The position numbers were made by a program, and so were the translations under genes. From a virus (taxonomy: Duplodnaviria > Caudoviricetes), in the IMG/VR virus record IMGVR_UViG_3300020200_000031, positions 1 through 59,768 of that record: a stretch of DNA of 59,768 bases; one strand, 5' to 3'. This document shows positions 1-59,768 of this stretch, piece by piece. The notes beneath the pieces are model-generated. The model was not told the origin of the DNA, searched no databases, and was given only the letters and a program-made list of their open reading frames with translations. The first letter of the stretch is position 1. Each line of letters begins with the position of its first letter.

Positions 1-72
1 GCGATAAGAACCGTCGTAGCCGCAAGAAGCAATGAGGATGCCAAGAGCCAGCCCAAGACTAAGCCGTTTCAT
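1..72 (-). CDS. Putative lipoprotein, N-terminal fragment (runs off window edge)
   Basis: Read manually: ATG at 72 gives MKRLSLGLALGILIASCGYDGSYR, with basic N-terminus, hydrophobic stretch and lipobox-like IAS-C. Overlaps the stop of the 59..331 ORF. Confidence 0.65.
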   Translation of the reverse strand, partial: MKRLSLGLALGILIASCGYDGSYR

Positions 73-331
73 TCGCTTTTGCTTTCGGCGACTTTTTGTC
101 CACCTTGTTGAATACTTCGTTAATTTCGGAAGTAGTCAATCTCCCATCCTCAAGAAACGCCCTTGACAGCCCTTCGACCACTACCGCAACCCCCGCAATT
201 CCGGCCATGAATACGGCTTTAAGTACCGGAACGCCGGCAATTGTTCCTGCACCAATAATACCAAGACCAGATGCGGCGAAAGTAGCAAGAATTCTAAGAA
301 GGACATTCGCAAACAGGTCTTTGTTTTTCAT
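59..331 (-). CDS. Small two-TM membrane protein (possible holin-like)
   Basis: 90 aa; two hydrophobic helices followed by a charged C-terminal tail. Confidence 0.6.
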   Translation of the reverse strand: MKNKDLFANVLLRILATFAASGLGIIGAGTIAGVPVLKAVFMAGIAGVAVVVEGLSRAFLEDGRLTTSEINEVFNKVDKKSPKAKANETA

Positions 332-347
332 CTAACCAGTATCCCAT

Positions 348-385
348 ACAAAATACAGCGGCTCGGAACATGCCGAGCCGCTATA
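348..385 (-). terminator. Rho-independent terminator
   Basis: Perfect 10-bp stem agcggctcgg (357-366) / ccgagccgct (373-382) followed by a T-rich tract on the minus strand, downstream of 455..967. Confidence 0.75.
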
Positions 386-454
386 CCCTGGTGTTAATAG
401 ATAATTTTTAAGAGGCGGTGACCGAGCGTGAGCCCGAATCTTCGTCTAATTAAA

Positions 455-967
455 TCAGACAGTAGTGCCAGTCGCGGCGCCAGCAGTTGTGGTGCCATTC
501 TCCTGGTAGGTGTTCACGTTGGCTGCGGTAAGCACACCACCGTCGTGGCCACCACGGCGGAATGTGAGTGTGTATTCGTTGGAGCCATCGCCGTCCAGGT
601 TGTACTGGTCAACGACCAGGGTCACCATTAGGTTTGCACCTGCGGTGCCCGAGCCGACAGCAGAGACATCGACAGTAACGACTTCACCTGCAGCAAACGA
701 AGTGTAGGCTTCGGTCGCCGAAAGGCTGATTGCGGAGTCGCTCGAAGAGCCAGCGGCAATCTCGAACGAGCCCATAACGGTAGTACCCTTTTTGATGTCG
801 AGGGTGAGCGCCGAACCAGCGGGTGCGGTCGTGACAGCGCAAGCACCGCCAGCGATACGACCCTTAAACGGCATCACGAACTTTACTTCGGATGAGGCTG
901 AAAGCGTGCCAGGAATCTGGGCTGTCACGGTTGATGGATATGGATATGCGGTTGGCTGACTTGCCAT
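455..967 (-). CDS. Probable virion structural (head decoration-like, beta-rich) protein
   Basis: 170 aa rich in Ala/Thr/Gly/Ser, strong GGAGG RBS, own promoter-like site and terminator, GC-rich codon usage like the capsid gene. Confidence 0.55.
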   Translation of the reverse strand: MASQPTAYPYPSTVTAQIPGTLSASSEVKFVMPFKGRIAGGACAVTTAPAGSALTLDIKKGTTVMGSFEIAAGSSSDSAISLSATEAYTSFAAGEVVTVDVSAVGSGTAGANLMVTLVVDQYNLDGDGSNEYTLTFRRGGHDGGVLTAANVNTYQENGTTTAGAATGTTV

Positions 968-1002
968 GATGAATTCCTCCTATGGAATCGTTATTAAATA
1001 AA

Positions 1003-1037
1003 AGAGTAACATATGGCCAACATCTATATTGCAACTA
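1003..1037 (-). promoter_or_regulatory. Putative promoter TAGTTGCA-N21-TACTCT
   Basis: Same architecture as the site upstream of the major capsid gene (5653-5687). Confidence 0.5.
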
Positions 1038-1100
1038 TTATCACAACATCTCTGCACGTTTAAATTAACCAATAAAAATGGGCCAAAAAGGTCATTTTTT

Positions 1101-1961
1101 TTATTTATAAAGATTCTTGACAAAGCCTACGTTTGGCATATTTCGTGCTTTTCCCTTTGCTGCGAGGTCAACCCATACACCCTCTTCGTGATATCTATCG
1201 TCGCTCAAATCACCATCCACAACCGAAAACCCCAGAAACGAGTTCAAAACTTTTCCATTCTTTTTTCTGTTCGTAACCAGCGCCGCCGTTCCGCCCCTTG
1301 ACACAAATGACCGCACCTTGGCCAATTCCGACTTTTCGTTAACGCTGTATATGACCCTATATTTTTCACCGACTTTGCCATTTCCTTGCAAAATAGCCGG
1401 GTTCTTGCTGTAATCATAAATATAGACATTTGGCATTTTGGGGTGACCATTAGACAGGGTTGGAAGAATTGCATACCAACGTAAATCGCTGTTTACGTTC
1501 AAACGAACAAGCACCTCTTCATTTTCGTCGGCGTGTTTTTTTATTTCTAATCCCAAAATTCTTAAAAAATCTTCTGGATGTTTTGCAAGAAATTGAGTTT
1601 TTACGTTTCGGGCTTTTTGAACGCTTGAATATCTGCCGTTTCCATTATCTAGAACACAAACGCTTGTACAGTGACCGCGCCATGCACAAGTTTCGATGCC
1701 TGAAACGTTGGCGTGTTGAATTGTCAATCCGACTGTATAAATTTTTGATTTTTTGAGTTTATGCTGAACGTCGGGAAGAGTTAATAAATTAGCATAAGAG
1801 CCGAAACCATTATCGATTCGAAAGTTTTTCCATGACAACTTTGCGTCTTTGACACCAACACCGTCAACGCCGTCATTAAATGCTTTGTCAAGTTGCTCAC
1901 TCTTTGATTCCAGCAGGAATGAAAGAATTTGCTTTATTTCTCTTTTTTGAATTCCACCCAC
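1101..1961 (-). CDS. GP88-family phage protein
   Basis: Cys cluster TCAWRGHCTSVC, G-GRY, VRLNVNSDLRW and YDYSK motifs typical of GP88. Confidence 0.75.
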   Translation of the reverse strand: MGGIQKREIKQILSFLLESKSEQLDKAFNDGVDGVGVKDAKLSWKNFRIDNGFGSYANLLTLPDVQHKLKKSKIYTVGLTIQHANVSGIETCAWRGHCTSVCVLDNGNGRYSSVQKARNVKTQFLAKHPEDFLRILGLEIKKHADENEEVLVRLNVNSDLRWYAILPTLSNGHPKMPNVYIYDYSKNPAILQGNGKVGEKYRVIYSVNEKSELAKVRSFVSRGGTAALVTNRKKNGKVLNSFLGFSVVDGDLSDDRYHEEGVWVDLAAKGKARNMPNVGFVKNLYK

Positions 1962-2338
1962 GTTTTATCACCAATCCCGAAATATTCACGGGCAAAACCG
2001 GCCTGAATTATGTCTGTGTTCAGGCAGGCGGTGGTGGGGTTTTCTATGTTTTCTGAAGAATAAATTTTGGCAAGGATTCTTCCGTACTTGTCATTCTTGT
2101 CGGGAATGGTATTCACAAACACCCACTGGTGGCGAGTGAGCCAATCACTGGTGAAAGACTTGGCCTTTAGGCCCAATTCTTTTTCGGCGAGGTCTTTTGT
2201 CCTTGATTCTGGAGTATTCACCCCGTAAAGGCGAACACGAATCTTGTGATGAATGTTGAATCCAAGGTCAATCATCAGGTCAATGGTGTCGCCGTCAACG
2301 ACGCCAAGACTTTTTGCGCTATACCAAAATCTTTGCAT
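1934..2338 (-). CDS. Thermonuclease (SNase-like) family nuclease
   Basis: VVDGDTID, RVRLYGVNTPESR and DKYGRILA motifs. Confidence 0.9.
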   Translation of the reverse strand: MQRFWYSAKSLGVVDGDTIDLMIDLGFNIHHKIRVRLYGVNTPESRTKDLAEKELGLKAKSFTSDWLTRHQWVFVNTIPDKNDKYGRILAKIYSSENIENPTTACLNTDIIQAGFAREYFGIGDKTWVEFKKEK

Positions 2339-3358
2339 TTAATTATTCTTTTTCTTCTTTGCGTTTTCATAACGCTCGAGCATTCTTCTTCCCTTGGCCG
2401 CAAGTGCTGCCGCATCCCCGGCATTCTGTGGCACCGGTTCACCCCATGCCGCTGCTGAAAGTGCGAGCCTTGTCGGGCGACCCTTTTCGTCCTTCATTGG
2501 ACCGGATGGATTGGTGAAAAAACGCGTGAGGAATGAGCCCTTACGGCGCATCTTTTCTGGCGTGTCTGCGGCGCCCTTGACGCCCGGCTTTAAATTCGCG
2601 CCTTCTGTTTTTTTAAAATGGGCCCGACCGGCCGCGGTCAGACCACCCTTGGGGTCACGAAGTTTTTTTTTGACCGATTTGGTTTCTTCGTTAAAAAAGG
2701 CTGATTTTTGCTGGCCTTCAGGGACGCAGTTCGGCACCATTTTGCCCCTTTTACCCTTCTTCATACCCACCTGTACATACCCGTCCCAGCAGGGCGCAAC
2801 TTTCAATTCAATGTCTTCTGGCTCGCCATCCTTGAAAAGTCGGAAACGACGCCTCTTTTTTCTCCTTCTGTTTGTCAGGGCTCGTCTTGCAAAAGCGAAT
2901 CCGACGTCAAAAAGAACCTTGAGTTCTTCTGCGGACTCTTCATCCATATTCTCTCGGTAGAGGTCGTCGAATTTTTCGTCGCTCAAATCCTCGAGCAGTA
3001 CGAGGACTTTTGTTTCATTTATTCCGAGTTCTATCCCGTGCGATTCGTATTCGTCTTCAATTTCCGCCTGTTTATAACTTGCCGGCGCACAATCCCCTTT
3101 GCATTCAGGGCAAGCCTCCATGACCATTTCGCTGCTGGCCTTGCACATGAAACCGTCGCCTTTTGAGTCGGTCATCTCTTCTTCGGGCTTGTCTGTGCCC
3201 TTTTTAGGCTTGCCATCAAAATCAACACTGTGGGCGCCGTTGCCGGCAATCATTATTTTGCTCTCTATTTCGGCTTTGTCTGAAATATCGTCTATGACAG
3301 CCATCTTGAAGCCGTATTTGCCAACAAAATTTTCTAATTCGTCACAATTCGTAGTCAT
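2339..3358 (-). CDS. Head-region protein with C-terminal DUF6321-like domain
   Basis: KGGLTAAGRAHFK...NLKPGVK...RRKGSFLTRF; also the PCWDGYVQVGMKK...VPNCVP mini-motif and a CxxCxxxC motif. Confidence 0.65.
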   Translation of the reverse strand: MTTNCDELENFVGKYGFKMAVIDDISDKAEIESKIMIAGNGAHSVDFDGKPKKGTDKPEEEMTDSKGDGFMCKASSEMVMEACPECKGDCAPASYKQAEIEDEYESHGIELGINETKVLVLLEDLSDEKFDDLYRENMDEESAEELKVLFDVGFAFARRALTNRRRKKRRRFRLFKDGEPEDIELKVAPCWDGYVQVGMKKGKRGKMVPNCVPEGQQKSAFFNEETKSVKKKLRDPKGGLTAAGRAHFKKTEGANLKPGVKGAADTPEKMRRKGSFLTRFFTNPSGPMKDEKGRPTRLALSAAAWGEPVPQNAGDAAALAAKGRRMLERYENAKKKKNN

Positions 3359-3792
3359 GATAATCCGTACGCTTTTGTAATTTTGTCAAGTTTTTCTTTG
3401 TTTCGGTTGTAATAGTCCTCCAAACTGCCACGCGCCGTAGTTTTTTCGAGCGATTCTTGTATTTTGTCTTTATTTGCCAGCCATTCTTTAAGCCCATTTT
3501 CCATATCACTTGCGGAAAGCGGTTTAATTCCTAGTTTTTTATTTAAACGCTCAAGTTGGTCAACGATGAGCGGTTTTGGATTTTTTTTAAGCCATGTTTC
3601 CCACTGTAGTTTGGCTTGAATTTTTTTATCCTGTTCCGACATGCCCTCGATATTTTTCTTTATTTCGAGAATTGCCTCATGTTGGGCCTCATTCCAATAG
3701 TGCTGTTGCAGTAAATGGTGTTCGTTGGCATAGAAGGCATTAACTAATTCTTTTTTTTCTAAATCAGACAGACCCTCACCGATAAATTGCAT
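3355..3792 (-). CDS. Hypothetical protein (145 aa)
   Basis: ATG at 3792 directly follows the stop of the upstream 46-aa ORF; preferred over the TTG at 3837. Confidence 0.6.
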   Translation of the reverse strand: MQFIGEGLSDLEKKELVNAFYANEHHLLQQHYWNEAQHEAILEIKKNIEGMSEQDKKIQAKLQWETWLKKNPKPLIVDQLERLNKKLGIKPLSASDMENGLKEWLANKDKIQESLEKTTARGSLEDYYNRNKEKLDKITKAYGLS

Positions 3793-3793
3793 G

Positions 3794-3934
3794 TTATTTG
3801 CGTCCCTTTTTAAAAGAGTCTTTTGGCGCGACCCCAAAAAGTGTGCCCATCCATTTTTCCAAACTTTCGGGCTTGGCCTTTGTATTGAGGGCGTATCGTC
3901 CGAATTCGCTTTTAAAATTTGGATTTTTAAACAT
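3794..3934 (-). CDS. Small hypothetical protein (46 aa)
   Basis: Read manually: MFKNPNFKSEFGRYALNTKAKPESLEKWMGTLFGVAPKDSFKKGRK. Fills the gap and abuts the next ATG. Confidence 0.5.
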   Translation of the reverse strand: MFKNPNFKSEFGRYALNTKAKPESLEKWMGTLFGVAPKDSFKKGRK

Positions 3935-3957
3935 AAACAATGATACTCCGGTCGGTT

Positions 3958-4176
3958 TTAGTTCTCCAGCATCAAATCAGAAAACATCTGTTTCATCTCG
4001 TCAAGGTTTTCTTTTTGAGAATAATGAAAAGTCAACGCCAGAATCGCGTCGTCGCGATTTGCTTCGCCGTCGGATAAAAGTGTTGCCAGAAATTGGGCTT
4101 CTTTTAATTGTGCCGGGTCGGCATCAAGAAAAGAATCGCGCATCACGGCGCGTTCGGTAGGGGAAAGTTTTTGCAT
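3958..4176 (-). CDS. Hypothetical protein (72 aa)
   Basis: ATG start, co-oriented, TATACT -10-like box just upstream. Confidence 0.55.
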   Translation of the reverse strand: MQKLSPTERAVMRDSFLDADPAQLKEAQFLATLLSDGEANRDDAILALTFHYSQKENLDEMKQMFSDLMLEN

Positions 4177-4199
4177 AGTCGCAAGTGCGAGTATAAAGC

Positions 4200-4244
4200 A
4201 TTACCCCCACCATCACCGAACAGGTCGGCTTTGGTGGGGGTAAT
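4200..4244 (-). terminator. Hairpin terminator after major capsid gene
   Basis: 13-bp stem attacccccacca / tggtgggggtaat with an inner ccga/tcgg stem, ~20 nt after the capsid stop. Confidence 0.7.
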
Positions 4245-4266
4245 ACCTAATTTATATTAGCCTTTA

Positions 4267-5583
4267 TCAGGCTGGGGCACTGTCAAACGAGACACGTACA
4301 AACGACTCTGGACGCTTGACGGCTAGCGCAAGGCGCTGCTCGGCAAGAATCACAATGGCGTTGCGGATGAAAAAGTCCGCGTGTTGCTCGCTGATTCGGA
4401 TGTTTGCCTGTTCTCGGTCGTAGAGTTGTGCACCCTGACCGAATGAACCGACAAGGGCTGTACCCTCTGGCATTGCTACCGACTCGACCAATGGCGTTCT
4501 CCACACCTTTGGCTCGCCACCAAGGGCAACCGACGTGGCAATTCGATACTGCCCGTTGGCATCCTTGTCGAGTTCGATTTGTTCCCAGTCATTCGGGTGA
4601 ATTACGACGCCCGATGGTTCGTAGTAGGCAAGCAACGACAGGGTGAGCGCACGACGGATGGCATCCGCACGTGAGTCCTTCACTGCTGTGTTGGCGCCAG
4701 TTGCGCCCGACGACCAGTTGTAGGTCTGGATTCCTGGGGTCTTCAGCACGCCGAGAAGGTTCTCGCCAGTGCCGTCGCCCAACAGAATCTGCGCATCTTC
4801 TTGCAGACGCAGACCGTACATCAGTTCGTTGTCAATGATGCCACGTAGTTGCGGCTCATCAGCAAGAACGTTGCGGTGAGCGGCTTCCCAGTGGGCCATT
4901 GTCTTGACTGAAGTCTGCGCACCCTCGAAGGTCATGCTGGACTGCGGCTTGATGCCGAATTGATTGCCAACGCGCTCCGCAACCATCGCGGCGTTGTTAA
5001 CAAAGCCGGTCTGACGGAAGAACTCAATGACCGTTGAGGTCGTTGAGCGTGCCGGGAAGAGGTCACGGACTCTCTTCGTGCGTTTTGCGGGGACAATCAT
5101 CGGGTCACGCTGCACAGTACCGAACACTGCGTTGGCGTTGTTGCCCATAGTGCCGGTTGGAAGCGTGGTGTACACGTCCTTAACTTCGATGGTGCCGTGG
5201 TATTGGAACGGAGCGGCCATGTTGGCGCCGTTACGTCCGTTGCCCAACGACTTGAATTCTGGGGACTGAAGGAATGCTTCACCGATGCTGCGTGTTTCAA
5301 CTTGTGTGAACTGTTGGGCCTGAGCGGCGGCTACCTGAGCAACCGACTCTTTGGCTTGTGAGCCACCCCACGACTCGACTTCATTCATTGCTTCAAGGCC
5401 ACTGATGAGTGACTTGATTTCGCGAATATCGGCCATGTTTTTGTCAAACTGAGTCTTCTGGGCGGTGGAAACAACCACTACACCATCTTCGACGCGGAAT
5501 GAATCGGCAATTGCCTTATTGTCTGACATTTTGGAACGAAGTGCGTCCTGCAGTTCGTTCAGTCTTGATGTATCTTGCGACAT
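4267..5583 (-). CDS. Major capsid protein, HK97 family
   Basis: N-terminal coiled-coil delta domain; RVRDLF, KPQS, L-D-PQL-GIIDNEL-YGL, QILLGDGTGENLLG, HPNDW, FIRN-IVILAEQRLALAVKRPESF. Confidence 0.95.
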   Translation of the reverse strand: MSQDTSRLNELQDALRSKMSDNKAIADSFRVEDGVVVVSTAQKTQFDKNMADIREIKSLISGLEAMNEVESWGGSQAKESVAQVAAAQAQQFTQVETRSIGEAFLQSPEFKSLGNGRNGANMAAPFQYHGTIEVKDVYTTLPTGTMGNNANAVFGTVQRDPMIVPAKRTKRVRDLFPARSTTSTVIEFFRQTGFVNNAAMVAERVGNQFGIKPQSSMTFEGAQTSVKTMAHWEAAHRNVLADEPQLRGIIDNELMYGLRLQEDAQILLGDGTGENLLGVLKTPGIQTYNWSSGATGANTAVKDSRADAIRRALTLSLLAYYEPSGVVIHPNDWEQIELDKDANGQYRIATSVALGGEPKVWRTPLVESVAMPEGTALVGSFGQGAQLYDREQANIRISEQHADFFIRNAIVILAEQRLALAVKRPESFVRVSFDSAPA

Positions 5584-5652
5584 TTTTTTACCTTTGTTGA
5601 GTATTGGATGTTAATTAATTTGCTCAGGTAAGCACCCAGCACTTATCCATCA

Positions 5653-5687
5653 ACAATACTCATTATTTTGCGTTTGTAGTGTAACTA
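5653..5687 (-). promoter_or_regulatory. Putative promoter TAGTTACA-N21-TATTGT
   Basis: Intergenic, upstream of the capsid gene; matches the 1003-1037 site. Confidence 0.5.
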
Positions 5688-5728
5688 ATCAATAAAACTT
5701 AACATAATAAAGTTTGTAAATAGTAATT

Positions 5729-8293
5729 TTACTTTTCTGGAAAATTACGCTTGAACCATGCAAGATTGGAATCGCCGCCCCTGCCACCCCCAGATTGCTC
5801 AGACCATTTTTTAAATGCGGGTTCATCTATCGCGCGGAAAACACCATTCTCTATTTTTGCAATAACCCTTGGTGCGGCGCCTGGCGGAATGTCCATGTCC
5901 CAGATGTACATATCTTGAATTTCGTTTCTATTTAGATGATTTGTCAACCAACCGTACATTTGTTGACCTTTAACCCTTATCAGGTCGACTGGCAATTGCC
6001 GTCCACCCTGAGCATTTCGAGCAGTCAAACGTTTTTCGGCTTTTTCATAGGGCAAAAACGGAATGTGAACAACTTTTTTGTAATTTGGGTCGGCCGTTGT
6101 TTTGTACTCGTAAAGACGATAACCCGTGCCTTCGGTGACGATATCCATTCCTTCATCAGCGGCGGCAGCAACAGTTTTTGTCGCACTTTTTGCTGATTCC
6201 CGATGAACGGAAACTGAACCCTTTCCGCCGTCATAACCAATGATTCCCTGTTTTATGAAATCGGGGTCTATATGAGCGGCTTCTGAGTTGGGTGGCATGA
6301 GCCCATTTTTGACTAGATGGTCAATAAGCGTTGATTTGCCAACGGCGCCCGGGCCAACGACATGATAATGAACCCGCGTGCCAGGTTTTTTATTTCTTCG
6401 GTCTTGGCGCACTCTTTCAAGAATAATTTGTCCCATTCTTTTTGCCCCAATGCCAACGAAGTTTTTAGTGTCTGGCATTGTTGATGACCTTAGTCCCCTA
6501 TTTTCTGGGCCATATTTTGAATAGAAGTTCAAAATGCGCTGCCATTCCACGTCGGTAAGGTCGCCATCCCTCTTGAATTTTTGGGCCAACGCATATGGAA
6601 CATTGAAACTTGGCTTCGAATTGGCCCAGTCGATGAAATGAATTTTTTGTCTTTCCGGCCACGTAGATGGGCTTGATTTGGCCATTTCGGACAGACTCAT
6701 GGAATTAGTGCTTGAGCGCAGCCCTCTAGCCGCATTCGTGTCGATATCGGGGGTCTTCGGGTCGACCGGGGTCGCCTTGTTTCCCGTGAACAGAAGATTT
6801 ATTTCTTCGTCCGACAAACCAAGTTTTTTTAATTTTGCAATGGAATTTTCAACCGTTTCTTTTCTCCGGTCTGCTTGACGAATAGGGTTTCCGCGTTCAT
6901 CGCGCTGAATCATTCCATCACCACGCTTCATTGGGTTTGCTGTTGAAGAAGACAAACCGCGAGAATCCAAATCCTGCTCGTTTCTTTCCAACGCCCTTCT
7001 CAGCAATTGACTTGCTCTTTGCTTGCTCACCTTCAATTCATCAGCAATATCTTGAATCTTTCCACCATTGGCTCGTATTTCCAAAATTCTGTTATCACGG
7101 TCATCAAGTTTGCCAACATTTCGGGTCTTGGGTTGGCTCGGCGTTTTGTCGGCAATCAACCACGCATCTCCAAAAATCAGCATGGGGTGAAGATTGAGTG
7201 CCGACATCACCAGTCTGTCGGCATCGAACGCATCGATTGATGCGTCTGGTTTGTGCATTGCGTCGATGACCTCCCTTGTCACCCCAAGAACTAATGCCTG
7301 TTCGTCTCGATTTTTGCGTAACCGCAATCTGTCAAAATTTAAAATTTCTTGCGCTTTTAATACCCCGCCCTTTTTAATTTTATTTGGGGTGAACCAGTTA
7401 TTTCTAACCGGAGATGCCCATCGTGGCTTACTCGTATCAATGCTGTCTGTCTCGCTGGCGAGACCACTTCTAATAGGGGCAACCATTTCTCTCCAGGTTC
7501 CATCAAAAATAATTCCGTCATTATCCATGTCGCGCCGTTTTTTGGGGTCTAAAACACCTTCGATTTTTTGTAGCGACCGACGCAATCCTCGGCTGGATAC
7601 ATTTGGTGTTACTGCGTGACCAATCGCCCTTCCGAGACCCTTGGTTCCATAAATTTCTTCAAAAAGAGATTTTTTACGCAATTTATTCTTGGAGGAATTT
7701 TGGAGTTCCCTACGAATAATTGTCCTAATCATTCGATTTTGAGATTCTCGTTGATTTCTTCTTCCCAAAAAAGTTGTTCCTGCAAGCCTGGCGTAATCGG
7801 TGTTATTGGTGCAGGGGAGCCATACTGTTCTTCCAGTCGCTGACGGCATTCTTCTAACGCCAATACACCCGAGCATCCTGCTACGTTTTCGTGCCGACTC
7901 TATGTCTACGAAAACATCCGGGTCATTATCCCGTGGCGATATGCCTGGGATATACGATTTGACGCCACCAGAATATATTGTTGAATTTATTGGTGCCGAA
8001 ACTATCCCGCCGCCCTCAAGCGTAGCAAAGCCGCCGAGCGGTTTGGTTTCTCTTAACTTTTCCCAGCCCTTTTTTTTATTTTTGCCCTTAGCGCGTCTTT
8101 TCAGATATCTTTCATTCATTTCTTGATATGCAGATTTTTTATCGGGTTCTGCGGCATTCGAAAGTCTTTCCAATTCCTCATGGGTTTCACACGGCATCCA
8201 TTTTCCGTCCATTTTGTGCGCACCGGAGCAGCCGACCCATTGTGCAACACGCAAAGCAAAAATCTTTGAATTTGTTTCAGGTTTTGCCGTCAT
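5729..8293 (-). CDS. Multidomain head-associated protein: Cys/His motifs, DxDxDG module, two HTH domains, C-terminal zeta-toxin-like P-loop kinase
   Basis: Walker A GPGAVGKST, HIDPDFIK, VHRES and DIVTEGT (zeta/PezT-like); IQDIADELKVSKQRASQLL (sigma region 4-like HTH); four RGLxSxT-type motifs. Confidence 0.75.
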   Translation of the reverse strand: MTAKPETNSKIFALRVAQWVGCSGAHKMDGKWMPCETHEELERLSNAAEPDKKSAYQEMNERYLKRRAKGKNKKKGWEKLRETKPLGGFATLEGGGIVSAPINSTIYSGGVKSYIPGISPRDNDPDVFVDIESARKRSRMLGCIGVRRMPSATGRTVWLPCTNNTDYARLAGTTFLGRRNQRESQNRMIRTIIRRELQNSSKNKLRKKSLFEEIYGTKGLGRAIGHAVTPNVSSRGLRRSLQKIEGVLDPKKRRDMDNDGIIFDGTWREMVAPIRSGLASETDSIDTSKPRWASPVRNNWFTPNKIKKGGVLKAQEILNFDRLRLRKNRDEQALVLGVTREVIDAMHKPDASIDAFDADRLVMSALNLHPMLIFGDAWLIADKTPSQPKTRNVGKLDDRDNRILEIRANGGKIQDIADELKVSKQRASQLLRRALERNEQDLDSRGLSSSTANPMKRGDGMIQRDERGNPIRQADRRKETVENSIAKLKKLGLSDEEINLLFTGNKATPVDPKTPDIDTNAARGLRSSTNSMSLSEMAKSSPSTWPERQKIHFIDWANSKPSFNVPYALAQKFKRDGDLTDVEWQRILNFYSKYGPENRGLRSSTMPDTKNFVGIGAKRMGQIILERVRQDRRNKKPGTRVHYHVVGPGAVGKSTLIDHLVKNGLMPPNSEAAHIDPDFIKQGIIGYDGGKGSVSVHRESAKSATKTVAAAADEGMDIVTEGTGYRLYEYKTTADPNYKKVVHIPFLPYEKAEKRLTARNAQGGRQLPVDLIRVKGQQMYGWLTNHLNRNEIQDMYIWDMDIPPGAAPRVIAKIENGVFRAIDEPAFKKWSEQSGGGRGGDSNLAWFKRNFPEK

Positions 8294-8301
8294 CGGCGAA
8301 C

Positions 8302-8700
8302 CTACTTTTTGTTGAATGCTTCGAGGGCGACCGCTTTAAGGGCAGCCAAACGTCGAGGGTAACGTTTTTGCATTAACCGCGCTTCTTCAAGGTCGTCTTT
8401 AAACTCCTCGTAAACACCCTTGAAGCATTTTCCCAAAAGGTCGCCACATTCATAAATATCACGGTCTCCCTTTTCTATGTTTATCCCGGAAACGGCGTCG
8501 CCCATTGCCTGCTGTAATTCCATTCCCCTTGTTGAAAGAGAAGGGAAACCCCAATCGGGATTCACACCATCAAAATCCATTGAGTCTCTACCATCGTCGA
8601 TTTCCGAAAACGGAGGATAGTTCATCAAAGCATTTAGTTCTCTTTCCTGCTGTTGCATTTTTCCTGCTGCTTTGTAGTAAGCATCATCTTGCATGGCCAT
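8302..8700 (-). CDS. Hypothetical protein (132 aa), possible partner/immunity protein of the upstream kinase protein
   Basis: GAGG RBS, starts 8 nt after the stop of 8709..14021; acidic. Confidence 0.6.
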   Translation of the reverse strand: MAMQDDAYYKAAGKMQQQERELNALMNYPPFSEIDDGRDSMDFDGVNPDWGFPSLSTRGMELQQAMGDAVSGINIEKGDRDIYECGDLLGKCFKGVYEEFKDDLEEARLMQKRYPRRLAALKAVALEAFNKK

Positions 8701-8708
8701 TTTTTACC

Positions 8709-11700
8709 TCACCCGTATCGTTTAATAATGTCATCGCGGCGCGCTATAAGTGTATCTGCAAGGATTTTCGCACGAGCCGGGTCGCTGACTATTGATTGAA
8801 CTGTTTTTCTGATGTCGTCATCGGTAATAGTTCCAAGTTTCTGAGTCTGCTGTTTTAACAGATTTCGGTCCATGTTTGAAAAGTCTACATTTCCGCCCCT
8901 TTTCTGAAGCGAAGTCATTTCCGTTACAGAGTTTCCAAAAGCCACTGTGCCCCCACTCCCCTTTTTGGTGCCTTGTGCCCTGTAATCCAGCGAACCGCCA
9001 ACATCGAGACGAACAGCCCTGCCGTTATTGTCGATTTTAATGTTGTCGTTTAATGGTGCATCCCAGTTTGCCAACCATGCGTCTATTACGAAACCTTTTT
9101 GGGCCTCGGCTTTATCGCCCGCTATGTGTGGCATTCTTGTTTGAATCATTCTGGAAAGCATCACTGGTTCGCCATTGTTTGTTCCCATGTTCAGGTCGGC
9201 TGCGGGAATGCCGGCAAGGTCGTATAGTTTTCCGGCCAACACTTCAGTTTCCATGCGCTCTTGTGCTTGCGCAATGGTTTCTGAAGGTTTTTTTAGTTTG
9301 GTGTAGTACTTAGTGCCATTTGGGTCAGTCAACAAAATTGCTGGATTGGAGCCAGTGTTTTGTGGCGTGCCCTTCGACCAAGCGTCTGTATTAATGGCGC
9401 TTTTGGAAATACTTGGCGCCGTTTGGGGTGTCGGCGCGGGCGTCGTTGGCGTTGAATCGTCATCAGGGTCGGGTCTCCGTGTTGATGGTCTTCGTTTGCG
9501 TCCAACACTACGCCCTGGGGTGATAGTGGCATCTGTGCGACCTCGGTCTTCACGATTCGCCCATAGATGCCATACGGCACCAATTCGCGAGCCATCGGGT
9601 GCTTTGGCTAATCTCTCGGCCTCATCTCTTGTTACTGGAATGTGGTACACGGCAACTCCAGTTCGGTTATGAATTAAGAATGGGTTTCCGACCCCCTTGT
9701 TGGAATTGGTATCAAAGCCATCAATACCAATAATTGGTGCGAAATAACCCTCTTCTTTTTGCTTGGTAAATCTATGCAAATAATCGATTGCCCCAAGAAT
9801 TCGTTTTCTTTCATTTGATGTATCGCCGGGAATCTTGTCAAGTTCTTCGAGTCTTTCAATCAATTGGCTTACAATTTGACCGCTTCTTGACGTTTCATTG
9901 GCCAAATTTGGAATTGCTTTTCTGAACTCCACCGCCAATTCGCCCGCAGATGTTGCTGCGGCACTGTCTCTTCCGCCCATGGTTTTAGTTACGTTGACAA
10001 GTTGTGTCGTTAAATTAGCCATCTTGTCGCGTTCACGTATGAGGTCATTTCGAGTTACAATATCTGCGCTTGGCGGTATCAGTACAAGCATGGAGTGTTT
10101 GTCGGTAGGTTTGCCGCCATATTGCGTCCAATGGCCGGGATAAGCAAAATATTCACCCACACCAAAGGCCCTCATCCCCTGTCCTGGGATAAATCGTGCC
10201 GCCTCATTCGTCAAGAATTGCTCGACGAAGCCTTCGCTCTCGATTTGTTGGTGCCCGGTACCCCTTATCACGGGTTGCCAACCGGCAGCAATCAACCTGC
10301 GCACCTCATCTTCGTTGACCAATGTGGGAAGGTCGGAATAACCGTTGTTCTCCCAAAGGTCGGCCAACAGTTGGTCGAATGCCTTTTCTCTTGCCTCGTC
10401 ACTAAGGGTTTTTGTGTCCTTGAGTTCACCGTCCAACTTTGCCAAAACATCGACAAAACTTGGTTTGATTTTTATTTTGCCAGTATTGTCAATAGACACC
10501 GTTGAGGTCTCGGCCTTAATTCGACCTATATCTGCGGCCAATTCATCTGCGTCTCGTGTACGACGGAACTTAGACAACATTTTTCGCTTCATTGCACGAG
10601 TACGAAGGCGCGTTTGTTTTATTTTAAGAGCAGGGTCTTCGATGGTGAGGATACGACCCTTTCTAAACCCACCCTTTCGACGCTCCGCTCTTTGTCGCGC
10701 CCTGGCCGCACGTGCTGGGTTAACTCGTAGTAATCTTTTTCCGAGGGCCTGTTTTTTCTTTTTACCGGTTTCTTCAGGATTCAATTCACCCACGCTCGCG
10801 GCCCTTTCAAGACCGCCTGCTTGTTTGAAAATTGATGAATCTTGCCCAGGGTTTGAAAACTTTTTAGTTGCTGGGGTGCCTACTGCTTTGGAGATTTTTT
10901 TTCTTGTGCCGGTATGGAAATGTTCCAACAAAGAAAAATCATCATTTTCTTCCATGTTTAACATCGTGACTAAATCTTCAAGAAATCTTTGAATCCTACC
11001 CGACTCACTCAATTGTGGTCGCCCCAGTTTGTCGAGTACGTACTCGCCGGTTTCCGCATTTATTTGAAATTTGTTGACTTTGCCTGAAACGATGTTTTCG
11101 TCGAGCATTTGCATCATCTCTCGAGCGTCGTTTTTTGTTAGTGGGTCATCAAACGGCCTGACCTTCTGTCGTCCGCCGGTTCCCCAGGCGCGTTGTTTCA
11201 CGGCCCGCAAAGATTCTTTATCAAGACCCTCTTCGGTTGCTTTTTGCCACCATTTTTTGTATGGTCCTGTTTTAAGGTATTTGACTATTTCGGCTTTTTC
11301 GGCAGCAATTGCTTCTTTGGTTTTTGTTCGGTCTTCTTCGGACATGGATTCCCAAAGGACCCCATCACCGTCTTGTTTTTTTACACCGCCGTTTTTCAGA
11401 ATCTGACTGAAATATATATTTCTCCTGGGTTTGGGTTTTGATTTTTCTACTTCAGTTCTTGTTTCTGGAAGCGTTGTGGTTGACCCCAAGCCTCTTGGTC
11501 GACTGGCGCGTTCGGTTGTGGCTGTCGCAATTCGACTCGATGTTGGTTGGGTTACAGGGCGACGTCGTGGCGATGATGTAGATGAACTCAAACTACGCTG
11601 TTTTAGTGCCTCGTTTCTAAGGTCCATTATTGCGATGCGGTCATCTTCGTCATCAATGCGTGTTATATCGAGGTTGTCAACCATGTTCAAAATCGAATTA

Positions 11701-14021
11701 ATTTCGTCTTTTGATAATTTCTCGCCTCGTTTGAGTTTTGCAATGGCGTTAACTGCGTCATCGAGGTCACTGCCCAAATCTGGGTCATCTGTTTCGGACC
11801 TCAAGCCTCGCCCTGCTTTTTCCTCAGGTTTTGTGCGTTTGATGGTCTTTTGTGCTCTTTCCAATATTTTTTTAAATTCTTCACGTTGTTTTTTGTTTTC
11901 TTCAAGAATTTGAAGCGACTCGGAACCTATTGGCTTATTTGGGTCTGTAGATGAAGACAGGCCACGTCGTTTTTTGCCAGCCAGGGCCCGCCTCAGGAAA
12001 GAGGGGGTCGGTTTTTGTTTAGGCGAGGAAACATCCTCAATAAGTCTCTGTATTCGCCTGTCATTGTAAAAGAGGTCGTTGTTGTCCGCAACGTCGTTCA
12101 ATGATTCCAAAAGCGACGCCCGCTCTTTGTCCGAAAGGGGTTTATCGGCAGCGAATTTTTCCAGATTTCTCGCAAACTCAGGTTCGGCGGTGCCGCGCAT
12201 AGCGTCTCGCAATTCCTTGATGATGTTTTGGCGGTCATCATCGCCGGCAGATGAAGACATTCGTTTGACATCGTCAATTAACTCCGCCAACCTGTCATCG
12301 TTTTGGAACGTTTCGTTGTTCTCGGCCATGTCCTGAAGGGTTTCAAGTAGTTCAGATTGTTCGTCGCCAGAAACCGACATACCTTTGGCGATTTTTCGTA
12401 GGGCTCTTTGAAGTTCCGGTTCTTGCGCACCCTCGGCCATTTGGGTGATGTCATCAATCAGGCCACCGAATCGCGTGGCCCGTCCTCGACCGTCTAGGTA
12501 TTTTTGTCTATCTTTTGATGTTTCGCCCAATTTACCCAGAGCAGACGCAACGGTTGCCTCCAATGCGTTCACCCTGCTTGATTTGTTTCCGTCGGGGTCA
12601 AATGCGGCAATTACCTTTACGGGGTTGACATCCCGACCGGAGGCGACTCCGTTTATGTATTCGGATAAAGCATTGAGTACGTCGGACGGATACCTTTCGG
12701 TCTCGTCTTTCGCCAAATCGGAGGCCACGCCATCAACCAAGTTCTTTATCAACTTCTGTCTATTTTTGGGGTCTGCTTTCTTGAAATCATCCTGTTGCGA
12801 TAGTGCCGACAATTTTGCCGTCACCGTTGAAACCAGGTTGCCGGAATTCGACCAATCGGCGCCATCTGCTTCCCACGCCTTCCTAAGTCCACTGTCCCAG
12901 TCAGCACCGCCCGCGTTGACGGAATCCATGAAGCCAATAGCGTCTACAATGCTTTGCCTGGTGCTTGACTCCAGTCCGCGTGGTTTCTTTTTGTCAACAA
13001 ATGAGGTTCTTGAGCGGTTGGCATAATCTCGTTTTTCTAATTCCTCGATTTCTTTCTCGTCTCCGGGCGTTCTGATTCCATAGCCACCGCCACGATTTGG
13101 AAGATTCATTCCCCCATCACGACGGGCCGCGAATCTTGTTGGGTCTGGCATTTCCCGCCACGTGCCATCGAAAATCATTCCGTCGCCATCAACGTCTCTT
13201 CTTAAACGTGGGTCTAGAACACCAGAAATTACCCGTGTTGCCCTTGACAAAGTATGTCGGCGTCTTCCACCGGGCAATCCAGGCCTGCCCGACGGCACAA
13301 GTGCTCGACCGGTTCTTCCTATTGCGTAGCCCAAGCGACTCTTAACAAAAAAATCCACAATTTCTTTGGTGTTTTTACCAATTTCATCGCGTTTAACTAA
13401 CGGGAGATTTTGTTTTACAAGAATATCTTTATTGATTATTTTTACAATTTCTCCACCAAATTTACGTTCATGACCTTTTGACATTTTTTGCTGTATTGCA
13501 TAACGTTCCGCCATTTGAGATGCGCGATTGGGCTTAGGATTAAATTGTTTGGTTTCATAATTAAACGCTAATTCATTTGTCCGAACCCTGAATCCAATTT
13601 CGCTCCTTATTGCCGATTGCCGAAAATGTTTGGCCTTGTAAGAAATAGCAGTTTTTTTCTTGTTTTGTGATGAAGGAATTTTTTTATTGGTAACCGTAGG
13701 ATATTTGGAGATATTGGGATACCTGATTGATTTCACCAAAAGTTGACAATTGTTCTGTGTTGCCAAAGAACCATTGACGGCCGCAATGTCTAGGCTTCCA
13801 ATAATTATTTTCTTCATCATTCCGTCAGACAAATTTTTAAATTCACCTACAGAAATTCCGACCGGCAAATCAGACAGTCCCAGATTATTTTGATTGGCCC
13901 ATTCTGACCATTCCACACCTTTATCGCTCCAACCGTAAAATTGATTGGAATCATCAGACCTAACAACTATGCCAAAATTGATGCCTCGATGGACATTTTT
14001 AAGTATTGCGTATTTTTTCAT
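8709..14021 (-). CDS. 1770-aa polyvalent protein with ART-like domain and C-terminal HipA/PI3-4K-like kinase domain
   Basis: Kinase motifs GSNP, KYYTK, EVLAGKLY, DAWLANWD, RLDVGGSL-YRAQG; ART-like VIRG...GQGMRAFGVGEYFA; DxDxDG module; five RGLxS-type motifs. Confidence 0.75.
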   Translation of the reverse strand: MKKYAILKNVHRGINFGIVVRSDDSNQFYGWSDKGVEWSEWANQNNLGLSDLPVGISVGEFKNLSDGMMKKIIIGSLDIAAVNGSLATQNNCQLLVKSIRYPNISKYPTVTNKKIPSSQNKKKTAISYKAKHFRQSAIRSEIGFRVRTNELAFNYETKQFNPKPNRASQMAERYAIQQKMSKGHERKFGGEIVKIINKDILVKQNLPLVKRDEIGKNTKEIVDFFVKSRLGYAIGRTGRALVPSGRPGLPGGRRRHTLSRATRVISGVLDPRLRRDVDGDGMIFDGTWREMPDPTRFAARRDGGMNLPNRGGGYGIRTPGDEKEIEELEKRDYANRSRTSFVDKKKPRGLESSTRQSIVDAIGFMDSVNAGGADWDSGLRKAWEADGADWSNSGNLVSTVTAKLSALSQQDDFKKADPKNRQKLIKNLVDGVASDLAKDETERYPSDVLNALSEYINGVASGRDVNPVKVIAAFDPDGNKSSRVNALEATVASALGKLGETSKDRQKYLDGRGRATRFGGLIDDITQMAEGAQEPELQRALRKIAKGMSVSGDEQSELLETLQDMAENNETFQNDDRLAELIDDVKRMSSSAGDDDRQNIIKELRDAMRGTAEPEFARNLEKFAADKPLSDKERASLLESLNDVADNNDLFYNDRRIQRLIEDVSSPKQKPTPSFLRRALAGKKRRGLSSSTDPNKPIGSESLQILEENKKQREEFKKILERAQKTIKRTKPEEKAGRGLRSETDDPDLGSDLDDAVNAIAKLKRGEKLSKDEINSILNMVDNLDITRIDDEDDRIAIMDLRNEALKQRSLSSSTSSPRRRPVTQPTSSRIATATTERASRPRGLGSTTTLPETRTEVEKSKPKPRRNIYFSQILKNGGVKKQDGDGVLWESMSEEDRTKTKEAIAAEKAEIVKYLKTGPYKKWWQKATEEGLDKESLRAVKQRAWGTGGRQKVRPFDDPLTKNDAREMMQMLDENIVSGKVNKFQINAETGEYVLDKLGRPQLSESGRIQRFLEDLVTMLNMEENDDFSLLEHFHTGTRKKISKAVGTPATKKFSNPGQDSSIFKQAGGLERAASVGELNPEETGKKKKQALGKRLLRVNPARAARARQRAERRKGGFRKGRILTIEDPALKIKQTRLRTRAMKRKMLSKFRRTRDADELAADIGRIKAETSTVSIDNTGKIKIKPSFVDVLAKLDGELKDTKTLSDEAREKAFDQLLADLWENNGYSDLPTLVNEDEVRRLIAAGWQPVIRGTGHQQIESEGFVEQFLTNEAARFIPGQGMRAFGVGEYFAYPGHWTQYGGKPTDKHSMLVLIPPSADIVTRNDLIRERDKMANLTTQLVNVTKTMGGRDSAAATSAGELAVEFRKAIPNLANETSRSGQIVSQLIERLEELDKIPGDTSNERKRILGAIDYLHRFTKQKEEGYFAPIIGIDGFDTNSNKGVGNPFLIHNRTGVAVYHIPVTRDEAERLAKAPDGSRIGAVWHLWANREDRGRTDATITPGRSVGRKRRPSTRRPDPDDDSTPTTPAPTPQTAPSISKSAINTDAWSKGTPQNTGSNPAILLTDPNGTKYYTKLKKPSETIAQAQERMETEVLAGKLYDLAGIPAADLNMGTNNGEPVMLSRMIQTRMPHIAGDKAEAQKGFVIDAWLANWDAPLNDNIKIDNNGRAVRLDVGGSLDYRAQGTKKGSGGTVAFGNSVTEMTSLQKRGGNVDFSNMDRNLLKQQTQKLGTITDDDIRKTVQSIVSDPARAKILADTLIARRDDIIKRYG

Positions 14022-14023
14022 TA

Positions 14024-16087
14024 TTAACCGCTAACTACTTTGCTGATTGCTTCATTGCTCGCAATGAGTTGTTGTAATCTATTTTCATAGAGTTTTCCGA
14101 GAATATTTAAATGGATTTTTTCTCCAGAGGACAATCTGCTATCGTTGTAAAGTTTTGTTTTAAAATTATTAAAACTGAATTCCCTGGCGCGTTTAATAAG
14201 TGTAGCAATAAATTGCAAAGTCAGGCCGCGTTGGGTAGCGCGAAGTTTCTCGAAATACTGTTTGTAAAGTTGTAATTGAGAAACAGTAAGAAGTTTTTCG
14301 ATGTTCTCTTCGGTTCTTTGTGTAATTAAAATTTTTGACAACTCGATTAAGCCAGCGCCGTCATTTGACGTCGGAACAATTTTAATTTTGTTATTAATGT
14401 TCGCAATGTCGACAGAGCCAGGATTTCTATTTTGAACATCTGTTAACAGGTCGGAAACAAAAAGTCTTGCGGTTTCCTGCCAGGGTGCGTTGCGAAATGT
14501 CAGATTATCGTCAATTTTTCCACCACGTGAAACTATTGTTGAATCTTCTGTTAGGTATCGACGAGAGTCTCCCGCGCCAACAAACAACACATTTGGGGAT
14601 TTTAAACCTAGGTGTTGCTGTATTTCGGAAACAAATCTTTGGGAAAGGGCTTCAAATTTTTTGGGGTTTGATTTTTCAATATATTTGTCGCCATTTGGTA
14701 GGGAAACCATAGTTCGTGAGTCGGAAATTTTTTCGCGTTTTATGTTGTTTGCCTTTGCCATAGCCTGCTGCAAAATCTCGGGCGAAATTTCAACAAGAGA
14801 ACCGCCGCGTGTGATATGTGCAATGGCACTTGTCAGCGTCGTGATGTCGTCACCCAACGGAGCCGAGGATGGGCTAATTGGCGCTTTTTCCGTTGCTACT
14901 TCTTCAACGGCTTTTGGCACTGGTTTAACTTTTCGTTTACTAAAGGCCATTGTCGCCCATTTTTGGCGGCCGTCTTTTACAATTTCATTTGGATTTTTAA
15001 TCCCGACAAATTTTTCGGAATACTTTATTCCCTCGCCGGTTTCCATCGCAACCATTTTTAGACGAGCCGCAGGGTCTGAGGTGTTACTAGATTCGATTGC
15101 CGTGTTAACGGTTCGACCCAGTTTTCTTCTTTCCCCAATCGTAAGTGGACGAACTTTTTCCAGAGTTAGTTCATGGCCACCGGGGAGAACATACTTAAGA
15201 CGAATGATTCCGGTATTTGATAGTAAACCAAGTTCGTCTTTACCAATAAGGTCAGGGCTAAGCACGCTCATTATGTATGTTGCGCCCTCCATGTCCCTGC
15301 TGTCGGGAATTGTTCTTAAGACTGAGGCGGGTACGACCGGCTCCAAGACAAACCCGTCTTTACGAACCATGCGAGCCACTGATTGGTCAGTCGCACTAAG
15401 TGGCTTGACTAGTTTTTGAATTTCTGCCATTGCTTTTGCCGGATTGGCGAGCGAAACCCGCGGAATCTGTGGCGCCCTTGAAACGTCTGCCGAGAGCGGC
15501 ATTTGGCCCGCCCCAAGAGTCGTGCTGGCAATATTTCCCGATGGCATTTCTCTTGCGATTGTTCGACGAATCAATGAAATTGCGGCACCCAATGGCCCGG
15601 CAATAATGAACAACTTTTGTCCGCACGTTGAAAACTTATTATCCGTAAAACGTCCACCGTATTGAAAGCCCTCTGGGCATCGCGAGACACCGTCACCCGC
15701 GCCACGTCTCATGCCCGGAACGCCCGGAATGCCCGGAGTCAGCAACCTGGTCACCGATGAGCGGATTGGGCTTCGCACTATGCTCAGGTTTCCCGGAGTA
15801 AGAGTTGACCCGACCGCCTGAACTGCCTGAAGTACTGGATTGTTGCTACTTACAAGGCCGATTCGTTTAAATTCAAATTCGCGGTTTCGACCAGACCTTT
15901 TGATAAGGGCTTTATAGGAAATAAGTTGTGGGCTTGTCGCCCCAAAATTTTTCATAATCTGGGTTGGACTTTGGCCGTTGTTTATGAAGACGGTTCGAAT
16001 TTTTTTGATTTCCGTCGATGGGCAGCAAAGGCTCTTGTTTGTTAGTTGCTTGACTTCCGAAATTATAAATTTGTTTTTCATGGTCAT
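14024..16087 (-). CDS. ~687-aa head-associated protein with RCPxG motif and degenerate HipA/PI3K-like C-terminal domain
   Basis: ATG at 16087 overlaps the upstream TGA (ATGA). RCPEGFQYGGRFTD motif; C-terminal KYIEK...QHLGLKSP...LFVSDLLTDVQNRNPGS. Confidence 0.6.
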   Translation of the reverse strand: MTMKNKFIISEVKQLTNKSLCCPSTEIKKIRTVFINNGQSPTQIMKNFGATSPQLISYKALIKRSGRNREFEFKRIGLVSSNNPVLQAVQAVGSTLTPGNLSIVRSPIRSSVTRLLTPGIPGVPGMRRGAGDGVSRCPEGFQYGGRFTDNKFSTCGQKLFIIAGPLGAAISLIRRTIAREMPSGNIASTTLGAGQMPLSADVSRAPQIPRVSLANPAKAMAEIQKLVKPLSATDQSVARMVRKDGFVLEPVVPASVLRTIPDSRDMEGATYIMSVLSPDLIGKDELGLLSNTGIIRLKYVLPGGHELTLEKVRPLTIGERRKLGRTVNTAIESSNTSDPAARLKMVAMETGEGIKYSEKFVGIKNPNEIVKDGRQKWATMAFSKRKVKPVPKAVEEVATEKAPISPSSAPLGDDITTLTSAIAHITRGGSLVEISPEILQQAMAKANNIKREKISDSRTMVSLPNGDKYIEKSNPKKFEALSQRFVSEIQQHLGLKSPNVLFVGAGDSRRYLTEDSTIVSRGGKIDDNLTFRNAPWQETARLFVSDLLTDVQNRNPGSVDIANINNKIKIVPTSNDGAGLIELSKILITQRTEENIEKLLTVSQLQLYKQYFEKLRATQRGLTLQFIATLIKRAREFSFNNFKTKLYNDSRLSSGEKIHLNILGKLYENRLQQLIASNEAISKVVSG

Positions 16088-16743
16088 CCGCAACACTTTA
16101 CGCCAACGTAGGGGGTCACGACCGGCAACCCGAGATTGTCGGTACCCTCAATTTCCCAGTTGTTGTTGTCGTTCAAATACGAAACAAAATCTTTTTCAGC
16201 GTCGATAAATTCCTGCAAAACCTTCACGGCGTGTGTCATGTCGCCGGCGGTAACAATATTTAATTCTTCGCTTTTCTCGCGCCAAGAATCTTCCGAGAAA
16301 AATTCGTCCTTGTTTTGGGCGAATTCATCGCTTTTGCCAAGAGGTGTACCTTTCCCGACAGCCCGGGCAAGCCTTCCTGGCGCCCGAATGGCCCTGCTCA
16401 GTCTTTTGCCAAATTCAGCATTGGACCAATTTCTTTTCTTGAGTTTCCCCTTGCAATTCTTCATCCCCGGATGGTGGCAGCCCTCGTTGGGCCACAATCC
16501 GGTCGTTTCGTGGTGGAGCCACGCACAGATGTTGTTGAGTGGGTACAGTTCCGGATGGTTTGCCAAGATGATTCGGCACCTACGAAAACCCCCCGGTAGC
16601 CGCATGATAGGACGCCAATATCGCAGGAGCCTCTCGAGGTTGCCTCGTCTCGGCCCGTAACCGCGAAGGATGTCTCCCGTAATTCTTTCTTGCGGCAAAT
16701 CAAAAATGACATCTTGCGGCGCCTTGAAATAAAACTCATCCAT
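16084..16743 (-). CDS. Head-region protein with Cys/His motif (PGGFRRC...CAWLHHETTGLWP)
   Basis: ATG at 16743 overlaps the upstream stop; motif resembles one seen in actinophage head-region proteins. Confidence 0.6.
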   Translation of the reverse strand: MDEFYFKAPQDVIFDLPQERITGDILRGYGPRRGNLERLLRYWRPIMRLPGGFRRCRIILANHPELYPLNNICAWLHHETTGLWPNEGCHHPGMKNCKGKLKKRNWSNAEFGKRLSRAIRAPGRLARAVGKGTPLGKSDEFAQNKDEFFSEDSWREKSEELNIVTAGDMTHAVKVLQEFIDAEKDFVSYLNDNNNWEIEGTDNLGLPVVTPYVGVKCCG

Positions 16744-17200
16744 CTTTGGATTTTTTCTTTCTTTTTCCCTTTTTAAATTTTTGTCCAGGGGCTTCAATCC
16801 AATTTGCAATCATTTTTTGAGACCATTGACCGGTATTTTTTGCAAGAACGAAATCCATCGCCCTGTTTTCGAATTCCAAAGACTTTGCCTGTCTTTGTAA
16901 AACATCCTTGACAATTATCGCACCGGTCAAAAGTTCTTCACGAATCGGCAAGGATTTACTTACAAAAACAGAATACCAGTGAATATTTGTTTTAGACTGA
17001 TGACCGTTCCATAGGTAATCATGGAATTTAGTATTAAGAATTTTTTGCATTTGGGGATGGCTGTCAACATATTCCCAAAAACCTTCCACACTTATATCTC
17101 CCACCTTGTTTTTAACAACACAATCGGCATCAGGACAAATTGAATCGACAATAAAATATATTTTATTACTATCAGATTTTCCCACAAGTATTGACTTCAT
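16736..17200 (-). CDS. Hypothetical protein (154 aa)
   Basis: ATGA overlap with the stop of the 3209-aa gene (translational coupling). Confidence 0.65.
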   Translation of the reverse strand: MKSILVGKSDSNKIYFIVDSICPDADCVVKNKVGDISVEGFWEYVDSHPQMQKILNTKFHDYLWNGHQSKTNIHWYSVFVSKSLPIREELLTGAIIVKDVLQRQAKSLEFENRAMDFVLAKNTGQWSQKMIANWIEAPGQKFKKGKRKKKSKDG

Positions 17201-20200
17201 GCCCGTACAAACTCTTTGCGCTCATCTTGGTTTTGACTAATTCGTCGCGCGCGTCTACGGCCAATTTTATCAGATTTCTTATTTTTGGCCAATAATGGCA
17301 TTATTGCAAAAGCCAAAACAATTGGGTCTAAATCTTCTAGATTTATAGAATTCTTCACATTGGCAGATTTGATATTTAGCCCAAGTTTTTCAATTAAGGG
17401 TAAAAGAGTTTCTCGGGAAATTTCTGCCGGTAATTGCCAGTTATGTGGCATAACTTGCTCTATAGGCTTTCCGCTTACGTCATGTGTCCGGCTCATTCTG
17501 GCTCCCTCTGTCCTAATATCTGGCGCCCTGGAAAATAAAAACCAAGAAGCGAATGCCTCGGCCAATCCTTCTGTCGCTTTTGAGGCGGCATAACGAGTGG
17601 CCGCTATACGCTTCTCTATTTCCTCCGCCCGCAATGCTGAATGAAATATTTCGTCAGGGTCTCCACCCAGGTTTATCGTTTGACCCTTGCTGATTAAGCG
17701 TTTTAATAAATGTCCCATTAGCGACGGCATCCTTATTTTTGATGCGCTTTTATCTCTTACGCTGAAATCGAGTAAATGGCCGAATTCATGAATCATTGAA
17801 CCGTAGGCAATCCTTCCTGCGATTTGGCCAGTCAATTCTTCTAATTTATTTGGGTCATCATATGAGACATCATATTTTGGCAATCCCAATTTGCCAAACG
17901 CTACCGGTGTTGAACCCCCGGGGGCCAAAATTTGAACTTCCCCCCGCGCCCCAAAAGTCCCTCGACGGGGTTGATAGTGTTGACCCCAGTTCAGGGAAAC
18001 AATTTGTCTTGCGGCATCTTTAATTTCGGCGGCATTTATATCAATACGCGTTTTGTGTTTGTTGCCTTCTTTAAATCTTTGCGCTCTAAAAAATTTTACT
18101 CGAGGACCAAAGGTGCCAAAAACGCTGGTTGGTACAAAAATTTCACTGCGCCCTTCAATCCCACCATCTGTAATATTTACTGAAAAATTGTTGTCTTTTA
18201 GAAGTAGTTTCATTCCCGGTACATTCGAAAGTAGGTCATCTAGGGCCTGCACGGCTGCATAGCCCGCGAAATTGGTTGCCAACGGTCTTCCGTTTTTGTC
18301 TTTTTCTTTAAATAATGATTTAGACATCTCCACATCTATTCCATAGGTTTTTTTGAAATATTTTCGGACCTGTTTTGGCGAATAGCCAAATTTTTTCTTA
18401 AGATTTTCTGGCGCTTCAACCCTGGGAATGCCTAATTCGTCTCGTCCGTGTGGCAACTCAAGGGGTCCTTGGTCTAATTTTTCCGCGCTGCTTCTATCGC
18501 CAGGTTTGAAATTTTCCCCAAACCACGAATCTGTTGACGTGCTGCTTGCCAATCCCCTTGTACCGCTTGCCGATTTTTGCAATGATTTTTTTGGCTTTAG
18601 GTCATCAATTTCTTTGTTTGAAGCAACACTCATATTGTTGTCAGACAAAAGTTTTCTTATTGTTTCTGCCCCCGCCCAACCGATGACATCAACAAGTTCA
18701 TGCTCTTCCGATAAACCGCTGATTTTCATAGAATTCGGATACATGCCACGACTTTCCCAGTCAAGTCCTTCGTGATTCAAAAATGTAACTTTGGGTCGCT
18801 CTTCAGGACTTTCTGCAATCAGTTCCCGAATTCTTTGCCGTTCGCTTAGGCGTCCGATTAGACGTGCCCTGGCAGAAATTTCGTCGCGTAACTCTTTAAT
18901 CAATTTTTCGGAATATTGATTGTCCTTATTTTCAATAATTTTTTGCAATAGGCTAAGTTCTGATTTTGATAAATATTTTCCAAAAAAATCTTCTATGATT
19001 TTCTCATCAACTTTTCTGGTGTCGCGCTGACCGGGGTGTATCGCATCACCATCATTTTTCATATGTCGCCTTTGAAACTCAGGTTCAATACGGATTTCTT
19101 CTACGTCATTCATATCAAATCCGCCCGCCACTATTGCTTCGATGTAGAAGCGATAATCCTTATCAATGCTTGTGAGGTGTGCAAAATCGTTTGAAACACT
19201 TGCTTCTAAAAGATTTATAAATCTTTGTTGTTCAGAATCGGGAATATGCGCGTGCGTGGTTCGAAACCGGGCTAGGTATCTATTTAATATTGCCGCCTCG
19301 AGCAATTCGTCATCGGTTGCCGAACCATCGAGGCTGACGGGTGTTCGCATGCCACTAAAAGAATCACCAAAAGTCACCAACGAACGTTGTGCAGTTTCCG
19401 GTTTTAAGATTATTTCAGAGTGCCCATATTGCCTTGGAAGCGAATCGACAAGTTTCCCTTCAAAAGAATTTGGGTCGTCGATTCTCTTGTCGCCAACGCT
19501 GTCTTCGTCGCCAATAGCAATTATTTCGAGCAAATTTGGGACACTCTCTTCGATTTCTTTGATTTTTTCTGACTGTTGTTTCGCGCGGTTTTTTAGGTGT
19601 CTTTCATTAAATTTCTGTTCGTCAGGATGTTTCAAAAATCCGTGCGCGGGTCTAATCGTATTGCGCGCCTTTGAAGGGATACCCAAAAGTAATTCAATGT
19701 CTTTTCTGTCAGCGGATTCAGATGATGCCGTACTTTGTCCTCCGAACTGTCCTAATTGTCGGGGGTCATGTGTTGTCTTCCATTTTTTATCTTTTATAAA
19801 GCGGTATAATGGTGATTCGTCCGGTGAATCTCCTATCCCTTCATCTGAGATTCCGCGAATTCTAAATATTGGACGTTTATCTAATCCGTCTATATATTTT
19901 CTTACCGAATTAGCCGCAATCTTTTTAATTTCTTCTGGAGAATTGTTTCGAAGAAGTTCTAAAACTTCTGGGCTCACAGGCCTGCCGTAATTCCATTCCT
20001 CTACAATTTCGCCCGTTTTTGCTTTATCGATTGTCTTATTAATTACTTCATTGAATCGAACCTTCGCTTCTTCGTGACTCTCATATCTGGCATCATCCGG
20101 AGTAACAACACCGAAAGGGTTGTTTCTTTTTTCGACCCAATCTTTGCGTTTTTTTTGCTTCTCAGCCAATGCTTCCCCACTTGGTTTCCCAAATTTAATT

Positions 20201-28359: not shown

Positions 28360-31300
28360 TCAAACATCGTCAACCGGTTTTGTAGTTTTGTCGACAAAGG
28401 TAGACATTGCTGCTGACGCAATTTTTTCAAGTAATTCAGCAAATATTTCTGCCCTACTTCCAACTCCGCCACCCTTCCCTGCGGTTTTTTGTCTATCAAT
28501 TATTTCCATTACGGCGTCAAGAATTTGGTCAGCCTCGTCTGCTGAAATTTTGATTGAGCCCACATTTGTTCTTTTTGAGTTCGGCCGAAATGCGGCGGCT
28601 TCGTATTTTTTAATTTTTTCCTGAAGTATTGTCAAGCCTTTTTGAGTCAATTTTGAATCGGCTTCCCGAATCTCTTTGCCCAAGGAATCATCTATCTTTT
28701 TCCACCAAGTCGATTCATTAATAATTTCAGTTCTTGGCCGCTTTGTGGGGGTGGTTGAAGATGAAAGACCCCTACCGCCTTGTTTTTTGAATCTGTTTGT
28801 TTTTTGGAAACGACGGGCCTTGTTTATTGAATTATTAATCGTGGTGCTGCTAGGAAGGCCGCGGTCATCATAATCATCGTCGTCGCCGCCAAAGCGACTA
28901 TCAAGATTGTCTTCATCACGACCAACATCAAATTCATCAGGGTCGTCATCGTCTTGTTCAAGACGGCCCGACCTATCAAGTCGCCTACCCGACGCTCCGG
29001 CGCCGCTAATCATGTCTTCTTCCCCCAGGTCTTCTTGAGTATCGCTGCGCCGTTCTCCACCAAAATCGTCAAGAAGTTCTCGAATCTGGAACAAATAGTT
29101 ATGCACACCCTCTTCTGCCTTGTTAAATTTGCCTTTTCTGACGTCGTCATTTTTTAGTTTTGCAATTTCACGCAAACCCTCATCCAATTCATCAAGGGCT
29201 TCTTTGACCGACTCTGGGTTAGGGCGGTTGTTGTCGCCGCCATCGTCCGGAAAAGCCAACGCCATAACCCTGTCTATAAGGTCGATTGAGGCGGTCTCAA
29301 AATCGCTTCCCACCTGTTCTTTATCTTTGTTGGCCCTGCGTTGTTTGAAGAATTCCTCAAATGTGCTCCTGTACGCCGTCAACTTTTCTTCTAGTTCGCT
29401 ATTCCCCGATTTTCGAGGGCTTGTTTTGGGCGCGGGTTTTTTCTCTTCGGGCTTCGGGGTGTCCGGTTTAGCCGGTCTTTGATTTGACACCTGCGGTCTT
29501 GGGCGTCTTTCGCTCTCTATCTCGCGAAGACCTTTTCCCGATTCTCTTCTGAGACTTTCGTCTAACAAATAGTCATCAAATCTTTCGAGGAAGGCCTGCC
29601 ATTTTACGGCCCTATTTCGTTTCTTTAGGGCTTCATGATTTTTTACGAACCAGGCATATTGAGCATCGAAATCCATTTTGTCAAAATCTTCTGGGAATAT
29701 TCCTATATCTATGTAGGGTTTAAGTAAATTCTGACCTTTGTGGATGTAACTAATTTTTTTTCTACTGCTTTGCATTGGGTCCGGTTCAATGTGGAATGGT
29801 GGATTTTCCAGATTCTTGGGATAACCTGTGGATTTTTCCTTTTCGGCAGCCTTTTGCCCGGCACGTGTGTCTACGCCCCTCTTAATTCTTCGTTGGCCAA
29901 CAATTTCCTTGTCGCCAAGTTTTGTTTTGGGGCCAATTCGTATTTTTTTAGTAGGCGAAGCGGGTGCTTTTGATTTGTTTTTGCGTTCGAACTGGCCTGT
30001 TTTTACCAATTCATCCAAAATTCCAAATGCTGTGTGGCCTTTTTCATTATTTGCTTTTAAGTCAGCCACGCCGCCAAGTTCTTTAAATTCTTCACTAATT
30101 TGAGGCCATATTTCTTTGAATTTTGCCAACATTTCTGTATCTATTTTTGGCAAAAGAGTAGCATCATCAAAACGTGATGCCTCTTTTATTTCTTTAGCAA
30201 ATTGTTCAACAATTGTTGGTGGCGATGTAGAATTTTTAAGAAAATTATCAAACATTCTTACTAATCTGTTCTTCGATTTTCTAGGAATAAAAAATAGCAC
30301 AACTTCTCGGGGTGGTTTTTGTTCTGCCCATGCTTTCCACCACGTTTTGCCCCATTTCTCTTTAGGAAATGACTCTTTTTTAGGCTTATATCTATAAATT
30401 GGGTGGGGGAGGGGGGGGTTGTGGGTGGGAGATTTTGGAACTTCTGTATCTGAACTTAAACCTCGGTCGAAAACCCTTGTTGGGGCTGGCATTTCTCGCC
30501 ACGTCCCATCAAAAATTATGCCATCGTTGTCAACATCGCGGCGTTTTCGGGGGTCTAGTTCCCCTGTAATTTTAGCGAGCGCGGCCCTGCCGCGCCGAAC
30601 TTTTCCCCCACCACCCGGCACCAGCCTGCGACCAATTCGCCCTATTAAATTTTTGGTTGCAGTACCAATTGCTTCATGAGCATCATCATTAAGTGGGGAC
30701 ACCAATAAAATTCCGTCCTCGGTTACAACGGTTTCAATTCGGTGAAAATCAAAAAGAGGGTCAAGTGCTTGTTTTGTTTCAAAAGCGCTTTCGGGAGCAC
30801 ATGGAATAAGCCATGCATCTTCTTCGGTTTTTACACTAATCATATTTTGTAGAGAATTGGTGATTTCTAAAAGTTGCTGCGTTATTTCTTTTTGTTCCTG
30901 CTCCACAAGTTTTTTATTAAAAATGATGTCTAGGTCTATTTCCGATTTTGAAGAATCAAAAAACCCACTTTGGGTGTTTGAGTCACCATATTTAACGGGG
31001 ATAAGTGGCGTGCTGGGTATATACGGTTTTCTTTGAACGTTTGGAAAATTTGGAATTCGCTGCCCGGGTCTCATGCCTGGATTTGTGGTTGGCATTCCGG
31101 GCATTGGTCTCTCAATTACAACTGGGGAAGTAACCTGCTCAGGCTTGCCAAACATCCATTGATTTCCGTCAAAATGATAGGCAAGCCTAAAAATTCCTTT
31201 TCCAGGTTTTACAAAAAGAACAAAACTTTCCGTCGCTTTCATAACCTTGATTGGTCCACCGGTTCGAGAAGTTAGTTCTTGCTGGAGAGCCAAGATACGG

Positions 31301-31920
31301 TCATTATTGGCCGGCTGAGCAATCCCTTGGGCGAATGGGTCATTTGGTGTCTTGGGTTCTTCAATGGCTACTGCGGTGATGCCGCCCATTGGATACATGT
31401 GAACTTTTTCTTCTTCGCCTTTTACCGAGATTGTTCCGGTTAATTGATTGGCGCCATGCAAAACCGGACTTAACTCGTAAAGTTCCACCTCCCTAAGAAC
31501 ATTTGCTTGCCTACTGTTGTCAAAAATGGCATCAAGTGTTTTATATCCAATAGACCATTCTTGTTCTTCGCCAAAAAATGCAACGTTTGTAAATGCCTCT
31601 TTACCTTTTTCTGAATTCAAATTAAATTGAATTTTTGCGTACAGGCCGCCGATTCCGGCAATTTTCATTTTTTCTGGAAGACGTGGGTCGTTTGATGGAA
31701 CCTCGTAAATTTCCAATACTTTGCCAATTGGGTCATTCCAGTTATGGCCCCAAACCACACGCGGTTTTCTGCGTGTAAGGCTCTTTTGAAAAGCCCCCGC
31801 AACAACGATGTCGCCAACGCTGTCTTTGTTGCCGATTCCGGCCACAAAACATTCAACAATCCCCTGAGCCTCGTCTATGTTGAATTGCCCGTTATTTGAC
31901 TTAAATTGTATGTCTTGCAT
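28360..31920 (-). CDS. HK97-family prohead protease (peptidase S78) with ~1000-aa C-terminal extension
   Basis: GNKDSVGDIVVAGAF, WGHNWNDPIGK, WSIGY, LREVELYELSPVLHGAN; extension holds a DxDxDG module and three RGLxS motifs. ATG at 31920 preferred. Confidence 0.9.
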   Translation of the reverse strand: MQDIQFKSNNGQFNIDEAQGIVECFVAGIGNKDSVGDIVVAGAFQKSLTRRKPRVVWGHNWNDPIGKVLEIYEVPSNDPRLPEKMKIAGIGGLYAKIQFNLNSEKGKEAFTNVAFFGEEQEWSIGYKTLDAIFDNSRQANVLREVELYELSPVLHGANQLTGTISVKGEEEKVHMYPMGGITAVAIEEPKTPNDPFAQGIAQPANNDRILALQQELTSRTGGPIKVMKATESFVLFVKPGKGIFRLAYHFDGNQWMFGKPEQVTSPVVIERPMPGMPTTNPGMRPGQRIPNFPNVQRKPYIPSTPLIPVKYGDSNTQSGFFDSSKSEIDLDIIFNKKLVEQEQKEITQQLLEITNSLQNMISVKTEEDAWLIPCAPESAFETKQALDPLFDFHRIETVVTEDGILLVSPLNDDAHEAIGTATKNLIGRIGRRLVPGGGGKVRRGRAALAKITGELDPRKRRDVDNDGIIFDGTWREMPAPTRVFDRGLSSDTEVPKSPTHNPPLPHPIYRYKPKKESFPKEKWGKTWWKAWAEQKPPREVVLFFIPRKSKNRLVRMFDNFLKNSTSPPTIVEQFAKEIKEASRFDDATLLPKIDTEMLAKFKEIWPQISEEFKELGGVADLKANNEKGHTAFGILDELVKTGQFERKNKSKAPASPTKKIRIGPKTKLGDKEIVGQRRIKRGVDTRAGQKAAEKEKSTGYPKNLENPPFHIEPDPMQSSRKKISYIHKGQNLLKPYIDIGIFPEDFDKMDFDAQYAWFVKNHEALKKRNRAVKWQAFLERFDDYLLDESLRRESGKGLREIESERRPRPQVSNQRPAKPDTPKPEEKKPAPKTSPRKSGNSELEEKLTAYRSTFEEFFKQRRANKDKEQVGSDFETASIDLIDRVMALAFPDDGGDNNRPNPESVKEALDELDEGLREIAKLKNDDVRKGKFNKAEEGVHNYLFQIRELLDDFGGERRSDTQEDLGEEDMISGAGASGRRLDRSGRLEQDDDDPDEFDVGRDEDNLDSRFGGDDDDYDDRGLPSSTTINNSINKARRFQKTNRFKKQGGRGLSSSTTPTKRPRTEIINESTWWKKIDDSLGKEIREADSKLTQKGLTILQEKIKKYEAAAFRPNSKRTNVGSIKISADEADQILDAVMEIIDRQKTAGKGGGVGSRAEIFAELLEKIASAAMSTFVDKTTKPVDDV

Positions 31921-31943
31921 CCGCATTCCTTTGCGACTTAGCA

Positions 31944-31979
31944 ATGATAAACGAATTTAGTCTCTATCCATTGAAGGTA
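31944..31979 (-). promoter_or_regulatory. Putative promoter TACCTTCA-N22-TATCAT
   Basis: Intergenic between portal and protease; next to a 9-bp inverted repeat atttctgta / tacagaaat (31979-32012). Confidence 0.35.
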
Positions 31980-32011
31980 TTTCTGTAATTAATTTTTAAC
32001 AAATACAGAAA

Positions 32012-34033
32012 TTAATTTGCAAAACCCCAGGCAATTCGCGCTTGTTCTATAGAAACCTCATTGACGGTCTTGGCAAGAATATTTGAAAATATGGCCACAC
32101 ATTTTGCGCGGAAATCGATATTTCTCTTGTCGGCATCCTTGGTATGCAGGCTCGATATGTAGGCAGAATTTAAGCCTTCATACAACATTTCGTTTACTTG
32201 TTTAAATTTTTCAATTTGTGTATCGAGTTGGGCAACAATGTCGATTTTATTTAGGGATTTTTCTGAAAATTCCAATCCATCGTAAATAATTGTCGACAAA
32301 ACAGGACGAATATCCTCGTCAAATTGTTTGTTCCAAACATCGGAATTGAAAATACTTTCCACGACAAATCCGTTGCTTGCTATTGCCCGCTTTGATTTGA
32401 TGCCACCTAGTTTTTCCAGAGTAACTCGCTGCTGGCGTTCAACCAATCTTTCAAAAGCCCTGTTCAAAATTGCAGCCCATCGCTGTAGGGACACGTTGTC
32501 TTCTTTTGTTTCGATGAAACCTAGGGGCTCAATAGACGCCTGTTGCTGTGGGGCAAGTGCCGCGTTTTGTACGCCCGCATCAGCCGGAGGCGGAGTCGGC
32601 TCGGGTGGCAATTGGGGCTGGCTGGCGGCGGCCAATGAGCCCGCCATTGTGTTTGGGTCAAGCGGGCTGGGAATATTGCCTTGGGCATCAGGCATTCCCG
32701 GAACGGCTGGTTGTCCTTCGGCGCCCGGAGCGGGCATTCCCGGCATTCCCGGCATTCCCGGCATTCCCGGCATTCCGGCTTGGGGCTGTTGTTCCATTTT
32801 CTTTTCGGTGTTTGCGATTGGAGTCAGATTTGGATTCATCAACAAAGAGTCAGCAAGGTCACTTTCTACCTTTTTGCGACTTGTCAACTCCCTATATTCG
32901 TTGGTGCTAATTAATCCCATTTGAACTTCATCCATGAAGTAACGAGAACGCTCTTGTTTATACAAAATCAATATGGGAACGCTCGAAACATCAAAATCAA
33001 CGTAATTGACTTCGTCTAGTTCGTCAAACCCTCGAGCCAACAAATCGAGGTGAGGCAACATGGTTTCATTCCAGAACACACGGTGTTCTTCTGCTGCGTT
33101 TGCAAAAGTCCTGCCCGAGGCATTCCCAATGACTGATTCTGGAACCCCAAACGCTGCGAGAATTTCTTCTTTTTGAATTTGTCGCATTTGCACGTAGGCC
33201 GCGTCGCGCGGATTTGCGGACGTATCGACATAATCAACACCCTCGTCGGAAGAAATTACCGTCGTATAACCGGCCCTCCCTATATTTCCGCGAAATCTAT
33301 TCCTCAACTCATCCTTGTCGTCGTCGTTAATTTCTCCTTTAACAACCAAAATGCCGCCGGGTCGGCCATCGTTTATCAAATAATTTCTGTTATAAACTTT
33401 TGCCAAATTTTCGATTTCAATTGCGATGCCCGCAGACTCCATTGGCGTAAGAGATAGGTATGGGTCAAGCGGGTGGGGGCGACGAATCCATAGCACGTCG
33501 TCTTTTTTCATTATGATTTTGTTACCGTTTGGCAAATCGACCTCGTATCCAGCAACGAATGTTTTTTCGTGAGGAATCGGTGCGGTGAATTGCGGCGGCA
33601 GAAGGTTTAGTCCAATCAGGCGACCGTCACGACCTTTTATTTTTTCGATAAATGCGCCACGTGAACTCATCAATAATTGGGACGAAAGTCTGTACCTAAA
33701 GATAAATGCATTTTCGGCGTCATTGGATTTTGTGTTAAAAATTTCGATTAAGGGCGAACGCAATGCCCGGCGCCCAGTCAAAATTTGACCATCTCTCGAA
33801 TTATCTTTGCGAAGAATAATTGAGAGCCTCGCCTGGTTGCCGGCGATGGCGTCGATGCAACGCTGTACCCACGTAATTTTTTGGAACCCTTCGCGATACG
33901 CGCGCTCGATATCCCACATGTCGTGGTAGGGCCTGCCCAAACGACCCGGGTCCATGTTGACCGGCAGGCCAGGGCCCAAAGACTTTATGCCTTGATTCCC
34001 AAGGGATTTATTGTTTGACGAGTTCCAGGCCAT
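32012..34033 (-). CDS. Portal protein, HK97 family, with Pro-rich linker and C-terminal extension
   Basis: WVQRCIDAIA, LLPPQ, HPLDPYLSLTP, NDGRPGGIL, EILAAFGVPESVIG, ISTNEYRE. Confidence 0.93.
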   Translation of the reverse strand: MAWNSSNNKSLGNQGIKSLGPGLPVNMDPGRLGRPYHDMWDIERAYREGFQKITWVQRCIDAIAGNQARLSIILRKDNSRDGQILTGRRALRSPLIEIFNTKSNDAENAFIFRYRLSSQLLMSSRGAFIEKIKGRDGRLIGLNLLPPQFTAPIPHEKTFVAGYEVDLPNGNKIIMKKDDVLWIRRPHPLDPYLSLTPMESAGIAIEIENLAKVYNRNYLINDGRPGGILVVKGEINDDDKDELRNRFRGNIGRAGYTTVISSDEGVDYVDTSANPRDAAYVQMRQIQKEEILAAFGVPESVIGNASGRTFANAAEEHRVFWNETMLPHLDLLARGFDELDEVNYVDFDVSSVPILILYKQERSRYFMDEVQMGLISTNEYRELTSRKKVESDLADSLLMNPNLTPIANTEKKMEQQPQAGMPGMPGMPGMPGMPAPGAEGQPAVPGMPDAQGNIPSPLDPNTMAGSLAAASQPQLPPEPTPPPADAGVQNAALAPQQQASIEPLGFIETKEDNVSLQRWAAILNRAFERLVERQQRVTLEKLGGIKSKRAIASNGFVVESIFNSDVWNKQFDEDIRPVLSTIIYDGLEFSEKSLNKIDIVAQLDTQIEKFKQVNEMLYEGLNSAYISSLHTKDADKRNIDFRAKCVAIFSNILAKTVNEVSIEQARIAWGFAN
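32733..32777. repeat. 9-bp tandem repeat (ggcattccc)x5 encoding (GMP)5 in the portal
   Basis: Directly visible tandem array, in frame. Confidence 0.9.
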
Positions 34034-34040
34034 TTAAAAA

Positions 34041-34220
34041 TTACTCAGCGCCCAATAGATATCCGAAAAGACCACAACCAACTCCTGCAATAATAAAGCC
34101 GACAGGCGGCGCTATGAGAAAGCCTCCTATTGCAGTAAATAGTATAAATGACGCCATTAGCATGTGAGCGAACGTCACTCGGTTTGCCTTTAATTTGAGC
34201 AACGCAATAATTTTTTTCAT
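34041..34220 (-). CDS. Small membrane protein upstream of portal (59 aa)
   Basis: Read manually: MKKIIALLKLKANRVTFAHMLMASFILFTAIGGFLIAPPVGFIIAGVGCGLFGYLLGAE. Two TM helices, a common position before HK97-type portals. Confidence 0.75.
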   Translation of the reverse strand: MKKIIALLKLKANRVTFAHMLMASFILFTAIGGFLIAPPVGFIIAGVGCGLFGYLLGAE

Positions 34221-34274
34221 GCTGTAGTAAACTAGCGCACTTGTTGGGCTACGATTGAATACAGTGGTTTTTAA
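34221..34274. promoter_or_regulatory. Divergent promoter region
   Basis: 54-bp gap between opposed operons; TACGAT (+) and TAGTTT (-) -10-like hexamers. Confidence 0.45.
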
Positions 34275-35579
34275 ATGAGTGACTGGAAAAAAATACTAGA
34301 ATATCTCGAGCCAAAACCCCCTCAATTTTGTCCTGAAGAACCGTCAATAAATCAAAGAGTTTTTTTAAGGACATATTCAATTGAGGCGTTATTTGGTGGT
34401 GCGGCGGGCGGCGGTAAATCATCCGCCCTGCTTATGGCCGCCCTTCAATATGTTGACGTGCCGGGGTATTCAGCGATTTTGTTTAGGAAAACATTCGCTG
34501 ACTTAGCCCTTCCTGGCGCTCTTATGGACAGGTTCAGGTCTTGGGTTGGGCTGCATGATAATGTCCACTGGAATAACAACAGTTTTATCGCCACGTTCCC
34601 GTCTGGGGCCCGGATTGCTTTTGGCTACCTAAATAATTCAAACGACTATTTAAGGTATAAGGGCTCCGAATACCAATTTATAGGCATGGATGAAGTGACC
34701 GAAATAAGGGAAAACGATTATCGATATTTGTTTTCGCGTCTTCGTCGCCCGCCTAGCGGACCCCTTTCGGAGGTGCCACTTAGGATGAGGTGCGCCTCGA
34801 ACCCGGCCCCAAACTGGGTGCGTCAGCGTTTCATAGTTGAAGGAAAGGAAAAAGGCAGAATATTTGTTCCTTCACGCCTTACCGACAACCCGGGAATTGA
34901 TGCCGAGTCCTATCGGCAGGCCCTAGCGGCGTTAGACCCTGTTGAGCGTAAGCGCCTTGAAGAAGGCGATTGGTGGTCAACCACCCTTGGAACCATGTTC
35001 GACAGAACTTCTGTCGTCATTATAGATAATGACGAAATTCCCGTAGGAACCTCAGCATCTCGGGTCGTTAGGTTTTGGGACCTGGCGGCAACCGAACCCA
35101 ACCAATCGACGCCTGACCCCGACTGGACGGTTGGCACCCTGATGATGTTTGACCAGGGTGTTGCCTATGTTTTGGACGTCAGGAAAAAGCGAATTAAGTC
35201 TGACAAAGTAGAGCAATTTGTTGCCCAAACGGCCTATGAAGACGGTGCTGCCGTGGCAATTCGAATGGAACAGGAGCCTGGCTCGTCAGGCAAGGCGATT
35301 ATTGACCAGTTTGCCAGATACGTTTTGCCGGGTTTTGATTTTGGCGCGAATAGGTCTACGGGCGACAAAATTACCAGAGCAAGGCCATTTGCTGCCGCCT
35401 TGGCCAATGGGAATGTGAGGGTAATACGTGGCCCATGGCTTAATGATTGGTTGGACGAATTTTCTGCTTTTCCAGAAGCCTGTCCACATGACGACCAGGT
35501 CGACTCGGCAACGGGCGCTTTTAATTATTTAACCGGCCTCGGGTTGCCACAAAGGAGAAAAGTCAGTATCGTTGTATAG
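34275..35579 (+). CDS. terL: Terminase large subunit
   Basis: Walker A GGAAGGGKS, Walker B FIGMDE, motif III ASNP, nuclease RFWDLAA and HDDQVDS. Confidence 0.95.
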   Translation: MSDWKKILEYLEPKPPQFCPEEPSINQRVFLRTYSIEALFGGAAGGGKSSALLMAALQYVDVPGYSAILFRKTFADLALPGALMDRFRSWVGLHDNVHWNNNSFIATFPSGARIAFGYLNNSNDYLRYKGSEYQFIGMDEVTEIRENDYRYLFSRLRRPPSGPLSEVPLRMRCASNPAPNWVRQRFIVEGKEKGRIFVPSRLTDNPGIDAESYRQALAALDPVERKRLEEGDWWSTTLGTMFDRTSVVIIDNDEIPVGTSASRVVRFWDLAATEPNQSTPDPDWTVGTLMMFDQGVAYVLDVRKKRIKSDKVEQFVAQTAYEDGAAVAIRMEQEPGSSGKAIIDQFARYVLPGFDFGANRSTGDKITRARPFAAALANGNVRVIRGPWLNDWLDEFSAFPEACPHDDQVDSATGAFNYLTGLGLPQRRKVSIVV

Positions 35580-35621
35580 CGACAGTCATTATCTATCTAA
35601 TTACTATCAAGGGGTTATTAA

Positions 35622-36131
35622 ATGGAAAAGTTTGATGTTTCAATTTTGGAACAAATTTTGCAGTATCTGCATGGGGCGGATACTTTGCTTTCAAAATACC
35701 TAGAAACATCGTCAGACCCAAATGAGGCCGCAGAAATCTTGATTCAACTCAATATTATCAAGCGAGATATGGCCATGGTCTACGATTCGTTTTCCGGAGG
35801 GGTTGCAAGGTTGATGGGGAATCTTGGCTCTATTGAAACAGCGTCTGGCGCTATCGTTGAAAAAAAGAGCGGCGTAGACCGAAAAAAATGGATGCACGCA
35901 GAACTTGCTTCAGCGGTTGCTCAACGTCTTTCGGAAATGTCTATTGACATGGATACTGGTGAAAGAATTATGACGGCAGAAGAAATGGTTCAAAAGTTGC
36001 TTGATTACGCTGCGGTTTCGTATTGGAGGGTTGGTAAATTGGGCGAACTCGGAATTAACCCTGATATTTATTGTGAGCAAGGCGAACATAAAACAAATAT
36101 TATTGTCAGATTAGGAGATAAAAACAAATGA
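35622..36131 (+). CDS. Hypothetical protein coupled to recombinase gene
   Basis: 169 aa, ATGA overlap with the Rad52-like gene. Confidence 0.7.
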   Translation: MEKFDVSILEQILQYLHGADTLLSKYLETSSDPNEAAEILIQLNIIKRDMAMVYDSFSGGVARLMGNLGSIETASGAIVEKKSGVDRKKWMHAELASAVAQRLSEMSIDMDTGERIMTAEEMVQKLLDYAAVSYWRVGKLGELGINPDIYCEQGEHKTNIIVRLGDKNK

Positions 36132-36784
36132 GTGATATATATGGGCGGTTATCAGAACCATTTCCACAAGAAATGGAAAAATCAATTAATAAAGGTGGGG
36201 TAAATTTAACCTATATTCCTGTTAGCGAAGTCATCAATCGCTTGAACAAAGTGCTTGGTGTTGATAAATGGTCATTTAGAATTTTGCTTTGTCAGCGCGA
36301 TGAGACGGACCCAGAATTCGTCGTAGCGCACGTACGTATCGATTGGTCCCCAGAGGATAGTTTGGGCGTTTCGCGCGATGGTTTTGGGGGCCAAAAGATT
36401 AAGCGGAACAAACAGGGTGGAATTGTTGACCTTGGCGATGAATTTAAAGGTGCAATTTCTGACGCCCTCAAAAAAGCCGCCCAGTCTTTTGGTGTTGGTC
36501 TTTACCTTGCCCGCACCGAAGACGCAATTGAAATTGAGCAAGTGATAGAGGCAACGAATACCCCCTTGTCAGAACATGAACAAAAGTGGGAAAATTTCAA
36601 GGGAATGTCAAGGTCACTAAACAAAACACAAAAAGACAAACTTTCATCGGCTTGGCTCAAAACCTACGGAAACAAACCAAAACCAATGTCGGCATCTGAT
36701 GTGGACAGCGAAGCGCTCGATTTTCTTTTAGCCGAAGCGGTTGCTGCTTCGTTTGGGGCCACAATTGTTTCCGAATCAGAATAA
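36128..36784 (+). CDS. Rad52/Rad22 (Sak-like) single-strand annealing protein
   Basis: LTYIPVSEVINRLNKVLG..WSF and KGAISDALKKAAQSFGVGLYL. Confidence 0.9.
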   Translation: MSDIYGRLSEPFPQEMEKSINKGGVNLTYIPVSEVINRLNKVLGVDKWSFRILLCQRDETDPEFVVAHVRIDWSPEDSLGVSRDGFGGQKIKRNKQGGIVDLGDEFKGAISDALKKAAQSFGVGLYLARTEDAIEIEQVIEATNTPLSEHEQKWENFKGMSRSLNKTQKDKLSSAWLKTYGNKPKPMSASDVDSEALDFLLAEAVAASFGATIVSESE

Positions 36785-37547
36785 CGAACTAAATCCTCCG
36801 ACACATTTGTCGCCAAGTTCATTGGCAACATTTGAGCAATGTCCCCTTAAATTTAAGTTCAGTAAAATAGATTTAATTCCAGACAGGCCTGGAATAGAGG
36901 CCGTCTTGGGTAATTTTGTACACGATGTGCTGGAAGATTTATACAAACTCGAACCAACAAAAAGAACAAAGGCATTTGCGCGTGATTTGGCGCGCAAAAT
37001 TTTTTATGACAAATATTCGGAGTTGGCTTTTTCATTGCTTCATAGAGAGTCTTCTATTAAACAATTTCGATGGCAGGCCTGGTTTTGTATAGATAATTTA
37101 TGGAAAATTGAAGACCCAACACAAATAAATCCAATTGGTTTGGAAACAGAGTTAAATCACACCCTTGGGGGTGTGGCGCTTAAGGGTTTTGTTGACAGGC
37201 ATATTCAAAATAGTTCAAATGAAATAATTATTTCGGATTATAAAACCGGCAAAACACCACAAGCCCATTGGGTCTTTGACAAGTTTGAACAATTGCGAAT
37301 TTACGCGGCGATAATGCAGGAAACACAACTTTTCCCAGTTACAAAACTTGAACTTATATATTTAAAGGATGGCGTTAGATTTACGGAACAAATAACCCAA
37401 GAATTGCTCCAAGCAACCATCGAAAGAATTATAAGAATAAAAATATCAATCGATGAAAAGTGTAAAAATAATTCTTTTGAACCGATAAAATCTAAGTTGT
37501 GTGATTGGTGTTCTTATAAAAAAATTTGTCCTGCTTGGAGTAAATAA
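36741..37547 (+). CDS. RecB-family PD-(D/E)xK exonuclease with four-Cys (Fe-S) staple; start uncertain
   Basis: LSPSSL..FEQCP, GNFVHDVLE, GFVDR, ISDYKTG, QLRIYA, LCDWCSYKKICP. Confidence 0.88.
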   Translation: MLLRLGPQLFPNQNNELNPPTHLSPSSLATFEQCPLKFKFSKIDLIPDRPGIEAVLGNFVHDVLEDLYKLEPTKRTKAFARDLARKIFYDKYSELAFSLLHRESSIKQFRWQAWFCIDNLWKIEDPTQINPIGLETELNHTLGGVALKGFVDRHIQNSSNEIIISDYKTGKTPQAHWVFDKFEQLRIYAAIMQETQLFPVTKLELIYLKDGVRFTEQITQELLQATIERIIRIKISIDEKCKNNSFEPIKSKLCDWCSYKKICPAWSK

Positions 37548-37550
37548 TTT

Positions 37551-38069
37551 ATGTCCTATATATCCGATGATGAGTTTGCACGCTTGGTTTCAGAAGATGT
37601 CAAAAATAAAATTTCCAGTCGTCAAAAAGAAATTCTTTTAAATCCATCTTTTCGTAGTCGATGGCAACGCGCCCTGTTGATGCTTATTGAAAATGTAAAT
37701 AATCAATTGGAAGATATTAGTATTGACCGCGAAGCGGACAGACGACGTTATCGCGCAATGGGTAATGATGGCACCGTTTTGCTCCAGGAATCAGAAATAG
37801 CATATTCCACGCGCAGTATGAAAATAGAGCGTTTTAAGTTTCACATCAATAGAAGACTTGATGATGTTGTTAAACTTATAGAAAACGATTCTTTGGCTAA
37901 TTCGCAATCGGACCCAAATAAAGATGCTGATTTGTTTAAAAAAGCAATTATCAAGCATCGTTCACTTTATGAAAAATTTGATATTGAGCCAACTGACACA
38001 GATTTGGCGTTATGGCGCGTACTGGACAATCAATGGACGTTTGAAGGGTTAGATGAAGGCAATGTCTAG
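37551..38069 (+). CDS. Hypothetical protein (172 aa)
   Basis: ATG, GGAG RBS, co-oriented. Confidence 0.7.
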   Translation: MSYISDDEFARLVSEDVKNKISSRQKEILLNPSFRSRWQRALLMLIENVNNQLEDISIDREADRRRYRAMGNDGTVLLQESEIAYSTRSMKIERFKFHINRRLDDVVKLIENDSLANSQSDPNKDADLFKKAIIKHRSLYEKFDIEPTDTDLALWRVLDNQWTFEGLDEGNV

Positions 38070-38383
38070 TGCGTTTTCGTAGCAAGAAAAAGGAGGCGGA
38101 ATACAAATTGCGCCAACCGCTTGTCGCAAAAATGTTGGGGCAATATCCCTATTGTCAAGCCTGTGGCGTTTTTGCCGAATATGATGGCAAAATTGTTTAT
38201 CAAAAAAATCCGTCTCAAGATATACACGAATTAGTTAGGCGGTCCCAGGGTGGCTCAATTTTAGATGAAACAAATTTATTGGCCGTATGTAGAAAATGTC
38301 ATGACCGAATAGGCAAATACCCGCAACTTGCCTTTGATTTAGGGCTATCAAAACATCATTGGGACAATAAATCGAACGACTAA
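38069..38383 (+). CDS. HNH endonuclease (possibly terminase-associated)
   Basis: CQAC...DIHELVRRSQGG...NLLAVCRKCH. Confidence 0.85.
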   Translation: MRFRSKKKEAEYKLRQPLVAKMLGQYPYCQACGVFAEYDGKIVYQKNPSQDIHELVRRSQGGSILDETNLLAVCRKCHDRIGKYPQLAFDLGLSKHHWDNKSND

Positions 38384-38393
38384 TCTATTCGCC

Positions 38394-38957
38394 ATGGACG
38401 GTTATGGCGATGCTAAAAGCCTTATATTTATGGGCCTCGATTTATCTTTAACTTCTACTGGGGTTAGTGTCGGCGGCAAAACGTTTTCAATTAAATCAAA
38501 ACTTAGGGGCATACAAAGATTAGTTGAAATATCGGAACAGGTTATTGAGTCCGCAAAAAAGACGAATCCGGCGATAGTAATTCTTGAGGGCTACTCTTAT
38601 GGTTCAAAATTTTCGCGGGCTCACGCTTTGGGGGAATTGGGTGGGGCCGTAAAGGTTGGTCTCCATTTGGCTGGTTTTAGGATTGTCGAGGTGCCACCCA
38701 AATGTAGGGCTAAATTTGCCACCGGGAACGGTAATGCAAGCAAAAATGACGTTATGGCTTTTATGGCCTTAAATTTCCCTGGGTTGTTTGCAAAAACCTG
38801 TGGCGATGACGAATATGATGCATGGGTGCTTGAGCAAATGGGGTATGCCCAAATAGGCGAGTGTTCGTTTCGGTGGTCAAATAGTCAATTGCTTGGCCTA
38901 AAAAGAGTAGATTGGTCACCACTATATGAAGCCCTAGGGGGGAAAATTGATGGGTAG
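38394..38957 (+). CDS. RuvC-like Holliday junction resolvase
   Basis: MGLDLSLTSTG, VILEGYS, LGELGG, KFATGNGNASK, DDEYDA. Confidence 0.88.
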   Translation: MDGYGDAKSLIFMGLDLSLTSTGVSVGGKTFSIKSKLRGIQRLVEISEQVIESAKKTNPAIVILEGYSYGSKFSRAHALGELGGAVKVGLHLAGFRIVEVPPKCRAKFATGNGNASKNDVMAFMALNFPGLFAKTCGDDEYDAWVLEQMGYAQIGECSFRWSNSQLLGLKRVDWSPLYEALGGKIDG

Positions 38958-39288
38958 GTCAAAACCGATAAGCCAAGTTGAAATCGAGCAAGAATTGTTG
39001 CGAATGATGGACATGTTGGAACAAGAAACCGAGGCATTTGAAAAACTTGCAGAAGATTCTGCAAAGAAAGAAGCGCTATTTAAAGCAAATTGGGCCAAAG
39101 AATATCTTTCTGCAAAAGGTTCAATCAAAGAACGCGAGGCTTGGGCTGATTACAAAATGGCTGATTTAAATTATGATTACAAAATTTCAGAGGCTTTGGT
39201 AAAATCGAAGCGAGAAAAATTATTATCCCTTCGAACATCAATGGATTCTTTGCGAACCCTTAATGCAAACGTCAGGGTACAGGTGTGA
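38947..39288 (+). CDS. Hypothetical coiled-coil protein
   Basis: 113 aa, helical, overlaps both neighbours. Confidence 0.7.
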   Translation: MMGRSKPISQVEIEQELLRMMDMLEQETEAFEKLAEDSAKKEALFKANWAKEYLSAKGSIKEREAWADYKMADLNYDYKISEALVKSKREKLLSLRTSMDSLRTLNANVRVQV

Positions 39289-40079
39289 ACAACATTCACT
39301 CTTCCCTAAAATCTATGGCTTTTCCGCTTAGTCAACTTACGTACCTTGAAAACAACCCGAGAAAAGGAAACGTTGAAGCAATAATCGCATCATATGCGGA
39401 ATTTGGGCAAATAAAACCAATAGTGGCGAAATTGAACGAGGACGGAAGCGCAACGATAATTGCCGGCAACCATCAAGTTATGGCGGCAAAGCAACTTGGC
39501 TGGGATGAAATAGCCGTTGTATTTTTAGACGCTGACGATAAACGTGCAATTGCTTTTGCGCTTGCCGATAATCGCACCATGGAGTTGGGGTACACCGATA
39601 GCGACATGTTGCAAAAACTTCTCACTGAAGTTTCCACAGATTACGGCGAACTTTGGGCCGGCTTGGGTTGGGATGAATTTGAAATAGCAGCCATGGATGA
39701 GCGCGCGATAATTAAGGCGCACGACGAACTGACGCAATCAAAATACATTCCTCCAGTTATTGTGACCGACATGGAAGACGAACAAAGCGAAATAGATAAG
39801 CAAATTTTATCTTTGGGCCAAACCGACAATGATGGCGAAAATAAATTGATAGCCCCCAAAGATATAAGTCATAATGAGGTTGCCATACGTGGTTCGGGTG
39901 TTGCCATTCCCGGGTCTCAGCCACAAGCAATAGTGTCCGTTCAACTGGTTTTTGATTCGCCAGAACAGCAACGTCGTTGGTACGACTTTGTTCGATGGTT
40001 GCGGAATGACCCCGGAATTGATGGCGCCACAACCGCCGAGCGATTAATAAATTTTATTGACTCATATACAAACGCATGA
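39285..40079 (+). CDS. ParB/Srx-like N-terminal domain protein
   Basis: NPRKGNV, FGQIKPIV, IIAGNH, ALADNR. Confidence 0.85.
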   Translation: MNNIHSSLKSMAFPLSQLTYLENNPRKGNVEAIIASYAEFGQIKPIVAKLNEDGSATIIAGNHQVMAAKQLGWDEIAVVFLDADDKRAIAFALADNRTMELGYTDSDMLQKLLTEVSTDYGELWAGLGWDEFEIAAMDERAIIKAHDELTQSKYIPPVIVTDMEDEQSEIDKQILSLGQTDNDGENKLIAPKDISHNEVAIRGSGVAIPGSQPQAIVSVQLVFDSPEQQRRWYDFVRWLRNDPGIDGATTAERLINFIDSYTNA

Positions 40080-41224
40080 CCAGGCAGCGTCTATTTTTGG
40101 ATATTAATTGTGTCGACGCAGCCCGACAACGGATTCGCCATGTTTATGACACCTTTGATACGGTTTGTGTTCAGTTTTCTGGCGGCAAAGATTCGACCGC
40201 CGTATTGCTTTTGGCAAAAGAACTACACGAAGAACGCGGGTTGGGTCCGGTTCGAACCATTTTCAGAGACGAAGAAATGGTGAGTCCGCTCGTAATTAAT
40301 TATGTCAATTACGTCCGGCAGTTGCCCTGGGTTGAAATGGAATGGTATTGCATGCCCCAGGGTTCGGAAGTTTGGGTCCTTGGTAAGCGTGAATCAATTA
40401 TTATGTGGAGCGAAATAAGAAGAAAAGAAGGACGTCTTTGTCGTGAAATACCGCCTTGGGCAATAACTGCCGAACATTTTGGATTGCCGCCAGGTAAACC
40501 ACCACCGGAAATTGTTGACTATTACACAATGCAGGGCAAACAGGGAAATACTGCATTTATAACCGGCGTGCGGGCATCGGAATCGATGCTTCGTTATAGG
40601 TCTTTGGTGCAAAAATTGCATGAAAATTATATTGTCACTCCATATAAGTCAAAAAAGGGAATTCCCTTAAAGTTTGCAAAAATAATTTACGATTGGCAAA
40701 CTGCTGACGTATTTAAATACATTATTGAAGAACACAATTTTAAATATTGCGAATATTACGACCGCGCTGCCCTAACGGGCAGCAATACCAGGGTGGGCAT
40801 TCCCCTGCATGGAATCGCAATTCGTAGAATTGGTGATGTCGTTAGGACCGAGCCGGAATTTTATGATGAATTAGTAAGGTGTTTTCCAGAAATTGATGCT
40901 CAGCGTCTATATTGGGCGGTTTACGATTACGACAAATTAATTCGCCAATATGCCGATAAGGGTTTTGACGGCGCAAAAAAATTCATTAGGGATTTTATGA
41001 TGAACGAAACCAAGGCTTTGAGGGCAAAAGCGTTTGTTGCCGAATTTAGGCGCAAACATTTAATTGACCCGCGGTCCTACACGATTTATTCCCTTATTTA
41101 TCAAATGTTTATGGGCGCAATGGCTCATAGTGTTGCGGTGTCGCCGATAGGGCCAAAAACAAAATCCCATACGGTAAGGTCAATTTCTGAAATTGATAGC
41201 ATGGAGTTGAACGATGGAAATTAA
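40076..41224 (+). CDS. PAPS-reductase-like PP-loop protein (IbrA/YbdN-like)
   Basis: FSGGKDS PP-loop, FRDEE, GVRASES..R, IYDWQTADVF. Confidence 0.85.
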   Translation: MTRQRLFLDINCVDAARQRIRHVYDTFDTVCVQFSGGKDSTAVLLLAKELHEERGLGPVRTIFRDEEMVSPLVINYVNYVRQLPWVEMEWYCMPQGSEVWVLGKRESIIMWSEIRRKEGRLCREIPPWAITAEHFGLPPGKPPPEIVDYYTMQGKQGNTAFITGVRASESMLRYRSLVQKLHENYIVTPYKSKKGIPLKFAKIIYDWQTADVFKYIIEEHNFKYCEYYDRAALTGSNTRVGIPLHGIAIRRIGDVVRTEPEFYDELVRCFPEIDAQRLYWAVYDYDKLIRQYADKGFDGAKKFIRDFMMNETKALRAKAFVAEFRRKHLIDPRSYTIYSLIYQMFMGAMAHSVAVSPIGPKTKSHTVRSISEIDSMELNDGN

Positions 41225-41756
41225 ATACATTCCAATTGAAGATTTAAAAATTGGAGATTGGCATGCAAATTATATTCTTAAACCTGAATTAAAAGTTCTT
41301 GCCTCTTCTATTGGTAATTTGGGTTTTGTTTCCCCATTAATAGTAATGAAGCGTGACAATTCAATTATCGATGGATATTACCGTTGGATGATTGTTAAAG
41401 AAAACAAAGAATTGAGTAAAAAACATCCAACGATTCCATGCGTTATCGTCGATTGCGATTCGCTTGAAGCGAGCATGTTGCATCTTCGAATCAATAGGTC
41501 TAGGGGTCAATTGGTCGCACACTTAGTTTCTGGGGTAATAAAAAAATTAGTCAGAAGCAAAAAATATAATGAAAAAGATTTGCAACAACTATTGTCAATG
41601 TCCGATGATGAACTCGACGTTCTTCTTGACGGAACAATAATTAAACGAATCAAAATTTCTGAACATAAATATTCACGTGCCTGGGTTCCAATCGAAGCCC
41701 CCAAAAACGCTTTGGAAAACTTTGTTCCCGAGAAACCGCCGAATGCTGATAGGTAA
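41214..41756 (+). CDS. ParB-like protein (IbrB/YbdM-like)
   Basis: SIGNLGFVSPLIV, IIDGYYR, RINRSRG. Confidence 0.8.
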   Translation: MEIKYIPIEDLKIGDWHANYILKPELKVLASSIGNLGFVSPLIVMKRDNSIIDGYYRWMIVKENKELSKKHPTIPCVIVDCDSLEASMLHLRINRSRGQLVAHLVSGVIKKLVRSKKYNEKDLQQLLSMSDDELDVLLDGTIIKRIKISEHKYSRAWVPIEAPKNALENFVPEKPPNADR

Positions 41757-41840
41757 ATTAATTTGGCTTGACTAATGCTAATATTTTAAGTGTCGCATCC
41801 CGATATATTTTGCGACACCCATTGACGTTTGGAGTTCAAA

Positions 41841-41975
41841 ATGCCCAATGTTGAAATTGGAGGCGGCGAAGGCGGTGCGGCAGGCAGAATACGGCGCGCT
41901 GCATCACGTGCGGTTGAGGCTGCGCAAAGGATTGGTCGCGGACTTATCGACCGATTTAGGGGCCGTCGTCGCTAA
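41841..41975 (+). CDS. Small Arg/Gly-rich basic peptide (44 aa)
   Basis: Read manually: MPNVEIGGGEGGAAGRIRRAASRAVEAAQRIGRGLIDRFRGRRR. GGAG RBS and upstream TGCTAATAT extended -10. Confidence 0.7.
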   Translation: MPNVEIGGGEGGAAGRIRRAASRAVEAAQRIGRGLIDRFRGRRR

Positions 41976-42004
41976 ATCGCAATCGAACTTGAGAGGTTAG
42001 TAAA

Positions 42005-42877
42005 ATGTTAGTAACACTGGCCAACCTCACCACATATATGGATATCAGCCTATCCCTGCGTCAGCAAGATGCTGCAGAAATAATTCTTCAGGGCCTGCAG
42101 AGCGAGATGGAAACATATCTTGGCAGACCGGTAGAAATCACTGACTTTACAGAAGAAGCCCATATTTTGGAATCAAACCATGTCAATGTACCAATGGGTT
42201 CATATTTTTACAATCAGGGCCTAGGTTTGGGCGATTCTGACCCAAATGGAATTATTACCTACGCTGCACCGCCAAGCACGATTTATCTAAGAAATACGCC
42301 CATTGTCTCGGTTTCAAAAGTCGAGATGGATGGCCCAACACTGCACAACAAAATTCTTGGCGAGGCACAGAAGAGGACCGCAACAATAACCGGTGCCACG
42401 GTTGCTTCTGGAACCGCGACCTATACGGCAGCAAATCATGGCTTCACCCTGGGACAAACGGTAACGATAACTGGAGTCACGCCTATCGCGTACAACATCA
42501 ATGCCAAAATAATCACCGCCGTAACAACAAACACCTTTGCAATTGCGAATTCGGGTGTAACTGGAAACTATGTGTCGGGTGGAAGCGCCACCGCGAATGG
42601 AAGCGACTACACCGTTAGAAGATATGGTCTGGATATTTATGCCGGATTTGCCAACGACATTATTAAGGTCACATATCGAGGCGGACTTGATGGCGACAAC
42701 ATCAAGATGTTTAAACTTATGATTTTGCGGGCTGCGACACGCGAAATGCAAAACATGCACGACGATGTAGTGGGCGTAAAGGACTTGAATCCTCGTGGCG
42801 TGTCAACCATGGAAACAGGTTTTCTTGAAAGCGAATTAAATCAACTCAAGAATTATTCTCGACGCAGGATTAGTTAA
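42005..42877 (+). CDS. Head-tail adaptor with inserted beta-domain
   Basis: gp6/gp15-like N-terminus (LVTLANL..Y, METYLGRP), LRNTPIVSV, IKVTYRGG; insertion TITGATV...NHGFTLGQTVTITG...NTF. Confidence 0.75.
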   Translation: MLVTLANLTTYMDISLSLRQQDAAEIILQGLQSEMETYLGRPVEITDFTEEAHILESNHVNVPMGSYFYNQGLGLGDSDPNGIITYAAPPSTIYLRNTPIVSVSKVEMDGPTLHNKILGEAQKRTATITGATVASGTATYTAANHGFTLGQTVTITGVTPIAYNINAKIITAVTTNTFAIANSGVTGNYVSGGSATANGSDYTVRRYGLDIYAGFANDIIKVTYRGGLDGDNIKMFKLMILRAATREMQNMHDDVVGVKDLNPRGVSTMETGFLESELNQLKNYSRRRIS

Positions 42878-42878
42878 A

Positions 42879-43346
42879 ATGGGTTCCGAATTAGACGTCA
42901 AAATTAAGATTAAAGTAAGAAATCTTGACAATGTTAAAGATAATTTAAAAAATATTAAAAGACGGATGAAGGACTTACGGCCTGTTTGGCCGAGGGCACA
43001 CGCAAGCCTTAAAGATTACATGATAGAAAACTTTACGGCGCAGGGCTTACCATCGGGTGGGTGGAGGCCATTAGACGCAGAGTATGGTGCTTGGAAAATG
43101 AGACATTATCCTGGGGCGCCGATTCTTGTGAAGGGTGGCGGATTGTTTGCAAAAATATTGCAAGGTCCAGATTTGGATGGTAGGCCGTCGGGTGCAAGTT
43201 TTGTATTTAGTGGAGAAGTTGCCAAGTTTCATCAATACGGAACAACAAAAATGCCGGCAAGAAAAATTTTGTTTTCACCCGAAGTTTGGGAAAAACAAGT
43301 TGCCCAGATGATTGAAGAATATATTGTTGATGGCAAGGTTGGATAA
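42879..43346 (+). CDS. Virion morphogenesis (Mu gpG/P2 gpS-like) neck protein
   Basis: NF..QG.P.GW.PL and FHQYGTTKMPAR. Confidence 0.85.
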   Translation: MGSELDVKIKIKVRNLDNVKDNLKNIKRRMKDLRPVWPRAHASLKDYMIENFTAQGLPSGGWRPLDAEYGAWKMRHYPGAPILVKGGGLFAKILQGPDLDGRPSGASFVFSGEVAKFHQYGTTKMPARKILFSPEVWEKQVAQMIEEYIVDGKVG

Positions 43347-43354
43347 TTTTTTTT

Positions 43355-43993
43355 ATGGAAATAGGCCATTTGATGCATGGGGCGCATTTTGCGAAAAACT
43401 ATGTTTCTACGTATTTGCAAACTGATTTACCAATCAGAATAAATCGATATCGAAATGGCTGGAATATTTCCAGCACCGAATTACCAACACCTGCTAAATT
43501 TTTTTCCCATGAACCGCTTGCGCTTGATATGTGGCCGACAATTATCACCGTTGTCATTTCAACTACCGGATTTGAAAGAATGGGCTTTGATGGCCCCAAT
43601 CCCCTTTATCGAGTCAATTACGCGATGCGCACATATGTTTGGTGCAGGGCAGTTGGACCCGAAGAAGCCACCATTGCTCGAGACCGTTTAACGTCGGTCG
43701 TGCGGTCGGCATTGCTTGATTATCCGTGCTTACAGGCGGTTGACCCGCGCCAATCTTTTCAGGTAATGATAGACGAGAATTCTATGCGCGAAGAATTTTC
43801 GGAAATCACCCTTTTGAAAGGCGACAGGGTTTTGTGTGGTGGTTATGTCGGCTACACCCTCGGAATCAATGAAGTTGTTACCCGTCAAGACATTGGAGCA
43901 ATTTCTGAAATTGAATTCGCAATTTCGCAGCAGGGCATTACGGACCAAAATCTTTCTGCAAGCACATGGACAAACACCTATTCCGTTGAGTAG
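43355..43993 (+). CDS. Putative tail completion/terminator protein
   Basis: Position between neck and sheath genes; WPTIITV motif. Confidence 0.55.
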   Translation: MEIGHLMHGAHFAKNYVSTYLQTDLPIRINRYRNGWNISSTELPTPAKFFSHEPLALDMWPTIITVVISTTGFERMGFDGPNPLYRVNYAMRTYVWCRAVGPEEATIARDRLTSVVRSALLDYPCLQAVDPRQSFQVMIDENSMREEFSEITLLKGDRVLCGGYVGYTLGINEVVTRQDIGAISEIEFAISQQGITDQNLSASTWTNTYSVE

Positions 43994-44036
43994 TTGTTTA
44001 TGAAGTACAATTTATATCAAATTCCCAGGGAGTGAC

Positions 44037-44348
44037 ATGACTCGTTTATTCAAAAAAATTTACAACAACGATTTTTCCTCGATTGAGGGTCCAGCGCTTA
44101 TCATCAAGAACCTAACTTTGGGCCATTTCGAGGTTGATGAGGCCGGACGCAGTCTTGAAAGTTTGGGTACTGCTGCTGTCGACTTGGATAGCAAAATTTG
44201 TTTAGCCGGAATTCAGGCTGGTCAATTGGAAAAAATTAAAGAAATTTCGACCAAAAATTCAAAACCTAAAACCAAGAGCGTTTTTACTTCCGACGAGGAA
44301 GTAATCTCGACAGTTGCATCACCGGAACCGAAAGATTCTGTACAATAG
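44037..44348 (+). CDS. Hypothetical protein
   Basis: GGGAG RBS, upstream TACAAT. Confidence 0.65.
   Translation: MTRLFKKIYNNDFSSIEGPALIIKNLTLGHFEVDEAGRSLESLGTAAVDLDSKICLAGIQAGQLEKIKEISTKNSKPKTKSVFTSDEEVISTVASPEPKDSVQ
44311..44346 (+). promoter_or_regulatory. Putative promoter CAGTTGCA-N22-TACAAT upstream of sheath
   Basis: Matches the capsid-gene upstream motif; embedded in the 3' end of the preceding ORF. Confidence 0.5.
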
Positions 44349-44390
44349 AACAACTAAGCAAGAAGATTTCTTAATAGTAAGGATGGTGTC

Positions 44391-45854
44391 ATGCCAGGCG
44401 TAAGTATACAAACAGGGGTCAGGGTCGGACCAAATGCGGCGACTTCGGTCGAGACGTCTCAGATTTTTATTGTCGGCAAGACAGAGCGTGGGCCAATCAG
44501 CACCGCCAAACTGGTAACCAGCCTTGAAGAATACAAGGCAATTTATGGCGGGTATGTCTCTTATTCGTTTACCCAGCCGGTCATTGAATCTTTCTTTGAA
44601 GAGGGCGGCACAAGGGCCTGGATTTGCCGAGTATGTGGTGCTTCCCCAACAACTGGAACGCTTGCATTGCTTGGCGCTGCCTCTGCTGCATCTTTTTCCG
44701 TAACTGCCAATGGACCTGGCGCTTGGAGTTCCGGAATTAAGGTTCAAATAATCAATCCCGGCACCGGTGGTGGCGACTTTATCGTCAAAATTTTTGACAA
44801 TGATGTGCTGAAGTTTTCAACCGGCAACTGCACGACGGTTCTTCAGGCGGTTGGACGCATAAATTCCAGTCCTGTCGCTTCCAAAATTGTCACTGCTGCG
44901 GCCACGGGAACAGCGTTGCCAGTGAACCTTGCAGCAACCGCTCTTTCGGCGGGCGATGACAATGAAGAAGTGGTGGCCAATGCCGACTATGTAAGTAACT
45001 TGACAAACTTCCTTGAATCGTATGGCACCGGAGTTGTTATGTGTGCAGAGACCGAAAACACAACGGTCCAAACTGGACTTGCAACCCATGCAAATGCATT
45101 TAATAGACTTGCTTTCATTAATTCATCGGTTTCCGATAGCACGGCCAATGCACAGGCAGACGGTTATGCGCTTGCTGCGGCAGGTTCAAACACTGAACAC
45201 GTTGCTTATTTTTACCCGTGGGTTTACGTACCAACCTCGGTGCCTGGCGTCAACCGCGCCATCCCACCGGTGGGCTACGCCGCCGGAAAACGCGCAGTTG
45301 CCCACGCACAGATTGGGGCTCACAAACCTGGCGCCGGCTTAATTTCAATTGCACAATTCGTCAATGGCGTAGTGGCTGATGTCGATAAAGCAACTGGTGA
45401 CGCTCTTGATGAGGCCTATGTAAACGCGATTCGTATAATCAACAACACAATTCGAATTTATGGCGCGCGCTCGTGTTCTTCAGACACGGGCAACTTCCGC
45501 TATATCACGGCGCAAGACGTTGTCAACCAGGTCGTGGTCGAGGCAAATCGTTCGCTTGAAGACTTGCTGTTCAGTGTAATTGACGGCCGCAACACCGTGT
45601 TTGCTGCCGTCGAAGCCAAACTGTTCGGGATTCTCGAGCCGCTCCGTTTAAATGGTGCGTTGTTCGAGGCCTTCGACAACAATGGCAAACGAATCGACTT
45701 TGGTTACACAGTCAAGTGCGATGCCTCGCTCAATCCGACAAGTCAACTTGCAGATGGATTGATTAAGGCAAGAGTTGGTCTTCGCGTCTCGGGTGTAGGC
45801 GACAAAATTGAAGTTGAAATCATCAAGTCGAACCTAGTTAAGTCGGTTGTTTAA
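44391..45854 (+). CDS. Contractile tail sheath protein
   Basis: MPGV, FIVGKTERGP, FFEEGG, ANGPGAW, YFYPWV, PPVG, VNAIR, IYGARS. Confidence 0.93.
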   Translation: MPGVSIQTGVRVGPNAATSVETSQIFIVGKTERGPISTAKLVTSLEEYKAIYGGYVSYSFTQPVIESFFEEGGTRAWICRVCGASPTTGTLALLGAASAASFSVTANGPGAWSSGIKVQIINPGTGGGDFIVKIFDNDVLKFSTGNCTTVLQAVGRINSSPVASKIVTAAATGTALPVNLAATALSAGDDNEEVVANADYVSNLTNFLESYGTGVVMCAETENTTVQTGLATHANAFNRLAFINSSVSDSTANAQADGYALAAAGSNTEHVAYFYPWVYVPTSVPGVNRAIPPVGYAAGKRAVAHAQIGAHKPGAGLISIAQFVNGVVADVDKATGDALDEAYVNAIRIINNTIRIYGARSCSSDTGNFRYITAQDVVNQVVVEANRSLEDLLFSVIDGRNTVFAAVEAKLFGILEPLRLNGALFEAFDNNGKRIDFGYTVKCDASLNPTSQLADGLIKARVGLRVSGVGDKIEVEIIKSNLVKSVV

Positions 45855-45872
45855 TAAACGGAGGAATAAATT

Positions 45873-46346
45873 ATGGCTAAAGTATCACAAAGACAAGTTC
45901 TCGCAAATATTCGCCCACACAGTGGGCAGAGTTTGGCGGACTTGCCCAAGTTTGAAACTTTTTTGTTTGCCCAAGTAGCGGGCGGTGAAATCACCGCTGC
46001 TGTAGAAAAAATCTATGAGGGTGGAAAGTCATCTCCGACGGTTCTTTGCGCTCCGTTTGATATTGGTGACATTACTTTAACCGCCCACTATGACGACGAC
46101 AGGGTTCCTTCTGACCTCAATACTGGTCTGGCTGCAAAAGTAGCAAAGTTGCGCGAATATGTGGGCAAGGCCTATTACGACATCACGGTCGAAACTTATG
46201 ACTGCGACCTTAAAAAGATGGGTCTGGATAGAGTCTATTCCAAGGCGTTGCTTGTTGGTCTGACTGAACCAGATGGCGACTCGTCTTCGGGCGCACCATC
46301 AACCTTTGCCCTGACTTTCTCGATATCGACTGTCGCCAGCAAGTAA
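45873..46346 (+). CDS. Tail tube protein
   Basis: Follows the sheath gene; VAGGEITA, DITLT and PDGDSSS motifs; GGAGG RBS. Confidence 0.85.
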   Translation: MAKVSQRQVLANIRPHSGQSLADLPKFETFLFAQVAGGEITAAVEKIYEGGKSSPTVLCAPFDIGDITLTAHYDDDRVPSDLNTGLAAKVAKLREYVGKAYYDITVETYDCDLKKMGLDRVYSKALLVGLTEPDGDSSSGAPSTFALTFSISTVASK

Positions 46347-46401
46347 ATTTTAATAATAATTTACACTTAATTGGCCTATATGGTGTGCTAGGTTGTGCGC
46401 C

Positions 46402-46938
46402 ATGAGCAACAGTGAACTTTACACAACACCAGAAGACCCCAAAAAGCCAGTTAAACCAGCAGAAAAATTGAACAAAAAAGATGAGCCAACTCTTCTTGCG
46501 CAATTAACCGCCGCGGTGAAAAAGAAAGTAGAACGTCCCCAAGTTCTACTTATTATTCCCGAACGCCCGAATATCAAACTGATTATCAGCCCAAACATTA
46601 CGCAAAATCAACTTCGTAACTGGCGTAAACTTTCTGGCGAAGACAGCAAAAATGGCATGGATGCGCTTAAATTTTCCTGCTTGGTGGTCGGCAGTACGAC
46701 CGTGGGCATGATGTTTAACGACGAAGAGGTCAGGGATGCCGACGGTGTCGAATTGACCTTTGCGTCCGATTTGATTATGCAAATGACAGATACGACTCGT
46801 CCTCAGCCGGATTGTATCCGTGCGTTTTTCGGCGTTGACCCGCACATCGAATCCGCAGCCGTCAAAATCCTTGAGGCGGCCGGATATGCGGATACTGTTG
46901 ACACAGAGGACCCTACGAAGGAGTCTTCGACGATTTAG
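46402..46938 (+). CDS. Tail assembly chaperone (gpG-like)
   Basis: Between tube and tape measure genes; ends ...EDPTKESSTI. Confidence 0.8.
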   Translation: MSNSELYTTPEDPKKPVKPAEKLNKKDEPTLLAQLTAAVKKKVERPQVLLIIPERPNIKLIISPNITQNQLRNWRKLSGEDSKNGMDALKFSCLVVGSTTVGMMFNDEEVRDADGVELTFASDLIMQMTDTTRPQPDCIRAFFGVDPHIESAAVKILEAAGYADTVDTEDPTKESSTI

Positions 46939-47102
46939 TCGAAGATTCCTTAATCATAAACGCCGCTCGTCTTGGTGAATTGTGGGGCACAAACCCACTG
47001 ACTTTATTGGATTGTTCTCCTGATGAATGGATGATACTGATGGCATGTGCTAAAGTTGTATCTGACGACCGCGAGCGAGAACGGCGCGAAACGGAGAAGT
47101 AG
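46911..47102 (+). CDS. Tail assembly chaperone extension (gpT-like), -1 frame, no obvious own start
   Basis: The -1 frame is open from GGACCCT (46908-46914): PYEGVFDDLVEDSLIINAARLGELWGTNPLTLLDCSPDEW... to TAG at 47100-47102. Confidence 0.7.
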   Translation, partial: PYEGVFDDLVEDSLIINAARLGELWGTNPLTLLDCSPDEWMILMACAKVVSDDRERERRETEK

Positions 47103-47164
47103 CACTCCACTCTGCCCGAGTCACATAAAGGGACTTTTTGTTCCTTATAAGGACTTAGGAAAAA

Positions 47165-50100
47165 ATGCCTGATACACGCGCAGTAATACGCATAGACACA
47201 AAAGATGACGGTGGTCCCAGAAAGTCAACCGAACGTGTCGATGAACTTGGCGACCACGCGACTAAAACTGCTGCCAGACTTAAAATATTGGGCAGCGCCG
47301 CAAATAGTACGTCCAAAAAACTTCTCGGGCTTGCATCGTCTGCAACTGCTGCTGGCGCCGCTTTAGAAACCGTTAATAAAAAAAGCCAAATTTTAACTCG
47401 CGTAATGTATGCCGGCACCAAAATGCTCCGCATGTGGGGCAGCGTACTACAAAAATTCATAACGGGGGGTTTGAAACTTGCAACGATTGCTTTGGGCGCA
47501 TTGTCGGTTTCGTTTGTTGGAATCCACGCTCTTTTTGTGACGGGCAGATTTTTGGTGAAATCGTACCACGTAGCCCTACAGGGTCTTGCCGCCGGCGCCG
47601 CGGGAGCGGCCGTAGCGATTGGCCTGGCATCATCGGCAATTCGTGAGCAACAGGCGGCAATGTTTGCGTATACAGGGAGAAACAACAAGGAATTTGGCAA
47701 AGGATTAAACCAAGTGAGGGTCAATATGCGAGGCCTTCAAATGGATGCTCAACTTGCCGGGATTGGCGTTGAAACCCTGAATAAGGCATACGCAGAAATT
47801 GCAAAAACAAAAACCGGATATTTGGCCAGCAGTAAAAGTTTGTTGAAGGATTTGTCAGATTTTGCATCAGCCGGACAACCGCTTGAAGAAGGAATGGTCA
47901 AAGCAGCAAAAGTTGTTGCGGCAATTCAGGACCCCAAAAAAGGTGTTGGCTCTATCAAGGCGGCATTCAAAGAACTTGGTCCAGCCGCAGAAGAAGCATT
48001 AAAGAAAGCGGCCAAAGAAGGAATTAACACCAAAAAAGAATTTATAGAAGCCATGAAAAGCGGCAAACTGTCTGCCCTCGGTGGTGTCACGGGCCAAATG
48101 GACGCGGTCAACAACACCATCATCGGACAACTTAAAAAATATTTTAATTTAATTCGCGGCCAATTTGCTGATTTTGGTCAACAATTTTTGCCTGAAGCAA
48201 AAGTTGGTCTAGAAAGAATTTACAGAATTATCACCCGCACTATGCAAATGTCATCGGGCGCGCTGGTCGGATGGGAAAAACGAGGCGGTTTCGTCGATGC
48301 GATAGTCAACGCTACGCAAAAAGTTTCGGATTTCTACCTGCGCCTCATTCGAGATTATTTACCAAAATCCGAAGGAATGTTTAACCGACTTGGTCAATGG
48401 TGGAGTAATTTTAAGGAGGGCTGGAACGACATACTCCGACAACTGAGACCATTCATTGACGGCGCTCGAATAATTGAAAAAATGTTTGGTAACGCCTGGA
48501 GACCCATCTGGGCCGAAATCACTGATGCTTCGCGTGAATTCAACAGAATGCTTCAATTCAACAGGCAACAGTTTGAAAAATTGGGCTCAACAATCGGGGA
48601 ATCGGTGGCAGAATTGCTAACGATTCTCAGGGTTTTTCAGAGGGTTATTCAAGAAAACCTTCCGTTTATTAACAACATGATTCGTGGCCTGAAGGTGATA
48701 GCAGAACAATTCACACGAGTTTTCAAATTCATGGAAGGTCTTCCGTTTTTTGGCGGCCAACTTGGAAGCCAGGGCGCCACGGCATTGATGCTCGCTATGG
48801 CTCGTGGAATGAAAACCGCGAGAGGAACTGTTGTTGACGAAAAAAAATTGACTCAAACAATGAATGTTCAAGCAAGACAGGTTACCATATGGGGTACCGC
48901 ACAGGGTGCTTATCAAGGATTCAAATTGGGTTCAAATCCGGCGATTGCTAGCGCAACTGGGGGTTTTGGGCCCTTGGTTGGTGCGGTTACGGGTGGGGCT
49001 ATGAAAGGTGGTTGGCTGGGCCCAGGGGCCCAAAACCTGTGGGAAAAAAATTATCCGCTGCTCAGAACTGCAAACGCCTTGACTGGTGGTCCAGACAGGG
49101 TCGGCGGCGCTTCGGGCGCACTTGGCCTGAGTGCATCAACAAGCAGTCTTGCTAGCGCCGCCACTTCTATGGGCAGTGCACTTAGTTCTTCGACTGGTGG
49201 CCTTAATAGTTTTACTAGTGCCCTAAGCAATGCGACCCGTGCCGTTACCGGTCGTGGGATGCCAACGGGCACAACCCCCTGGGCACCACCAACAGGCCCT
49301 AGTAGCCCAGGTGCTGGTTACGTGCCATTTAGTATTCCGGGCGGTACTAGTTCTCCTTTTACGCCCCCCCCATCAAGTAGCGGTAAGGGATTGCTCGGTA
49401 AGTGGTTCATGCATGGACCACCAATGTTTGAAGGGCGTGGAAAAGTTAAAGCAGGCAAAGGTAGTAGGTACGGCATATCTAGACACTTTAGTGCGCTAAG
49501 TCGAGGGACCGGAAGAATTATGAGTGTCTCCAACCAAATAAAAGCAGACCGAGATGAGCGCGGTTCGAAATTCAAGATGGACGGCATGATTGGTGCGTTC
49601 TTGCTGCAGCAGAGTTTGTCAAAACTTTCAAACAGGGTGGGGGACGAAGATATTAAGGGGGGCCTTGGTCTTGCATCCGCGATGGCTTTGTTTAGTCCAA
49701 AATTGGCGGCCGGAATCGCTGGCGGCACGTTCGCTGTTAAAAGCGGCAACATGGGTCTAGCGATAGGTGGTGGCGCGCTCGCAGGCGCTCAGATTGGCAA
49801 ATCGTTTGGCCCGATGGGCACAGCATTGGGTATGGCAATCGGAACAATCACCGGTGCCATCATGGCGCCAATCAACGCCCTCAAGGCAAAAAGAAAAGAA
49901 GCAGGCGCGATGGTTGATTCGTTCTTCGCCAACTCGTTCGGAAAATTTTTGGTGAATATGTCGTTGATTGAGAATGCGGCCAGAAATTCGGGCGCAAAAG
50001 AAACAACAATAACAAATCAAATGAAAAAACAAACCGACCAGTACAAAATGTTTGCCGAACTTTCCAAGAAAGGCGCTCTGTTGGGTGGCAAAAAAGCAAG

Positions 50101-52006
50101 TAGGCAGAGTTTTGTTGAGTCAGTGACAATGGGCGCCGGCGTAGGTACGGGTGTAGGAATGGCCGCCGGTACCGGCTTAGGTATAGCGACATCCGGACTG
50201 ACAGGCGGGATAAGTATCCCTGCCGGCATGGCGGGTGGCCTTCTTTTGGGTGGCCTTCTTGGGGGCGTAGCAGGGGGAATAGGTTGGGGAGTACAAAAGG
50301 GTGTTGATTTTTTTGGGGGCGCTTCAGCGGAAGACAAACGCAATAGGAAGATAAGGCAATCTACGGTTAAAGAAATTTATGCGGCGGGCGGAATGAGTAC
50401 TGCACAATTCGAACGCTTGACCAGCAAACACAAAAGGAGATTTGCTGGAGACCAAGAAGTTGATGATGACCTACAAGCACTCTTTCTTGACAAATTCTTT
50501 AAAAAAAGTGAAGCAATGGCACTTGCTAGCGAAAATGCAGAGAAGACAGTAAATGCTCGCCTTAAGTTGATGGAGCAAATGACAGGCAAGTCATCAATGG
50601 AATTGGTGAGCCTTGCCCAAACTATGGGTGTCAACTTGGCAGATTCCACGCAGGATTTCAATGACCAACTAAAACAACTTGGGGTGACGGTTGTCAAAAC
50701 GGCTGGACAAATTAATCAGGCGGTTAGCGAATTAGCGACAAATGCCTTTGCCAAAGCATTTGACACCACAATCAGGCAAGAAAAAGCGCCTTTAATTCTT
50801 GATGAAGCAATCAAAAATTTTAGGCAGGATTTCAACCAGCGTGGCGCCAACGCGACAGTAACAGCAGAAGACGCGCAATCAGTTTTTTCTACCTATTTAG
50901 AACAACTTACCAACGCATATGGCGGCGATTCTGTTAAAGCGTTTTTTGAACTTGAACGTCAAATAGGAACCGCGGGCGGTCTCGCATTCCGGGAAATCAA
51001 TCCGGCAACAGGCAAAAAAAATCCTCTTGGTGGTTTGGGCAATTTATTTTTCCAAGGCATGTCTGGTCAGGCAATAAATGAGGCCATGGGGAGCACTCGC
51101 AGCGGTTTAATGGGCACAATGTTGCCGCAACTAGGCGCAATATTGGCCCAGGGCCAAAGAAGCCTTGGGCAAGGCGGAATCAAAGCAGTCGAAAACAAAT
51201 TTAAAACCTTGAGTCTGGATGAGCAAGAAAGATTTTTTACCGCCATCAGGGATAACAATATTGGAAGTAGGCCTGAAGATTTCTTCGCGCGCTTTGGTAT
51301 GACTGGCTCTGAGTTTCAATTGCAAGAAATAAGCGAAACATCCGCTGCGTTCGCAATGGCAAAAGACAATGCGGAAAAAGAAAAAGTATTGCTTGAGGCT
51401 GAAAGAGAAGTCGTTGAAGGTATGGCGAAATTTTTCGGTCCTGCTTCAGAGAACCCAGAATGGTGGAGCAAAGACGCCTTGAGAGACCTCTTCATAGAAG
51501 CAGGCATAATAAAGGAGGAGCCGGATACGAGTACTCCTCGCGGGGGGAGATTCGGCGACACGACAGGCTCAAGGTTGTCGAGAACGCTTGCACGCCACAG
51601 CGCAATAAACGACATGGTTGCCGGCCGCCGCTCAATCACGTCAGCATTCAGAACGCACAATTTAGGCTCCATAAATTCCGACCACGTAACTGGTCGCGCA
51701 TATGATTTGGTCGGAAATCAACTTGGAATGTACAAAACGATTGTCGAAAGGCAAGGCGGTTTTGCAGAGTTCCATGGTGGTTCAACAAACCGACATTTGC
51801 ATGTCGTTCCGGGCCCTGGCGGACCAATGGGCGACACGGTTTCCCCATACACCAGACCCATGCAACGCCCAGTTATCCCCGCAACGGTCAGTCGTGGGGA
51901 TATATCCGTGAACCTAAACGTAAACGGCATTGGCATCAAAGAAGCCATTCCCCAAATTAAAGCCGAATTAGAACGCGCGCTTTACGAATATCAGAATAGG
52001 TCGTAA
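47165..52006 (+). CDS. Tape measure protein with C-terminal M15-like (DD-peptidase fold) zinc peptidase
   Basis: 1613 aa, Ala/Gly-rich helical with TM segments; ITSAFR...SDHVTGRAYDL...HLHV. Confidence 0.9.
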   Translation: MPDTRAVIRIDTKDDGGPRKSTERVDELGDHATKTAARLKILGSAANSTSKKLLGLASSATAAGAALETVNKKSQILTRVMYAGTKMLRMWGSVLQKFITGGLKLATIALGALSVSFVGIHALFVTGRFLVKSYHVALQGLAAGAAGAAVAIGLASSAIREQQAAMFAYTGRNNKEFGKGLNQVRVNMRGLQMDAQLAGIGVETLNKAYAEIAKTKTGYLASSKSLLKDLSDFASAGQPLEEGMVKAAKVVAAIQDPKKGVGSIKAAFKELGPAAEEALKKAAKEGINTKKEFIEAMKSGKLSALGGVTGQMDAVNNTIIGQLKKYFNLIRGQFADFGQQFLPEAKVGLERIYRIITRTMQMSSGALVGWEKRGGFVDAIVNATQKVSDFYLRLIRDYLPKSEGMFNRLGQWWSNFKEGWNDILRQLRPFIDGARIIEKMFGNAWRPIWAEITDASREFNRMLQFNRQQFEKLGSTIGESVAELLTILRVFQRVIQENLPFINNMIRGLKVIAEQFTRVFKFMEGLPFFGGQLGSQGATALMLAMARGMKTARGTVVDEKKLTQTMNVQARQVTIWGTAQGAYQGFKLGSNPAIASATGGFGPLVGAVTGGAMKGGWLGPGAQNLWEKNYPLLRTANALTGGPDRVGGASGALGLSASTSSLASAATSMGSALSSSTGGLNSFTSALSNATRAVTGRGMPTGTTPWAPPTGPSSPGAGYVPFSIPGGTSSPFTPPPSSSGKGLLGKWFMHGPPMFEGRGKVKAGKGSRYGISRHFSALSRGTGRIMSVSNQIKADRDERGSKFKMDGMIGAFLLQQSLSKLSNRVGDEDIKGGLGLASAMALFSPKLAAGIAGGTFAVKSGNMGLAIGGGALAGAQIGKSFGPMGTALGMAIGTITGAIMAPINALKAKRKEAGAMVDSFFANSFGKFLVNMSLIENAARNSGAKETTITNQMKKQTDQYKMFAELSKKGALLGGKKASRQSFVESVTMGAGVGTGVGMAAGTGLGIATSGLTGGISIPAGMAGGLLLGGLLGGVAGGIGWGVQKGVDFFGGASAEDKRNRKIRQSTVKEIYAAGGMSTAQFERLTSKHKRRFAGDQEVDDDLQALFLDKFFKKSEAMALASENAEKTVNARLKLMEQMTGKSSMELVSLAQTMGVNLADSTQDFNDQLKQLGVTVVKTAGQINQAVSELATNAFAKAFDTTIRQEKAPLILDEAIKNFRQDFNQRGANATVTAEDAQSVFSTYLEQLTNAYGGDSVKAFFELERQIGTAGGLAFREINPATGKKNPLGGLGNLFFQGMSGQAINEAMGSTRSGLMGTMLPQLGAILAQGQRSLGQGGIKAVENKFKTLSLDEQERFFTAIRDNNIGSRPEDFFARFGMTGSEFQLQEISETSAAFAMAKDNAEKEKVLLEAEREVVEGMAKFFGPASENPEWWSKDALRDLFIEAGIIKEEPDTSTPRGGRFGDTTGSRLSRTLARHSAINDMVAGRRSITSAFRTHNLGSINSDHVTGRAYDLVGNQLGMYKTIVERQGGFAEFHGGSTNRHLHVVPGPGGPMGDTVSPYTRPMQRPVIPATVSRGDISVNLNVNGIGIKEAIPQIKAELERALYEYQNRS

Positions 52007-52009
52007 TTT

Positions 52010-53887
52010 ATGCCAAGTGACCCCCATGGCGCTTATTCGTTAAAAGCCTCGTATGCCAATGTGGGCGTTGCGAGAATAATAACTATTCCCAAAACCAGCG
52101 ATTCTGATTCTACTTTTATTTATCGAGAATCAGATTTTATCTTAACGAATTTGCTTCCCAATTTACAATCCGTATATGGCATAAATCCTGTAATTTTTCG
52201 AAAATGGGATATAACTAATGCACGCAACTGGGTGATAGTTGGGAACGATTATTACCTTGTAAAGATGCACGATAAAACGCCCTCTGCTTCTTTGGTCACA
52301 TCTATTGGCAATAAAAACGAGATTTCTTTGTATTGTGGGACGGACAGCGCCCCAGGGCCAAAAACATTTATTGCCGGACACTCAATTCCTCGAGTTCAGG
52401 GGTATATCTCAGGACGGTGGGCTTCTCGGGAATCAGCAAATAGAAATGTTAGCGGCCAAAACATAAACGGCAACGAAATACCCGAGGTAGCAAGAAGACA
52501 TCAAATTCCTGATTTTTCTCCGGGTGACGTTTCTGCAAATTCTGCACTAGTCGTAACCAACGATGACAGCACGGTTCTCGAGGCCAATGCATCAAAAGAA
52601 GAAGTTGCAAACGCTTGGCAACTATGGCTCAATATGGGCAAAACTCATGGTTTTGACTCTGCAATTACGGAAAAAACACAATTATATTTTCAAAATTCTA
52701 GAGGGCAAGGCGAAGGTTTTGTTAGAACGAAAATCACTACGTTTGCACAATTGAAAGCGATTTTTCCTAGATATTTTCAATTTGACAAACAACTTGAAGC
52801 CGAATCTTTTGAGGCTCTTGCCGGCAATAGTTGGATAAATAAATATTACGTCGATGGAAGGTGGTGGGACGTTGAAAGGGGATACATCGGTCTTTGGGAA
52901 ATATTTGCACGAAGAGGTTTATCCGAAGCGGCTATTAAAAGAGAATTATTAGATGGTGGATACACAGAAGAGCAAATAAACGCGATACGTGCAGTTAAGG
53001 GTGTTACCGCAGCACAGTTGACAGGTTCGGATTCCGGGTCTGGTGGGTCTGGTGGTTCCGGTGGTTCTAAGGGTTCTGGTGGCGCAAAAACTGGCGATAA
53101 TCAAACATGGACCGGGCCCGAGGGTTATCAATCAGGGCTAATCCAACAAATAACTATTCAGCGCAGTAGAAATATTTTCCTCACCTCTGACGAAATTCTT
53201 ACTGCTATTGGTAATGACCAACGAGCGCTTAGTGAGCGAAACAGAACCGCAAGACCAATTATGTATCAAGTTTATCTTGACGGCTCGACGGACGCGGTAT
53301 CAGGACAGCCCCTAATTAATCAATACATATTTGATTTGGCCCCAAATGAAATTAATTATTCAAATTTTGGCGGCGAATGGGTTTCTATCGAACGAATTGG
53401 TGGCTTCCCGTATATTGACTGGAAAAATTTTAAATTATTGCAAATTTCCATTCAATTCACGATTGCCGTGAACTTCGGGAATACGAACACGGGAGACGGA
53501 TTGCAAATTTCGGCTATGGAACAGATTAAAAAATTGCAAAGAATGGCTCAAACGCCCTTTCCGGTAATGTTTTATCGTTTTGACGAATTGCTTACAAATC
53601 AATTTAGATATGACGACTCGGGCACGCCAAGGGGAATTCAATTTATAATTCAAGACTTGTCAATTAGCGCAACCCAACGTAATGAAAACATGGAAATTAC
53701 TCGGGCTACGGCAAATCTCACCTTGCAAGAAATTCCAATTGAGCGGACGAATTTAATCGGTATGCCGCGTTTGGTTCATAAAAAAATCAAACCAGATGAA
53801 CCGGTCCCATTCACTGACCCAGAATATGGTCTCACAAGTGCCAATTTGACAAGTCCACCCGACCGAACAGTTACATATAGGAACTAG
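52010..53887 (+). CDS. Tail tube initiator-like protein with long N-terminal domain
   Basis: C-terminal FDLAPNEINYS...IER...LQISIQF...ITRATANLTLQE; Gly/Ser linker; follows tape measure. Confidence 0.6.
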   Translation: MPSDPHGAYSLKASYANVGVARIITIPKTSDSDSTFIYRESDFILTNLLPNLQSVYGINPVIFRKWDITNARNWVIVGNDYYLVKMHDKTPSASLVTSIGNKNEISLYCGTDSAPGPKTFIAGHSIPRVQGYISGRWASRESANRNVSGQNINGNEIPEVARRHQIPDFSPGDVSANSALVVTNDDSTVLEANASKEEVANAWQLWLNMGKTHGFDSAITEKTQLYFQNSRGQGEGFVRTKITTFAQLKAIFPRYFQFDKQLEAESFEALAGNSWINKYYVDGRWWDVERGYIGLWEIFARRGLSEAAIKRELLDGGYTEEQINAIRAVKGVTAAQLTGSDSGSGGSGGSGGSKGSGGAKTGDNQTWTGPEGYQSGLIQQITIQRSRNIFLTSDEILTAIGNDQRALSERNRTARPIMYQVYLDGSTDAVSGQPLINQYIFDLAPNEINYSNFGGEWVSIERIGGFPYIDWKNFKLLQISIQFTIAVNFGNTNTGDGLQISAMEQIKKLQRMAQTPFPVMFYRFDELLTNQFRYDDSGTPRGIQFIIQDLSISATQRNENMEITRATANLTLQEIPIERTNLIGMPRLVHKKIKPDEPVPFTDPEYGLTSANLTSPPDRTVTYRN

Positions 53888-53889
53888 GA

Positions 53890-55128
53890 ATGAGCAACGT
53901 ATCTTTTGCTGATATTGAGGGCGGCGGTGGCGGAAATAATAGTGGCGGCATTGTAAAAACCCAAGGTTCGCAACGTCAAATTCCAATCGTGTTTTTTTAT
54001 ACACGCTCAAATAAGCCGAGCATCGATTTTGTTTCAAAACTTTCGGAAAACATTCTTGACATAAGCGTTAATTATTCGATTTCTGCCTCAACTGCCATAA
54101 CTTTTTCCGTGCTTGACCCGGGGTTGGAAATAACAAAAAGAAATTACTTTCAGCCCGGTCAACCGTTCATATATCGAAGTCACAATACAAAACGTTTGCG
54201 AGACCTGAACAACTACTCGCAAATTGCAATAGATGATTATGTGGGATACATAATGGAAATTGCAGACGTCACGATAGAACAATCGCAGGGTAATTCGCCA
54301 ATTGTGAGGGTGCAGGGGTATACGAGAGCAATTCAACAAATGAAACGCGACAGACAGCCTGGAGTTATAAAAGGGTCAAATCACCAATTTGTTATTAACG
54401 CGGCCAAAAAATATGGGCTCGGTGCTGTTGTTCAGCCGACCTCCAAGGACAAAAATATTACGTCGGCCGATGGTGAAAAGGTGGCCGATTCATTGTGGGA
54501 TGTCCTAACAAGATTGGCTAGCGAATCAAAAGATGAAAACAAAAATCCCTACACTATTTTTGAGTCTGACGGCACATTATATTTTGGCACCCAACAATGG
54601 CTTCTTTACAAATGGGGCCACGACTCTTATCCACATACTCAATTTAACAAAAAACTTAAAAAGGATGTTACGACAACTCGGTACGTTAGTTATTTGCACT
54701 ATCCGCCAAGAAAAATAAACGGAGTACCAGATAATCGTTTCGTTTTAAACCAGATGCCCACCATGCACAAGGCGGAAAATGACCCGCTGGAGGGTGATGG
54801 TAGTTGTATTGTTGAAAGACTAAATGGAACCCGATTAAGACCAGGTATGACGGTAAATGTCGGAGAAATTCCTTGGCACACCGACGATTTTTTAATTACA
54901 TCTGTTGACTACCAAGAAATGGTTACTGACCCGGTAAACATCAGTTTTGCTACGCCGCCAATACAGGAAAAGAAAATTAAACAAATAGAAGTTGGTACAA
55001 TTTATCCAGGCTCTATTGAATGGGCAACTGTTGAGGCATTTGCGGCAGTAATCCCTGGGTCGTATTACGGGTCGTCTCACAACCGGTGGCGAAGGGGCGG
55101 TTTCGGAGGAGTGTCTGAAATAGAATGA
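53890..55128 (+). CDS. Baseplate hub (P2 gpD/T4 gp27-like)
   Basis: AKKYGL, SLWDVLTRLA, IFESDGTLYFG, LRPGMTV. Confidence 0.8.
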   Translation: MSNVSFADIEGGGGGNNSGGIVKTQGSQRQIPIVFFYTRSNKPSIDFVSKLSENILDISVNYSISASTAITFSVLDPGLEITKRNYFQPGQPFIYRSHNTKRLRDLNNYSQIAIDDYVGYIMEIADVTIEQSQGNSPIVRVQGYTRAIQQMKRDRQPGVIKGSNHQFVINAAKKYGLGAVVQPTSKDKNITSADGEKVADSLWDVLTRLASESKDENKNPYTIFESDGTLYFGTQQWLLYKWGHDSYPHTQFNKKLKKDVTTTRYVSYLHYPPRKINGVPDNRFVLNQMPTMHKAENDPLEGDGSCIVERLNGTRLRPGMTVNVGEIPWHTDDFLITSVDYQEMVTDPVNISFATPPIQEKKIKQIEVGTIYPGSIEWATVEAFAAVIPGSYYGSSHNRWRRGGFGGVSEIE

Positions 55129-55514
55129 AACAAAGCGGAAACATCAACAGGGCGAAGGCTTCGTCTCATCCTCTTGTGGCGGGTGGGGTTTATATTGGAG
55201 TTATTAAAGCATTTGTCGATAATCGTGCTACGGTGCGGGTTCAACAATTGGGTTGCGTATTTAAAGATGTTGAATTTTTGAATAGTTCGACACGAAATAT
55301 TTTGGCCAAAAACGACCGGGTATTGTGTACCTTCATTGACCAGGAAACAAATGAATTATTCATTATTGGCCCATTTAATAAAAAACTAGACACCTTCACT
55401 GGAAAAGATAAATTTAATGCCTTAATTGATGCTATGCAAACAGAAATTAACGCTCTACGGGCCGCCGCTGGTCTTGGTAATTCAAACCTTAACTCGTTAA
55501 AACAGGTTGATTGA
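55125..55514 (+). CDS. Short baseplate spike (gpV/gp45-like OB-fold)
   Basis: GVYIGVI...VRVQQL...NDRVLCTF...IIG. Confidence 0.7.
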   Translation: MKQSGNINRAKASSHPLVAGGVYIGVIKAFVDNRATVRVQQLGCVFKDVEFLNSSTRNILAKNDRVLCTFIDQETNELFIIGPFNKKLDTFTGKDKFNALIDAMQTEINALRAAAGLGNSNLNSLKQVD

Positions 55515-55516
55515 CC

Positions 55517-55813
55517 ATGGATATTTTAAAATTTCCATTTAGTTTTTCTACCAAACGTGAGTTCTCTAAACTTAAAGAAGGAACGGATGATTATATTCGT
55601 CAAATGATAAGTGTCTGTATTTTAACGGAACCATTTATTTTGCCGTTAACGCCTGATTTTGGCGTTGCCGACCCTACGTTTTCAACACTGTCTCCAGCAA
55701 CTCTTATGTTGAACGTTTCCAAATACATACCTGAAGTTTCTTTAATATCCGTAGATTCGAGTTTAAACGAAGAAACTGGAACGGTCAGTGTAAAATTCTT
55801 ATACAACAGGTAA
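55517..55813 (+). CDS. Baseplate wedge gp25-like protein
   Basis: LKFPF, LTEP...PDFGVADP. Confidence 0.8.
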   Translation: MDILKFPFSFSTKREFSKLKEGTDDYIRQMISVCILTEPFILPLTPDFGVADPTFSTLSPATLMLNVSKYIPEVSLISVDSSLNEETGTVSVKFLYNR

Positions 55814-55817
55814 AGAC

Positions 55818-59768: not shown

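Follow-up and report, generated by a model that had tools for sequence, protein, structure and literature searches.

Candidate prohead-protease cleavage sites between the modules of giant head-region proteins in a tailed phage

Phage proteases of the HK97 type (family S78) are taken to have the assemblin fold, and their canonical substrate is the major capsid protein. For the herpesvirus enzyme, the sites given for pseudorabies assemblin are YLQA-T and VQA-S (PMC4498786). In the motif quoted for T4 gp21, the cut follows I/L-x-E (PMC12991175), and for gp245 of SPN3US cleavage is described after A-X-E (P3 to P1) with Ser preferred at P1′; the SPN3US sites mapped there are 14 A-X-E sites in nine proteins, and the protease is self-cleaved (PMC10052503). 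A further related group are the polyvalent proteins (Iyer, Burroughs, Anand, de Souza and Aravind 2017; PMC5512222), for which the prediction is that they accompany the DNA and undergo processing by peptidases embedded in them. In the account given there of these peptidases, assemblin-like ones are rare and "always" C-terminal, and the cleavage signal goes unnamed.

Here we describe a locus from an uncultured virus of the Caudoviricetes (IMG/VR record IMGVR_UViG_3300020200_000031, positions 1-59,768; the whole 59,768 nt are called the window). All features given below are on the minus strand. The head module is bounded upstream by the portal protein (32012-34033; PF04860, 5e-50; phrog_2662, 2e-60) and downstream by the major capsid protein of the HK97 fold family (4267-5583; PF05065, 1e-41; phrog_10, 4.5e-61). 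Between the two genes lie four proteins, of 854, 1770 and 3209 aa and the protease protein, and these hold every copy of the short motif R-G-L-x-S-[SEDT]-T. A sequence-only reading had listed 18 sites, and all of them (18/18) translate as written at their coordinates. Thirteen are strict copies (three in the 854-aa, four in the 1770-aa, three in the 3209-aa and three in the protease protein) and five are near-variants (RSGLASET, RSLSSST, RGLASSA, RGFASRS and RGGLASST). That reading had proposed a comparison with the background frequency in the proteome, and the motif stands far above it (13 strict copies against 0.003 expected, in four proteins only). The chance expectation is 0.0028 strict copies for the four proteins (7027 residues) and 0.007 for the 42 translated ORFs (18,872 residues); in 2000 shufflings the average was 0.002 and the highest count 1. 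When all six frames of the window were scanned, the same 13 strict matches came up and no more. The scan with a position matrix built from the 13 strict sites is bimodal: these score 28.9-35.4 bits, the runners-up are RGGLASST (16.8), RSLSSST (14.1) and RSGLASET (9.7), and the top score outside the four proteins is 5.5 bits. Reduced to its bare core, G-[LFM]-x-S, the motif turns up 17 times in these proteins, each time at a site already listed (17/17). Two further statements of the reading hold as well: the codons vary among the copies, and ORF search, shuffling statistics and matrix scan place a copy in none (0) of the plus-strand ORFs.

The protease-scaffold-like polyprotein (28360-31944) is an ORF of 1194 aa from a TTG at 31944. 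Its likely real start is the ATG at 31920 (1186 aa), as the homologues begin there, at MQDIQFK; our residue numbers count from the TTG and exceed those of the probable true protein by 8. Residues 28-172 (31429-31863) match the S78 (HK97-type) prohead protease domain (PF04586, Peptidase_S78, E 3e-10). The protein also matches the head maturation protease family phrog_80 (5e-28), and TIGR01543 gives 2.9e-12 with 46.9 bits, under its cut-off of 59. Residues 12-175 are nearly all invariant, including His67 and Ser131 (13/13 aligned homologues), which by analogy presumably form the catalytic pair. The protein could be built like herpesvirus pUL26, as a fusion of protease and scaffold. Its conserved N-terminal portion, about 494 residues long, would then lead to a release-like site; a middle that is variable and charged would come next, then one or two maturation-like sites, and finally a conserved C-terminal part of about 130 residues. 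The release-like site, RGLSSDT (30445-30465), follows the conserved N-terminal 494 residues; its [LFM]-x-S core is kept in 9/12 aligned homologues, and BLAST coverage by relatives falls here from 70-85 to 13-24. RGLPSST (28843-28863) has the core kept nearby in 6/12 homologues, and the maturation-like RGLSSST (28753-28773), directly upstream of the C-terminal domain, has it kept in 11/12. This domain (28363-28758, residues 1063-1194, PRTEIxxESTWWKKI...) is conserved family-wide and has no match in Pfam or the ESM Atlas; we propose that it may be the scaffold or capsid-binding part. Among the best 120 database homologues of the protease protein, 96 carry the anchor of the C-terminal domain, and all 96 of these protease fusions have a site 12-19 residues before it. 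In 86 of them the site reads [LFM]-x-S (background 532/1920 random windows), while GMRAT or GARST, with Ala at P1 or P3 (one core position), stands in the remaining 10. The exchange of Ser and Ala at P1 fits a pocket for small residues. The set of 120 was collected by protease similarity, so that the constant presence of the protease in it is partly circular.

We think it fairly probable that the motif marks cleavage sites of the S78 prohead protease (P3 hydrophobic, P1 Ser), at which protease-scaffold-cargo polyproteins would be cut inside the procapsid. P3 would be Leu in this phage (Leu, Phe or Met family-wide), P2 free and P1 Ser, with the scissile bond after the Ser, between R-G-L-x-S and S-T. 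This register fits the sites cited above for the protease clan (pseudorabies assemblin, SPN3US gp245 and T4 gp21). As in pUL26/assemblin, the protease forms the N-terminal end of an assembly protein that extends well beyond it, and the sites lie after the conserved N-terminal part and shortly before the conserved C-terminal part (R and M sites); P3 is hydrophobic, P2 free and P1 small, as in the assemblin sites described in PMC4498786. The differences are also clear. The phage has about 18 sites and relatives have up to 23 per chain, whereas pUL26 has two or three; the proposed P1 is Ser and not Ala; the sites are separated by unrelated cargo modules; at the C-terminus a domain of about 130 residues would be released instead of a short tail; and there are three additional proposed substrate proteins without protease.

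The 1770-aa polyprotein (8709-14021) has no match in Pfam, PHROG, NCBIfam or PDB. It carries five copies, RGLESST (12960-12980), RGLSSST (11946-11966), RGLRSET (11790-11810), the variant RSLSSST with Ser replacing Gly (11577-11597) and RGLGSTT (11475-11495), and its C-terminal module (residues 1513-1769) is found inside 6/119 protease-fusion proteins (best E 2e-35). In the 854-aa polyprotein (5729-8293) Pfam finds DUF3721 (residues 16-38, 6e-15), Sigma70_r4 (residues 395-437, 2.9e-5) and a Zeta_toxin-like P-loop kinase (residues 629-772, 9e-7), each in a separate segment between motif copies, and its RDExG...LGxxDEEI module is present in 22/119 protease-fusion proteins. All four of its sites (4/4) lie at local conservation minima of the family with 13-126 inserted alignment columns: the variant RSGLASET (7448-7471; minimum with 13-20 inserted columns, core kept in 7/9 homologues), RGLSSST (6941-6961; 126 inserted columns, core within 12 residues in 3/9) and two copies of RGLRSST (6707-6727, core kept in 5/9; 6479-6499, core kept in 8/9). 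A module of about 65 aa (LDPxxRRDxDxDGxIFDGTWREMPxP) is shared by the protease protein (30442-30660, residues 429-501, ending at the first motif copy), the 1770-aa protein (13122-13322, residues 234-300) and the 854-aa protein (7445-7648, residues 216-283, immediately before RSGLASET). By BLASTP the protease copy matches the other two with E 7e-16 and 1.5e-14, and distant relatives keep the module as WDGDGDGxVQEGTPFxRPxxP. It contains a DxDxDG loop and may bring the two of the three cargo proteins that have it into the procapsid. Gordonia phage Chidiebere and its kin, the closest phages in culture, have neither the motif nor this module.

The 3209-aa polyprotein (17197-26826) gave only a weak Pfam match, to KTSC, and phrog_2859 matches its residues 1990-2122; a search of PDB found no sequence relatives. 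Its six copies are the variant RGLASSA (25987-26007; coverage by relatives falls from 42 to 23 over residues 226-276), the variant RGFASRS (23965-23985), which has Phe at the hydrophobic position, fits G-[LFM]-x-S and is the weakest of the 18 sites, RGLASST at 23008-23028 (coverage drops at the site), at 21367-21387 (coverage minimum, residues 1801-1826) and at 18538-18558, and RGGLASST with an extra Gly (20281-20304; coverage minimum, residues 2126-2176). The protein also carries two zincin-like HExxH motifs, HEVTH (24826-24840, residues 663-667) and HEFGH (17776-17790, residues 3013-3017), and HExxH is conserved in 19/19 and 6/6, respectively, of the homologous ORFs spanning these regions.

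The two conserved HExxH motifs raise the question of whether another protease could read the sites, either one of the two zincin-like modules of the 3209-aa protein, at work in the head or, after ejection, in the host, or a host protease; the cut would then probably fall between G and L/F/M. Many zincins cut before a hydrophobic residue, and such a bond would suit them. Metallopeptidase domains are proposed to process polyvalent proteins in the head or the host in PMC5512222, and one relative (P0109) combines ArdC-N and MPTase-PolyVal Pfam domains with an S78 domain in one protein. The major capsid protein, scanned over its whole sequence, is free of G-[LFM]-x-S, including its N-terminal extension of about 130-165 residues, and this counts against the S78 protease as the reader. 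Nor does the motif flavour of a genome (see below) follow the S78 core. We nevertheless regard another reader as unlikely. HExxH occurs in only 3/120 of the best protease-fusion homologues and is absent from 46/49 fusions with at least six sites; a zincin in cis is thus dispensable, and a zincin reader would have to act in trans, from a different gene. Furthermore, sites flank the zincin modules as they do other cargo, the invariant Ser, replaced by Ala in nine proteins, suits P1 better than P3′, and the release-like and maturation-like positions lie in the protease's own chain.

The sites sit in linkers between modules that are rich in indels, weakly conserved and poor in hydrophobic residues. 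Order-promoting residues flanking 17 sites amount to 0.22 against 0.275 at random positions, and only 9/5000 random sets are as low. Coverage by relatives rises or falls stepwise at the sites, that is, homology begins and ends there: 156/447 internal BLAST endpoints lie within 20 residues of a site (60.5 expected), endpoints which are not independent of each other. The sequence-only reading had called the motif a cleavage or sorting signal. With its linker positions, homology breaks, conserved core and release- and maturation-like placements it behaves like a processing signal; sorting found no specific support. Modules are clearly shuffled between proteins and between genomes, and in the L003 homologue an inserted module brought a second motif copy along. 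Both observations would also be compatible with a functionless remnant of duplicated linker segments that spreads with the modules. We consider this very improbable, as codons vary and flanks are unrelated among the copies, the core survives at aligned positions (40-70% protein identity) while the surrounding linkers and flanks are rewritten, and each genome has its own flavour, unlike that of neighbouring genomes.

The exact RGLxSST-type 7-mer is specific to this genome, and only 11/123 related loci have any strict copy. Across the family the core is [G]-[L/F/M]-x-S, of which RGLxSST is the flavour found here; the signal first read here is real, but was drawn too narrowly. Its claim to be undescribed agrees with our search of open-access literature text, in which we found no published description. 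A count over 113 distinct ORFs of at least 800 aa, drawn from 102 related loci, gives 411 occurrences of G-[LFM]-x-S, compared with 127 after shuffling. At seven sites, [LFM]-x-S is found within 12 residues in 49/72 homologue positions (background 51/1782 and 297/3060). Flavours such as LxSGR, LRSSG, GMRSR and GFAS are found in relatives. When the most frequent gapped 5-mer of each locus is counted with no prior given, the motif comes back: LxSST in the window (12 copies), LxSGR in L002 (11), LxSSG in L004, L006 and L053 (8 each) and GxRSR in L115 (19). One flavour is common to all copies within a genome, and the flanks differ between genomes (RGLxSST, RLxSGR, LRSSG) although the protease domains are nearly invariant. 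A tree of 51 protease domains shows at least 10 switches between the P3 classes L, M and F, and none of the columns in the conserved core of the protease follows the class. Co-variation thus lends no support to S78 as the reader.

These flavours indicate that something besides the protease core shapes the flanks, as might be expected if the motif were left uncut and served as a short linear motif of the linkers, either bound (docking or sorting for portal, scaffold or shell) or phosphorylated or glycosylated at Ser/Thr. Linker placement and strong conservation at the protein level are compatible with any such motif, the Arg four residues before the Ser is, as we presume, reminiscent of basophilic kinase sites, and the 854-aa protein has a P-loop kinase-like domain. 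This domain is, however, of the Zeta_toxin/AAA_33 type, which is not a protein kinase family, and family-wide the Arg and the Ser-Thr tail vary and only the hydrophobic-x-Ser core is kept. Nor do we see a clear rationale for a docking signal up to 23 times per chain, always at module boundaries, and the architecture parallels that of known protease-scaffold proteins. An uncut motif seems quite improbable to us.

We return to cleavage by the prohead protease. In many relatives cargo (DNA-binding, kinase-like, zincin-like, ParB-like or of unknown type) would be inserted between sites and bounded by them, while this phage would have placed most of it in the three further proteins of 854, 1770 and 3209 aa. 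After closure of the procapsid the protease would cut about 18 sites and free about 20 separate pieces inside the head. Most likely, then, the giant proteins are divided by the protease into numerous parts within the newly formed head. That they are cleaved, by which enzyme and at which bond, that they are packaged and that the pieces are delivered into the host is what we infer from the sequences. If true, the sites would resemble the release and maturation sites of herpesviruses, multiplied many times, in chains that are cut inside the procapsid.

Polyproteins of positive-strand RNA viruses arise from how the RNA genome is expressed. Those with 3C/3CL or NS3-type enzymes likewise have a viral protease in the chain and many virus-specific signals between functional units; without homology to the phage chains, they offer a functional comparison only. 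The phage proteins are ordinary ORFs of a dsDNA myovirus and their likely purpose is the loading and release of capsid cargo. With T4 and phiKZ/SPN3US-like phages, as far as these are described in the sources cited above, our phage would share a single head protease, many internal head proteins and a short P3-x-P1 motif. Those enzymes, however, cut after Glu, and most of what they remove are N-terminal propeptides of proteins with a single function. In our phage we propose Ser at P1; the conserved signal has 5-7 residues and lies between the modules of multi-module chains, whose cleavage would yield many different proteins, and the protease is of the S78 and not the T4 gp21 family. The resemblance to the polyvalent proteins as portrayed in PMC5512222 lies in the very large, multi-domain architecture beside virion genes and in the DNA-binding, ParB-like, kinase-like and zincin-like parts. 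Unlike in that portrayal, the protease stands at the N-terminus and the modules are set off from each other by a defined site that recurs, and Pfam finds no polyvalent-specific family in the window's own proteins.

The phenomenon extends beyond this phage. Hundreds of relatives from metagenomes have the core, and the protease part of the 1194-aa protein is shared by at least 633 database proteins. Relatives have protease-fused ORFs of 1900-3900 aa, in which the same cargo modules are joined directly to the S78 prohead protease; the fusion of L115, 3661 aa long, has 23 copies of G-[MFL]-R-S.

The motif R-G-L-x-S-[SEDT]-T is a real feature of this genome and is statistically overwhelming. All 18 sites which the sequence-only reading placed in four minus-strand proteins (of 854, 1770 and 3209 aa and a 1194-aa protease protein) translate as written. 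Thirteen of them match the strict motif, against a chance expectation of 0.003 in the four proteins; 2000 shuffles never produced more than one strict copy, and a six-frame scan of the window returned 13 strict copies and no others. A position matrix sets the 13 strict sites cleanly apart, at 28.9 bits or more, with three insertion or substitution variants at 9.7–16.8 bits and the best match outside the four proteins at no more than 5.5 bits. The four proteins (7027 residues) contain the shorter core G-[LFM]-x-S 17 times, each time at one of the 18 sites. The codons differ between the copies, as had been claimed, and the flanks are unrelated too, so that it is the protein sequence which is conserved. 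In the 690-aa protein, three matches to G-L-x-S were rejected as extra sites. The Arg and Ser-Thr context is missing from them, and two are invariant parts of sequence conserved in relatives.

The heptamer RGLxSST, proposed as the motif, is real in the window but proves to be the local flavour of a family-wide core, a flavour being the flanking variant typical of one genome. We collected related loci with two IMG/VR scans, 43 around capsid homologues and 80 around protease homologues (306 matches in the second scan). Any copy of the strict 7-mer is present in only 11 of these 123 loci, which rules it out as a family signature. Opposite the sites of the window the aligned homologues carry shorter look-alikes, among them GLRSE, SLRSG, TLRSSG and RLASGR, in linkers rich in insertions and deletions. 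For seven sites, [LFM]-x-S is kept within 12 residues at 49 of 72 homologue positions, compared with 3–10% at random positions. Among the related loci examined the flavour is coherent, with one per genome. The contig with L059 and L002 has 24 copies ending in S-G-[R/G/T], L053/L004 have 21 copies of L-R-S-[S/G]-[G/T/R], L086/L005 use G-L-x-S-S-T as in the window, and L115 has 23 copies of G-[M/F/L]-R-S within one protease-fused ORF of 3661 aa. When the commonest gapped 5-mer of each locus is counted without prior, the motif is the top pattern in the window and in the flavour loci. The core G-[LFM]-x-S was observed 411 times in 113 distinct ORFs of at least 800 aa against 127 in shuffles, and 221 times in 837 shorter ORFs against 132 in shuffles. 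We also note that the capsid protein of L002/L059 is 95% identical to that of the window, while the protease polyprotein reaches only about 50% identity in its best aligned segment, and the flavour differs. The cargo region changes or recombines much faster than the shell.

The IMG/VR record is linear, 59,768 bases long and, by the CheckV estimate, about 40% complete. Read from right to left, its minus strand encodes the portal protein (32012-34033), the 1194-aa ORF (28360-31944) with an HK97-type S78 prohead protease domain in the first ~180 residues, ORFs of 459, 3209, 154, 241, 690, 1770, 132 and 854 aa, and the 438-aa major capsid protein with HK97 fold (4267-5583). The large terminase, the tail sheath and other genes lie on the plus strand, and the virus is therefore a myovirus. 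Between terminase and tail sheath the plus-strand genes include a ParB-like nuclease/partition gene (39285-40079; phrog_723 at 1.7e-39), followed by a PAPS-reductase-like gene (40076-41224; phrog_2302 at 1e-75). The 459-aa protein between the protease gene and the 3209-aa gene (26850-28229, minus strand) is without a motif copy; a long stretch of it is rich in Asp and Glu, and it matches PepSY weakly (E = 1.6e-5). Among cultured phages, the closest are Brevibacterium phage Cantare and Gordonia phages of the Chidiebere/GMA6 type, with capsid proteins 43–46% identical. The match of their protease genes is confined to the first ~180 residues of the protease protein. In Gordonia phage Chidiebere, separate genes lie between those for portal and protease, and both the motif and the module shared by three of the four proteins (see below) are absent. 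The cultured relatives were thus dropped as a proteomic source, since virion proteomics of phages without the system does not apply here.

The protease assignment rests on PF04586 (3e-10) and phrog_80 (5e-28) and on the location of the gene between the portal and capsid genes. The listed ORF starts at a TTG (31944); all homologues and a 1186-aa database copy begin at the ATG at 31920. The first ~494 residues are conserved, and residues 12–175, including His67 and Ser131, are almost invariant in 13 of 13 sequences. With numbering from the TTG, sites are found at residues 494, 1028 and 1058, positions conserved in homologues. The order is thus a conserved N-terminal part, a site, a variable and highly charged middle, the sites at 1028 and 1058, and a conserved C-terminal domain of ~130 residues, which gave no sequence match and no usable ESM Atlas match. 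The sites within the protease's own polypeptide would allow self-release. A database search with residues 1–500 (E ≤ 1e-10; up to 8000 candidates) found at least 633 proteins of 656–2090 aa, either named ‘HK97 family phage prohead protease’ or unnamed. Among the best 120 of these, 96 have the anchor of the C-terminal domain, and in 86 of the 96 an [LFM]-x-S lies 12–19 residues upstream of it (28% in random windows). In the remaining ten this position is taken by GMRAT (nine) or GARST (one), Ser being occasionally swapped for Ala, and therefore every anchored member (96/96) has a site-like element. The protease is N-terminal in the window and in 120 of 120 homologues examined, its constant presence being partly circular as the set was gathered by protease similarity.

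What is carried between the sites is diverse. DUF3721, Sigma70_r4 and a Zeta_toxin-like kinase are present in the 854-aa protein, each of these Pfam domains in its own inter-motif segment. In the 3209-aa protein, which matches phrog_2859, there are two HExxH motifs and a ParB-like motif (DGHHR), and homologues conserve all three. In both proteins several unrelated effector-type domains thus sit in one polypeptide that is encoded beside virion genes. Searches of the four proteins against Pfam, PHROGs and NCBIfam named few segments and left most unannotated. Ten inter-motif segments scanned singly (E ≤ 0.5) gave nothing credible beyond the whole-protein matches, and PDB sequence searches with the 3209-aa and 1770-aa proteins gave no match below E = 0.1. 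The kinase-like C-terminal module of the 1770-aa protein is found inside 6 of 119 protease fusions (best E = 2e-35) and the small RDExG...LGxxDEEI module of the 854-aa protein in 22 of 119. Cargo would accordingly appear to be interchangeable between stand-alone and protease-fused chains.

Three of the four proteins share a module of ~65 residues, LDPxxRRDxDxDGxIFDGTWREMPxP, at 7445-7648 (854-aa protein), 13122-13322 (1770-aa protein) and 30442-30660 (protease protein), all on the minus strand. Pairwise, the copies match with E values from 1e-11 to 7e-16. The DxDxDG loop resembles a calcium loop, distant relatives have the form WDGDGDGxVQEGTPFxRPxxP, and there is no Pfam match. In two of the three proteins the module is immediately ahead of the first site. 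It may be a capsid-targeting or docking element and could, we suggest, bring the stand-alone chains into the procapsid.

Alignments and residue composition place the motifs in what are probably flexible linkers. In the 854-aa family conservation minima coincide with all four sites, with 13–126 inserted alignment columns; another such linker, at residues ~381–401, is without a motif. Order-promoting residues in the flanks of 17 sites stand at 0.22 against 0.275, a value as low being reached in 9 of 5000 random sets. Homology to relatives begins and ends at the sites. Within 20 residues of a site there are 156 of 447 internal BLAST endpoints against 60.5 expected, an enrichment whose nominal P is not a true probability because the endpoints come from related sequences. 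It is present in three proteins; the 1770-aa protein has 13 endpoints against 16.8 expected, and its homology stops at the shared module, ~50 residues ahead of the first site. A homologue of the 854-aa protein (L003:6777-9839) has an extra module of ~125 residues between NTLRSEG and NTLRSSG, which looks like a cassette inserted along with its own site.

Most likely, the sites are protease processing sites which turn the giants of the head module into many proteins. In the register of other head proteases, Leu would be P3, x P2 and Ser P1, and the cut would fall before a Ser or Gly at P1′. The T4 head protease recognizes I/L-x-E (PMC12991175), and for phage SPN3US an A-X-E pattern at P3–P1 with Ser favoured at P1′ is given (PMC10052503). 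Several observations may count against the S78 protease, the favoured reader. The 438-aa capsid protein has neither a G-[LFM]-x-S nor a position-matrix match; its N-terminal (delta) region, if cut, would be cut at a site of another kind. SGLEAM at capsid residues 61–66 was rejected as a copy, as the Ser is missing and the stretch around it looks helical. Furthermore, genomes whose protease domains are near-invariant have different flanking flavours. In a tree built from 51 protease domains there are at least ten changes of P3 class, and no column of the protease core tracks the P3 residue. It is possible that a zincin which cuts before the hydrophobic residue reads the sites instead, for the two HExxH motifs of the 3209-aa protein are kept by 19 of 19 and 6 of 6 homologues. 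However, any HExxH is found in only 3 of 120 protease fusions, and the swap of Ser for Ala suits a P1 position.

The portal protein ends in a conserved tail, W-x-F-A-[S/N], with AWGFAN-stop in the window (32012-32032, minus strand). Within loci L067–L120 the tails are AWGFAS-stop (11 loci), AWSMGSRM-stop (12) and AWSMGSNI-stop (9). This ending resembles the P4–P1 side of the motif and stops at the Ser or 2–3 residues beyond. It may serve as a product-like docking tail, or the likeness may be coincidental. We discarded the tail as independent proof for the scissile bond, the window having W-G-F-A-N and the relatives W-G-F-A-S or other residues.

Processing by the S78 protease would have parallels in known systems. 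The layout of the protease protein, in which a site follows the protease and another separates the variable part from the conserved C-terminal part, resembles that of herpesvirus pUL26 with its release and maturation sites; a scaffold role and capsid binding of the C-terminal domain are putative here. Pseudorabies protease–scaffold sites are given as YLQA-T and VQA-S (PMC4498786). The way of working would also be analogous to the maturation of internal head proteins by prohead proteases. T4 internal proteins have a short N-terminal targeting peptide which is removed at I/L-x-E (for the motif, PMC12991175), whereas the sites of the window are internal, number three to six per protein and show Ser in place of Glu at the conserved position. 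Broadly, the four proteins agree with the concept of polyvalent proteins (Iyer et al. 2017). There, assemblin-like peptidases are described as rare and C-terminal and not N-terminal as here, and no cleavage signal is given (PMC5512222). The polyvalent signature families MPTase-PolyVal (PF18818) and ArdC-N (PF08401) are absent from the proteins of the window; by precomputed Pfam both are present in one relative, P0109, and some protease-fused relatives have HTH, pentapeptide, ArdC-N or MPTase-PolyVal domains. Judged from the sequences, the number of sites, Ser at P1, the genome-specific signal of 5–7 residues and the N-terminal protease would set the system apart. Searches of open-access text brought up no account of the motif or of phage polyproteins led by a protease, in agreement with the earlier claim that the motif is undescribed.

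We tentatively propose, with rather less than even confidence, that a large clade of uncultured myoviruses loads the capsid by a true polyprotein strategy. The protease–scaffold protein would be the carrier, changeable anti-host modules would be spliced into it, and the joints would be marked by the protease's own cleavage signal. If true, up to about two dozen different proteins would be packed in one assembly step and set free by one enzyme, to be injected. A signal of 5–7 residues with a flavour peculiar to each genome may keep the protease too narrow to trip host sensors of prohead-protease activity, such sensing being reported for CBASS (PMC12991175). Prohead-protease processing of head-internal proteins and giant polyvalent phage proteins are already known; a recurring signal which divides such proteins into modules, with the protease in the same chain, would link both themes and would show how a single phage can package many effectors at fixed ratios. 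By the simple rule of [G]-[L/F/M]-x-S in linkers that follow an S78 domain, thousands of residues of ‘dark’, unannotated phage protein are divided into units which can be studied separately, in a large family with at least 633 database proteins having the protease part. With a reporter and a protease domain of ~500 residues the specificity of HK97-type proteases becomes directly testable, and a natural modular cargo-loading system for capsids is suggested.

Two further sequence features of the head module were observed. Residues ~415–445 of the portal protein (window ~32700-32800) form a run of PGM repeats (GMPGMPGMPGMP), and in many related loci no gapped 5-mer is commoner than the PGM repeat. 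A weak RCPxG...FTD...C patch is common to the 690-aa protein (residues 136–184; 15545-15691, minus strand) and the N-terminal part of the 3209-aa protein (residues 196–240; 26107-26241, minus strand), with E = 0.003 in pairwise BLASTP.

Follow-up and report, generated by a model that had tools for sequence, protein, structure and literature searches.

The ideas of a capsid-targeting tag and of a cut site at which it is removed are already known from phages T4, P1 and SPN3US. In T4, the gp21 protease cleaves off the capsid-targeting sequence (CTS) of the internal proteins IPIII and Alt (Mullaney and Black 1996, per PMC9024508, PMC10052503), and both the T4 CTS and the N-terminal signal of P1 DarB direct foreign proteins into capsids (PMC9024508). 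In SPN3US, the prohead protease, which has a C-terminal propeptide of its own, removes N-terminal propeptides of 111–254 residues from head and ejection proteins, and phages of the SPN3US/phiKZ type eject many cargo proteins together with their DNA (PMC10052503). Polyvalent proteins are encoded among virion genes and consist of fused effector domains, with embedded metallopeptidases having been proposed as the processing enzymes (Iyer et al. 2017, PMC5512222). Outside of T4, P1 and the phiKZ group, the choice of the proteins that are packed beside the DNA in HK97-type heads is poorly known.

In HK97, the targeting region of the prohead protease is its C-terminal end. An encapsidation domain of this protease, gp4, is reportedly the subject of a 2013 study by Duda, Oh and Hendrix. 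Encapsulins, the shells of which are cellular nanocompartments, are filled by means of short, disordered cargo-loading peptides. These bring enzymes into HK97-fold shells and are transferable to other cargo; they are usually C-terminal and hydrophobic or Gly-rich, and no protease is involved.

We analyzed a 59,768-nucleotide stretch of viral DNA (hereafter the window) in which three otherwise unrelated head-block proteins, A, C and I, share a module of ~65 amino acids, and in which RGLxSST is the most enriched short motif of the head block. The module constitutes a defined, strongly conserved and uncatalogued peptide on the head protease and the presumed cargo of an abundant clade of uncultured myoviruses. 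The genes relevant to the argument are as follows:

32012..34033, minus strand: portal protein (Phage_portal), first gene of the head block, identified by family matches
28360..31944, minus strand: gene I, 1194 aa, with Pfam, PHROG and NCBIfam matches and an AF2 model
17197..26826, minus strand: gene G, giant, 3209 aa, with four RGLAS sites and no module
14024..16096, minus strand: gene D, 690 aa, with no RGLxS site
8709..14021, minus strand: gene C, giant, 1770 aa, with a leader and module followed by four RGLxS sites
5729..8293, minus strand: gene A, 854 aa, with family matches
4267..5583, minus strand: major capsid protein (MCP) of the HK97 type, extended N-terminally by a scaffold (delta) region and lacking an RGLxS site (Pfam Phage_capsid)

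Protein I, which likely starts at the Met at aa 7 or 9, consists of a Peptidase_S78 HK97-type prohead protease domain (aa 28–172; Pfam E 3e-10, PHROG 80 E 5e-28, and TIGR01543 E 2.9e-12, the last being below the TIGR01543 curated cutoff), followed by a pair of predicted small domains, then by the module, and lastly by ~700 aa of C-terminal sequence. The locus resembles HK97 in its protease family, in its portal–protease–capsid gene order, and in its scaffold-fused capsid protein, which shares 37% identity with gp5 across 307 aa (E 2e-62), with ~130 residues preceding the aligned part. However, HK97 gp4 has 225 aa and is not fused to cargo, whereas I is a 1194-aa fusion, and the translated C-terminus of HK97 gp4 contains no DxDxDG..FDGT motif. 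Genes A, C and G sit between the portal and major capsid genes. Several effector-type domains are combined in the single polypeptide of A (by Pfam, DUF3721, Sigma70_r4 and Zeta_toxin/AAA_33), in the order DUF3721 (aa 16–38), module, a sigma-70 region-4-like HTH (395–437) and a Zeta-toxin-like/AAA_33 kinase (629–778). The joining of an HTH to a Zeta-like kinase is as in polyvalent proteins, and A is, judged from its domain matches, a polyvalent-type cargo protein. No domains were recognized by Pfam, PHROG or NCBIfam in C, in G, or in the C-terminal part of I.

An earlier note on this DNA had described near-identical 25-aa blocks in three otherwise unrelated head proteins, each preceded by a Lys and a basic G(R/Y)xIG stretch. 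The blocks lie where that note had placed them, in genes on the minus strand, and can be delimited by pattern, BLAST and profile searches as three module copies:

30454..30657, minus strand: module copy in I, aa 430–497, with its 30-aa core at 30475–30564
13113..13316, minus strand: module copy in C, aa 236–303, with its 30-aa core at 13134–13223
7448..7651, minus strand: module copy in A, aa 215–282, with its 30-aa core at 7469–7558

A six-frame search of the window with the D.D.DG pattern gave exactly three matches, all in-frame in long minus-strand ORFs, with the first D at aa 255 in A, aa 276 in C and aa 470 in I. When used as a query against the window's own record, the A copy recovered the other two (E 7e-18 and 4e-14), and pairwise BLAST gave 56% over 72 aa for A and I (E 2.5e-15), 60% over 63 aa for C and I (E 3.9e-15), and E 9.6e-12 for A and C. 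Outside of the module, these pairwise comparisons revealed no common stretch better than E 0.01, in agreement with the description of the carriers as otherwise unrelated. With a profile built from 37 copies, those of A, C and I included, the three copies score 89–98 bits and the next-best six-frame stretch of the window scores 5.7 bits, which rules out a chance or low-complexity match. The shared block is thus real, but its extent is ~65 aa and not 25: it starts with a (T)K-G-hydrophobic-G-R-x-I-G-R stretch, which accounts for the Lys and basic residues remarked on earlier, continues with a basic RR..RR segment, and ends with ...I.G.LDPxxRRDxDxDGxIFDGTWREMPxPxR. The 37 copies, drawn from three or four protein families that are not homologous to one another, align with 10 invariant and another 9 nearly invariant columns. 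No model in Pfam, PHROG or NCBIfam covers the module, which, as measured against these three libraries, is a new sequence family.

The three 30-aa cores are identical at 22–25 of 30 positions in protein, versus only 61–67 of 90 in DNA, and use the same codon at only 9–11 of their 20–23 conserved degenerate residues. This low DNA and codon identity in comparison to the protein identity points to purifying selection and not to recent duplication; recent DNA duplication or gene conversion is ruled out by the different codon usage of the copies.

The module is present at 42 viral loci. Relatives of the window keep the gene order portal–I–H–G–F–E–D–C–B–A–MCP, with the module in the orthologs of I, C and A, and have three to four module carriers per genome, the fourth, in one sublineage, being an F-like leader followed by the module and ~1070 aa. 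Orthologs of I have the same protease fusion (1036–1261 aa) and are conserved in all cases from aa 1 to ~495, that is, from the protease to the module, at 57–72% identity (alignment A6), while the part past the module is no longer alignable in the more distant lineages L014, L017, L010 and L011. On the basis of these alignments and gene maps, both the module and the order of the genes persist throughout a large clade of uncultured myoviruses. At E ≤ 1e-10, the relatives of the capsid protein number >2000; the 67-aa module gave no match at E ≤ 1 in a tblastn search of 50,697 GenBank phage records, nor did 7.7 kb of the head block give one by megablast.

The second recurrent element of the head block is the RGL.S pattern, with 14 strict copies versus 0.27 expected, which also ranks first when 5-mers of the block are compared for enrichment in an unbiased manner. 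We treat RGLxS as a putative cleavage site. The strict copies, and one variant in A, are located as follows:

30451..30465, minus strand: RGLSS at aa 494 of I, the first site in I, 8 aa past the REM of the module
28849..28863, minus strand: RGLPS at aa 1028 of I
28759..28773, minus strand: RGLSS at aa 1058 of I
25993–26007, minus strand: RGLAS at aa 274 of G
23014–23028, minus strand: RGLAS at aa 1267 of G
21373–21387, minus strand: RGLAS at aa 1814 of G
18544–18558, minus strand: RGLAS at aa 2757 of G
12966..12980, minus strand: RGLES at aa 348 of C, the first site in C, 56 aa past REM
11952..11966, minus strand: RGLSS at aa 686 of C
11796..11810, minus strand: RGLRS at aa 738 of C
11481..11495, minus strand: RGLGS at aa 843 of C
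7454..7471, minus strand: variant RSGLAS at aa 275–280 of A, directly past the module
6947..6961, minus strand: RGLSS at aa 445 of A, the first strict RGLxS in A
6713..6727, minus strand: RGLRS at aa 523 of A
6485..6499, minus strand: RGLRS at aa 599 of A

The portal, MCP, B, D, E, F and H of the window were searched and have no RGLxS site; given that the capsid protein is among these, the specificity of the protease must exceed this motif if the protease cuts both. The suggestion that each block is followed by the first RGLxS of its protein holds for I, at 8 aa, and for C, at 56 aa, but in A only the variant RSGLAS is nearby, with the first strict copy as far away as aa 445. In the window alone, the placement of all sites past the module has a probability of 0.03 under uniform placement, and 20 of the 21 module-bearing ORFs examined (11 loci) have no site N-terminal of the module. 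For relatives, lineage variants of the site (GLASST, LRSSG, RGARS and RLxSGR) were counted in the same proteins from which these patterns had been derived. The first site lies within 20 aa past the module in only 9 of the 21 carriers, with distances of 43–429 aa possible in C-type proteins. A lineage site occurs 4–13 aa past the module in five of the seven A-type orthologs (L033, L029, L025, L037 and L036), and none occurs at this distance in the other two (L019 and L042).

Our preferred reading of the module is that of an encapsidation tag borne by N-terminal leaders, which the head protease would cut from the cargo; this reading has a serious chance of being right, while falling a little short of probable. 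It is favored by the fact that, of three otherwise unrelated head-block proteins that carry the module, one is an HK97-type prohead protease, as well as by the conservation of I in all orthologs only up to the tag, with unalignable cargo beyond it in distant lineages. What stands of the earlier note's proposal of a procapsid-targeting tag that is split from its cargo at RGLxS is that the module is shared by the protease and two large head-block proteins, with sites downstream. Mechanistically, a docking peptide of ~65 aa, composed of the K-G-x-G-R-x-I-G-R stretch, the basic stretch and the LDPxxRRDxDxDGxIFDGTWREMPxPxR core, would bind a conserved internal component during procapsid assembly, with the capsid protein (at its inner surface or its scaffold domain), the portal, and the S78-clan protease assembly as candidate partners. 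Binding would bring protease I and the A and C precursors into the shell together, after which the protease would cut at the R-G-L-x-S-S-T sites (we infer both the cleavage and the identity of the cutting enzyme) and free the downstream enzyme or cargo modules from their tagged N-terminal leaders. Following the proposed cut of I at aa 494, the protease fragment would end with the tag, in the position at which the HK97 protease has its targeting region. Such a loading tag would provide a sequence rule for predicting packaged and injected proteins from metagenomes, a testable link between protease and cargo, and a candidate handle by which HK97-fold shells could be loaded with foreign proteins.

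As described in the accounts cited above, the T4 CTS is a short peptide on several prohead-loaded proteins that adjoins a protease site, so that tag and cargo part after assembly, as is proposed for the module here. However, it has ~10 residues and lies at the extreme N-terminus, whereas the putative tag of the window comprises ~65 aa and starts at aa 215, 236 and 430, and the protease is of the S78 (HK97) type in the window versus the gp21 type in T4. Phages of the SPN3US/phiKZ type also have long leaders, which are removed by a prohead protease at a recurrent motif, as is proposed here, but with another protease family and another cleavage motif, and the parts of the report drawn on here describe no shared conserved tag (PMC10052503). 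P1 DarB is comparable as a giant multi-enzyme anti-defense protein that enters an HK97-fold capsid, with a short signal that carries a foreign reporter; as presented in the same part of that literature, however, this signal consists of the first 30 residues, with no DxDxDG motif and no link to a protease (PMC9024508).

The putative cleavage sites also bear on a different possibility, namely that the core is an exosite by which the S78-clan prohead protease is brought to polyprotein junctions, or by which substrates are held on it, with loading being effected by other parts, which we consider unlikely. It would account for the position of the site in I-type and A-type proteins, which, where near, is 4–20 aa past the module, as punctuation, and would explain how polyvalent proteins without an embedded peptidase are cut. 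However, proteins of the window clade have one module each versus 3–10 sites, and the protease itself bears the module. Moreover, G has four sites but no module, such that the module is not required for marking sites.

For the isolated module, AF2 predicts no secondary structure (mean pLDDT 58), and its confidence remains low (30–60) when the module is modeled within aa 7–510 of I. A folded autonomous domain is ruled out on these grounds, and the module is instead predicted to be intrinsically disordered; disorder together with low confidence is the signature of a linear binding motif. In this it would be like the encapsulin peptides, which are also short disordered loading peptides for HK97-fold shells. 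In a feature search of the ESM Atlas with the module, the highest score was 0.76, too low to be of use. The predicted complex of the capsid protein (36-row alignment) and the module (37-row alignment) scored 0.00 in both runs, which were without controls and count neither for nor against binding.

Assignment of DxDxDG as a Ca2+-binding loop, as made in the earlier note, is borne out in part. The stretch D-x-D-x-D-G-x-I corresponds to positions 1–8 of an EF-hand/dockerin loop, with D41, D43, D45, G46 and I48 invariant or nearly so (alignment A4), but loop position 12 is an invariant Thr and not Glu or Asp, and the module has a single loop with no flanking helices. PDB profile searches with alignments A4 and A3 found nothing significant, the best E-values (0.23–2) being sub-threshold matches to calmodulin and dockerin loops, and there was no EF-hand or dockerin match in Pfam either. 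The Thr at position 12 and the single loop rule out a canonical EF-hand or dockerin, and dockerins, as small modules that dock cargo enzymes onto a scaffold, are alike by analogy only. Two other candidates were rejected. The first is a module of the FrpC type, an Asp-Pro module that cleaves itself in a calcium-dependent manner: most window-clade copies retain the LDP, with NP in some, but most polyvalent copies lack it, and the present module is far shorter. The second is mimicry of the SSB C-terminal tail, which needs a free C-terminal Phe.

The 20-aa core of the module is also found in other phages. Beyond the clade, only 45 of 1.84 billion representative proteins match at E ≤ 1e-3, and the genomes of 185,579 prokaryote species yielded only three confirmed loci, all on metagenome-assembled contigs; on these searches, the core is virus-specific and almost absent from cellular genomes. 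By Pfam, the 45 matches include six Peptidase_S78, four Phage_portal, two Phage_Mu_F and three ART-PolyVal proteins; four have an A-type architecture, and 11 have at least two core copies. The weaker matches carry domains typical of polyvalent proteins (portal, MuF, GNAT, ART-PolyVal, InPase, NUDIX and Zeta-toxin-like kinase), and their genes, like that of A, lie among virion genes. Two matches, P0035 (with PKD repeats) and P0042, are probably false positives, as they do not match the motif. The main published text on polyvalent proteins (Iyer et al. 2017, PMC5512222) makes no mention of this motif. In polyvalent proteins fused to a portal or MuF domain, the core lies 23–51 aa past the preceding Pfam domain.

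The position of the core varies by protein and can be N-terminal, internal or C-terminal. Polyvalent proteins that are fused to a portal or MuF domain have it two to four times, between domains, whereas at L110 it is found at the N-terminus of a polyvalent protein, the gene of which adjoins the portal gene. At 33 loci of another phage group, the core forms the extreme C-terminus of the protein (its last ~30 residues, with ~10 residues after it), and the gene has a portal upstream at 30 of the 33, MuF upstream at 32, and an S78_2 protease downstream at 25. The core is also at the C-terminus of three small two-helix membrane proteins (L046, L056 and L072). Two of their genes are not in a recognizable head block, the L046 gene having as neighbors an endonuclease and an M23-peptidase/endolysin-like gene and the L072 gene a thymidylate synthase gene, and at L081 a 913-aa carrier is encoded near replication genes. 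Carriers with examinable context are mostly in head modules, and the outcome that the earlier note had named as refuting its proposal, a motif mainly in non-head proteins, did not occur. The core is not only a leader tag, however, as it also occurs two to four times between domains, at the extreme C- and N-termini of proteins, and on small membrane proteins, the latter counting against the tag reading. In addition, targeting would be redundant in the portal- and MuF-fused proteins, since these are already fused to portal or MuF and nevertheless have two to four copies.

The phage groups that share the core differ in their head families, with Phage_capsid and Phage_portal in the window versus Phage_cap_E and Portal_Mu at L052. 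Only the S78-clan protease is common to the three groups examined, as S78 in the window clade and as S78_2 at L052 and L049, and it is the only head component of which this is true, such that a protease-linked role fits at least as well as shell binding. Recruitment of the protease by the core would also agree with its repeated occurrence between the domains of portal- and MuF-fused polyvalent proteins, which would need cuts to release cargo; at the 33 loci with a C-terminal core, by contrast, only ~10 residues would be left to remove. A broader form of the tag reading would have the core, (R/K)DxDxDGx(I/V)(F/Y)DGTxx(E/Q)xPxP, act as a position-independent, metal-dependent, dockerin-like tag that loads HK97-fold procapsids via a single conserved receptor, for which the S78-clan protease assembly is the likeliest candidate, across unrelated capsid and portal families, and that could be moved to foreign cargo; we consider it rather unlikely that all of this holds.

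A role during or after ejection, with the core as a Ca2+/Mg2+ switch or a host-factor-binding peptide that acts on delivered domains (in unfolding and refolding, or in host localization), appears distinctly improbable to us. While the first eight residues match EF-hand and dockerin loops (DxDGDGxI), albeit below significance, polyvalent proteins have one copy per domain, and the core is found on small membrane proteins outside head modules, in the window the module would stay with the leaders and the protease, and not with the enzyme domains, if the downstream sites are cut. The Thr in place of the usual acidic ligand at loop position 12, and the lack of a significant match to an EF-hand or dockerin family, speak against such a role as well. 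Finally, predicted disorder and a position between domains in polyvalent proteins are also what would be expected of a conserved structural linker with no specific partner, such as a metal-stabilized hinge that separates domains. This we judge to be very improbable, as the 10 invariant and 9 nearly invariant columns over 37 copies are unusual for linkers, and phage groups whose head proteins are unrelated have this core in common.

Returning to the encapsidation tag, we note that G and D, which are presumably packaged too, are without the module, which counts against this reading. These two proteins have a common motif of their own, RCPxG..FTD..SxC, which can be described as a second tag:

26173–26232, minus strand: second tag of G, RCPPG..FTD..SNC, aa 199–218
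15623–15682, minus strand: second tag of D, RCPEG..FTD..STC, aa 139–158

The head block of the window runs on the minus strand from the portal to the capsid protein, and the genes inside it are referred to here by letter, from I on the portal side to A on the capsid side.

Head-block features (coordinates, strand, product)
32012-34033, minus: portal, 673 aa, Phage_portal
28360-31944, minus: I, 1194 aa, Peptidase_S78 at aa 28-172 and a long extension
26850-28229, minus: H, 459 aa, acidic protein
17197-26826, minus: G, 3209 aa, giant protein
16736-17200, minus: F, 154 aa, small protein
16084-16809, minus: E, 241 aa, small protein
14024-16096, minus: D, 690 aa, no family match
8709-14021, minus: C, 1770 aa, giant protein, no family match
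8302-8700, minus: B, 132 aa, small protein
5729-8293, minus: A, 854 aa, DUF3721, sigma-70 region-4 HTH, Zeta-toxin-like kinase
4267-5583, minus: capsid protein, 438 aa, HK97 type

In the six-frame translation of the window, D.D.DG occurs exactly three times, in A, C and I, and pairwise BLAST relates the surrounding stretches at E values of 1e-12 to 1e-15, with no second stretch shared among these proteins at better than E 0.01. A profile of 37 copies, which include the three window copies that it scores, gives these 89-98 bits and the next-best window stretch 5.7 bits, and a search of the window's own record recovers all three. These results bear out the earlier note, which had described near-identical blocks in three otherwise unrelated head proteins. 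The shared module spans ~65 aa, from (T)K-G-x-G-R-x-I-G-R through a basic RR..RR stretch to I.G.LDPxxRRDxDxDGxIFDGTWREMPxPxR, and falls outside every Pfam, PHROG and NCBIfam model in scans of the window. Its 30-aa cores, comprising the DxDxDG..FDGT part, are 73-83% identical as protein but only 68-74% identical as DNA, with codons matching at just about half of the degenerate residues that are conserved, which argues for selection at the peptide level rather than recent copying.

A pattern scan of IMG/VR matched 178 stretches, of which 49 were confirmed, representing 42 distinct loci; no GenBank phage record matched the module. Gene order is kept in these relatives, and the module recurs in the orthologs of I (aa ~450-500), C (~275-300) and A (~250-270), as well as in a fourth carrier in one sublineage, where an F-like 150-aa N-terminus precedes the module and ~1070 aa follow it. 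We note that F is free-standing (154 aa) in the window, with its homolog forming the leader of a ~1270-aa protein in the relatives L041 (2763-6575) and L042 (2265-6080); the two forms differ by the fusion or fission of genes at the tag. The capsid protein, from a very large environmental family (2267 matches at E<=1e-10 among the candidates scored), is the most conserved head-block protein, at 87-92% identity in close relatives and 66% in L042, compared with 45-64% for I. Only aa 1 to ~495 of I, the protease through the tag, are conserved across all orthologs, and the remainder is no longer alignable in more distant lineages.

An unbiased enrichment search of the large head-block ORFs returned RGL.S, a putative prohead-protease cut site, as the top 5-mer, with 14 copies against 0.27 expected. 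These read R-G-L-x-S-S-T and fall in A (3), C (4), G (4) and I (3); RGLxS is absent from the portal, the capsid protein, B, D, E, F and H. In A, C and I, each of the ten strict sites lies downstream of the module (chance 0.03 for the window alone under uniform placement), and the module-adjacent site of A is a variant, RSGLAS. The same proteins of related phages carry their own versions (GLASST, LRSSG, RGARS, RLxSGR), and we infer from these sequences that the drift would fit a site coevolving with its protease. Across 21 module-bearing ORFs from 11 loci, 20 have no site N-terminal of the module (the exception being the I ortholog of L035), nine have their first site within 20 aa after it, C-type proteins can have theirs 43-429 aa past it, and one A-type ortholog has no site, although the counting used the very proteins that had supplied the lineage patterns, so that these counts are not independent tests. 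As a separate observation, the punctuation motif varies by lineage (L019, L025, L029, L033, L037) while the DxDxDG module hardly changes.

G is punctuated without carrying the module, so that defining sites, at least, does not require it. G and D instead share RCPxG-x5-FTD-x3/4-SxC (G, 26173-26232, minus strand; D, 15623-15682, minus strand), which is invariant in 7 G and 9 D orthologs, while D and G alone give a weak BLAST match (E 0.1). In G, this motif lies ~50 aa ahead of the first RGLASS site, in a layout like that of the DxDxDG module in A, C and I, and from its sequence it might represent a tag of a second kind. Further along G, aa 1990-2122 (20461-20859, minus strand) match PHROG 2859, of unknown function, which also occurs in head-block proteins of L052 and L049, a cargo domain shared by head modules that otherwise differ.

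In AF2 predictions, the module alone has no secondary structure (mean pLDDT 58), and within I aa 7-510 it stays at low confidence (30-60), where the protease domain and two small domains (~aa 214-266 and 378-434) reach 70-79. Its sole PDB resemblance is a sub-threshold match of eight residues, DxDGDGxI, to calmodulin and dockerin loops, and loop position 12 is an invariant Thr. Taken together, these features point to a module that would act as a linear docking motif, one whose metal-loop start is non-canonical.

The core extends beyond this clade. Searched against 1.84 billion representatives, the three-copy window profile matches 45 proteins at E<=1e-3, to which Pfam assigns Peptidase_S78 (6), A-type architecture (4), Phage_portal (4), Phage_Mu_F (2), ART-PolyVal (3), and GNAT, InPase, NUDIX, Hint, 2H and kinase domains, with 16 lacking a family. 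Two of these matches, P0035 and P0042, are probably false. Eleven of the 45 hold the core two to four times, each copy 23-51 aa past a recognised domain, and an alignment of twelve cores of this multi-copy type retrieves 71 viral loci. In 33 of these, a 620-920-aa protein has the core at its extreme C-terminus, and its gene follows those for a Mu-type portal (30/33) and MuF (32/33) and precedes an S78_2 protease gene (25/33), with a lambda-E-type capsid gene further on. Elsewhere, several-copy polyvalent proteins lie upstream of scaffold and capsid genes (L049), and the core opens a 1934-aa polyvalent protein adjoining a portal gene (L110). An exception is a 913-aa carrier close to replication genes in L081, a record with a capsid protein at 67% identity to that of the window. 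Among the genomes of 185,579 prokaryote species, 20 pattern matches gave three confirmed loci, all on metagenome-assembled contigs, and of 5.8 billion proteins covered by a word-indexed search, 39 matched, all metagenomic.

Core-bearing proteins in other loci
L046, 9818-10096; L056, 770-1039; L072, 9812-10081: small membrane proteins ending in PRDGDGDG.I[FY]DGT..ERK
L049, 1-13696; L052, 8060-10075; L059; L101: polyvalent proteins with joint motifs

The three small proteins (~90 aa, two hydrophobic helices, C-terminal core) are further exceptions, none of them being part of a recognisable head block; in L046 the gene is flanked by an endonuclease gene and an M23-peptidase/endolysin-like one, and in L072 it adjoins a thymidylate synthase gene. 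They could be holin-like or ejection proteins. The polyvalent proteins carry further joint motifs beside the DGDGDG core, for example AKSKSANTxGNPWHxDExGxFTS, KFNxNHDELGRFA and KHGxHDQxxHGxWA.

By analogy with known systems, we favour an encapsidation tag as the role of the module, since the proposed layout (a leader followed by the tag, the punctuation sites and lineage-variable modules in that order, with the protease bearing the same tag) would match these in logic. The HK97 protease reportedly has its encapsidation region at the C-terminus. About 60 protease copies are described per HK97 prohead in part of PMC12749128, and the T4 capsid-targeting sequence and the P1 DarB signal, as presented in sections of PMC9024508, follow a logic like that of the window. 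Passages of PMC10052503 describe SPN3US head and ejection proteins with long propeptides removed by the protease, which bears a C-terminal propeptide of its own, in a logic like that of the tagged leaders. The earlier note's reading, of a procapsid-targeting tag on the protease and its cargo that is parted from cargo at RGLxS, is therefore plausible and in part supported, but unproven, as the layout and the tagged protease speak for it, and the recurrence of the core in proteins that are already portal or MuF fusions, together with the lack of the module in G and D, speaks against it. Also in play is a protease-linked role, in which the tag serves in docking for cutting or in riding in on the protease: core-sharing phage groups differ in their capsid and portal families and all have an S78-clan protease, but G is punctuated untagged. 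The module constitutes a new sequence family in a system of known kind. A full-text literature search pairing DxDxDG with bacteriophage gave nothing on phage cargo in the text returned, and the main text of the polyvalent-protein paper (PMC5512222) lacks the words calcium, dgdg and linker, with many small domains listed in its supplements.

The 59.8-kb IMG/VR record, at an estimated completeness of ~40%, is assigned to a myovirus from its tail sheath, tube and tail chaperone at 44-47 kb, and its large terminase and portal genes are transcribed divergently. Over 307 aa, the capsid protein shares 37% identity with HK97 gp5, and it carries ~130 additional N-terminal residues, so that the scaffold of this phage, as in HK97, is fused to the capsid protein. 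H (26850-28229, minus strand), in the usual scaffold-gene position, is strongly acidic, with long Glu/Asp runs, a weak PepSY match, 61-86% identity among relatives and no punctuation sites; it might be a partner of the module's basic stretch. At aa 107-116 (5236-5265, minus strand), the capsid protein has a family-conserved SPEFKSLxNG, with F110, K111 and L113 invariant in 36 sequences. This resembles HK97 FNK/SLGSD at the known scaffold-capsid boundary and may be a capsid maturation site, although BLAST pairs HK97 K103 with aa 139, not aa 111. The 3' side of the capsid gene holds an endonuclease (PHROG 452) and a PHROG 9737-like protein (1934-2338 and 2339-3358, minus strand), families that also flank the core-bearing small membrane protein in L046. 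Finally, ParB-like, PAPS-reductase-like and second ParB-like genes in tandem (39285-41756, plus strand) look like a DNA-modification cluster.

Follow-up and report, generated by a model that had tools for sequence, protein, structure and literature searches.

The prohead protease of phage HK97 is said, in work ascribed to Duda and colleagues in 2013, to be built into the prohead during assembly and to degrade its own chain. The herpesvirus UL26 protein, in the portion of PMC4498786 drawn on here, carries an N-terminal protease and a long non-protease part that is flanked by the R and M self-cleavage sites, one after the protease part and one near the C-terminal end. At x-x-E motifs, the T4 and giant-phage proteases strip ejection proteins of long propeptides, and in the giant phages (phiKZ/SPN3US) these propeptides exceed 100 aa, according to excerpts of PMC5694885. 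In polyvalent proteins the assemblin-like peptidase, when present, is C-terminal, as stated in the available sections of Iyer et al. 2017 (PMC5512222). Large anti-restriction proteins (Dar) of phage P1 enter the head via an N-terminal targeting signal, and a prohead protease is present (PMC9024508, in part).

The DNA analysed here (the window) is the whole 59,768-nt IMG/VR record IMGVR_UViG_3300020200_000031, from an uncultured phage of the Caudoviricetes. It holds a protease fusion that probably serves to bring proteins into the capsid and to release them there by cleavage, with the cut predicted from sequence. The fusion is encoded by one gene at 28360..31920 on the minus strand, and its product of 1186 aa has the same length from gene callers (P0004). 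At full extent the ORF covers 28360..31944 (-) and gives 1194 aa from a TTG at 31944, which adds 8 aa upstream. The ATG at 31920 is the likelier start, because AAGGA lies 6 nt upstream of it and the 1186-aa product also comes from gene callers. Residues are numbered from this ATG. The parts of the gene are as follows.

28360..31920 (-), whole gene of the 1186-aa protease-cargo fusion; stop codon at 28360-28362
31396..31920 (-), S78 (HK97-type) prohead serine protease domain, aa 1-175, with His59, Ser123 (WSIGY) and His155; from Pfam, PHROG, BLASTP and AF2
31306..31395 (-), disordered linker, aa 176-205; pLDDT <50 over aa 154-195
31126..31305 (-), small alpha+beta domain (cystatin/NTF2-like shape), aa 206-265, within the conserved 'mid' region; pLDDT ~94
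30931..31125 (-), Pro-rich disordered linker, aa 266-330, 18.5% Pro; from composition and the AF2 model
30661..30930 (-), long helix plus ferredoxin-like domain, aa 331-420, where the cargo-less base form ends; from the AF2 model, fold matches and short relatives
30466..30660 (-), shared adaptor module, aa 421-485, GRIGR...LDPxKRRDxDxDGxIFDGTWREM, with an Asp-Pro pair and the DxDxDG loop
30451..30465 (-), junction site 1, R486-G-L-S-S490, in a stretch with pLDDT <50 (aa 484-497)
28864..30450 (-), lineage-variable cargo, aa 491-1019; three predicted folded domains, then an acidic tail
28849..28863 (-), junction site 2, R1020-G-L-P-S1024, in a disordered stretch of the model
28774..28848 (-), basic peptide, aa 1025-1049, a single helix in the model
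28759..28773 (-), junction site 3, R1050-G-L-S-S1054, in a disordered stretch of the model
28363..28758 (-), conserved C-terminal alpha/beta domain, aa 1055-1186; own HMM, pLDDT ~90

The Pfam S78 profile (PF04586) matched the whole protein with 40.9 bits (E 3e-10) and aa 1-175 alone with 47.8 bits, against a cut-off of 21 bits, and phrog_80 ('head maturation protease') matched with E 5.2e-28. A BLASTP alignment with HK97 gp4 (E 4e-9) paired His59 with His65 and Ser123 with Ser114, which we take from MEROPS and the literature to be the catalytic residues of gp4. A MAFFT three-way alignment put the catalytic Ser off by a gap. His59, Ser123 and His155 were invariant in 65 sequences. The AF2 model of aa 11-153 (mean pLDDT per block 71-87 for the most part, falling once to 60) aligned with T4 gp21 (5jbl_A) over 121 residues at Z 8.8 and an rmsd of 3.3 Å, and with the VZV protease at Z 6.3. 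The top Foldseek rows for the model were herpesvirus proteases, with weak scores (E 0.04-0.3; none at E≤0.001). The gene comes immediately after the portal gene; the capsid gene follows 22 kb on, on the same strand, behind the cargo genes. Profile, positions of the catalytic His and Ser, assemblin/gp21 fold and gene position in the head module all agree with S78 membership. The gene product is an HK97-type (S78, assemblin-fold) prohead protease, predicted to be catalytically competent.

The S78 domain, Pro-rich segment, DxDxDG module and three RGLxS sites of the original prediction were all found in the 1186-aa protein. The three sites do not, however, delimit Trp/Lys-rich, acidic and helical segments as had been proposed; they bound a 534-aa segment that begins Trp/Lys-rich and ends acidic, a basic peptide of 30 aa (+8) and the 132-aa C-terminal domain. 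Extra residues are present beyond the protease, but the appended part is only ~765 aa rather than the ~1000 aa claimed, because aa 176-420 are part of the conserved base form of the protease itself. In that form the small domain at aa 206-265 gave fold matches that reach Z ~6 only.

In a length band of 656-2090 aa, 559 metagenomic relatives were found at E≤1e-3. Among the 120 long relatives listed, our own HMMs detected the protease and mid regions in all 120; 95 had the module and 102 the C-terminal domain. Among 120 listed shorter relatives, 102 had protease and mid only, without module, insert or C-terminal domain. Cargo-less relatives are 450-570 aa long, and the 11 whose C-termini were inspected stop where the module starts. 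The C-terminal domain is missing from 119/120 short relatives, the single short match being that domain alone, and it is confined to cargo-bearing forms. Since the cargo-less forms end at the module start, the protein can be read as carrier, module, junction, variable cargo, junction and C-terminal domain. Its carrier part then reads as protease plus mid domain, ~420 aa.

The following neighbouring genes and sites enter the comparison.

32012..34033 (-), portal protein gene, directly upstream of the protease gene (PF04860, E 5e-50)
26850..28229 (-), 459-aa acidic protein, probably scaffold-like, no junction motif
17197..26826 (-), 3209-aa giant protein with four RGLxS sites, one GGLASS variant and two HExxH zincin motifs
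18544-18558, 21373-21387, 23014-23028 and 25993-26007 (-), RGLxS sites of the 3209-aa protein
8709..14021 (-), 1770-aa protein with the module at aa 234-300, four RGLxS sites and one RSLSSS variant
11481-11495, 11796-11810, 11952-11966 and 12966-12980 (-), RGLxS sites of the 1770-aa protein
5729..8293 (-), 854-aa protein with a DUF3721 leader, the module at aa 216-283, an SGLASE variant and three RGLxS sites
6485-6499, 6713-6727 and 6947-6961 (-), RGLxS sites of the 854-aa protein
4267..5583 (-), HK97-fold major capsid protein of 438 aa; ~100 of these form an N-terminal scaffolding-type domain

The protease itself follows the cargo grammar, as had been suggested: it shares its adaptor module and its junction motif with the giant proteins nearby, and the arrangement is conserved in a large protease-fusion family. 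The loop of its ~65-aa module reads D-V-D-N-D-G (aa 462-467), and the module is common to the 854-aa ORF (53% identity, E 4e-14) and the 1770-aa ORF (55%, E 1e-13), as checked by HMM. The same HMM check did not find it in the 3209-aa protein. RGL.S occurs 14 times in the 7,019 aa of the four giant head-module ORFs (mean 0.21 and maximum 3 in 2,000 shuffles) and not once in the 11,425 aa of the window's 34 other ORFs; adding the three degenerate copies (GGLASS, RSLSSS, SGLASE) brings the junction sites to 17. Arg, Leu and Ser are each written with five different codons, and sites have on average 11.5/21 nucleotides in common. The codons thus differ between sites, and selection therefore acts on the peptide. 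All three sites of the 1186-aa protein fall in predicted disordered linkers (pLDDT <50). Flanking residues agree better within proteins than between them (P2 0.53 vs 0.36, P2' 0.31 vs 0.14), and lineages have their own flavours of junction (GL.SS, GL.SG, [KR]L.SG). The sites of the 854-aa protein place a Sigma70_r4 HTH and a zeta-toxin-like kinase in separate segments of their own. G007, a complete relative of 160 kb, has the leaders of the 854- and 1770-aa proteins as separate ORFs of ~240 aa, and its protease stands at the start of a 3567-aa chain that contains 11 LSSG-type joints.

G[LM].S was found just after the module in 59/95 listed relatives and just before the C-terminal domain in 62/102, compared with 8.6% of random 50-aa windows; the family total was 428 vs 92 in shuffles. 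Over the 559 relatives the core that is conserved is (G)-L/M-x-S, with Gly before Leu/Met in 57/72 site-1 and 62/86 site-3 contexts, and the Arg of RGLxS is not conserved. The positions of sites 1 and 3 align over 34 full-length homologues, and site 2 is recognisable in nearer relatives only. Even [LM].S, a loose pattern present in 35% of random windows, is absent at site 1 in 23/95 relatives and at site 3 in 16/102. Among non-protease carriers of the module, only 5/20 have [GS][LM].S within 50 aa past it.

We consider the best overall explanation, and one somewhat more probable than its negation, to be that the S78 base is a capsid-internal carrier and that the L-x-S joints in the linkers are cut to release the domains. 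The S78 domain is the best candidate for the enzyme cutting RGLxS. Leu would then occupy P3 and P1 would be small, as in the HK97, T4 and herpesvirus proteases. Specificity of this P3/P1 kind has precedents among proteases of the fold: HK97 gp5, whose sequence contains F-N-K-S, which we take to be its maturation site, cut between Lys103 and Ser; the x-x-E motifs of the T4 and giant-phage proteases; and the R and M sites of UL26. In the course of events that we infer, from cutting of the motif by S78 at a particular bond to packaging and delivery of the products, the conserved 420-aa base (protease and mid) would double as capsid-internal carrier. The portable 65-aa module would join this base to ~530 aa of fast-evolving cargo, a 30-aa basic peptide and the conserved 130-aa C-terminal domain, with a (R)-G-L-x-S peptide in a disordered linker as each putative joint. 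Once the prohead is assembled, the protease would most likely cut after the Ser of L-x-S (Leu P3, Ser P1). Cutting of its own chain is predicted to give fragments of 54.4, 61.5, 3.4 and 14.5 kDa, and 14 further sites in the 854-, 1770- and 3209-aa proteins would also be cut. The domains set free would remain inside the head and probably pass into the host along with the DNA.

The absence of RGLxS from the major capsid protein and from the 459-aa scaffold-like protein in a motif scan counts against cutting by S78. The capsid protein junction reads ...QVETR followed by SIGEAFLQS..., a sequence that would also suit HK97-like cleavage after a basic residue. F-L-x-S at aa 104-107 of the capsid protein is kept in four aligned sequences of the window's lineage and in G007. 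It may be purely structural, because Gordonia phage DalanDe, which is without the grammar, has F-V-K-S there.

The joints could also be cut by the zincin (HExxH) domains of the 3209-aa protein, acting as polyvalent-protein autoprocessing metallopeptidases and probably cleaving between Gly and Leu (Leu P1'), but we regard this as unlikely. S78 would then trim capsid or scaffold proteins only, and the fusion would otherwise be another substrate and carrier. Collagenase-type zincins cut between Gly and Leu or Ile. The Gly that precedes Leu/Met in most site-1 and site-3 contexts is expected if that is the bond, and L and S might just as well be P1' and P3' of such a metalloprotease. This candidate rival always co-occurs with the S78 domain, since two conserved HExxH zincin domains are present in the 3209-aa protein and its homologues in every lineage checked. 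HEVTH at aa 663 is retained by homologues from 14 distinct matching sequences in fetched loci and HEFGH at aa 3013 by homologues from 6, and G007 has HEIAH in a 2206-aa homologue and HELMH inside its protease polyprotein. The passages of Iyer et al. 2017 used here (PMC5512222) propose that MPTase domains autoprocess polyvalent proteins. However, the zincin segments are bounded by junctions themselves, like other cargo, and no Pfam peptidase family scored above threshold in them. Among lineages with L-x-S retained, identity in zincin region 1 drops to 23-54%; by contrast, the N-terminal 500 aa of the protease protein, S78 included, stay 46-86% identical across relatives. Moreover, the fusion has sites directly after its constant part and before its constant end, like the herpesvirus R and M sites.

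Fragmentation could instead serve to clear the head of an assembly scaffold fused to the protease (UL26, lambda C/Nu3 or P2 gpO type), with no delivery. The gene does lie between the portal gene and other head genes, no effector family was detected in the insert of the 1186-aa protein, and the order of protease, linker, long acidic/helical/disordered region and C-terminal domain with sites at both ends mirrors UL26 as far as the extract of PMC4498786 describes it. We nevertheless find a scaffold improbable: the base forms lacking all of this are common, the insert ranges from ~380 to ~1400 aa and, in relatives, contains families of the DNA-binding and ArdC/MPTase types, and the same grammar joins the zeta-toxin-like kinase and sigma-r4 domain of the 854-aa protein. 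Furthermore, a scaffolding-type domain is already present at the N terminus of the capsid protein. A likelier scaffold is the separate 459-aa acidic protein, because it aligns with the C-terminus of an actinophage protease polyprotein (57% over 75 aa, E 2e-25) and its last ~310 aa show 82-86% identity between relatives. That the motif is a conserved flexible-linker, docking or modification signal (e.g. Ser/Thr modification of S-S-T), with the chains intact in the virion, seems very unlikely. The sites are Ser/Thr-rich and disordered, and N4-type virion polymerases are packaged uncut according to the portion of Iyer et al. cited (PMC5512222). What is conserved, however, is Leu and one Ser (i, i+2) with a tail that varies by lineage (SST, SG, SE, SxR), so that a protease subsite pattern fits better than a modification site, and motif and protease lie in the same chain in hundreds of relatives.

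Under the preferred reading, carriage and release by an S78 base, the cargo of this protein comprises predicted folded domains at aa 526-650, 700-805 and 842-953 with basic or Pro-rich disordered linkers between them. Profile and structure comparison of aa 491-1019 gave no family or informative fold assignment, and the label 'cargo' therefore rests on analogy with relatives. Their inserts carry families that, for most accessions, we take to be Sigma70_r4, HTH, pentapeptide-repeat, ArdC-N and MPTase. A broader idea, which we find doubtful, is that the DxDxDG module and L-x-S junction form a portable load-and-release cassette that makes any prohead-internal protein a carrier for arbitrary cargo. 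The carriers would be the maturation protease itself, the DUF3721 protein and others, and the module would dock cargo in the assembling head or gate its release. The module might also be a metal-triggered self-processing switch of the kind found in Neisseria FrpC, since its nearly invariant Asp-Pro pair adjoins the calcium-type loop. Were the cassette idea true, HK97-type phages would have natural, programmable protein delivery, with the protease as both enzyme and vehicle.

Compared with the known systems, the protein belongs to the family of HK97 gp4 (HMM, BLASTP), with the catalytic His and Ser aligned and the gene after the portal gene; entry into the prohead and self-digestion would be expected of it too. 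HK97 gp4, however, has 225 aa and adjoins the capsid gene, whereas the base here is ~420 aa with ~765 further residues and lies 22 kb from the capsid gene; HK97 cuts gp5 after Lys103, and the signal repeated here is L-x-S. The nearest cultured relatives are Gordonia phage DalanDe (gp27 'capsid maturation protease', ON755184.1) and related Bendigovirus-like actinophages, with a protease domain 42.5% and a capsid protein 44-49% identical. DalanDe gp27 is a giant fusion too (1633 aa), but its S78 domain follows ~1100 aa (aa ~1120-1299), and the acidic part after S78 ends in a motif that here sits in the separate 459-aa protein. The module was not found in gp27, nor was a G-L-x-S-type motif by four patterns (one RGL and one L.A[SG] only).

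UL26 has the same protease fold. The herpesvirus protease consensus is (V/L)-x-A with the cut before Ser, and L-x-S followed by Ser has the same pattern of hydrophobic P3, small P1 and Ser at P1'. The UL26 extension, though, is a conserved scaffold with a nested gene, whereas the insert here is hypervariable, absent from base forms and built on a grammar common to non-protease carriers. Relatives of the 1186-aa protein carry families that we take to be ArdC-N and MPTase-PolyVal, a likeness to polyvalent proteins. In the sections of PMC5512222 cited, those too are giant chains of many domains encoded beside head genes, and packaging, processing and injection are predicted for them. Unlike the C-terminal peptidase of polyvalent proteins, the protease here is N-terminal (aa 1-175, and within aa 1-192 in 120/120 listed long relatives), and there are a large family, a defined junction peptide and an adaptor module. 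P1 Dar differs in using separate genes, a signal of <30 aa and a protease that is no carrier, with no repeated junction motif described in the part of PMC9024508 cited. The likeness to T4 gp21 with IPI-III/Alt is functional only: there, an N-terminal targeting part takes the protein into the prohead and is removed by the head protease at a short motif. The T4 and giant-phage proteases are S77 enzymes acting at x-x-Glu motifs ((L/I)-x-Glu for the T4-type internal proteins), with a separate gene per cargo, whereas the system here combines S78, L-x-S and multi-joint polyproteins, and the protease itself would be a carrier.

The protease fusion is encoded by one minus-strand ORF at window 28360..31944, which specifies 1194 aa if started at TTG. 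An ATG at 31920 is preceded by AAGGA, 6 nt upstream, and yields a 1186-aa product identical (100%) to the public gene call P0004. Both observations favour this ATG, at which the coordinates of the original prediction end, and residues are numbered from it. The gene lies among the following head genes:

Window 32012-34033, minus strand: portal protein (PF04860, E 5e-50), first in minus-strand order
Window 28360..31920, minus strand: protease fusion
Window 26850-28229, minus strand: 459-aa acidic protein
Window 17197-26826, minus strand: 3209-aa protein
Between the 3209-aa and 854-aa genes, minus strand: three smaller ORFs, then the 1770-aa protein, then a 132-aa ORF
Window 5729-8293, minus strand: 854-aa protein
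Window 4267-5583, minus strand: HK97-fold major capsid protein, 438 aa, last in the listed order
Plus strand: large terminase, divergent from the minus-strand head genes

The portal protein (window 32012-34033, minus strand) carries a C-terminal extension at aa ~430-500, which contains a PGMPGMPGMPGMP repeat as well as a Pro/Ala/Gln-rich stretch and precedes a conserved C-terminal part. The region 3' of the terminase (window 36128-41224, plus strand) encodes a Rad52-like annealing protein and a PD-(D/E)XK/Cas4-like nuclease; a ParB_N gene is also there, with a PAPS-reductase-domain gene after it. The window is a linear IMG/VR record of 59.8 kb with a completeness rating of 40%. Ratings of 91% for a 136-kb relative and 100% for two relatives of 160-172 kb make a phage genome of ~150 kb probable.

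Pfam S78 matched aa 1-175 alone with 47.8 bits and the whole protein with 40.9 bits (cut-off 21), and phrog_80, 'head maturation protease', matched with E 5e-28. BLASTP to the HK97 prohead protease gp4 (E 4e-9) paired His59 with gp4 His65 and Ser123, which lies in WSIGY, with gp4 Ser114, the catalytic residues of gp4. The BLASTP pairing was used to place the serine, which a three-way MAFFT alignment shifted; this placement is supported because the spacing to the following L-x-E-x-S strand fits. An AlphaFold2 model of aa 1-500 had a mean pLDDT of 66.6, with the protease core mostly at ~71-87, and aligned best with T4 gp21 (5jbl_A; Z 8.8, rmsd 3.3 A, 121 residues) and at Z 6.3 with the VZV protease. 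Foldseek ranked herpesvirus proteases at the top, weakly (E 0.04-0.3), and a PDB sequence search with aa 1-200 returned chance rows only (E of at least 0.5). His59, Ser123 and His155 were invariant in an alignment of 65 family members, which would be compatible with the Ser-His-His triad of herpesvirus assemblins (PMC4498786). The earlier assignment of the WSIGY serine as catalytic is thus borne out by the gp4 Ser114 alignment, the invariance in 65 sequences and the gp21-like model.

We found 559 long relatives of 656-2090 aa at E<=1e-3 and 145 shorter ones. The long form was not found in cultured phages by tblastn or megablast: tblastn recovered the protease domain only (127 records, <=42.5% identity, best in Gordonia phages) and megablast found no near-identical DNA. 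Family HMMs built from 34 full-length homologues located the protease and the mid region in all 120 long relatives listed (of 559), the DxDxDG module in 95 and the C-terminal domain in 102. Inserts of ~380 to ~1400 aa separate these last two parts in the long relatives listed. Precomputed Pfam accessions in relatives' inserts correspond to Sigma70_r4, HTH, DUF6321, pentapeptide-repeat and ArdC-N + MPTase-PolyVal, the names HTH, pentapeptide-repeat, ArdC-N and MPTase-PolyVal being our own reading of the accessions. Among the 120 short relatives listed (of 145), 102 consisted of protease plus mid region only (450-570 aa), 12 of protease only and one of the C-terminal domain alone, while five had the module. 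All 11 protease-plus-mid proteins whose C-termini were inspected stop exactly where the module of the protease fusion starts. The protease fusion is therefore a base protease extended by one appended unit, which runs module, junction, cargo, junction, C-terminal domain. That the C-terminal domain is the ancestral capsid-targeting tail of the protease was ruled out, as it is missing from the cargo-less base forms.

The chain is arranged as follows:

aa 154-195: disordered in the AlphaFold2 model
aa 200-265: small alpha+beta domain, modelled with confidence
aa 266-326: disordered in the model and Pro-rich (18.5% Pro over 266-330)
aa 327-433: long helix and ferredoxin-like domain in the model
aa 421-485: module containing D-V-D-N-D-G
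R486-G-L-S-S490: junction site 1
aa 491-1019: insert, with folded domains predicted at aa 526-650, 700-805 and 842-953, basic or Pro-rich disordered linkers between them, and an acidic tail
R1020-G-L-P-S1024: junction site 2
aa 1025-1049: basic helix
R1050-G-L-S-S1054: junction site 3
aa 1063-1176: alpha/beta domain, modelled with confidence

All three sites fell within stretches of pLDDT <50 in the two structure models (aa 1-500, and aa 491-1186 with a pLDDT of 71). The original prediction that the protease itself follows the cargo grammar holds, as the protease fusion shares the module with the 854-aa and 1770-aa proteins and the RGLxS junctions with these and the 3209-aa protein. Its three sites also stand; its separate 'Trp/Lys-rich' and 'acidic' segments do not, being the two ends of one 534-aa segment, and what lies between sites 2 and 3 is a basic peptide of 30 aa. 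For the mid domains (aa 199-266 and 369-433), fold searches gave common small folds only (cystatin/NTF2-like and ferredoxin/KH-like, Z 6-7). No family or informative fold was found for the insert domains in Pfam, the protein atlas, VIA-align or BFVD. Pfam at E<=0.5 gave sub-threshold noise only and the protein atlas no usable match. VIA-align with the undivided aa 491-1186 model gave mostly generic four-helix bundles (Z <= 10.4) and BFVD with the insert model, its domains searched together, gave nothing at E<=0.001, neither result being a measure of fold novelty.

The module (aa 421-493) is 53% identical to aa 216-283 of the 854-aa protein (E 4e-14) and 55% identical to aa 234-300 of the 1770-aa protein (E 1e-13). 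The family-built HMM recovered it in these three proteins and found none in the 3209-aa protein. A three-copy profile searched against 1.84 billion cluster representatives matched 51 clusters at E<=1e-3 and 26 at E<=1e-10. The matches lie at ~aa 415-480 of protease fusions or at ~aa 100-300 of proteins of 800-3566 aa, most of the strongest being of the latter kind. In this the module behaves like an adaptor near the N-terminus of large proteins. Only 5 of 20 non-protease module carriers had [GS][LM].S within 50 aa after the module. An Asp-Pro pair (D456, P457; each in at least 90% of 65 sequences) lies six residues N-terminal to the DxDxDG loop, in the aa 447-457 region (window 30550-30582, minus strand). 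Asp-Pro beside a calcium-type loop is reminiscent of metal-dependent self-processing modules.

A six-frame scan of the window found 16 RGL.S, 14 of them in the coding frames of four ORFs: three each in the protease fusion and the 854-aa protein, and four each in the 1770-aa and 3209-aa proteins. Shuffling the residues of these four proteins (2,000 shuffles) gave 0.21 on average and never more than 3, and the other 34 ORFs of the window (11,425 aa) had none. With the degenerate copies SGLASE, RSLSSST and GGLASST there are 17 sites, whose consensus is R-G-L-x-S-S-T. Arg, Leu and Ser are each encoded by five different codons across the sites, and a mean of 11.5 of 21 nt are common between sites. 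The codons vary freely and selection therefore acts on the peptide; this divergence rules out a repeat or recombination signal at the DNA level. The sites split the 854-aa protein into five pieces, namely a DUF3721+module leader, a Sigma70_r4 HTH, two ~77-aa pieces and a zeta-toxin-like P-loop kinase, and five sites divide the 3209-aa protein into six. The junction sites coincide with domain borders. In the 854-aa protein (window 5729-8293, minus strand) the Sigma70 region-4 HTH and the zeta-toxin-like kinase each occupy their own junction-delimited segment and are candidate injected host-takeover modules. The 3209-aa protein (window 17197-26826, minus strand) has HExxH zincin regions at aa 663 and 3013, a KTSC motif and, at aa 1990-2122, a DGHHRW ParB/DdrB-like region (phrog_2859). 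Apart from lacking the DxDxDG module, it resembles a typical polyvalent protein.

In the alignment of the 34 full-length homologues (identity 29-77%), sites 1 and 3 occupy matching positions and keep the core (G)-L-x-S, the Arg often being missing; site 2 is recognisable in nearer relatives only. Among the long relatives listed, G[LM].S followed the module in 59 of 95 and preceded the C-terminal domain in 62 of 102, compared with 8.6% of random 50-aa insert windows. For the looser [LM].S these values were 72 of 95, 86 of 102 and 35%. The 120 long relatives listed contained 428 G[LM].S in total, compared with 92 in shuffles. Lineages differ in the flanks: GL.SS occurs 15 times in the window (0.66 expected) and 8 times in locus L027, GL.SG 9 times in L081, RL.SG 6 times in L019 and [KR]L.SG 8 times in L057, and L068, from a 172.5-kb record, has [KR]L.SG joints like L057. 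Flank agreement was higher within than between proteins (P2, 0.53 vs 0.36; P2', 0.31 vs 0.14). One co-evolving recognition system would give such agreement, to which shared ancestry contributes too.

The append logic was also seen in the relative G007, a complete 160-kb record with direct terminal repeats (the whole record of locus L057). Its relevant loci are:

G007 about 33043-43743 and 54950-56620 (loci L092-L099): 3567-aa polyprotein and free-standing leader ORFs

The G007 protease heads the 3567-aa chain, which has 11 [KRGS]-L-[SA]-S-G joints and an internal HELMH. The homologues of the 854-aa and 1770-aa leaders are separate ~240-aa ORFs without the module; the append logic thus holds for the neighbours too.

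We propose that the base protease becomes part of the prohead and would bring its appended cargo along, the 854-aa and 1770-aa proteins using other head-internal leaders with the same module. At maturation the S78 domain would cut C-terminal to the Ser of L-x-S. The predicted fragments of the protease fusion are 54.4, 61.5, 3.4 and 14.5 kDa; the four chains together would give ~20 fragments, which would remain inside the head until delivery. Leu at P3 and a small residue at P1, an i, i+2 pattern, are in line with proteases of the S78/assemblin fold. The T4 cleavage motif is (L/I)-x-E and the site consensus of UL26, the herpesvirus protease-scaffold, is (V/L)-x-A|S; the maturation site of the HK97 capsid protein gp5 is F-N-K|S. 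For giant phages, PMC5694885 describes an A/S-x-E motif and the removal of >100-aa propeptides from ejection proteins. The main argument against this is a less likely rival, in which the zincin (HExxH) domains would be the junction-cutting enzymes; Leu and Ser could equally be P1' and P3' of a cut at the G|L bond. The two HExxH motifs of the 3209-aa protein are kept in homologues (14 and 6 distinct matching sequences in the fetched loci), G007 likewise encodes HExxH proteins, and Iyer et al. (PMC5512222) propose metallopeptidase domains as processing enzymes of polyvalent proteins. HExxH homologues are present in every lineage checked, and genome content does not separate S78 from zincin. In two complete relatives the zincin-1 segment was matched outside the HExxH region only and zincin-2 was unmatched.

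According to PMC4498786, the non-protease part of UL26 is flanked by its release and maturation sites. A UL26-like order suggests that the protease fusion is a protease-scaffold. Against this, cargo-less base forms exist, the insert is hypervariable, with DNA-binding and ArdC/MPTase families in relatives' inserts, the capsid protein has its own N-terminal domain, and the 459-aa acidic protein is a better scaffold candidate. The C-terminal ~310 aa of the latter are 82-86% identical among relatives, far above the conservation of the protease fusion, and its aa 350-424 (75 aa) match the C-terminal end of the 1633-aa 'capsid maturation protease' of the Gordonia phage DalanDe (57%, E 2e-25). The 459-aa protein is probably a scaffold-like partner, split from the protease in the window. 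It has a poly-Asp/Glu N-half and a weak PepSY match.

Motif scans of the window found no RGLxS in the capsid protein and no junction site in the 459-aa protein. The capsid junction between scaffolding-type domain and shell reads ...QVETR-SIGEAFLQS..., which would also suit an HK97-like cut after Arg. F-L-x-S at capsid aa 104-107 (F-L-Q-S in the window) is kept in four aligned capsid proteins of the window lineage and in G007. The DalanDe capsid protein has F-V-K-S at this position, and four patterns searched in the DalanDe protease polyprotein gave no G-L-x-S-type motif. The capsid F-L-x-S may therefore be a structural feature. The G007 capsid protein has Q-L-S-S-R in the variable junction, and the G007 joints read L-S-S-G. 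Among cultured phages, actinophages have the capsid proteins closest to that of the window (Brevibacterium phage Cantare, 46%; Gordonia phages, 44%), and these phages are also closest in the protease domain; DUF3721 and DUF6321 in other window genes hint at an aquatic host.

Internal or ejected proteins processed by head proteases are well studied for T4-type (S77) proteases only. HK97-type proteases are far more widespread, yet no cleavage code and no route for loading cargo has been established for them. Searches of full texts outside subscription journals turned up neither N-terminal S78-cargo fusions nor an L-x-S junction code, and one directed at HK97 protease specificity gave no such account either. 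The grammar of carrier, module, L-x-S junction and cargo is readable from sequence and recurs in hundreds of uncultured phages with ~150-kb genomes. If the cuts are confirmed, it would provide an S78 protease with a specificity that can be tested, a rule predicting injected proteins (sigma-like, kinase, nuclease and zincin modules) and a compact means of tagging foreign proteins for packaging into HK97-type capsids and release. The 'HK97 family prohead proteases' of 1000-3500 aa in this family are polyproteins, which corrects their annotation. The kind of system is already known, both as internal proteins processed by head proteases and as polyvalent proteins. According to Iyer et al. (PMC5512222), assemblin-like peptidases are always C-terminal and of limited distribution, whereas the protease here is N-terminal. 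This system further differs from the known ones in its S78 protease, its (G)-L-x-S junction code, its shared adaptor module and its use of the protease as carrier.
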